A DNA stretch of 64,000 nucleotides from Phaeosaccion multiseriatum (GCA_965112735.1 OZ218951.1:4960001-5024000), one strand, 5' to 3'. Positions 1 through 64,000 are shown, counted from the stretch's first letter. The notes: generated by a model not told the origin, from the letters alone. Numbers and translations: made by a program.

Positions 1-566
1 GCGTGGTACAGGGGCAAGGTATGCCTCATCTTCACACGAGCTTGCAGTGCAGTGCAGTCACAGGAGGGAGGCGGTCCATCTCTCTCTCTTGTGCGTCTGT
101 GATCGAACGCCCAGAGGGCAAGAGGGGCCGCCCAGGGTGGGGACACTTGACCAACCTAAGGGGAGAAATTGAGTCTGGGTACGTGGATGGGGAGCTCATC
201 GCACACACCCACGCTCTCAATCACTGGATGACTCACCAACACTCTCACTTAACTCACGCACTCTCACGGATGTAGGCACAGATCGGCCTATTGGAGGGGA
301 TTTGATGATTGAAAAGGGCCCGCAAGCAAACGTTGGCCTTGGGATGGACGCAAGCGTGTTCGCATGTCGGCAAGAGAGGACAATAACTTGTGTATATTTA
401 TTATGACCCTGGGCACGTATGCAACACATGCATCAGCACTTCCTACACCTTCCCATATACATACATACAGCGTGAGCGAGTCGCTCTGCCATGGGACAGC
501 AACACCTGCGTGCATGGCATGATCTGCCCCTTTCCCTCCCCCTCCCCCTGCCCCCTCCTCCCACTG

Positions 567-2156
567 CTACCCCGCCCCCCCCTCTCTCCTCCTTCTCTCC
601 CTCATCCTCTGCGCCACGCCCCTCCGCCACTCACTCGCCCGGACCGCCGCCCTCAGCACCGCGGCAGGCAAGCGCCCCACCACCGCATTCATCGCCCGCT
701 CCCCCAGCAGGGAGGTGTGGCCCCAAGCCGTCCGGACAGGGGCAGGGACCAGCCTCGGCAGCAGCGTTCCACCGACCCCACAGCGGCCGAGGGCAGGCAC
801 ACCGCCGATGTCGTAGTGTTGAGAATCGGAGCCGCCTAGCACCCTTCTGCAGCGACTCGCGTTGACCCACATAACCTTCCTCGAGTTGGTGGTGACTACA
901 TTGGTGAGCAGCAAGCTCGTGCCCCGCACCTTCCTCACATAGGTCTGCAGCCATGCGCCCTTGACGTGGGCCCCTGTGCACCATACCTCCACCACGTCCC
1001 TGGCCATTAGGTCTGTGCTGATACGAGAGCCGTCAACGGGCCAGCGCAGCCTCGATCGAGTCACTTCCTCGTCCCAGCGCCGGTCCCATCCCGGGTAGTG
1101 GACAGAGAACCGGCGCTCTCCGGCCACCTCTGATTTGCCCACAATCTTGGCCTCCCACCAGCTCACGCCTGTGAAGATGTCCAAGCTCTCGAGGCGGAAA
1201 TTGCCCCTCCAGCATACCTCCTGTGGGTGTGAGTGGGTGTGGTGGTGGTGAGGGGGGGGCAGGGGGGAGTTTGTTTAGGTTGTGATGGGGGTGGAAGAGG
1301 GGGGTGCATACATGCACTGGGGAATGGATTCCTGTCATCGATTCACTCACCACATTGTCGCCCAGCAGAGGGTCGTCGTGCCTCTCCTTGAACTCCTTCT
1401 TCACCTTCCCCACGTTTCTTCTGCTAATCCCGTGGCTGGGGGCTACTCCTCCCCTTCCTGACGACGTCATCGCTGTGTGTGCCCCACTGGGCTCTGCTTC
1501 ACTGGATTTGGGAGGATGCCCACCGAAGCGCCGAGCGTACCACCACCGCCACAGCACGTCTGAGCCGGCAAGGTCCCGCCACTCGCGACAGACGGAGGCC
1601 GACTGCAGCCAGGAGAGGCGGAACAAGAATGCGGAAAAAAAAAGAAAGTTAGCGCAAAGACCGAAGAAGCTTTCTCCACATTCTTCCTTCTCACCTGAGC
1701 CGTGTCCGCCATTGGCAAGAAAGACATGGCGAAGATGATGAGCGGACAAGGCAGCTTCCTGATCCCCTGCGCTGCTCCTGTCTTCCCCTGACACAGGAAA
1801 GATGAAGGAAGAAAAACTCGGGACGTTAGTGTGTGAGCAGGTACGTATGAGGGAGCATCGACAATAGGGGCGGGGAGACAGCTGTGGCAGGAGCAGAGAA
1901 GGCCCTGGACAAGACTGTCGACCGCGCCCCACCAGCGCCGTCCTTTATAGAGGATGAAAGAGTCTCGCACCCCTCCACGGCACCACGCCCATCAGGTGGG
2001 GAGAAAGGAAGGGGTAAGAAAATCAAAAACTTCCCGCACAGCCGCGCCGCAGCAGTAGTAGTATGCACGCACCTTCTTCCTGAGAGAGTGCCTCATGCTG
2101 AAGGGAGCAAGCGTCGTAGCGAGCTTCATTGCGTGTGCTCTTGGATATGCTTTCAT
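567..2156 (-). CDS. F-box protein with C-terminal Tudor/Agenet (chromo-barrel-like) domains; about 4 exons (2156-2073, 1787-1695, 1602-1351, 1220-567)
   Basis: Spliced translation gives an F-box (IRKLPCPLIIFAMSFLPMADTAQ|SASVCREWRDLAGSDVLWR), then DNV|EVCW..WWEAKIV..FSVHYPGWDRRWDEEVTRSRLR (Tudor-knot/Agenet) and a second DVVEVWC..GAW unit. Junctions are GT-AG, phase 0. First exon, start codon (2156/2129/2096) and 3' end are uncertain. Confidence 0.75.
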
Positions 2157-2308
2157 GCCCCGAACCCCACCTCCCTCTTTGATATTTCAAAACCAGCAAA
2201 CTGAAACTGAAAGAGAGAAAGAAAAAAAAAAAATAGAAACAAAGACGACCTTGCCTCCCCTCCCTCCTCTCCTCTCTCCCACACCATTTCTCCCTGCCTC
2301 TCGGGACC

Positions 2309-3956
2309 ATGCCGAGGGCCTTGAGCAACGAGGTAATTGTGGAAGCCAGCGTCGCTTCCTGGGTGGGGGGGGGGGGGGGGGGGGGAGTACCGCACTCACA
2401 CAAGTCCCTATATTGTCCTGTTGCGTTGCTCCTTGTGGCAGGCCAGCCGCCTTGAGGAAGCCATCACCAATGGCGAGAATATCCACAGGGTGCAGGCGGC
2501 TGTGAGCGCCCTCGTCGCCAAGAACGGAGGGACGAAGGCATGCTTGGACAAACCCCTCGGTGATGGAGGAGAGCCTGCCCTGCACGGAGCAGTAAGAGCA
2601 CGGAGAGGGGACATCATTGCTCTTTTGCTGCAAGAGGGGGCGTCGCCGAATGCTGCAGAGCCTATACATGGCATGAGTGCGTTGATGTACACATGTTTTT
2701 GCGAGGACGCTGCTGTCGTACAACAGCTCCTCTCTGCTGGTGCTGACGTCAATGCAGTAATGAGAAATGGCTATACGGCTCTCATGACAGCCTCCCAGGA
2801 AGGGGCCGTTGTGGTGGTGTGCAAGCTGCTCTCCGCCGGTGCCAGGGTGGACTTGGCTACCAGTGGGGGTGTGACGGCGTTGCTCCTCTCCTCCGAGGAA
2901 AGGCATCATGCTGTGGTGCAGCAGCTCCTAGCGGCGGGTGCAGAGGTGGACCGGGCAAATATGAAGGGGGAGACAGCCCTGCATGTAGCCTCACAGAGAG
3001 GACGGGAAAGAGTGGTGCAGCAGCTGCTCTCAGCCCGGGCGGAGGTCGATAAGACAGATTCCGAAGGCGTTACGGCCTTGCTATTGGCCTCCCAAAAAGG
3101 GCATCATGCGGTGGTGCAGCAGCTGCTGTCGGCCAGGGCTGATCCCAACCAAGTGGATGAAAGAAATGCAGGAGTCACCCCCTTATTGGTGGCCATAGAC
3201 AAGGGGCACGACAGGGTAACGCACCTACTGCTGACCTCCGGAGCCAATGCGAATTTGCCGGCCCACGACCCATGGTTTCCGCTTGGTATAGCGAGCCAGG
3301 AGAACCATGGCCTTATAGTGGAGCAGCTCATCACAGCCGGCGCTGACCTCGAAAGCCGTAATGGTGAGCATGGGAGAACGGCATTGATGATAGCGTGTAT
3401 GAGAGGGCACAGAGGCATTGTGCGGAAGCTGCTCAGGGCTGGGGCAGAGGTGGATGCGATTGATGGCGATGGGTTTGGAGCGATACAACTTGCATGTACC
3501 AAGGGCCATGCTCGTGTCGTGGAGGAGCTCATCTCAGGAGGTGCTGACGTGGAGACGTGGAGTGAAGACGGGTTCACAGCTTTGCTCAGAGCTGCTGCGG
3601 ATAACCATGAGGCAGTGATCCGTGTGCTGCTGTCTGCAGCTGATCCTGACAATGAGGGCACTATCGGTGTTACTCCCTTGTGTTGTGCGGCAGTAAAAGG
3701 CCACAGCGGGGCGGCGCTGGAGCTGCTCTCAGGAGGAGCCTCACTCTCAAAGGCTCTGACAAGAGCGCGAATGGATGGCGATATAGCAGCGATGGAGTTC
3801 CTTCTGGCCGCGGACAGACAGCACTTTGCGTCACAGAGCGCGTTGGACCTGATGCGGGGCACTGACCGTCTCTTTGGCAAGGAAGGGAGGCTGAAGGTGT
3901 CGCAGAGAGAGGTTAGCCCTGAGGTGCTGCAGGAGGTGGCGGAGGAGATGGCATGA
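2309..3956 (+). CDS. Ankyrin-repeat protein, paralog 1 (12 repeats, about 512 aa); exons 2309-2332, 2442-3956
   Basis: Repeated GxTALxxA..GH..VV.QLL.AGA.VD. An 8-codon first exon MPRALSNE with a phase-0 GT-AG intron matches the other two paralogs. Confidence 0.93.
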
Positions 3957-4135
3957 TGAAAGGGGCACCTCTCATGGCATGCAGTGTGGATGTAAGGGCG
4001 GAGGGAGGGGAGACTGGTGATGGCCTGTGTTGATTGAGTTGAGGACGAGGGAGCAAAGGTCGAACTACCTCATCGGCCGCACTCCTCGCAGCGGGGGGCT
4101 TGAGAGGGCATTACAGGGCGGCTGCTGTATCACCA

Positions 4136-4172
<37 letters not shown>

Positions 4173-4963
4173 ACCCTTCAAGCAGGACGATTCGGGGTTA
4201 GAGGGGCCTGCTATCCACCACACAGGCACAGTCTTGGGTAAATATGAAATGGAAATAATGTGATGTGCTCATTTTAATTTTAAAATTCATGGTTAAAAAA
4301 AAAAGGTACGAATGATTCACCGTTCCTTCCCTTCCCTCTGGTTCCCCCTCTCTCCTCCGGTGCCTCCCCTCCCCCCCCCCCCCCCCCTTTACCCCACCCC
4401 CCACTCTCACTCCTTTTGTTTGTTCGCTTACGTCTTGCCTGGCTTCTCTTCGAAACAAAGCGAAAAGAAACGTACTGTGTGTGGCTCTGAGAGTGGCTCT
4501 CTTCAAAATCGTTTCGAGTCTGTCCGTCGTGTGAGTCCATCCGTGTCGTATGCCTTGACAAGGTACGTTCAACACGACGCCAATCGATTTCCCATCACCC
4601 CCCGCGTGTCGACATGACCACGAACACACGCACGCGGTCGGACCGAACCTCTTCCCTCACCTCCCCTTCCCTCCCTTGCCCTCTCTTCCCCTCCTCCCTT
4701 CTCCCCTCTCCCCTCCCCTTCCCTAATGCCACTGGATGGCACTCCACGACCATTCCCATCCTCGGAGAGGGAAGGAGTAAACAAGCAAGCAAGCACTGTA
4801 GATGGCGAAGTGATTGTAGGCCCGTCAGTCAACCGAGAGGTGGAGCAACTTGTCTGCTTGACGCCCCTACCCCATGCCATGCCGGCAGGTCCCGTCCCGT
4901 CCCATCCCGTCCCGTCTCGTCCCTCTGAGTCAAGTCTCGCCTTCGTTCCTGTCCCTTTGTTGC

Positions 4964-7432
4964 TCATTGGTCACTCGGGGCGGACTCTGTCTCCATCTCA
5001 TCCGCTGCAGCTGCTGTTGTATCACCAACTGCCGCTGCTCCCTTCTCTTCTCCCTCCTTGCCCTCCTCCGCCGAGGGGACCGTTTCATCCGCCGCCGGAG
5101 CACCACCATCCGCAGCCGCCGGAGGTACCTCTCCCTCCTTCCCCTCCTTGGCCCCCTGTTCCTCCTTCCCCTCCCCTCCCTCTCCTCCTTCCTTCCCCTC
5201 CCCCTCCTTCCCTTCCCCTGCCTTCTCCTCCCCGGCCGGCGGTGGGGTGGGCGTAGCGGGCTTAGGCTTGGGCTTGGGTTTGTTCATAATGGGCTTACAC
5301 AAGGCGTCAAGAGCGTTCTTCTTCTGCTTGATGTCCTTGATGGTGAAGCAGGGATCCTCGCAGTCCTTCATGGTGCTCTGCTTGTTTTGGTTGTCGTACA
5401 GCCATGCCAGGGCCGCGTCTGCCTCCGTTCGTACCTTGTCCGTCTCCTCGTCGGAAATGTGTGAGTACGCCTGTTTGTATAGTCATTTGTTTGTTTGTTT
5501 GTTTGCACGTGCGTGGGTGTGGGTATGTGGTTTTGGTGTGGGCGTGTGGTTGGGATTGGGTGGTGTTGGTAAAGCGGCCATGGCAATGACAGACAAAAGG
5601 GAGAGACAGGACAGCACAACAATCAACACACACACACACACACATGTGCTGTGAACCAGCCGACACCACCACCACCACCTCCAGCAGCAGCAGGCTTCTT
5701 CTCCTCTCCTGTCTTCCCTTTCAGGCACCCACTCACACACCCACACCCATACACACGTACACACACACACCCCACCCACCCACACTCACTACCCACGTAC
5801 CATCCCACCCACGCACCCACACCCACCCATTGACTTACCTCGTCCTGGCTGTTGGCGAAGGTCTTGTACGTCTCCGCGGTCTCCCTGAGGACGCTCGCCC
5901 CCGTCTGCCTCTGACTCTGCTCCGTCTTTCTGTCCTCAATCCTATTGCCCGGCGTCTGCAACTCCTTCAGCTTGGACGAGTACACCGACTTGCTGCTGTC
6001 GAACCCTTCGTCCGAGTAAAGCCACTCCTCGGCGGCCTCGAGAGCAGTGGTGAGCGATGCCGCCTCGGACTCCGAAGCGAAGATCTTGAGGTCGCCCACT
6101 AGACGGTCTCGGAAACTGTAAATGTACGACTCGAGCTCGTTGCGCTTGTCGGCCGTCTCCTTGAGGATTCGATCCTGAAAGTGGGTGTGGAATTGGGGTT
6201 GGGTGAGGATAGAGGGAGGAAGGGAGGGGGGGAGAGGGAGGGAGGGAGGGAGAGAGGGACGGGGAGGGAGGGACGGGGAGGGAGGAAGGTGTGGGAAGGA
6301 GAGCAGAGGAGAGAGGGAGAGAAAAGAGGAAGGGGGAGATAAGAGAGCAGGGGAGAGGTATTGGGCGGGGGGAGGGTACCTCCCTCCCTTCACCCCTCTA
6401 CCCCCCCTGACTCCAAGGAGCCTTGTGCGGCATACCGCGTGCCTTTCCCGCCCGCCGTACGTACGTACCTGCTGCGCCATCTTGGCCTCAGCCTCGTGGA
6501 ACGCGTCCACTTCCTGCTTGCTCAGGCGCCCGTTGCTCGTGTCCACCATCAAGTTCACCTTCCTAAACTTCTTCTTCATGACAGGCTTAGGCTTCTCCTC
6601 CTCCTTGGCGGACTCGGCGGCGAAGCTGGGGGGCTCCACATCCATGGCCTGAAGGAACAGTCGCCATTTGCGGGGGTGTGGTGTGTGTGCGTGAGTGCGT
6701 GCGTGCATACGTACGTGTGCGTGTGTGTGTATTTCATTTGGTTGGTGGGTCACGGAGTGCGTCGTTGGGGTGGTTAGGTTCGAGGGCAAGGAGGGGCGAC
6801 AAAGAGTAGAGAGAGTGGTGAGAGAGCAAGTAGAGTGAGAAAGAAATGACGTGTACATTGCCCGTACGGATACACCGAGGTTGAGTTCAACGGGCGCGCA
6901 AGGAGAGCGGGGGGGGGTTCAGCGGCAGCAGCAGGAGCAGCAGCAGGAGCAGCAGGAGCAGCAGCAGGAGGAGAAGGAGGGGGAGAGGGAAAACTGCAGA
7001 AAAGCGGCTCACTCGGCAGCGGCAAATACAACAGTCGGCCATCTGCTCATCTCGCACGCACGCACTCACATCTCCCTCGGGCGCCCCTCCTTCTGGGGCT
7101 GGCGCGTCCGCGCTCTTCGCCTCTCCCTCCGCCTCGCCCTCCTTGCCCTCTGCCCCTGCTGTGGCCGACTCCTCTCCTCCCTCCTTCTTGTCCCCCTCGC
7201 CGGTCTCCGCTCCTCCTTCTGGTGCTGCTGCTCCATCTCCTTCCGGAGTCGGGGGGGTGGTGGTGGCGGTGGCCGGAGTGCCAGGAACGAGGTCAGGAAC
7301 CACCTCCTCCTCCTCCATGATTGCTTCCATCATCTGTGCGCTCTGCACGCTGAGCACCCCGTTGATATCGTGCTTGACGTTGAGACGGATGGACACGGGT
7401 TCCAAACTGGGGATCTCCAGAATCCTGTGTGC

Positions 7433-7483
<51 letters not shown>

Positions 7484-10400
7484 GGAGAGAGAAGAGAGGA
7501 AGAGAGGAAGAGAGGGTGAAGGGAGGGAATGGGGGAGGACATTAGCGTTTCCGTGGTCTATTTCGGACGAGGCGGCAACGGAGGCAGAGCATGCCGCTCC
7601 CGTTTTTTTCAGTTTCACGAAAACACAACAACCCGGGGGGGGGCCGCCCAACCCCCCAACCCCCAAAGCCCCAACCCTCCAGACCCCCAACACCACTCAC
7701 TTGAACTTGGCCAGCTCCCTGCTCGCCCCGGGGGGCAGGTCCTCCGCGCACTCCTCGTCGTACGAAGCCACGACCTCAAACGGCTTGTTGCGCTTGAAGT
7801 TGATCCTCCTCGTCTTGGGGGTGGGAGCGTTCTTGGCGAACAGAACGGCCGTGGTAGCGTCGCTCTCGGCAGCAGCGGCGTCCGGTTTGTCTTCGGCCGC
7901 TTCTGGCTTCTCGGCGGCGGCTTTGGTGGTTGTTGTGCAGGGGAGGGGAGAGAGAGGAGGAGGTTGGGGGCAGGGCGGGGGAGCAGAGGTGGTGGCGGTA
8001 TGGTGACAAGGGTGGAGAGAGAGAGAGAGAGAGAGGAAGTTAGAGACTTGCAGGCATGCAGACATGCGGACTGAGCAAGAGCGAACGAGAGAGCGAGAGC
8101 GAGAGAGAGAGAGAGAGAGAGAGAGCCAAGAGTACAAGACCATATGACTGGAGACAACAGAGAGAGATCAGACTGCGAGCCTTCGACTGCGGCGTGTCAT
8201 CAGCGAGCTGCATGCTTGCCGACGGGTTCTAAGTGTCAGCAACAAATGCAGCCGACTCAGACGTGTGTACCTGGTGTCATCATGTCCCTCTCTGTGCCCC
8301 CCCCCCCCCCCTCAATTCACCACATTCACTAGCTTATGTATGTACCATCGACCACTTGCTACGGATCGTCCCTTTGAATTTCACCTTTGAACGTGACACC
8401 TTTGCAAACAAGCAAATAGAAAGTGTTCAGAGTAGACAAGAAGGCAAGGTCACGTACCATCGGTGTCCATGGCGTCCTTGGCGTCTCCCTCGTCCCAACT
8501 GAGGCGAATCGGATACGGCACGGCATCTGTGATGCTGAAGTCCTTCACACGGAAGCGAGACGACAGAATCGCACACTGGCATGGGGGAAGGATAGGAGGG
8601 GGGGGAGAGAGAGAGAGAGAAGGGAGGGAGGGAGGGAGACAGAGGAAGGGAGGGGGGTCAGGGGGTAAGGAAGGGCAAGCCCACACACACGCACACGCAC
8701 ACACGCACGGGTTGCTGAGTATCGAATCGAATCAGTCCTCAACCCCACCCCTTTCCCCCCTCCCTGCCTCCCTGCCTCCCTGCCTCCCTCCCTCCTCAAC
8801 CCCCTTCCTCCCTCACCCGCTCTACGCCTCAAACTCAAACTCACCTGCAGCGCCGCCCCTCTGGCGACACTCTCATCGGCGTTGAGAGTAGTGCTCAAGC
8901 CCATGTTGAGCGCGTTGACATCGGTGCCGAGGATGCCTGCCATCTTTCGCTTCACCATGGGCACGCGAGTGCTGCCGCCCACAATCTCCACAGCGGCCAG
9001 GTCCGTCGGGGCGAGGCCTGCCTCTGCTAGCACCCTCGATATGGGAGCCTGGGGGGGTGGGCGGGGTGGGTGGGTGTGGGGTGGTCGGATGGGTAGGTGG
9101 GGGGGGGGTGTTGTGGGTGAGATTGAGTCCAGTATGAATGTGAGTGTGTTGGACAAGGCCAGCCAGGCAGTGCGGGCCCAGCAAGGGAGGAAAGGAGAAG
9201 AGGGAGGAACGAAAGAAACCCCCTCCTCCCCCCCCCCTTCAGCCCCCCCACTCCCCCTCCCCTCCTCCCCTCCGCCCCTTCCTCCCTCGTCTCACCTCAA
9301 TCCTGTCCACGAGAGGTCCCAAAATCTCCTCAAACTGCTCCAAGCTCAACCTCGAATTGTAATCCGTATCTTCCACCAGGCACTCCACATTCACCACGGT
9401 ATCTGTGACACCAATCGGACTCAGATTCTTCTTGGCCTTCTCCGCGGCATCTAGCAGCTTCAGCATGGACTTGGGCTTGCCCATTGGGTCCCCCATGGTC
9501 GGGTTTTTGGCGGCAAAGTCCTTGGCCATCCAACAGGCGACTGCGTAGTCAAAGTCTCGCCCCCCGAGGTTGCGGTCAAAGGCCGTGGCTTTGACTACGA
9601 GAGACTCCTGTGTTTGTAGTAGGCAGCAGGGACAGCAGAAGTAGCAGTAATGGTGGCAGCAGCAGCATTTGCAGCAGCAATAGCACCAGGAAGGGCGGGA
9701 AGGGGGTGGGAGGGAGGGAGGGAGGGAGACAGGGAGAGAGGGAGGGAGGGAGGGAGGGAGGGGGATTGGGTCAGGGGCCTGCCGTATGCCCTTGGCTCCG
9801 TGGCGTTTGGTTTCCACCACTCTTCCACAGTCCTCCTTTGGTTCCATTTTGATCGACATCGATAGCGGCGTATTTGCTCAGGTGTAGTCAACAAAAGACT
9901 CAAACACGGCATATCCTTCCCTCCCCTTCCTTCCCTCTCCTTTTCTTCTTCCCTTCCCCTCCCTCACCCTCCCACCACCCACCCCTGTACCACCAACACC
10001 CGTACCTGCACATAGTCAACGAGGGTAGCGGTGAATCCGCAGTGCCCGAGGTCCATAAAGAGTGTGTGCTGAGGCACCTCTTTGTCGAACAGCTGCTTGG
10101 CCGACTTGTAGATTCCGTAGGCAAGAGCCGTGGCGGTGCCCTCGTGCACAAGCCGAAGACAGTTGAGGTCGGCAATTTGACAGGCGGAGAGCATGGCGCA
10201 CCGCATACTGTTGTGTGTGATTTGGGTTGGTTTGGTTGGGGGTGTGGGTGAAGGGGAGGCAAGAAGAGATGGATGGGAGTAAAGAGTGTGTAAGAGAGAG
10301 AGAGAGAGAGGTGGGGAGAGAGAGAGCACAAGAGCTACTCGATCCAGCACATCACACCCTCCCATCCATCCATCCACCACCCCACCCAATCCATGCACCC

Positions 10401-11025
10401 GCATCCACACACCCACACCCACACACAGCCACACACGCCTGACCCACCACATCCGTCCATTGTCATCCTTCACCCCTTACCCACACCACTCGTCCATCCA
10501 CTGCCATTCCTCAACCCTCACCCCTCTCATCTGACCCACTCACCTATCCGTGTACCAGGCAGGGATGGAAACGACCACGTCCGCCACTGCCACACCACCA
10601 TTGGCTCCCTTGGCTACCTCCACCACCTTGGTCAGCATCATCGCCACCACCTGCTCGGGGGTGAAGCGGGTGGTCTCGTCACTGCAAGGGGGAGAAGTGG
10701 AAGTGAGGGAGGGAGGGAGAGAGGGGGGGAGGGGAGGTGGGAGGGAGGGGAGGTGGGAGGGGAGGGGAGTGGGAGTGGCAGTGGGAAGAAGGGTTAGGAG
10801 TAGGAGTGAGAACAGCAGAGATTAGGGTCGGGTTGCAACTGCACCAAGAGGACATTGCGATAAGAGAGGAATCCTCTTTGTCAAGGGGGGGAGGGGGGGG
10901 GGCGTCTTTCTCAGTCCCTCCCCCTTCGTCGTCCTGATACTCACTCACTGCTCTGACACATACACATACACACGCGCGCGCACACACACACATATATATA
11001 CACACATACACACGCGCACACACAC

Positions 11026-11095
<70 letters not shown>

Positions 11096-11916
11096 ACGCA
11101 CACGCACACACCCACCCACTGTCACTGTCACTCACTTGTAGTTAACCACCGCCACAACCCCGCCGGTCTCCGGGTTCTCTTCGCAAGTGAAGGGCATGCG
11201 AGACAGATCCTTCTGTAGCTCCGGGTCCGCCCACTTGCGGCCGATGAGGCGCTTCACCTCCCTCACTGTGTTCTTGTAATTGGAGCGAGCCACGGACTGG
11301 GCGGCCTCTCCCATAGAGCGGGAGGTGCCGTTGAAGGACACCATGCACGGGTTCTTGCGGTTGCTGTTGTTGGAGAGGGGAGAGTGTGGGAGGGTGGGAA
11401 GAGGGGAGAGGGGGGGAGAGAGAAAAGAGAGGAGAGGCCGGGAGGAGACAAGGGGCCGGAAAACGAGGGGAAAAGAAGGGAAGGTTGATGAGTTGGTGGT
11501 GAGGAGCGGTACCAACGGAGGCGCTGATAGAGAAAGGGTCTCGGAGCGAATGCAAGGAGGGGAAGGGCCTGCGTTTTTTCGGGTGATGACGAGGACGGAG
11601 TGCGTCCTCAAAATTGATGCTACGAAGCTGCTCCGCCAAATTTCCGGAGTTGGGTTCGATAAGTTGGCACCCTTACCTATCCACCCAGCTACCTATGCTA
11701 CCACCTACTGAATTACCTCCTACTTGCCTCACCACTCTTCTACTCTGCCTCATTACCTACTTCGCGGGCTAATGGGTAGGTACCTCCTTCCCCTTCCGCG
11801 TTACCACCCCACCCGCCGCCGTACCTGCTCTCGTTAAGGATGATGTCCACCCCTCCCCCCTGCACCAGCCCGATGAGGCAGGAGTCATTTCCGAAGTCCA
11901 CCCCAATGCAAGACAT
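4964..11916 (-). CDS. HSP110: Hsp110/SSE-type Hsp70-family nucleotide-exchange chaperone, about 12 exons
   Basis: [20 protein letters not shown]|[64 protein letters not shown]|[36 protein letters not shown]. Acidic insertions typical of Hsp110. Confidence 0.96.
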
Positions 11917-13250
11917 TACTGAGAGCTCCGCTGTCGCTCCGACGAGTCTTGTTCACTGGCCAGTGTAACGAGGGGGGGTGAGAGGGACAGCGGACAGAGA
12001 AGGGCATAGAGGGAGAGGGGGTGTGACGGGCTTGTTAATTTAGCATGGTACCACAGGGAATGACTAAAGGCATTCCCCTCTTGCTTACACGCCACCGTTC
12101 GTGCGACCGCCTTCCACTTCGCCGCCTCTCTCCGCCCAACGGGTCCGCAGCCAGCCCGTTCATCAATCAGACAAAGCTATACTTGCAACAGACAGATCAG
12201 ACAGATGGAGAGAACCCAGAGTCGGTAGGCACTGCTGCTGCGCGAGAAAGTACACACAGAGCATCTTGCCACGGAAGCCCCGCGGAATAGAAGCCAAACG
12301 TCCTTCTTCTCCTCCTCCACGGCCACCACCACCACCACCACCCCCTCCTCCTACTCCTAGTCCTAGTCCTTCTCGGATCCTGACTCTGGTGGTGCTGCTG
12401 CTGACGCTCGGGCGAGAAGGGTGGGATATTTCCCAGGCACAACGGACTGGACACGACGATCCCGGTGCTGCTACGCCGCTGCGCCACGTCTCGCGGCCCA
12501 CAACCAGGGTTTAGCTGGCAGCGGCTTCCGCAGCTACTGCGACTGCATCCCCCCTCGCCTTGCCACCCCCCCTCTTCCCACTCCATCGATTGGAGCACTC
12601 TGCGCCGGTGGCACGTCACCGCACAACCCGCTTGTTCTCCGCCCCGCTTGCGCCCCTCCCCTCCCACCCCTCCAAACGCGGCCCCACCACCTCCGCCTCA
12701 ACCAAACAAGGCACGGAGACCTCCGTATGCCTTCTCTACCTCTTACCTCTTCTCTCTTTTATCGATCTATCGCTGCTTTTATGGACCGGTCGTTCTCCAA
12801 ATAAATTCGAAGCGTCTCGAAGGCGGGCGGGCTTCGAATCGAGCCTCTATATTTAAAGTCGGACAAGAGGGGTTCCGCTTTCACATGCATTCATTCTTAT
12901 TCTCATCAACCCCTGGGTGGTGTTTTTTTTTAGTTGGTGCATGCGGGGTTTTGCAATTTTGGTGGTGTTTCGGCCATGGGACACGAGGTGTGACGGATTA
13001 TAATGTAGAGCTCGTTATTTAGTAGTACCCCTTGTGTAGAGCCGCAAGCTGCGGAAGACAGGTGATAACTTACATGGGACGGTAGGGGCTGAAAGGAAGG
13101 AGGAGAGAGGAGAATAATATAAAAGAGAGCGATGGTGGGGTGGCTCTGCAAGGCCCGAGAGCAGTTTTTACGTGGGAGCGCAGACTTTTTTCGTAACCCA
13201 ATCGGCGGGTAATAGTAGGCGAGGTGAGGGAGTGATTGACGCACGAGTAC

Positions 13251-13457
13251 GGGAGGGAGGAGAGGGGGCAGGAGGAGAGGAGGAGGAGGAGGAGGAGGAG
13301 GAGGAGGAGGAGGAGAAGAGGAGGAGGAGGAGGAGGAGGAGGAGGAGGAGGAAGAGGAGGAGGAGGAGGAGGAGGAGGAGGAGGAGGAGGAGGAGGAGGA
13401 GGAGGAGGAGGAGAAGGAGAGGGGAGGAGCAGGAGGAGGAGGAGAGGGGAGGAGAGG
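13251..13457. repeat. (GGA)n purine tract upstream of the zinc-finger gene, followed by a 17-bp x3 tandem (CTGAGGCTTCGCCGCCT, 13471-13520)
   Basis: Directly visible. Confidence 0.95.
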
Positions 13458-13609
13458 TGTGACGAAGGCCCTGAGGCTTCGCCGCCTCTGAGGCTTCGCC
13501 GCCTCTGAGGCTTCGCCGCTAACCAAATTCGGTGCGGTTTCTTGTCACCTCAACTGGCTCTGCGTGCGCGGGTGGAGGGAGCAGCAGCAGTAGCGCCGGC
13601 AGAGACCAT

Positions 13610-13708
13610 ATGATGATGACTGAGAAGGGGCGGGACCACCAGGAGCAGCAGCACCGCTGGCAGCACCAGCAGCAGCAGCCGCAGTACCACCACCCCACTT
13701 TCGCCCGT

Positions 13709-13767
<59 letters not shown>

Positions 13768-14585
13768 CCAGCACCTGCAGCAACTGCAGCAAAGCCAGCT
13801 GGTTCAGCAACCGCCCCAGCCGCAGCAGTGTAGCGTCCAAGGGTGCCAGAAGACCGCCAAGCACCGCGGCGTGTGCATCCAACACGGGGGAGGGGGGGGC
13901 AGGAAAAACACATGCCGTGTCGAGGGCTGTGAAAAGCATGGCATCACCGAGGGGCTGTGCCAAAAGCACTACAGCGACACGCAGGTGGGCGGGAATGGGG
14001 GGGGCTCAGTGGGCTCGGTGGGGTTGTCCACCGGCGCCAGTGGTAGTGGCAACAGCAGCAGCGGGGCGCCACCACCACTGCTCTTCTGGTGCACGTGGGG
14101 GGGTGGCTGTGGCGCGAGCGTGAGCGGGCCAGGTGCCATGTGCCCCACCCACCGGGCCGAGTTCAATCTCTGCAGCGTGGAGGGGTGTACAAAGGCGGTG
14201 CGATTGGGCGGCGTGTGCGTGCAGCACGGCGCGGGGATGCGCAGGTGTAAGGTAGACGGCTGCAACAATCATGTGATACGCGGCGGGGTGTGCATCCGGC
14301 ACGGGGCCTTCAACAAGCGCTGTTCCATTAAGAACTGCAACAAGATTGCGAGGGAAGACGGTAAGTGCAATGTGCACCACGTACCAGGGCCTGTGGCGCC
14401 AGTGCCATCCTCGTTGCCACTTGCGCCACCACCACCAGCCATACGACGACCAGCAGTGCCAGTGGCAGCAGCAGGAAGAGGGGGCGGGGGGGGACTGCCA
14501 CACCCGCACGCCACGACATACCACTCTCCGCCGCCACCTTCACAACTCGTAGCGCTGACGGCAGCGACGGCGGCAGCAGCATCCT

Positions 14586-14618
<33 letters not shown>

Positions 14619-15253
14619 TGGCAGCACCAGGGATGTCAGCATCGGCAGTAGCGGTAGCAGACGACAACTGGGACCAGGGAGGCGGGGAAGATGGGTTTGG
14701 ACCAGGGGGTATCAGAGGGCGAGTGTTTGATTCTTGCTACGCCGTCCGCTCATGGCCAGAGCAACAACGCAGCTCCTACCCCCCTGCCCCCCCCACTTAC
14801 TACCACACTCATCATGCTGCCCCTGTGCCTGCTTCGGTACCTGCTCCGGTGCCTGTGGCTTTTAGTGGTGGTGGTGGTGGTGATGGTGGTGGTGGTGGTC
14901 AAGGTGAAGCCATGGCGGCTAGTGGTGGTGATGTGATAAGATTCTATTCAGATGGTGGCCCCGTCGACGGCCCCCATTTCTCCTCCTCTTCTCCTCCTCC
15001 TCCTCCTCCTTCTGGCTCTTTCTCTAGTTCTTCTGTCCGAGGTACGAAGCGCGGCAGACTGATGGCAGAGGCCTTGTACGAGGAGGAGGAAGAGAGACGG
15101 AGAAGGCATCACAGCGTTGGCAAGGGCCGTGAGTATCCTGCAAGCGCGGCCCTTAGTGCCGGTGGTGGTGGTGCCGGTGGTGGTGGTGGTGGAGGCACTG
15201 GGAAGGCCGGGGAGGAGAGCGAGGAGGACGACGAGGTGGTGCAGATCTTGTAG
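13610..15253 (+). CDS. Single-exon polyQ protein with WRKY19-like C-x4-C-x9/10-C-x2-H(G) zinc-finger repeats (putative transcription regulator)
   Basis: Six repeats such as CSVQGCQKTAKHRGVCIQHG, CSVEGCTKAVRLGGVCVQHG, CKVDGCNNHVIRGGVCIRHG. First in-frame ATG at 13610. No WRKYGQK domain. Confidence 0.88.
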
Positions 15254-16148
15254 AGTACATGCATACACCATCTGTAGACAGACAGATACGATATTTGGCG
15301 GGAAAGCGAGCAGCCGAGAGCGTAACTATGACGGGAACTCAAGTGAAGCAAAGCAAGAACAAAGGGTGCGTTTTTCCGGCCCCTGCTTCCTTCCCCTACG
15401 CTCTGTGGCCGGCTGCTCTGAATAGAGGAATACGGAGATACCATGGTAGAGATAGGCGCTTGTTTTGGCGTTGGCCTGTCCTCCCCCTCCTCCCACCACC
15501 TTCTCCAGGTTGGGGGTGGTTGGGGGTGGGGGGGCGGTCACGCAAACAGAAAGGGCGGCAAAGTCGGAGGGCCTTGGGGGGTGGGGGTGCGGTCCAAGGG
15601 AGTCCAACGGACGGGACCCTTAGCTTGGGCCCCAACCCCGCACCCCTCCACTCCCATCCTTCTCTGTCTTTGCTTCTCCTCCTCCGTTTATGGTTGTGTT
15701 GTTGGGGTACGGGATATGACACCAAAAGTAGCGGTCACATCAAAATAATCCAACCCCCTTTTTTTTCGAGCCTCGCCGACACACCCTCGGCACACACGTG
15801 CCAGAAGATCAATAGCAGAGCAATAGATGATATGATTATCAAATGAAAGGAAGGGAACTCCTCCACCCACTCTTATGTCGCTCGAAACATCAAACAAACG
15901 CCACCCGCCTCGGCCCCTCGGCCCTCGATATACACCAGGCCATGGGAGAGCAACATCGGGCCTTCCTCCCATCCGCTGCCATCGCCATCTGCTGCCATCT
16001 GATGGATGACGCATCGACCTAGAGCCGCCGCTCTGCTGAATACATACGTGTGTGTATGTGCATGCGCTTCAGCCGACACGACACGGAGGGTGATGTGCTG
16101 GGGGGAGCCTTTCCCTCCCTGCCGACCTGCCTCACACATGCGGACCTG

Positions 16149-16182
<34 letters not shown>

Positions 16183-16225
16183 GACTGCTCTGCTGCTCCC
16201 TTCCCCCTTTCCCCCTCTTCTAACA

Positions 16226-16416
16226 TCACGCCTCTGCCTTGTCGGCTTGCTTGGCACTCTCTGCATACACGTCCTTGTCGGCGTCGCCAGAGATGGTGAG
16301 CCCCTCCGTGCTGCTCTCTAATTGCTCGAGGGCCGCATCAATACCCGTGCTGGTTGTGGATGAAGGCGCTGGCGGTGGCATGACGGCCGGTGCTCCTCCT
16401 CCTCCTCCTCCTCCTC

Positions 16417-16457
<41 letters not shown>

Positions 16458-19013
16458 TCTGCTGCTGCTACTGCCGCTATCCCCTCCGGGCTGCTCCTCA
16501 GTATGCCTCCCTTGAGGTACTTTCCCTTGTTTCGCCTCTCCGGCTTAAAGTAGAGGCGCATGTCGTATGCGTCTTCGTTATCGGCGTAGTAGCCCTTCTC
16601 GATGTCGTGAATCTGAACAGGAAACAGCATGCAGACACACACACACAGAGAAGAGAGAGTTGAAGGAGCAGGAGAGAGAGAAGGGACAGAGAGGCAAGAG
16701 AGAGAGAGAGAGAGAGAGGAAGAGGCAAGAGCGAGAGAAAGAGAGCGGCTAAGAGCTCAGGATCCAGGCCCTTCATCTGCGGAGCCGTTGCGAGTCCCAA
16801 CTGGGAAGCCGCCGCACTTCTCTCTAGTTCACCACCCCACCCTCACCCCCCCCTTCTCCCCTCCCCTGCCTCTCCCCTGCCCTGCCCATCCCCTGCCCTG
16901 CCTCTCCCCTGCCCTGCCCATCCCCTGCCATCCCGGAGAGAGGCGTTCCCGGCTCACGCGCATAGCGCATTATCATCATCAAACGCGTCCTTTCGTTGTC
17001 CCTCCATTTACAACCCCCTGCCCAGTGCCAGTCCCACAGCACTGCCCCTGCCCCATGCAACACTCACTGCCCCTGACCCATGCAACACTCACTGCCCCTG
17101 ACCCATGCAACACTCACTGCCCCTACCCGATGCAGTACTCACTGCCCCTACCCGATGCAGTACTCACTGCCCCTGACCCATGCAACACTCACTGCCCCTG
17201 CCCCATGCAACACTCACTGCCCCTACCCGATGCAACACTCACTGCCCCTACCCGATGCAGTACTCACTGCCCCTGACCCATGCAACACTCACTGCCCCTG
17301 CCCCATGCAACACTCACTGCCCCTACCCGATGCAACACTCACTGCCCCTGACCCATGCAACACTCACTGCCCCTACCCCATGCAACACTCACTGCCCCTA
17401 CCCCATGCAACACTCACTGCCCCTGCCCCATGCAACACTCACTGCCCCTGACCCATGCAACACTCACTGCCCCTGCCCCATGCAACACTCACTGCCCCTG
17501 CCCCATGCAACACTCACTGCCCCTACCCGATGCAATACTCACTGCCCCTACCCGATGCAGTACTCACTGCCCCTGACCCATGCAACACTCACTGCCCCTG
17601 CCCCATGCAATACTCACTGCCCCTGACCCATGCAACACTCACTGCCCCTACCCGATGCAACACTCACTGCCCCTACCCGATGCAATATTCACTGCCCCTA
17701 CCCGATGCAGTACTCACTGCCCCTGCCCCATGCAATACTCACTGCCCCTGCCCCATGCAATACTCACTGACCCTGACCCATGCAGCTCACCACACCACAC
17801 ACAAACACACACCTCGTAGCCTAGCGTCTCTGTGTAGAGGTGGAAGGCCGCCTCATTGCTCTTGCGCACGTGCAGGCTCGCGTATTCAGCACTGAAGGCC
17901 TCCTCCATACACAACTGAGAGCTCTGCATCAACTGGAGGGGGTGGGGGCATGGGGGGGGGGGGGGGTATGGTAAGCAGAAAGGGTTGCTGTGTGCTTTGC
18001 GGAGCGGCGGGGGGGGGAGACCACACATACACAAAGAAAGACAGTGAGAGATGATAAGAGGGGGGGGGGAGGGGGATCATGGAAAGAGGAAGAAGTAGAC
18101 CAAAGAGAGGGAGATGTAGGCACAAAGAGAGAGAGAGAGATGGATGCAGGTATAGGGAGATGGGGAACTACATAATGGAGAGACGAAGGGGGACAGTGGG
18201 AGGAAGAGAGAAAGGCGAACACCTTGGTACATGCAGTGCTTGTGTGAGAAAGGGAGCGACACAGAGAGAGAGGAATGCGTACTCCTCCGTGCATGCAGTG
18301 CGTGCTCGTGGTACCTTGGTGGCAAGGGCTCTTTTCCGATGCGTTCTGAGCACCGCGAGAGAGGTGATGTGTCCGTGCGGCTCAGGAGCGTCTTCCTCCA
18401 TCTTTGCGAGCACATAGCCCACAATCTTGGCTGCAGGGCACAATGGGGACAAGACAGGGAGGGAGAAATGGAGAGAGGGCATGTAAGAGATAAGGGCCCT
18501 CTTCCTGCCACGGGAAGGGGATCTATAGTGCACAGGGTGGCGCTTCCTCAAGGAAAAAGAGGCTTTCCAGCCCTGCTGCCTCCTCCACCCCTCCCTCCCG
18601 CTGGTCCCACGATGACCAACGCTTCTCGGCAAATCCGCAAAACGAAATCAGCACGGCCGCTGCTGGTGCACGCACAGTTCAAGCCTTGCACTAGTACGTC
18701 CTACACATATGCATTGTATACCACCCCGCAGCCGCAGCAGCAGAACTCAGCCCAGTGGTGAGGGAGTCCAGAACTCAGCCCAGTGATGAGGGAGTCCAGT
18801 TGGCGGCTGCAGTCCACGCGAACCATCACTCCTGCTCTCGACAATCCTCTTCCCTTACTAACCTCGGTGGTCTTCAGCCACGTAGAGGAGTTGCGGCCAC
18901 GACAGCACGTGGTATAGGTAGTACTTCATTTGATAGTTCTCCGGCAAGCACCACAGATTGGTGCTCTGCATCTGTATCAGGTCTTCCACCGTGGCTGGCC
19001 GTATGGACACCAT
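16226..19013 (-). CDS. NAA10: NatA catalytic subunit, N-alpha-acetyltransferase 10 (ARD1); exons 19013-18863, 18430-18315, 17932-17813, 16612-16226
   Basis: [93 protein letters not shown]. Confidence 0.97.
17040..17785. repeat. 25-bp minisatellite (CCCCATGCAACACTCACTGCCCCTG variants), about 30 copies, in NAA10 intron 3
   Basis: Head-to-tail units with a few recurrent variants and no unique spacers. Confidence 0.97.
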
Positions 19014-19369
19014 CTTCCCCTGTCGCCTCTACTGCTTCGCCTTCTACTACGATGCCCCTGAACTGCTGCTACAGAAGCTGCTGCTTGCACACGATCTGCC
19101 AATTTGCTGCAAAGCAGGATATCAAAGCAGTACTTCGCTGCTGCTGACACGCTAGATGTGGCGGATAGCTTCCCCTTCTAGAGCCAAGTCTCACTGTGCC
19201 TCCCTTGCGATAATTTCTCCTCCCAATCCCTCCTATTGTAATAAGGATGGCATTTTGTGGAGGAAGGGAAGGCGAGGCATGGATGGATGCATGGATGGAG
19301 GTGTACGGGCATATCGTTCATGAGTCAACAACACCCACCCCTTTTCTAAACCCTCTTCCCACTCTCGCA

Positions 19370-22300
19370 ATGATGAGGAAGAGGAAGGCAGTCTTATGGA
19401 CCACCACAGCAGTTGCCGCAGCAGCAGTTGCCCACCTGCATCTGCTGGAAGGCTGTAGAGCATTTACCCCGCCTGTGTCGCTGCTCCAGGAGCCTGGCCT
19501 AAGAAGGGGAATGAACCGAGGCCACCCCGGACAGCAGCGGACTTCTTTTCGCCAGCGAAGCACGCCTACGGGAGGAGTGGGGATGGGGGCGGAGGAGGGA
19601 GGGGGCGGTGAAGGAGAGGGTGAAGATGTGGGAGTGGCAGAGGAGAGCGAGGCGGAGTATAAGAGACGGATGGAGATCGCGGGCAGGCAAATGGGTCTGC
19701 GTGCGGACGAGGTTAGCGCTGCCGCTCTCCGCGAGCGTGCAGAGAAGATTATGCTCGATGCGGAGCGGATAAAGAGGGAGAATGAGGAGGCTCGCGCGGC
19801 GCTGGACAAGGTCAGTGGTAGAGACTCTTCGTCGGGGGGGGGGAGGCGGGAAGAAAGGGTACTTTTTCAGCACTGTCCTTGTCACTTGTTTCTTCATCTT
19901 CTTTCTGCTCCAACATGTCTCATCGATTGTGCATCTTTGTGCTGATGGGTGGGATTCCTTCCTGCTCCCTGGTGCTCCTCTTGTGCCCTGTCCTGCCTGC
20001 CTGGCACGTCCATAGGAGAATCTCGTGCGATTAGAGGCCAAGAAAAAGAAGGAGAAAGTCGATAAGCCCCCACCTCCACCAGAGGACCCACGTCTCGCGG
20101 GTCTCCGGGCCACGTGCTTAGCTTCTTACGCCCCTAGACTCTCTCAGCGGATAGACCTGGAGGAGTGGCGAGGGAAGGCGGTGTCGGAGCTGGACAAGAG
20201 GGGGCAGGGTACTAGGGCAGCAGAGGAGGTGATGAGTGGCCTGGCAGCGTCTACACTGGCGGCCTTTGCAAAGGAGAGCACTCTCGTCATGGGAGATGGA
20301 GAGGCGGTTCGGACGAAGCTGCAGTTGCTGGGGGAGGCAGGGGGGCTCTCGAAAGACGACCAGAGACGGGCTTACAAGCGCTTCACCACGCTTCTCCCCA
20401 GGCTGGGTTTTCAGCTGTCGGAGACCGACAGCAGGCAGGGCGGTGGAGAGGGCGGGGGGGCAAGAAAGAGCAGCAAGGCAGAGGAGGAGGCGACCGCTAC
20501 TGGCGCTGCTGCCACTGCTACTGGCGTGGAGGACAGGTTTGTCGAAGCGGAGCGCTATGATGACTCGGATCTACTCCGCTGGCTCTACACGGATGATGAA
20601 GAGAACACACCGGGGCAGGGCATGGAGCGCTTAGCCCAGACCTTACTCTCCATGGTGCCTACCTTGGTCGTCATTGACGAACTGGACAGCAGCCCCTACG
20701 CCAGGCCTGTGGGCATTATCAAGTCGCTGAGGCGATCCTACGGCCCACGAAGGACGGGAAACGTAGTGGGAGAGCTAGTGCTCAAAGCTTTCTTGTCGGA
20801 GCGACTCAAGACGTTGCTCGCTGCTCGACCTTTGCTGGCGGCGGAAGGGGGCGAGGCAGGAGGGTCAGGGTCAGGGTCCACCAGCAGCAGCGGTGGCAAG
20901 TACGAGGCTCTCCAGGCGGAGTTGTTGGGCAATGCCTACTGGCGCTGGCAGAAGGCGGCACTCGAGAGGGAGAGAGAGGCACAGCAGATTAGCGGGAGAG
21001 GTGGTGAGGAGCTGACGGTGGACCCTTCCAGGTGGGGGCTTGGGGATGAGCCGCTGCCGGAGTTGGCTGCGTTGGTGAATCTGTACTGGCTGGAGCTCAA
21101 CATGGCCAACCCAGAAGCAGTGAAAGCAAAAGCAGGAGGAGGAGTAGGAGCTATGGCCAAGGCGTTTGGAGGCGGCATGAAGGGCAGCAACTGGGGGGAG
21201 GGGAAGGAGGGAAACGAGGAGAAGGGAGCTGCGGACAAGGAGAATCAGACTTCAGGCCTACAGGGAAAGAGCGCAGATCAGCTGCTGCAGCACCAAGAGA
21301 ACGGGTTGCGATTCAAGGAGTTGCTTGAGAATCGCAGGCTGGCCGTCGACCTTGTGCGGCTCAATGACACGGTGCTCAACGACGACACCGCCCTCAAAAC
21401 CATTCGATGCATGCAAGTGGGCTTTGATAACTACTTGTCACGCAAGGATGAGGACATTATACCGCCAATGTCTGAGTCCGTGCTACGGCGGCTGAGAACG
21501 GAGGTGCTGGGGCAAGAGGACTTGTTCCCAGGTAAGGTGGTGCTGAAGCACTATCGTCCGAGCATTGCGGTCATTCGAGGGGACTTTCAAGTGTCGTGGG
21601 CCAAGGGCCAAATGCAGAGATTTATGGAACTGTCGAGACAGGCGGAGAAGGAGATGGGTGCTTTCGCTCTTGATAACGATGAATTTGAGAAGGAATTAGC
21701 GGACTATTGTAGGAACACGGAAGGAGGAGAAGAAAGAGAGGCCATCGGAGTAGATTCAAGGGCAGTGGTGGCAATCGGCTCGCAGAAGCGGAGCGCGGAG
21801 ACTTCGTGGGAAGCCGTGTTGAAGCGATTGGAAGACACCGGCCTCTCCAAGGATGTGCAGCTCTTCCTCGTGAAGGACGATGCTCGCAAGCGGGGCAAGG
21901 CCGAGGCGCAGCTAGGACTGGAGAACGATGAGCGGCTTTTTACCGATATGATATCCAACTTTGTGTCGGACTCAATGGCCATTGTTGCCGTCTCTCGGAA
22001 GGCCCAACCCAAACAATGGGGCAAGACCCCGGCCACGCTGCTGCTGAGTCTTGTGGGCATGTACTCGGTCTTCGCCACGGCTATTGGGTCCTTCGCCCTG
22101 AACGACAAGTTCGCACAGAGCATCGTCACGGATATGGACCTCAGCGTTCTCCCACAGGTGCTGCCCTTGGTCGGCTGTGTGGCCGGCTTGCAGGCCATTC
22201 ATGACTCGGGCCACTTGGCGGTGGCGGCTGTCCAGAGGCTGCCTGTCAAGCTTCCTCGCGCGGTACCGGGCTTGGACATCGGTCTCATGCCCACTATTGT

Positions 22301-22967
22301 GGACCCCGCGGGATATGCCAAGGACAGAGACTCACTCACGGACTTTGCCCTTGCAGGGCCCGTTGCCGGGTTTACGGCGTCTGCTGCCTTCTTGTTGTCG
22401 GGCCTCGCCCTCACCGCTGGCGCCGACCCAGAGAGCCTGCAGCTCTTCCCCAAGCTCGCGCCGGCCCTCCTTGAGAGTAGTGCGGTGGTGGGCAACATCG
22501 TCAACGCCTTCTTGCCCGGGGCCAACCTGGGCGTAGCCGACCTCGTAGCCCCGGTGGCCCTTCACCCCTTGGCCGTGGCGGGGGTGTTTGGCCTGTGGAG
22601 CAACACGCTCGCGCTGGTGCCCTACGGACGGAGCGACGGAGCGAGGGCGGTGCGGGCGTCCCTGGGCCTGCCGGCAGACGTGCTGTTTGCGCTCCCACTG
22701 CCCTCTCTGTGGGTCTTGTATCAGACACTCTTTAGCAGCAACGAGATGCTCGCGGCCAACTGTGTCATCCTCTTCTTCATGTACCCGGGGGAGGGTGTGC
22801 TGGTTCAGAACGACGCTCCTGTAGTCAGCCAGTGGCGACAGGCTGCCGTGTTGTTCTCCATGGTTGTGCTATCTGTGATGTTGATTCCCATGGGCGAGAC
22901 AAGCTTCCTGGGTGGGGGCGGGGCGGCGACCCTGCTGCAGAAGGCCAGCCAAATCGGTGGGTTGTAG
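19370..22967 (+). CDS. Plastid-targeted EGY-like M50 (site-2) intramembrane metallopeptidase homolog, about 1130 aa; exons 19370-19810, 20016-22967
   Basis: Signal peptide ending LEGCRA-FTPP (ASAFAP-like). C-terminal multi-TM domain with AIHDSGH, DFALAGPVAG, LHPLAVAG, LVPYGRSDG. Phase-0 GT-AG intron. Confidence 0.82.
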
Positions 22968-23615
22968 CGAGAGACCAATGAGAAGGGATGAAGGAAGGAA
23001 GACGAGGTTGTAAGAAGAATCAACCACACATGAGAGGAGGAGGAGGAACAAGTAAGAGTAGAAAAGAGGTTTATAACGGAACAACTGAAATCTGGAGGCT
23101 CGCTCTCAACTCAAAGAGTGTTGGCAAGTAACTCAGTTGGTCGAGTTACTACTTTTTAATTAGTGAAATACATTTTTGGTAATCAAGGGAGCAGCAACAG
23201 GAGGGGCCGGAGAGGCCGATGGAACTGAGTACACCTGTGTATCTGATCTCCCTCCTCCAACTGCGGCTGTATCACCAACTGCTGCTGCTGTCACCAACTG
23301 CTGTGGCACTGCCCGACCGCCTGTCGGGGGTTCAACTGAGATGAGTCCCGAGTTGGCTCGTCTAACTTGCGGACCGTGAGGGGGACAGAGGAAAGTAACT
23401 CTCTTCTAGTCCCTCCTCCTCCTCCTCCTCCTCCTCCTCCTCCTCCTCCTCCTCCTCCTCCTCCTCCTCCCAGGCTGTCTACGGCTCTCTCTTCCCTTCT
23501 ACTTTGTGCGTCTCTGAGGCAAGAATCCCGGGGGAGGGAATGCTGTGACAGTGCTCTCCAACAACGGGAAGGAACGGAGAGAGACCTCCTCGCGCCATCC
23601 CGCACCATCCCGCAC

Positions 23616-23682
23616 CACCTTTTGACATGTCAACCACAGAAGGAGGGACACCTTTTGACATGTCAACCACAGAAGGAGGGAC
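23616..23682. repeat. Perfect 33-bp direct repeat x2, each containing the palindrome TTGACATGTCAA
   Basis: CACCTTTTGACATGTCAACCACAGAAGGAGGGA at 23616 and 23649. Confidence 0.95.
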
Positions 23683-24407
23683 GCAGAGTGAGGAGACAGG
23701 GGAGGGTTGGGGCCTTTTCGCGCGACGGACGGTGACCTCAGTCGAGGCGAAAGCGCATCAAAAAGACCGCATGTTGATACCGTCCGTTCGTTGGGCTCTC
23801 GGCGATTGATGCAAGTCCGTGAATGACGCTCTCGCTCTCTCGCTCTCTCTCGCTCTCTCGCGCGTGTTCTCTCCGTGTGTTTGCTTGTGGCCCTTCGGTG
23901 TGCTGCAATGGGCAAGCGCGTGCGTGCGTGTATGCGCGCGTGTAAGTCAGAAACTCCAGTAAAGAAAGGAGGGGAGAGGAGGGGAGAGTCGGTGTCGGAA
24001 AAAGAGCAGACCAGAGCTTCTCCCTCCCCTCTTCTCCGCCGCTCCTCTCCCTCTCAGAAGAGCCCTTCAGCTGCCGGCCGGCTTGCCCTGTGAGGGGTTC
24101 GTCCGTTGGTGACGTGTGCGAACACTGCGTCGCCAAGCGTGACATGACGTGGTGCCTCTTTCTGCAGCCCGACCAAAGGAGGAAGACGAAAGGACAAAGG
24201 GAGGGCCTAAGACGGAGGTGGATGGCACTTCACGGCTCCCAAAAAGAGAGTGGAGTCCCCCCGGGGCACAGCAGCTCAGAGATGGCACCCTACGCGGAGC
24301 TTAGAGCAGCTCCTTCTCGTCTCAGACCGGACCGGACCGGACTGGAGGTTCAGCATTCGTGGGTTCAGTTCACCACAGGGTTGGCTGCCCCCTCTCAAAA
24401 ACGGGGT

Positions 24408-27400
24408 TCACTCCTGCGGTTCATTCTCCTCCTGCTTCTGCTGCTGCGCCTGCTCCTCCTGCTGTTGCTGCCGTCCACTGCCATCGTCGGTCTTGTCACC
24501 GCCGCCTTTGCCTCGCCCACAGGACGCGAGGAGAGAGCCCAGCGCCTGTTCACGTACAGTTTAGTTTCAGTTTCAGGTGTCAGTCAGCGTAAGGACCTCG
24601 CGATCAATGAATCCGTGTCGAACATATCGACTTGTGCGCTACTCCAGGGCTCACTCACTCACTCACTCACTCACTCACTCACTCACTCAACTCACTCAAC
24701 TCACTCACTCTCTCTCTCACTCACTCACTCACTCACTCACTCACTCACTCACTCACTCACTCACTCACCCACTCACTCACTCACTCACTCACTCACTCAC
24801 TCACTCACTCACTCACTCACTCGGCCTCACCTGTTCGTATGCGCTGGGCCAATGGTCAACTGCCGCTGTGTCCACAAGCAATATCTTGTCAAAGTCTGCA
24901 GCAGAAGCTCGCTCCATTGAGAACTCAGCGCTACGGCCATGATCCGGCGCTGCCCCTGCCTGAGCCCCTGCCTCTAGCGACTCGTCGCCATCTGTAACAC
25001 ACTGTCCTTCGCTCCTCGAACCACCAACTCCCCCACCCGTGCTGCTGATGCTACTGCTACTGCTACTGCTCGTGCTGCTGAAACTACTCTCGCTGTTACT
25101 GCTGCTGCTACTGCTGCTGCTGATACTGTCGCTGGTGCTGCTGCTGTTGCTGATGTTGCCAGTCCCTATCGGATGGCGCAAGATGTGATATATAGTGCCC
25201 GGAATCTGAAGGTTGGGGTAATCCACATGAGCAACCCCGCCCCCCCCCTCCTCTTCTTCGCCGTCGTTCCCCTGCTGGCCAGCCTCCCCGCCCTTCTTGT
25301 TTGCTTTCCTTCCTGCACGCATTCCTCCCTTGCGTCCATGCTGAGCGTTGTTTCCGCCGCCCCCCTCCTGGTTGACCCTCTTCCTCCGCCAGTCGTCCAT
25401 ATCCAGCAGCACACGTTGATTGACAAAGGCAGCAACGACGCCCTCTCTCTTCTGCTCCTGATGCTGCTGCTCTTGCTCGTTCTCCTCCTCCTCCTCCGAC
25501 GACGACGAATTTGAGTTTGAGTTTGAGGTTGAGGTTGGAGCCGACGATGGCGATGGTGATGCAGCTGTTGGTGGTGAACAAGGCGCCTGTGGGAAAAGCG
25601 AGGAGCTCTCGCCACGACCACGACCACCACCACCACCCCCACCGCCACGACCGCTTTCCCCTTCATGACTATGACCTCCACTCTTATTATTGGACAAGTG
25701 CGTGTTGTGGAGCCTCGTAGAGTAGCGCACGGAAGAAATCTGCACGGAAGCCATGCCCAGTCCGTCGTCTTGTGCCCGTACGTTAGGGGTAAGCTCTCCC
25801 AACAGGTACTTGACCCTCTGCCGGTGACCTGCCGGAAGATCATCCACCTCCTTGAGTACGCACATGAGCTCGTAGGCGTGGGCGAGAGAGAGCCGAGGCA
25901 CCACGTCGTGTCGGAAAACGATGCTGAATATGCCCTCGGCGGAGGTAGGAGGGGTCTGAGGTGTGTGTGTGGGGGGGGTGGTTCGGAGCGGTAGGAATGT
26001 AAGACTACCAACACCACAAGGTTGCTACATCTCGGACGGGCCCGTTCTCGCACATTGCAGCTACGATGGCCCCCTTCTCCCAGATGCTGTCTACTCGTCC
26101 TCTCTCTCTCTTCTCTTCCTCTCGCTCTTCCTCCCTCCCTCTCTCTCCCTATGCTCTCTCCCTCTCTCTTAACTCCCTCTCCCTCTCTCCCCCCACCCTC
26201 TCTCGCCCTCAGTCTCTTCCCTCCCCCTCTCTTCCAATATATCTTCTTGCTGTATCAACCCCCCCCTCCTTCCCAGGATGGACGGAAATCCTCTGGTCTC
26301 CCTCAAAATCCAGGCACGCACCCACACACGCACCCACACACGCACCCACACACGCATCCACACACGCACCCACACACGCACCCACACACGCACCCACACA
26401 CGCACCTGCGCCAGTGTCATGGTGGGAGGTGGTGCGAATGCGTAGCACTCCACGGGACATCTGCAGAGGATAGGAGAGATAAGGAAGGGGAGGGGAGGGG
26501 AGGGGAGGGGAGAGGAGAGGAGAAGGAGGGAGGGGAGGGGAGAGGAGAGGAAAGGAGAGGAAAGGAGAGGAAAGGAGAGGAGAGGAAAGGAGCGGAGGGG
26601 AGGGGAGAGAGAAGAGGGGAGGAGAGGAAAGGAGAGGGGAGAGGAGAGCAGAGGAGAGCAGAGCAGATGAGATGAAAGGAAAGGAGAGGAGAGGGTGGGG
26701 CGAGGGGAGGAGGGCGGGGTGGAGGTGAACGTGCGTGCGTGCGCGACTGTCCATATACCTGAAGCCCTGTGCCTCTCCCTCTGCCTTGAGGAAGAGCGCC
26801 AACAGAGTGGCCACCCCCCCTCCCATGCTGTGGCCGGTGAGCACGAGGCGGTACCCACGGTGCTGCTCCAGAGCCAAGAGGAGCTCATCCTAACGAAGCG
26901 AGTGTTATGTGGGTGTGGGTGGGTGTGTGTGGGTGTGTGTGGGTGTGTGTGTTGAAGGGTGGGGAGGGTGTAATGAATACGGACCGCACAAGTAGGGAGG
27001 GGAAGGGAAGGGAAGGGAAGGGTACATTGAGATGTGATACGCTATAGACAGCCCACCCTTAAACCCTATACTCTATACCCCATACCCTACATACCCTACA
27101 CCCTATACCCTATACCCTAAACCCTATGACCCATACCCTATACCCAATACCACACCATATCATCCCCCTCGGGTGCCCTTCTTTTGGAAAGCAGAATAGA
27201 AGGAAGAGTATAGCAGAGCCAACCCACTGTCCTTGTCAAAACTCACTACAACTTGTACCTTGATTGAGCCTACGTTGCACCTCTTTGTAATGATTGAGCC
27301 CCCCCCAAGTTGTACCCCATGTGGCCCCCTTCCAGTTTTACCTTGGGCCCCTTCTATTCTCACCTTGCAGTCCTCGAGGAGCAGCCGAGCCCCTTCCGCC

Positions 27401-29018
27401 ATCCCCCGGTGGGCAAGCTCGCCGAGGAAGTCTGTGTTGTCGCATACCAAATCGGTAATGGCGTCTTTGAGGCACCGCGTTCCTCGCACTGCCAGAATGA
27501 TACTGAGCAGCAGTTGGTGATACAACAGCAGCAGCAGCAGCAGGAGAAGGAGGAGGGGGAGCAGGAGCAGGAGCCGGAGGAGGAGGAGGGGGACGAGGAG
27601 TAGCAGGAGGAGAAGGAGAAGGAGGAGGAGGAGGAGGAGGAGGAGGAGGAGGAGGAGGAGGAGGAGGAGGAGGAGGAGGAGGAGGAGGAGGAGGAGGAGG
27701 AGGAGGAGGGGGGGGGGGGAGAAAGGGCCGGGTGGGCGGAAGAGTGTGCTTGGTTTCCCTCTGTTCGTTGCTCCCTTCCTTCCTTCCTTCCTTCCTTCCT
27801 TGTTTGTTCCTCCTTCGCCTCACAATGCGTTCCGTACCTTTGGCTGCTGTGGTCTATCGCGATGAAGTAGCCCGGACGAAGGTAGTCGGCATCGAGCTTG
27901 ACCTTCAGAAGAGCCTCTTTCTCAACGCCCGTATGCTTTAAAATGCACCACTCGTTCAAGTTCTTCCTGTGTGTTTGTTGTTCAGTCCAATCCTCGGTGT
28001 CAGTCATTCACTCCGTCAGTCACTAACTTAGTCGATAGTTGGTGTCAGTTTTGTCAGTCAGTCACCTGCGCAGCTCCTTGGACCGCTTGATTTCATCGAG
28101 GGGGGGCCACTCCGAGATGGGGATAATGTTAAGTCCCTTAAGCATCACCAGCCCGTAGGATGAAGAGGCGAAGCGCACGAACCGAGCGGCCATCTCCACA
28201 GCATCATCACTGGCGACAAGGCGTTGCTCCTTCCCTTGCTGCTGCTGTTTGTGACCCGGGTTGGGGGTGGGGAGGACGTGGCGTAAGCTTGCTAGAAGGC
28301 GGCCCGGCCGACTCCGTCGACGGCCCGTGGTTGTGGTGCTCGGCTCCTTGTCCCGCCCAGCTGCAGCAGCGGAGCTGGCGGCGATGGCGATTGCCTGGAC
28401 CAAGAGAAAGAGAGGGCGCAGCGGATGATTAGAGAGAAAAAAAAAAATAGGGAGAGAGAGAGAGAGGTTTAGTGAAGGGTCCTCTGCTGCTATTTGTCTG
28501 GCACATTCCGTACCTCCCTCTCGTGAATAGTGCTGAGGATGAGGAGGTTGACGAGGAGAGGATATTTGTTTTGATTGGGAATATCCTTAGCCAGTGCCTC
28601 AGACATCTCCACGATTGCCGACAAGGAGTCGTCGAGACGCGGACTGATCAGCTTCCCTGTAGGGTGGATAGGTTCGTCGTCGGGCAGGAGGAGAGACGAG
28701 AGAGAAAATGAGGGGGGGCTGGGTGGGGGGAGAGGGGCTTGATGAAAAGAGTCGGGACGCGCATCCCCAGAGAGAGGGAGGTATCTCAGATGACTTACGC
28801 TTCAGCGCTTGGGTCATTCGATGCCCTCTGATGGCCCTCCACATCTTCTTCACTAGCCCTGAACCTGCTGCTCTTGCCGGTGGTGATGCTGATGGTGATG
28901 GTCGTGCCACCTTCGGTGCCGAACAAGTCGAAGCTCCCGCACTCCCTCCCCTGTTTTTGGTGTTTGTTATCACAACCAGCGATGCGAGCCCGATAAAAGC
29001 GGCAGACTCCAACCTCAT
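24408..29018 (-). CDS. Class 3 lipase (diacylglycerol-lipase-like), 9 exons (29018-28799, 28656-28515, 28394-28066, 27966-27838, 27502-27364, 26889-26758, 26460-26406, 25955-24831, 24545-24408)
   Basis: PGYFIAIDH, IILAVRGT..DAITDL, AHRGM, LVLTGHSMGGGVA (nucleophile elbow), CYAFAPP, VFRHDVVPRL, LQIPGTIYH, AVDHWPSAY. Exon phases join. Confidence 0.9.
24650..24821. repeat. (TCAC)n tetranucleotide array, about 43 units, at the 5' end of the last lipase intron
   Basis: Directly visible; reads (GTGA)n on the transcript. Confidence 0.97.
27055..27152. repeat. Degenerate telomere-like 7-mer array (CCCTATA/CCCTAAA/CCCTACA) in a lipase intron
   Basis: About 13 degenerate units, including an exact CCCTAAA. 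Confidence 0.6.
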
Positions 29019-29277
29019 GCTCTTCCTCCCTCCTCCTTCGCCCCTCCTCAAGCCAATCCGTGCTGGAAGCGCTCCGGAGGAGGGGGTTATTTACAAGAGC
29101 CAGGGTTGAAAAAAGCATCGAAAAAAATCCGGCCATTATTGACTTATTATACCCCCCCTTGATTATCCGTCCCCCCTTTCATCCATTTAGGTAAGGGTTT
29201 TGAGTGTGGTTTCGTGTCGAGAGCAGAATGCCCTTTCCCCAGGAGTTTTAATAGGCCACAGCCTTTTCCCCGGTACC

Positions 29278-30746
29278 ATGCAGAGGACCTTCAGTAGCGA
29301 GGTGGGTTCATACGCGAAGAGTTTTTACTTTCCTTTCCTTTCTTACTCCATCTCCTCTTCCTATTGCAGGCTGCTCGCGTGTATGAAGCCATCGCCAATG
29401 GCGAGAGCGCCAAAAGGGTGCAAGCGGCTGTGAGAGCCCTCGTCGCGAAGAACGGCGGGAGGAAGGCATGCTTGGACGAGCCCATCAAGGAGGACGGATG
29501 GTTTGCCCTGCAATTAGCTGTGGAAGAGAGGAGGGGTGATATCATTGCTCTTCTGCTGCAAGAGGGGGCGTCGCCGAAAAGTGTGAACCCATCAAATGGC
29601 ATCACTGCTTTGCATGCTGCCTGTGTTACAGAAGATGCTACTCTTGTGCAACAGCTCCTCTCTGCTGGTGCTGACGTCAATGCAGTAGCGAGCAGCGGAC
29701 TTACGGCTCTCATGGTGGCCTCCTTTGCTGGGGCCGTTGTAGTAGTGCATAAGCTGCTCTCTGCGGGCGCCGCCGTGGACGTCGCCGACAGTACTGGCAA
29801 TACGGCGTTGCTCTACGCCTCCGAGAGTGACGATCATGCAGTGGTGCAGCAGCTGCTAGCGGCGGGTGCAGAGGTGGACTGGGTAGGTGAGAAAGGACGT
29901 GAAAGAGTGGTCCGGCAGCTGCTCTCCGGCGGCGCCGAGGTCGACAAGGTAAATGTCGACGGCTCTACACCCTTGTTGCTTGCCTCCGTGAACGGGCGTC
30001 ATGCGGTGGTGCAGCAGCTACTATCGGCCAACGCGAATATCGACGGCGTGAATCTGGAGTCCCCGCTTTGCGCGGCAAGCCAGCAAGGACATGGCATTGT
30101 CGTGGATCAGCTCATTACGGCCGGCGCTGACCTCGAAAGCCGTCATGGTGAGGATGGGTGGACAGCGTTGATGGAAGCGTCTTTGGGAGGGCACAGAAGC
30201 ATTGTGCGGAAGCTGCTCAGGGCTGGTGCAGAGGTGAATGTATTGAGTGGCGACGGGGGTGGAGCGATACACATGGCGTCTCAGAGTGGCCATGCTCGCG
30301 TCGTGGAGGAGCTCATCTCAGGAGGTGCTGACGTGGAGATGCTCGATGTTAGAGGCTACACAGCTTTGATATATGCTACTGCGAATGGCCATCAGGCAGT
30401 GATCCGTGTTTTGCTCTCTACGGGGGCTGATCCTGACAATGAGGGCGACGATGTCCACAGTAAATCGCCCTTGTTTATTGCGGCAGAGCAGGGCCACAGT
30501 GGGGTGGCGCTGGAGCTGCTCTCAGGAGGGGCCTCACTGACAAAGGCTTTGACAGCAGCACGAAAGGCTGAGGATGCAGTTGTTGAATTCCTCCTGACTA
30601 CGGACAGGCAGCACTTTGCGTCACAAAGCGCGTTGGACCTGATGCGGGGCACTGACCGTCTCTTTGGCAAGGAAGGGAGGCTGAAGGTGTCGCAGAGAGA
30701 GGCTAGCCCTGAGGTGCTGCAGGAGGTGGCGGAGGAGATGGCATGA
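29278..30746 (+). CDS. Ankyrin-repeat protein, paralog 2 (10 full repeats plus a half repeat, about 466 aa); exons 29278-29301, 29370-30746
   Basis: Ankyrin consensus; first exon MQRTFSSE; same C-terminal tail as paralogs 1 and 3. Confidence 0.9.
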
Positions 30747-31070
30747 TGAAAGGGGCACCTCTCGCCTGCGGTGTGGTCAGGGCGTTGGGAAGGTGGGGTA
30801 GCGAGGGTCTGAGTCGATAATAATGACGGATGAAGATGAGGTGATACCCCACTGTAACTACAGCGATGCTGGGGGCTTGACCGGCATTGTACTGTTGTGT
30901 GAGGGCGAGGAGGAGAAGGGCAAGCACAAAATACTCTTCTTCATTTATTCATTTACGTCTCGCTCATGGTATGGTTGAAGCCTCACACGCACGTTTCCTG
31001 TGGTTCGCAGCTGGCCTAGCTTTGCTCTTTCTGCGTTGATGCGGGTGCTTCTGCTTGCTCATCACTCTGC

Positions 31071-31237
31071 TTCTCTTGCCGGTGGTGATGGTGATGGTGA
31101 TGGCTGGTCCTACCACCTTCGGTGCCGACCGAACAAGTCGAAGCTGCCGCACTCCCTCCTCTATTTTTGGTGTTTACTAGCTCTCACAGCCAGCGATGCG
31201 ATGCGGGCCCGATAAAAGCGGCAGACTCCAACCTCAT
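31071..31237 (-). pseudogene. Truncated, frameshifted duplicate of lipase exon 1
   Basis: MRLESAAFIG identical to the lipase start, then a 5-bp duplication (CGCAT) gives PASHRWL-stop. Homology ends at the duplication junction. Confidence 0.85.
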
Positions 31238-31555
31238 GCTCTTCCTCCCTCCTCCTTCGCCCCTCCTCAAGCCAATCCGTGCTGGAAGAGCTCCGGAGGA
31301 GGTTATTTACAAAGCCAGGGTGAAAAAAATACTTACAGACAAAAATCCGGCCATTATTTATTGACTTAACCTGTACCATTGACATAAACATTACTCTTAG
31401 TGTTTTCAATATTTCTCCCAACCCCCCTTTTCTCCCTCGCCCTTCGTTTCTCGGCAGTGCTGCGAACCGGACGACAGCTCTTCTTGTAGAGGGCATCCTT
31501 GCGCAGATTCTGACCCACCACACACTCAACAGGCCACAGCCTTTTCCCCGGTACC

Positions 31556-33646
31556 ATGCAGAGGACCTTCAGTAGCGAGGTGGGTTCATACACGGAGAGT
31601 CCTTCGCCTGTCCTGTCCTCGAACTCTCCCTCCCTCACCCCACTCCCTCCCTCCCTCCCTCCCTCCCTCCCTCCCTCCCTCCCTCTCCTCTTCCTACTCC
31701 ATCTCCTTTTCCTATTGCAGGCTACTCGCGTGTACGAAGCCATCGCCAGTGGTCAGAGCATCCAAAGGGTACAAGCGGCTGTGAGGGCCCTTGTCGCGAA
31801 GAACGGCGGGAAAACGGCATGCTTGGACGAGCCCCTCGATGAGAGAGGGTTTCCTCCCCTGCACGTAGCGGTGGAAGAGAGGAGGGGTGATATCATTGCT
31901 CTTCTGCTGCAAGAGGGGGCGTCACCGAAAAGTGTGAACCCATCAAATGGCGTCACTGCTTTGCATGCTGCCTGTGTTACAGAAGATGCTTCTGTAATGC
32001 AACAGCTCCTCTCTGCTGGTGCTGACGTCAATGCAGTAGCGAGCGATGGACTTACGGCTCTCATGGGGGCCTCCTCTGTAGGGGCCGTTGTGCTGATGCA
32101 CAAGCTGCTCTCTGCGGGCGCCGGCGTGGACTTCGCCGACAGTAATGGCGATACGGCGTTGATCTACGCCTCCGAGGAAGGGCATTATGCAGTGGTGCAG
32201 CAGCTGCTAGCGGCGGGTGCAGAGGTGGACTGGGAAAATATGAAGGGGCGCACAGCCCTCCATAGAGCCTCAGATGGAGGATATGAAAGAGTGGTCCGGC
32301 AGCTGCTGTCAGCCGGCGCGGAGGTCGATAAGACAGATTCCGGAGGCGTTACGCCCTTGGCATTGGCCTCCCACGAAGGGCATCATGCGGTGGTGCATGA
32401 GCTACTATCGGCAGGTGCAGAGGTGGACTGGGTGATTGTGAAAGGGAATATGGCGCTCCATCAAGCCTCACGTGGAGGACGTGAAAGGGTGGACCAGCAG
32501 CTGCTCTCAGGCGGCGCGGAGATCGACGACGACGAGGAAAATCTCGAAGGCTCTACACCCTTGTTGTTGGCCTCCTTCAACGGGCATCACGCCGTGGTGC
32601 AGCAACTGCTCTCAGCCGGCGCGGAGGTCGACAAGGCACATTCGATGGGCGGTACGGCGCTCCATCATGCCTCACTTGGAGGACATGAAACGGTAGTACA
32701 AGAGCTTCTTTCAGCCGGCGCAGAGGTCGACAAGCCAGATTTGGAAGGCCTTACGGCCTTGTTATTGGCCTCCCAGGAGGGGAGTCATACCGTGGTGCAT
32801 GAGCTACTATCGGCCAACGCGAATCCCGACCACGTGGATGAAAGAAATATTGACGGCACCACCGCCCTGTTTATGGCCGCAGGACACGGACATCACAGGG
32901 TCACGCAGCTGCTGTTGACCTTTGGCGCAGATGCGAATTTGGGAGTCCGCGACGGATGGACCCCGCTTTGCGCGGCAAGCCAGGAAGGACATGGCATTGT
33001 GGTGGATCAGCTCATCACAGCCGGCGCTGACCTCGACAGCCGTAGCGATGAGTGGGGGAGAACTGCGTTGACGGAAGCGTCTGTGAAAGGGTACAGAAGC
33101 ATTGTGCGAAAGCTGGTGAGGGCTGGGGCAGAGGTGAATGGGTTGACTAGGGACGGGTATGGAGCGATACACTTGGCGTCTTCAAATGACCATGCTCGTG
33201 TCGTGGAGGAGCTCATCTCAGGGGGGGCTGACGTGGAGATGCTGACTACTCAGGGGTACACAGCTGTGCTGCATGCTGCTGCGAATGGCCATGGGGCAGT
33301 GGTCCGTGTGCTGCTGTCTGCGGGGGCTGATCCTGACAATGAGGGCGACAGAATCCACAGTAAAACGGCCTTGTTTCTTGCTGCCGTGGAGGGCAACAGC
33401 GGGGTGGCGCTGGAGCTGCTCTCAGGAGGGGCCTCACTGACAAAGGCTCTGACTCAGGCACGAAGGTATGGCGATGCAGTTGTTGAATTCCTCCTGACTA
33501 CGGACAGACATCACTTTGCGTCACAAAGCGCGTTGGACCTGATGCGGGGCACTGACCGTCCCTTTGGCAAGGAAGGGAGGCTGAAGGTGTCGCAGAGAGA
33601 GCTTAGCCCTGAGGTGCTGCAGGAGGTGGCGGAGGAGATGGCATGA
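31556..33646 (+). CDS. Ankyrin-repeat protein, paralog 3 (16 repeats, about 649 aa); exons 31556-31579, 31721-33646
   Basis: Ankyrin consensus; first exon MQRTFSSE; conserved tail. Confidence 0.93.
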   Translation: MQRTFSSEVGSYTESPSPVLSSNSPSLTPLPPSLPPSLPPSLPLLFLLHLLFLLQATRVYEAIASGQSIQRVQAAVRALVAKNGGKTACLDEPLDERGFPPLHVAVEERRGDIIALLLQEGASPKSVNPSNGVTALHAACVTEDASVMQQLLSAGADVNAVASDGLTALMGASSVGAVVLMHKLLSAGAGVDFADSNGDTALIYASEEGHYAVVQQLLAAGAEVDWENMKGRTALHRASDGGYERVVRQLLSAGAEVDKTDSGGVTPLALASHEGHHAVVHELLSAGAEVDWVIVKGNMALHQASRGGRERVDQQLLSGGAEIDDDEENLEGSTPLLLASFNGHHAVVQQLLSAGAEVDKAHSMGGTALHHASLGGHETVVQELLSAGAEVDKPDLEGLTALLLASQEGSHTVVHELLSANANPDHVDERNIDGTTALFMAAGHGHHRVTQLLLTFGADANLGVRDGWTPLCAASQEGHGIVVDQLITAGADLDSRSDEWGRTALTEASVKGYRSIVRKLVRAGAEVNGLTRDGYGAIHLASSNDHARVVEELISGGADVEMLTTQGYTAVLHAAANGHGAVVRVLLSAGADPDNEGDRIHSKTALFLAAVEGNSGVALELLSGGASLTKALTQARRYGDAVVEFLLTTDRHHFASQSALDLMRGTDRPFGKEGRLKVSQRELSPEVLQEVAEEMA

Positions 33647-34200
33647 TGAAAGCGGTTGTGGGGGTGTGGTCAGGGCGTTGGGAAGGTGGGGTAGCGAGGG
33701 TCTGAGTCGATAATAATGACGGATGAAGATGAGGTGATACCCCACTGTAACTACAGCGATGCTGGGGGCTTGACCGGCATTGTACTGTTGTGTGAGGGCG
33801 AGGAGGAGAAGGGCAAGCACAAAATACTCTTCTTCATTTATTCATTTACGTTTCGCTCATGGTATGGTTGAAGACTCACACGCACGTTTCCTGTGGTTCG
33901 CAGCTGGCCTAGCTTTGCTCTTTCTGCGTTGATGCGGGTGCTTCTGCTTGCTCATCACTCTGCTGCGAATCACGGTCCTCCCACTGCTTGGGCGGCGAAG
34001 GCAAGAAGCCCCCCCCAAGGAACAACTTTAACATCAGCCAACTTTAACTTAACTTACACAAGGGTACATACAATACACGTGCACACGTTCAACTTAGTGT
34101 ACTTGCTCAGGCGCACTACAACACTTGGAACTGCGCACAACAACAAAAGACTTGGCAGGGGGAAAGAGGAGTGAGTAGCGAATCGAGTCTCACCATGGTC

Positions 34201-37182
34201 TCACACTTCATGAGCAGCTTCTCCTCCTTGTACTGTATCACCAACTGCTACTGCTGCGGCGGCTGCTGCTTCCTCCTGCTCCTTATCAAGTGCGTGTACC
34301 TTGGAGCTTGATCGTCGTCTCACAAACGCGGAAAGCCCCCCCCTCGAGGCACTAGGGGTAGCCGCCTGCTCGGACCCCCCTCCTCCCCCCCCCTCTGTCC
34401 CATAGTTTGCCCCAGCCTGCTGATCTACCCGATCCGGTGGTGGTAGTACATCTTGCTGCACCTGACTCGCTGCCCATCGGTCCAGCAGAACGCGACTCGT
34501 TTCCTTCGTCGGCGTCTCCTCCGTCCTCCCCACCCCGCCCCTTTCCTCCGTCGCTCCCAAACCCCTGCTCGCTCCTCCGTCTCCGTCCTTCTCTTCCCCA
34601 TAACCACTCTTGCCATACCCATCACTACCACCACCATCACCAGTTGGTGATACACCATCACCAGTTGGTGATACACCATCACCAGTTGGTGATACACCAT
34701 CACCAGTTGGTGATACACCACCACCATCACCAGTTGGTGATACACCATCCCCACCAACACCACGACCACCACCACCACCACCACCACCACCACCACCATC
34801 ACCAGTTGGTGATACACCACCACCACCACCATCACCACCATCACCAGTTGGTGATACACCATCATCGTCCCCCCCGACATCACCGTTGCCCTTGTTGTGA
34901 CCAGTGCCCACGACTCCTCCTCCTCCTCCTCCTCCTCCCATGCCGCTCCTGCCCTCCTTGAGCCTTGCGATCTCTGCTTTCAACATACGCACTTGTATGC
35001 GTAACTCCTCCGAAGTCTCCTTCTCCTCCTCCTTCTTCTCCTCCCCCACCACACCAACAATCAAAGGAGACAAACGTAAAGGACGAGAGGGGGTGGAGCC
35101 ATCCACCACCGCCGGTTCGAAAGACGCACGGGAGGGGGACCCAAGCCCCACAGCCGACTGCACGCTTATCGTCATGCGGTCCATAAGAGACGGACGACGC
35201 TTCGCCTCTGCTGTATCACCAACTGCTGCACCTGCTGGTGGTGGTGCAGCTGCTGAGTCCGTCGGAGCTGCGCTACTTCGAATGGGACTCCGATCGACGA
35301 CATCCTGCCGAGCAGCAGTGCTATTGCCCTGTCTGCCCTTTTCCGCTGCTGCTGCCGATGTGCCAGCATCGGTGTCCCACCGCTGGATGCCGTGTGACTC
35401 CGATACTCCACTCCTCATACTCCCTCCGTCGCCGGTAGCGTAGCTCCTTGTTCGTTTCATGTCGCCGCTTGTTACTCCGCCGCTTGTTACTCCGCCGCTT
35501 GCTATTCCGCTCGGCCCTGCCCTACTCGTCGGTCCTCTCGGTCCTCTGCTCGTCATTCCTGTTTGGCTTCGAGGGAGAGAACCTGCTGTCGCCCTGATAT
35601 CCTTAAGGAGGTCATCGACGGTTACATCTTGGTTCTCTCTTGACGTGTGGAAGAGGTACTGTGTGGGTGGGTGCGTGTGTGTGGGGGGGGGGGGGGGGGA
35701 GTTGATAGATATGGGATGTAGGTGAGGGAGGGAGAGAGAGGAAGGAGGGAGGGATGGAGGGGAGGGGAGGGGCGGGGAGGGACGGGGGGGGGGAGGAGGG
35801 AGGGGGGGAAGCAATCAAGTGAGTTAAGAAGCAAGCAAGGTGAGTGGCAGGATGTAGCAAGGAAGGATGGACGCCAACAGAGACTTCCTCTCCCCCTCCC
35901 TCTCCCTCCCTGCTTCTTCTTCTCCCTCACCTTGGGTACGATTACACACGCCACAGCCGCCACTGCACTCATCGACACTCCGAACGCCACAACGAAGATC
36001 ATGCTGCTTGTCGGTAAGTTAGCGACGAGCGTTAGGCCGCACATTCCTCCAATAAGGGCGATGGAGTAGATTGCAAACATTATCTCTCGAGACTCCGCAA
36101 AGCTGCAAGGGGTGAGGGATGTCAGGACACGGCGGGGGTCAGGGGTGTCAGGATAGGGAGCGGTGAGGGGTGTCGGGACAGAGGGGAGGAGTGAAGGGTG
36201 TTAGGACAGAAGGGGTTTAGAGTGAGGGCTGTCGGGACAGCGGGGGGGGTGAGTGGAGGGTGTCAGGACAGATAGGCTGAAGGGCGGCGTCAGGACAAGA
36301 CAAGAGAGGGCGAAGATAGTTATCTCTTTGCCCTCACCACCCTTCTCACCCCCCCCACGACCTGACACTCCTCACCTGCTGCCCACCGCCCTGGTCTCGT
36401 AGCTCAGATAGCAGCCGATGACGAGCACGATAAAGTGATAAAAGTAGAGCAGGCTGCTCAAGTTGATGTCGCCTTCACTGCAAAAGCTGTGGGGTGGAGT
36501 GGAGTTGGGTTGGGTGAAGTGCGGTCGGGTGGGGTGGATATGTGAGCGTGTGGTGAGTGAGTAGATGGTCGGGTGTTGGTGGGTGTGTTGGTGATACAGG
36601 GGAGGGTGGGTTTGGAAAGTATTACCAGGGGTTACCGTTGATGTTGCATTTCGATAGGCAACACCAAGAAGACAAAAAACAGCAGCCCGAGAGACTCTGG
36701 TCGACTTCCATCCCACTGCCACTCCTACGGTTACCGTCCGACATCAACACATCTCCACTCCTCCACCCACTCACCCATCCTGTATCACCAACACACCTGA
36801 ACGTCACATCGTCGCCAACCAACGAGTTGTACTCCGTAATCTCCTCCGCCCGAGGGGGAGCCACAAGGGTCCAGGTCAACAGTATGGCGACGTCGACGAA
36901 TACCATCACCCCAAGGTACTTGTACAAGCTTTCTGCCTTGAGCGTTACTCGTTTCACTCCGTTACGTACGAAGATGCACCACACGCGGTACACCTGTTGG
37001 TGATACAGAGAGGGTGGGTTGGTGGGTGGGCGTGTGGGCGTGTGTGGGTGAATGGGGTGTAGGGACGGGATGGCAGTGGATGGAGTGTAGACAGGGCAGT
37101 GGGGGGAGTGGGGGGATGGCCATGGATGGCAGTGGGTGGGGTGGGTTCGTGGGGATGGGTGTGTGTATGTGTATGGGGGTGT

Positions 37183-37269
<87 letters not shown>

Positions 37270-39284
37270 CGTTGTCTGTCAGCCGTGGTTGGGACGGGGA
37301 AACCGAAGTCACGAGTGGGCGCAAAAGCTTCCATTCGACACCCACACAAAAGCCCACACACACACCCACACACACACACACAAACACACACGCACCCACA
37401 CACACACACACACCCACACACACACCCACACACACCCATACCCACACCCACACACATCCCTACCCACATGCACACCACACCCGCAACCACATCCAGTTTC
37501 AGTATTCAGTTTATGTGACCTTATCAATATCGAACACCTAATTGGAGTCGATAACGAAGCCTTCTGTGCTTGCTCCACCCCCACACCCTTGTCCTGACAC
37601 CAACTGATAAATGTATCATTTGATTTACCTTAAGGAAGAGGGCCCCAATACTCGCAGTAACAGACACGTGAAAGACCCAGGGAGCGGCGAGGCAGGCCCA
37701 AGAGGTGACCGGCCCGAGGCGAAGGAGGGTACTAAGGCACGCTATGGCGGAGAAGGCAATGAAGAGCATCATGAATTGCGGCTGGGACACCTGTTGGTGA
37801 TACGGTTGGTGATGCAGTTGGTGGTACAGCAGTATTTAGTGGTTTAGCGGTTGGTGATACAGCAGCAGCAGAAGTTGGGTAATTGGTGGTACGGCAGCAG
37901 CAGCAGGTGGTGGCGGTACCGCTATTCGTTGAATCAGCGGTTGGTAATACTTCCTTCCTCCCTCCCTCCGTCCCTCCCTCCCTCCCTCCCTCCCTCCCTC
38001 CCTCCCTCCCTCCCCCCTCCCCTCGCTCCCCTCCCTCCCTCCACTGACCTTGATGATAGGACTGTCTCTATGGAGCGCCACCCACAACCCTGATACCACC
38101 GCCACCAGCGCTGCCACAATGGCCATGGAAGCACATGCTATGCCCAAGCGTGAGCGGACCGGTACCCACTCACACTCGAGGTTGTGGATCATTCCTGGGA
38201 GTGTGTCTCCGCCCTGACACTCGGTACCCTCTACCCAAAAGTACTGAACGGTGCGTGAATTGTTATTGAAGCACTCTGTTAGGAGTGGAGACGGAGGGAG
38301 AGGGAGGGAGGGGGAGGGGGCGTGTGGACGTTAGAGACTCGCCCCACAGACCAAGCGAGGATAGAACACACAGTCACACACACACACACACACGCACACA
38401 CAATCTACTCACACGCGTACATACATACACACAGACACACTCGCACGCACACTCAAACACACACGTACACACGCACACATGTGTGCAGACACACATGCAC
38501 ACATATGCACACACAAACACACACGCACACACTCACGCACGCATTCTCTCAGACATACACACTCACACACTCTCATAGACATAAACTCACGCACTTACAC
38601 ACACACTTACACACACACGCACGCACACTCACACACTCACACACTCACACACTCACACAATCACACACTCACACAATCACTCAATCACTCAATTACACAA
38701 TCACACACACTCTCTCTCTCTCTCTCACACACACACAACCCCACACCCCCCGATTCCACACCCCACCCCCCCGATTCCACACCTTCGCTAACCGAAGCGT
38801 AGAAGTTGACGCTGGAGCACGCATCACAGCCTTCTTCCTCGCAGAAGCACGAGCCGTCACCTAGCTCAGCAATACACGTCCGGTAGGAGAAGGTCTGCAT
38901 GGGGTAGATGAGGTTGCCCGTGGCTTTGTCGTCAGGGAGGACTACTTTGAGGTCAAGGTCCTCGTTGTTGCGTTGAACAAAAGAGTAACCGCCGGTGGAG
39001 AGTCCCGCCGAATCGACTGAGTGGAAGGGTGGGGAGGGTGCAATGGTGGGGAAGGGTAGGGTAGAGGAGGGAAGGGAAGGGGAGGGGAGGGGAGGGGAGG
39101 GGAGGGGAGGGGAGGGGAGGGGAGGGAAGGGGAGGGGAGGGGAGGGGAGGGGAGGGGAGGGGAGGGGAGGGGAGGGGAGGGGTTTAGTTGGTGAAGAGAC
39201 AGCCAGGGAATGACGTTCGCTCGCGCGCAGGTGCGCAGCGTACGATGCATGCACTACGCACGCAAGCACACGCACACACACATG

Positions 39285-39326
<42 letters not shown>

Positions 39327-39332
39327 CACATG

Positions 39333-39373
<41 letters not shown>

Positions 39374-41792
39374 AGCCATCCATTGTCATCCATCCATTGC
39401 CCTCCATCCACTGTCATCCATCCACTGCCATCCATCCACTGCCATCCATCCTCTGCCATCCATCGACTCACAGTGCAGTGCGCCGAAGAGCGTGTCGTAA
39501 GTCGTACGGTACATGGCCTCAACAATGGATTGGGTGGAGGAGGATTGAGCCGATTCCTGAGAGGCGAATGGGCAGAGGGATGATGGATGGACAGTTAGAG
39601 GTACATAGGCAGAGAGAGAGGTGGAGAGACGGAGGGAGGGAGGGAGGGAGGGATGGCAGAGGGGATAGAGGCATACGGGCAGAGGGGATGAATGGATGGA
39701 CAGGCTGGTTAGAGGGGTATGGGCAGAGGCAGGGAGTTGGAGGGAGGACAGAGCCGAGGTCAAACTCATACTACGCGCCAACTTGAAAAAAAACCGGCAG
39801 TCCCATATTCACCTAACACGCTCTTACTGACTTACGATGGCCTTGTAGACAGCAAGCATCCCTACAAACTGCGCCGGAGCCCTGTACGTGGGCACGTAGC
39901 CGTACCTCTCCTCGAACAGCTCTGTCCAGGAGGTGGCCGTGTAGCCTGTAATCTCACACGAGAGGGGCATGTCTTGATGCCACATGACTGGGCCGAGGAC
40001 GTAGCGGCCGGAGGTGCCCGTGTTGGTGGGGAAGGCGGAGATGTCGACGGACTGGGCAACTACTATGGCTGACACGTCGAGTTGCTGTTGTTGTCGGAAG
40101 GAGGGAGGCAGTGGAGGGGATGGAGGGACGGGGGAGGGGGAGACATGAAGGGAGGGAGGGAGGGAGGAAGGAAGGAAGGAAGGAAGGAAGGAAGGAAGGA
40201 AGGAAGGAAGGAAGGAAGGAAGGAAGGAAGGAAGGAAGGAAGGAAGGAAGGAACGAACGAACGAACGAACGAACGAACGAACGAACGAAGGAAGGAAGGA
40301 ACGAAGCACGTACGAAAGTAAGGAAGAGGGGAAGGAGGGGAGCGAGAAGACCATAAGCTGCACCGAGGCCCGAGAGCGAACGCCCTGCTCTACTTTACGA
40401 CCGGTGCTCTTCCACACACAAAACTCTTCCTCTTTCCTCCTCCTCCTCCTCCTCCTCCTCCTCCTTCTCTCTCACGTACCTCCTCTTCCAGCTTCGGCAA
40501 AAGATCCATTGCATAGTCACTATACATACACGCCACGACAGCATCAATCGGATCTTCCCCATTCACCCTCGACAAGGTCTGAGCCAAAGTGTTGAGCTCG
40601 TCATCGTCAGGACCAGAGGAGAGCGTCGTGTTAAAGCCCACTCGAATCCCCAAGTCGTAGGCGCTGGCAAGGTCCTCGATGTAAGACATGGCTCCTGCGC
40701 ACACGGAGAGGGTGTAGGAAAGGTCCTGTTCGATGGCAATGGATGGCGTGGGCGTGGGCGTGGGCGTTAGAGGTGGGGGATGGATGGCAGTGGATGGGGT
40801 GGGGGGTATATGGGTATCGTAGGCGCTTCACTCTACTCATTCACGCATGCACACACCACACACACATACACATACACATACACACACACAACACGCACAC
40901 ACACACACGCACCTGCTGCACGACCGCGATGTTCCTTGCTCCTCGAAGGAAGAGCGACACAATGGCCTGATGCATCACCTTTGAACTTGGCACCAGAGGC
41001 GTAAAGGCATAGGAGGATCCCGTGTACACCGAGTCGGTGGCGACACCCCCTGCCGTCATAATGACTTGGTTTGCTTCTGACACCTGAACCGCCGCTCTGC
41101 CCAGAACGGTGGAGTAAGGGGCCAAGTAGAAGTCGGCGCCGGTGTCGATAATGTCTTGCATGAGGCCGGGGATGGCGGTGGAATTCTGGGCATCGTCGGT
41201 GAAGTTTACGCTTGCTCCGTAGGTAAAGTTGCCGATTTTGATGCCGCCCTGGACACGGTTGATCCACCTGTGTGTGTTAAGAGAGGGGTAGGTGCGGGGA
41301 GGAAGAGGGAGAGAGGGGTTGGCGGGGGAGGAGGGAGGAGAGCGGTGAGGGGAGGGAGGGAGGGAGGAAGAGGGAGGGAAGAGGGCGCAAAGCAGACAAC
41401 AACAGAGCGAGTGATGCGTGTGTATGTGTGCGTGAGTGTGTGTGCGCGCACCGTTGACTTCCGAGCGAAGGCTAGCTGCTTGCATTTCATGGCGTACATC
41501 ACTACTTTGCAAAGCGAGCACGAGGGCTCAATCTTCGTAGCACTCACCACACGAACATATCCGCCGCATCCTCCATGGACTGGCATACGCTGATGAAGGA
41601 GCTGCTCCGCCCTGTCCTACTGCACAGTCCCGCCCACTGGAAAGTGCCATCGTAGTCGTTGCCCTCCAGAGTGACCGGAGTCAGGTCCAGCGCCTCCGTA
41701 GAGAGGGGAAGTCGCTGCATCATCTGCATCAAGAACCCCTCCAGCAGCAGCACGGATGTTGCCCGCCGCAGGCGTGGAGGAAAAGCGCACAT
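34201..41792 (-). CDS. Class C (GABA-B-like) GPCR: periplasmic-binding (Venus flytrap) domain, Cys-rich linker, 7TM, long disordered C-tail; about 12 exons
   Basis: WINRVQGGIKIG..FTDD, YLAPYST, LFEERYGYVPTY, TLFGALHFDSAG; HRDSPIIK|VSQPQF, GALFLK|VYRVW, DVAILLTW, GCYLSYETR..FAESREIMFAIY, VIVPK. Confidence 0.9.
34633..34862. repeat. 21-bp coding minisatellite CACCATCACCAGTTGGTGATA (7 copies) encoding GVSPTGD in the GPCR tail
   Basis: Motif starts at 34643, 34664, 34685, 34706, 34733, 34805, 34847. Confidence 0.95.
36113..36300. repeat. Degenerate array of about 7 GGTGTCAGGACA-like words in a GPCR intron
   Basis: gtcaggaca, gtgtcaggata, gtgtcgggaca, gtgttaggaca, ctgtcgggaca, gtgtcaggaca, gcgtcaggaca; same core as the 19-bp satellite. 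Confidence 0.8.
36582..36797. mobile_element. Possible MITE-like segment: 216 bp bounded by perfect 19-bp inverted repeats, one overlapping a splice donor
   Basis: GGTGTGTTGGTGATACAGG (36582-36600) and CCTGTATCACCAACACACC (36779-36797), with TG on both outer sides. Single copy in the window. Confidence 0.3.
39376..39463. repeat. 14-bp tandem CCATCCACTGCCAT, about 6 degenerate copies, just inside a GPCR intron donor
   Basis: Directly visible. Confidence 0.9.
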
Positions 41793-42378
41793 GTCTACCT
41801 CGCCCCTCCCTCTCTCTCTTTCCTTCTATGCCTCTCTCTCTCCGTCCGTATCTCTTTCTCCTGCGCTTTATATTTTATATTTGCTTCCCTGCTCACTCAA
41901 GAGGCGGCCCCCTTTTTCCGCTGTGGGCGCTTCCCCTCTCTCTTTCCCCCTCCCCCTACTACAGTCGACGACTCTTCTTCTGCGTCGTTTCAATGACTTT
42001 GCTGTGGATGGTGCCACTCTTTTCAATATATTCTTTTTTTTACAATTTCTGTAACTGCTGAGTCCAAATCACAAACGATCGAAAGTGAGAAAATGAGGGG
42101 CATCACCATTCTCCCCCCCGCTAGCCCTCTTACAAGCGTATTTGGCCGTGAGGGGAGAAAAGGGCATTTGTTGGGTGTCTAAGCCCACATAATCCCGAAC
42201 AGACGTCGATGGAATACTCTTTCCCCCCCCCCCCCCATCACCCCATCTCTCTTCAAACCCTACTCTATTCTTCAAAAGTCTTCAAATATATTAAGGAAAA
42301 AATAGTAATAAACAAGGGGGGAAATAATTCAAACATAAAATCAACTTTTCCATGCCTCCACCCACCCAAGCCACCCTC

Positions 42379-63351
<20,973 letters not shown>

Positions 63352-63859
63352 GCCCCCCGGGCGCGATATCGCGCAGACTGCCCTGCCTCCCAACCCCTTA
63401 CCTACTTTCCCCCACCCTGCACCGTCCGCCTTTCTCTAATTCCGGCCTTTTAGCAGGAGGCTTTTTTTTTCCAAAGGCGAAAGATATTGGCCCCAAGCCG
63501 GGGCAGTCTCTACGAGTGCGCCTTGCGATGCACCCCCTTCCGCCACCCCTTAGCCCTGGCCGTAGTCCTTTCAACTCTTGCGCACAACTACACCCCTTGC
63601 ATCCTACCTTAGCCCTCTAAATAATCCCCACGGGGAGGGGCAACTCTTCCAACACGTAAGCTTACGTAGCGCCAGCAATTTCTCCCCTCGCCTGACATCG
63701 CAAACAAGAGAGAGAGGAGAAGAGGGGAGACAATAGCGTGGTAGCTACGTAGAACTGCTGCTTGCTGTTGCTCTTCTTTCTGCCCGCCGCGCTCAGTCGC
63801 ATAGTATTGCCTCAGAGGGAGCGAATTGGCCACGGGAGAGCATCGATCTATCGAGCAGG
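63352..63859. promoter_or_regulatory. Probable bidirectional promoter and 5'UTRs between the CHD gene and NDUFB3
   Basis: Divergent start codons about 510 bp apart. Similar head-to-head pairs at 2156/2309, 19013/19370 and 29018/29278. Confidence 0.55.
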
Positions 63860-64000
63860 ATGGTCTTCGGTGGGCAGGACGCATGGAGGAGGCATCCGAT
63901 GCTGACCAAGTGTGCCAATAGGCCTTTCCCCATGCTGGGGACCGCAGTGGTTATCTTCGGCGGCTACATGATCATCGACTACGTTGCGAACAAGGCATTG
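63860..64000 (+). CDS. NDUFB3: Mitochondrial complex I subunit B12, 5' part (runs off the window; absent from the ORF track)
   Basis: MVFGGQDAWRRHPMLTKCANRPFPMLGTAVVIFGGYMIIDY matches the B12 signature D.WR.HP.L...P.LG.....F..Y. Confidence 0.85.
   Translation, partial: MVFGGQDAWRRHPMLTKCANRPFPMLGTAVVIFGGYMIIDYVANKAL

Follow-up and report, generated by a model that had tools for sequence, protein, structure and literature searches.

Ankyrin-repeat paralogs with a fast-evolving binding face and a constant C-terminal tail in an ochrophyte alga

Introduction

Diversifying repertoires of repeat proteins recognize non-self in plants, fungi, and jawless fish. In plants and jawless fish these repertoires are built from LRR domains, and in fungi from WD40, TPR, and ankyrin (ANK) repeats on an NLR chassis. 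ANK arrays are also found in poxvirus ANK-PRANC proteins and animal ASB proteins, where the array is followed by a short constant C-terminal module and cullin complexes are recruited. Fungal NOD-like receptors have highly conserved ANK, TPR, and WD40 repeat domains, carry a NACHT or NB-ARC domain together with an N-terminal effector domain, and owe their diversity to alleles or to repeats at a small number of loci (Dyrka et al. 2014, PMC4986451). In brown algae, LRR-ROCO and NB-ARC-TPR proteins are candidate immune receptors that diversify by shuffling single-repeat exons and bear GTPase or NB-ARC signalling domains (Zambounis et al. 2012, PMC3341825; PMC11378527). The phaeovirus EsV-1 encodes ANK proteins as well, and ANK remnants are present in viral inserts of Ectocarpus (PMC2373305).

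Here we describe three ANK genes in a window of 64,000 nucleotides (the whole stretch of DNA analyzed) from the ochrophyte alga Phaeosaccion multiseriatum. The three belong to a large ANK family, probably a lineage-specific one of cytosolic binders. Like the LRR-ROCO and NB-ARC-TPR proteins, this is a large, fast-evolving repeat-protein family of an ochrophyte lineage that can be proposed as a pathogen-recognition repertoire; unlike them, it keeps the whole ANK array in one exon and would diversify by point substitution, unequal crossing-over, and conversion. In contrast to fungal NLRs, the family lacks a NOD domain, its diversity lies among at least 60 paralogs, and the constant module that it has to set against theirs is an orphan 47-residue C-terminal tail. 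We favor, as the likely overall explanation, a diversifying repertoire of ANK binders with a constant tail, shaped by duplication, crossing-over, conversion, and selection on the binding face. This relative of the brown-algal and xanthophyte lineages may then have a comparably large, fast-evolving repertoire made from ANK repeats alone, and a fast face with a fixed tail is the pattern that would be expected of a recognition-protein repertoire in a photosynthetic stramenopile. Should the tail prove to feed into a defined pathway, the family would represent a new receptor-adaptor architecture and a natural counterpart of a DARPin library, with dozens of ready scaffolds and faces. It also offers a clean system for the joint action of duplication, unequal crossing-over, gene conversion, and selection.

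Results and discussion

Three ANK genes with a common framework and tail

The window holds three intact ANK genes, all on the + strand: W1 (2309-3956), W2 (29278-30746), and W3 (31556-33646), with open reading frames at 2337-3956, 29364-30746, and 31556-33646, respectively. They are identified as ankyrin-repeat genes by Pfam Ank_2, with E-values of 1e-72 (W1), 8e-58 (W2), and 6e-125 (W3) and scores of 193-409 bits against a cut-off of 27.3. Each gene appears to open with an 8-codon micro-exon followed by a short GT..AG intron, as predicted from the DNA sequence. The features are as follows:

2309..2332, + strand: W1 exon 1 (MPRALSNE), a micro-exon of 8 codons with a GT donor directly behind it (predicted splicing)
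2333..2441, + strand: W1 predicted intron (GT..CAG), with a putative in-frame acceptor directly 5' of the conserved N-terminal motif
2442..3956, + strand: W1 exon 2, with a 12-repeat ANK array, the 47-residue tail, and the stop codon
3813..3953, + strand: W1 constant C-terminal tail, 47 codons
28874..29140, + strand: W2 distal 5' flank, where the tandem-duplication unit starts; it matches 31076-31358, upstream of W3, at about 95% identity
29278..29301, + strand: W2 exon 1 (MQRTFSSE), the same as W3 exon 1
29302..29369, + strand: W2 predicted intron
29370..30746, + strand: W2 exon 2, with the ANK array (one repeat is two fused), tail, and stop codon
30603..30743, + strand: W2 constant tail
30770..31071, + strand: W2 3' flank, common to W3 only
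31556..31579, + strand: W3 exon 1 (MQRTFSSE), an 8-codon micro-exon
31580..31720, + strand: W3 predicted intron, CT-rich, stop-free, its length a multiple of 3
31721..33646, + strand: W3 exon 2, with a 16-repeat ANK array, tail, and stop codon
33503..33643, + strand: W3 constant tail
33663..33964, + strand: W3 3' flank, twin of 30770-31071; homology, and with it the tandem unit, ends at 33964

Because the predicted intron of W3 is free of stops and a multiple of 3 in length, the W3 open reading frame reads through it; all protein analyses were done on the exon 2 sequence. The micro-exon motif and GT donor lie upstream of 24 of the 38 family genes described below. Judged by eye, no stretch of the predicted N-terminus (the micro-exon and the polar helical cap after it) is hydrophobic. 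Short-read unitigs from public DNA runs, possibly of the same sample as the assembly, show 0 differences on the unique parts of W2 and W3, and the W2/W3 locus is therefore no assembly artefact. Contigs of these DNA unitigs cross the predicted intron unspliced and cover intergenic DNA.

The three genes have the same framework DNA and differ in the codons of the beta-turn and inner helix, as a first-pass annotation of this DNA had claimed: an exact copy of a 39-nt block lies at each of 2721, 29649, and 32000 (chance expectation 0), and the peptide triplets named there are all found in W1, W2, and W3, where they align column for column. Its repeat counts of 12, about 10.5, and 16 hold for W1 and W3; in our HMM parse W2 has about 11-12 repeats, one of them fused or partial. 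At the C-terminus the three genes share one 47-residue non-ANK tail.

An AF2 model (pLDDT 88) folds as a regular ANK solenoid; designed consensus ANK proteins and DARPins come closest to it in fold among PDB structures, with a TM by target of 0.77-0.84 and 31-40% identity. Pfam shows only Ank families in W1, W2, and W3, with no NACHT, NB-ARC, or signalling domain, and the 810 bp between the W2 stop and the W3 start leave no room for a NOD domain. With Ank-only Pfam content, an 8-codon micro-exon as the start, and this 810-bp gap, the genes do not have the central NACHT or NB-ARC that defines NLR/STAND proteins.

A large family with variable arrays

A genome-wide collection based on the tail, as the first-pass annotation had proposed, yielded a large family. 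The tail picked out 235 candidates in the 67-Mb genome, with at least 150 scored matches. Some 60 matches are close (at least 74% identity), most of them within 4.1-5.7 Mb of contig C2. Roughly one in four of the close matches is in a short open frame or contains stops. From 40 fetched stretches we recovered 35 further full genes, which together with W1-W3 make a set of 38 with open frames of 288-1007 aa. The selection and haplotype figures rest on these 38 genes, all paralogs within one genome; distant tail subfamilies (45% identity; C13, C15, C6, and C9) lie outside this set.

Across the 38 genes the C-terminal module and tail are colinear, and across the family the number of repeats per protein ranges from 6 to 26. 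Each protein has an N-terminal module that is fixed, then a central array built from a 66-residue unit of two repeats, by which it grows and shrinks, then a C-terminal module of about six repeats, again fixed, and last the constant 47-residue tail. We found 34-37 distinct turn/helix haplotypes among the 38 genes. With 34-37 of the 38 patch haplotypes unique, the shuffling of a limited stock of cassettes is ruled out.

Binding-face codons change faster than the framework

Entropy per repeat position is high only at positions 1, 2, 3, 5, 9, 10, 13, 14, 17, 32, and 33, a profile which agrees with the first-pass reading that the variable positions are the canonical ANK binding face, as randomised in DARPins. 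Six positions randomised in DARPins (2, 3, 5, 13, 14, and 33) were set a priori. When GY+F3X4 was fitted per partition by maximum likelihood (ML), omega was 1.59 at these six positions (likelihood-ratio test of omega=1: 2dlnL 16.3, p=5e-5), 1.00 at positions 1, 9, 10, and 32, 0.44-0.45 in the framework, and 0.26 in the tail. In 17 independent pairs analyzed by NG86, dN at the DARPin positions was 0.44 compared to a framework dS of 0.18, a ratio of 2.48 (bootstrap CI 2.12-2.98), with the excess present in 16 of the 17 pairs. For positions 2, 3, 5, 13, 14, and 33, dN over framework dS was 1.45, 2.65, 2.70, 3.26, 3.45, and 1.08, respectively. Per-position dN/dS was 1.5-3.5 at positions 1, 2, 3, 5, 9, 10, 13, and 14, and no framework position reached 0.9.

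Measured against their own NG86 dS, the face codons have an omega of about 1.0; the excess over 1 comes from the interleaved framework synonymous sites, the four-fold control, and the ML estimate. Clean four-fold divergence is 0.153 for face codons and 0.139 for framework codons. These values are equal and thus show no local mutation excess, which rules out a raised local mutation rate or templated hypermutation at the face codons. The ENC of 52.9 indicates a codon bias at which synonymous sites are a fair yardstick. The site class set beforehand therefore has an omega above 1, which is diversifying selection as seen in a comparison of paralogs with recombination present, and as estimated by per-partition ML and pairwise NG86.

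These numbers could also be read as relaxed constraint with concerted evolution, in which the face drifts neutrally, without positive selection, and the framework is homogenised by conversion and purifying selection. The omega of about 1.0 against own dS, the ML omega of 1.00 at positions 1, 9, 10, and 32, the values near 1 at positions 32 and 33, and the gene conversion active in the family are all consistent with this reading. We nevertheless consider it unlikely, because face and framework codons are interleaved in every 33-codon repeat, so that conversion tracts give both one history, and face dN still exceeds framework dS 2.5-fold in 16 of 17 pairs. Moreover, ML rejects omega=1 at the a-priori positions, the clean four-fold sites mark the high face dS as an artefact of multiply hit codons, and the ENC speaks against depressed synonymous rates. 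As part of the overall explanation, positive diversifying selection is the probable driver of amino acid change at positions 1, 2, 3, 5, 9, 10, 13, and 14 of the concave face, and selection directed at the face would give almost every copy a face of its own.

The first-pass annotation had named two outcomes that would count against it, namely evenly spread substitutions with surface dN/dS below 1, and decay of the copies. Neither is seen: the face stands at 1.5-3.5 and the framework below 0.9, W1-W3 have intact frames, and omega in framework and tail is well below 1. That the family consists of untranscribed, decaying duplicates is therefore barely credible. The quarter of close tail matches with short frames or stops fits decay, but long frames are intact in the three window genes and the 35 others, framework and tail have omegas of 0.44 and 0.26, and the micro-exon and splice donor are conserved.

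The resulting pattern is DARPin-like in design, with a constant, consensus-like framework and variation concentrated at positions 2, 3, 5, 13, 14, and 33 (the last near neutral) and also at 1, 9, and 10. DARPins are synthetic libraries with 2-3 internal repeats, whereas the algal family is natural, has 6-26 repeats, and adds variable positions 1, 9, and 10 and a tail; the comparison is one of design analogy, not of family membership.

Tandem duplication and probable patchy gene conversion

Of the 291 aligned bases in the 3' flanks of W2 (30781-31071) and W3 (33674-33964), 2 differ, the number reported at first pass for a flank of 300 bp. For this pair the framework synonymous divergence is 0.17 and the flank divergence 0.006, while other gene pairs show the reverse, with a coding dS of 0.02 and flanks that are merely 82% identical. 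Since divergence in the flanks and in the coding sequence is uncoupled in either direction, the flank contrast reflects tandem duplication and patchy gene conversion, not selection alone. The first-pass claim of rapid diversification thus stands for the face (omega 1.59, 2.5-fold over framework dS), and its use of the flank as a clean neutral yardstick does not.

We infer that the locus is a mosaic produced by tandem duplication and ectopic gene conversion, with selection on top. The family would have evolved by tandem duplication (W2 and W3 being one pair) and by unequal crossing-over in the central array, while patchy ectopic conversion would keep the framework, and above all the tail, alike. 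In line with this, two paralogs (L031 and L038) are 100% identical across about 160 codons and then diverge. When the diverged parts of W2 and W3 are painted in 90-nt windows, the best match switches among paralogs, at no more than 80-95% identity, which is suggestive but not decisive; no recent donor (at least 97% identity) for these parts was found among the 38 sampled genes. A PHI-like test gave no distance-dependent recombination signal (incompatibility 0.383 for sites up to 100 nt apart, 0.379 when permuted). It is the mosaic divergence, and not this test, that points to gene conversion.

ANK genes of viral origin, taken for instance from giant viruses, or a selfish ANK family could spread in a genome without any role in host recognition. 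The algal family's nearest clusters in a feature search are ANK proteins of Nucleocytoviricota, at scores (0.85-0.86) that random sequences often reach, and the ANK genes of EsV-1 and remnants in Ectocarpus (PMC2373305) provide a precedent. We regard such an origin as very unlikely: the predicted spliceosomal micro-exon and intron are conserved, W1, W2, and W3 adjoin ordinary host ORFs, and framework and tail are under purifying selection. Non-tandem copies have unrelated flanks and no shared transposon-like ends, and the tail and C-terminal module have no relative among 2.9 million viral contigs.

An orphan tail as a putative common output

No relative of the tail was found in a profile search of 1.84 billion proteins, a word search, a PDB sequence profile search, or metagenome contigs. 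Pfam gave no match to the tail at E up to 10, F-box, PRANC, SOCS-box, and BTB included; PF00646, PF12937, and PF09372 were absent with both 79- and 47-residue tail queries at this threshold, and PF07525 (SOCS box) gave no tail match. A feature search returned nothing at a meaningful level, the SOCS-box cluster lead being weak (0.84) and under the meaningful range. The AF2 model extends the cap into the tail as one long helix, after which come a disordered linker and a short, 11-residue amphipathic helix.

These results bear on the idea that the proteins are substrate receptors of ubiquitin ligases, their tail being a degenerate handle of F-box/PRANC, SOCS-box, or BTB-like type for recruiting a cullin complex. 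The layout fits: the ANK-PRANC proteins of poxviruses and others, and ASB proteins, also combine a variable ANK array with a short constant module at the C-terminus. The SOCS-box lead points the same way, below the meaningful level. Unlike ANK-PRANC and ASB proteins, the algal tail has no F-box-like, PRANC, or SOCS-box signal and is a predicted helix, linker, and helix; the PDB profile search was empty. A 47-residue helix-linker-helix is also too small and simple for the BTB/POZ fold of about 95-110 residues that ANK-BTB proteins carry, and the 14 Pfam BTB matches in the genome are all at other loci. On balance, we hold a ubiquitin-ligase role to be rather unlikely. It is a narrower version of the adaptor idea that follows, not opposed to it.

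Under our preferred explanation of a diversifying ANK repertoire with a constant tail, the family would function as a germline repertoire of variable target binders, and the same tail on each binder would lead to one common putative partner, in an adaptor logic of variable recognition and constant output. Target binding, docking through the tail, and any part that the family may play in conflicts with viruses or parasites are what we infer from the patterns above. More speculatively, and with considerable doubt, the family may be a germline-encoded, intracellular, NOD-less ANK recognition repertoire of at least 60 (perhaps more than 150) binders that feed through one tail into a single effector or degradation pathway, in conflict with viruses or intracellular parasites.

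Finally, the tail is conserved at the nucleotide level, with 97-100% identity across 160 nt and decay within 30 nt past the stop, the conserved block beginning about 160 nt ahead of the stop and ending about 25 nt beyond it. Four-fold divergence is 0.054 in the tail compared to 0.139 in the framework. RNA structure as the cause of this silent-site conservation is unsupported by a fold z-score of -0.44. The silent-site-conserved block that encodes the tail might have an extra role, either as a handle for family-wide regulation (e.g. a small-RNA target) or as an anchor for conversion.

A large ankyrin family with a variable number of repeats

The window holds three ankyrin (ANK) genes, W1, W2 and W3, and no further ones. 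Each matches Ank_2 in Pfam (241, 194 and 409 bits, respectively), and no Pfam domain besides ANK was found in any of them. Their parts are as follows:

2309-2332, + strand: 8-codon micro-exon of W1, then a GT donor
2337-3956, + strand: ORF of W1, intact
29278-29301, + strand: 8-codon micro-exon of W2, then a GT donor
29364-30746, + strand: ORF of W2, intact
31556-31579, + strand: 8-codon micro-exon of W3, then a GT donor
31556-33646, + strand: ORF of W3, intact; its 'M...' frame reads through the predicted intron

The first-pass annotation described the three genes as paralogs that share identical DNA blocks and differ by codon swaps. Both points hold: a 39-nt block occurs exactly at 2721, 29649 and 32000 only (chance expectation, none), and all quoted peptide triplets were found and align column for column. 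Of the repeat counts proposed there (12, about 10.5 and 16), those for W1 and W3 were recovered with an HMM trained on the family's own repeats, and W2 was revised to 12 repeats, including one that is fused and partial. The intron predicted after the micro-exon (109 nt in W1, 68 nt in W2 and 141 nt in W3) has a CAG end that abuts the conserved N-terminal cap, and we infer from the sequence that the micro-exon is spliced to exon 2 in all three genes; the protein analyses refer to exon 2 alone.

The ANK family is large, lineage-specific and varies in repeat number. Collecting it genome-wide by its C-terminus, as had been proposed, with the last 79 residues as the query against the whole assembly (67.1 Mb, 22 contigs), gave at least 150 scored matches among 235 candidates. 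About 60 matches are close copies (at least 74% identical), mostly on contig C2 at 4.1 to 5.7 Mb, a span that includes the window at C2:4,960,001-5,024,000, and roughly 90 are remoter (~45% identical) and lie in clusters on C13, C15, C6, C9 and C3. Of the close copies, roughly one in four lies in a short frame or contains stops.

From 40 stretches fetched around close copies, together with W1, W2 and W3, we obtained 38 full-length genes (288-1007 residues, 6 to 26 repeats). Their N-terminal module has three to four specific repeats, and the central array behind it comprises about 2 to 18 repeats, built from a unit of two alternating repeats (66 residues). A C-terminal module of about six repeat-specific units follows, colinear across the 38 genes, and every protein ends in a nearly invariant 47-residue tail. 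The micro-exon motif and its donor lie upstream of 24 of the 38 genes, where the introns measure 68 to 774 nt, a recurrence that fits DNA-level duplication and selection on the gene start. The clearest array expansion is seen in three adjoining genes (L048, L052 and L053; G000:C9:2560957-2572568, G000 being the assembly itself) with 20-26 repeats each, whose central arrays are a near-perfect alternation of two repeat types.

Diversifying selection on the binding face

We numbered the repeats in the register of designed ankyrin repeat proteins (DARPins; G at position 4, T at position 6). Across 433 repeats, only positions 1, 2, 3, 5, 9, 10, 13, 14, 17, 32 and 33 have an entropy above 3.2 bits; in the framework it is mostly 0.02 to about 2 bits, with positions 18, 21 and 22 intermediate. 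DARPin libraries (those of Binz et al. in 2003) were reportedly randomised at positions 2, 3, 5, 13, 14 and 33, and we used these six as a class fixed in advance, against circularity. Rather than the even spread of substitutions, with dN/dS below 1 at surface sites, that the first-pass annotation had set against its own reading, a maximum-likelihood model (GY+F3X4, one omega per partition, colinear C-terminal module, 38 genes) gave an omega of 1.59 for the six DARPin positions, 1.00 for positions 1, 9, 10 and 32, 0.44 for the other 23 positions, those of the framework, and 0.26 for the tail. Forcing omega to 1 on the DARPin positions cost 8.1 log-likelihood units (p=5e-5).

Pairwise counts (NG86) in 17 phylogenetically independent pairs put dN at 0.44 for the DARPin positions and dS at 0.18 for the framework codons interleaved with them. 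Their ratio is 2.48 (bootstrap CI over pairs 2.12-2.98), and 16 of 17 pairs agree in direction. Codon bias is weak (ENC 52.9), and synonymous sites are therefore a fair yardstick. Position by position, in full-length alignments of 12 close pairs, dN over framework dS is 1.5-3.5 at positions 1, 2, 3, 5, 9, 10, 13 and 14, ~1 at positions 32 and 33 and below 0.9 at all remaining positions. Variation is thus concentrated at DARPin-type positions, as had been claimed, in both entropy and substitution. W2 and W3 differ in the same manner (face dN 0.35, framework dS 0.17, framework dN 0.06).

Raised mutation at face codons might be suspected from their own NG86 dS, which is inflated (0.44). Where four-fold codons share their first two bases, however, the third base differs almost equally in face (0.153) and framework (0.139). 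Mutation is therefore not locally raised, and the inflated value is an artefact of multiple hits in the same codon. Reshuffling of a few cassettes is also rejected as the source of the diversity, since beta-turn and helix patches at five colinear repeats each have 34-37 haplotypes among the 38 genes. Nor can gene conversion alone lift face dN over framework dS: the two kinds of codon alternate in every repeat, and conversion therefore gives both the same history. The binding face is under diversifying selection.

A mosaic history

W2 and W3 are a tandem duplication (units roughly 28874-31071 and 31072-33964). The pair is identical in the micro-exon and proximal promoter and differs by 0.6% in the 3' flank, about 2% in the first two repeats, 3% at tail synonymous sites, about 4-5%, with indels, in the distal 5' flank, and 17% at framework synonymous sites in the rest of the array. 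The near-identity of the 3' flank reported in the first-pass annotation is borne out (2 differences in 291 bases, 30781-31071 versus 33674-33964), but its contrast with the coding sequence is not by itself a sign of selection, given the divergence of the synonymous framework sites. As protein selection cannot raise synonymous divergence, part of the array must have been overwritten since the duplication.

Flank and coding sequence are decoupled in both directions across other pairs of family genes: L054 and L058 have 3' flanks with 100% identity over 544 bp, yet a framework dS of 0.16, and L033 and L035 have a framework dS of 0.02, yet a flank just 82% identical. L031 and L038 agree at all bases for ~160 codons, beyond which most of their differences fall at face codons. 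When W2 and W3 were painted in 90-nt windows, the best-matching paralog changed along the gene; no donor above ~95% identity was found among the sampled genes. A PHI-like test was flat, with 38% of site pairs incompatible at every distance. Either very short tracts of conversion or abundant recurrent change could give this result, which is not formal evidence of recombination. The history of the family is mosaic, and we read it as birth-and-death evolution within which unequal crossing-over and patchy ectopic conversion would have shaped the genes.

The assembly at W2 and W3 is backed by unitigs with 0 differences on their unique parts, although the sample that was assembled may itself be the source of the runs. 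All five public runs containing this DNA are sets of DNA unitigs, whose contigs cross the W2 intron unspliced and also cover intergenic DNA. Function is indirectly supported by the long intact frames, by conservation of the micro-exon and by an omega below 0.5 in both framework and tail.

A constant orphan tail

Over the ~160 nt that end at the stop, each nucleotide is 97-100% conserved in the 38 genes, third positions included, and conservation is back to background within 30 nt past the stop. The ratio of tail dS to framework dS is 0.45 (CI 0.30-0.66), and all four gametes occur in 21 of 55 informative-site pairs of the 141-nt tail, as frequent conversion would allow. The silent-site conservation is most probably due to conversion; a nucleotide-level function, such as a small-RNA target, may also contribute. 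The RNA folding energy of the region is ordinary (z = -0.44). The tail-coding block (30584-30770 in W2) is present in 38 of 38 genes, and framework four-fold sites of the same paralogs differ at 26%; the block starts with a double stop (TGATGA), and ~20 semi-conserved 3'UTR bases come after.

In an AlphaFold2 model of the last 200 residues (38-gene alignment, pLDDT 88.4), a regular ANK solenoid leads into a long helix that prolongs the last cap (residues 144-176), a disordered linker (177-188) and a short amphipathic acidic helix (189-199). The best Foldseek matches in the PDB, designed consensus ANK proteins and DARPins, cover the ANK part alone. The tail is a constant orphan: no relatives were found by word search of 5.8 billion proteins, by profile search of 1.84 billion representatives, in Pfam at E up to 10, or among PDB sequences, viral contigs and metagenome contigs. 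A feature search gave sub-threshold matches only (giant-virus ANK clusters, 0.85-0.86; a SOCS-box cluster, 0.84). F-box/PRANC, SOCS-box and BTB tails are unsupported for the W1-W3 subfamily by these searches, and the genome's own Pfam BTB matches are located away from the family.

Possible role and known parallels

We infer that these proteins would act as variable binders, each offering the same constant handle to a shared partner, and they may plausibly serve in immunity or against viruses. The closest known parallel comes from fungal NLRs, whose highly conserved ANK, TPR and WD40 repeats are polymorphic in number, evolve in concert and are positively selected on the concave face (PMC4986451); the alga's family is without any NOD domain. 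The nearest phylogenetic parallel is the brown-algal LRR-ROCO and NB-ARC-TPR families, which, in contrast to the family described here, diversify via exon shuffling (PMC3341825).

Other features of the window and genome

Between the ANK genes, a 573-aa ORF (13532-15253, + strand) has three WRKY19-type zinc finger matches (PF24906, E 9e-23) and no other Pfam domains. Two ORFs adjoining ANK genes, 20025-22967 (+ strand, 980 aa) and 34201-35814 (- strand, 537 aa), have no Pfam match and may be lineage-specific genes or chance frames in GC-rich DNA. The extreme GC skew (-0.67) at 48-52 kb is due to a C-rich minisatellite at 47236-52417 (19-bp unit, ~272 copies, 93% matches).

Elsewhere in the genome, light-harvesting-complex genes gave at least 46 matches. 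For one such gene, the top-ranking named relatives come from Chrysoparadoxa australica (52% identity) and Tribonema minus (46%), and diatoms and a brown alga rank next; these genes and their relatives thus indicate a photosynthetic stramenopile (ochrophyte). The light-harvesting-complex genes form regular tandem arrays with ~4.5 kb spacing at G000:C9:474910-521083 and G000:C15:1683723-1700707; the C9 array consists of two opposed blocks, suggesting a large palindrome.
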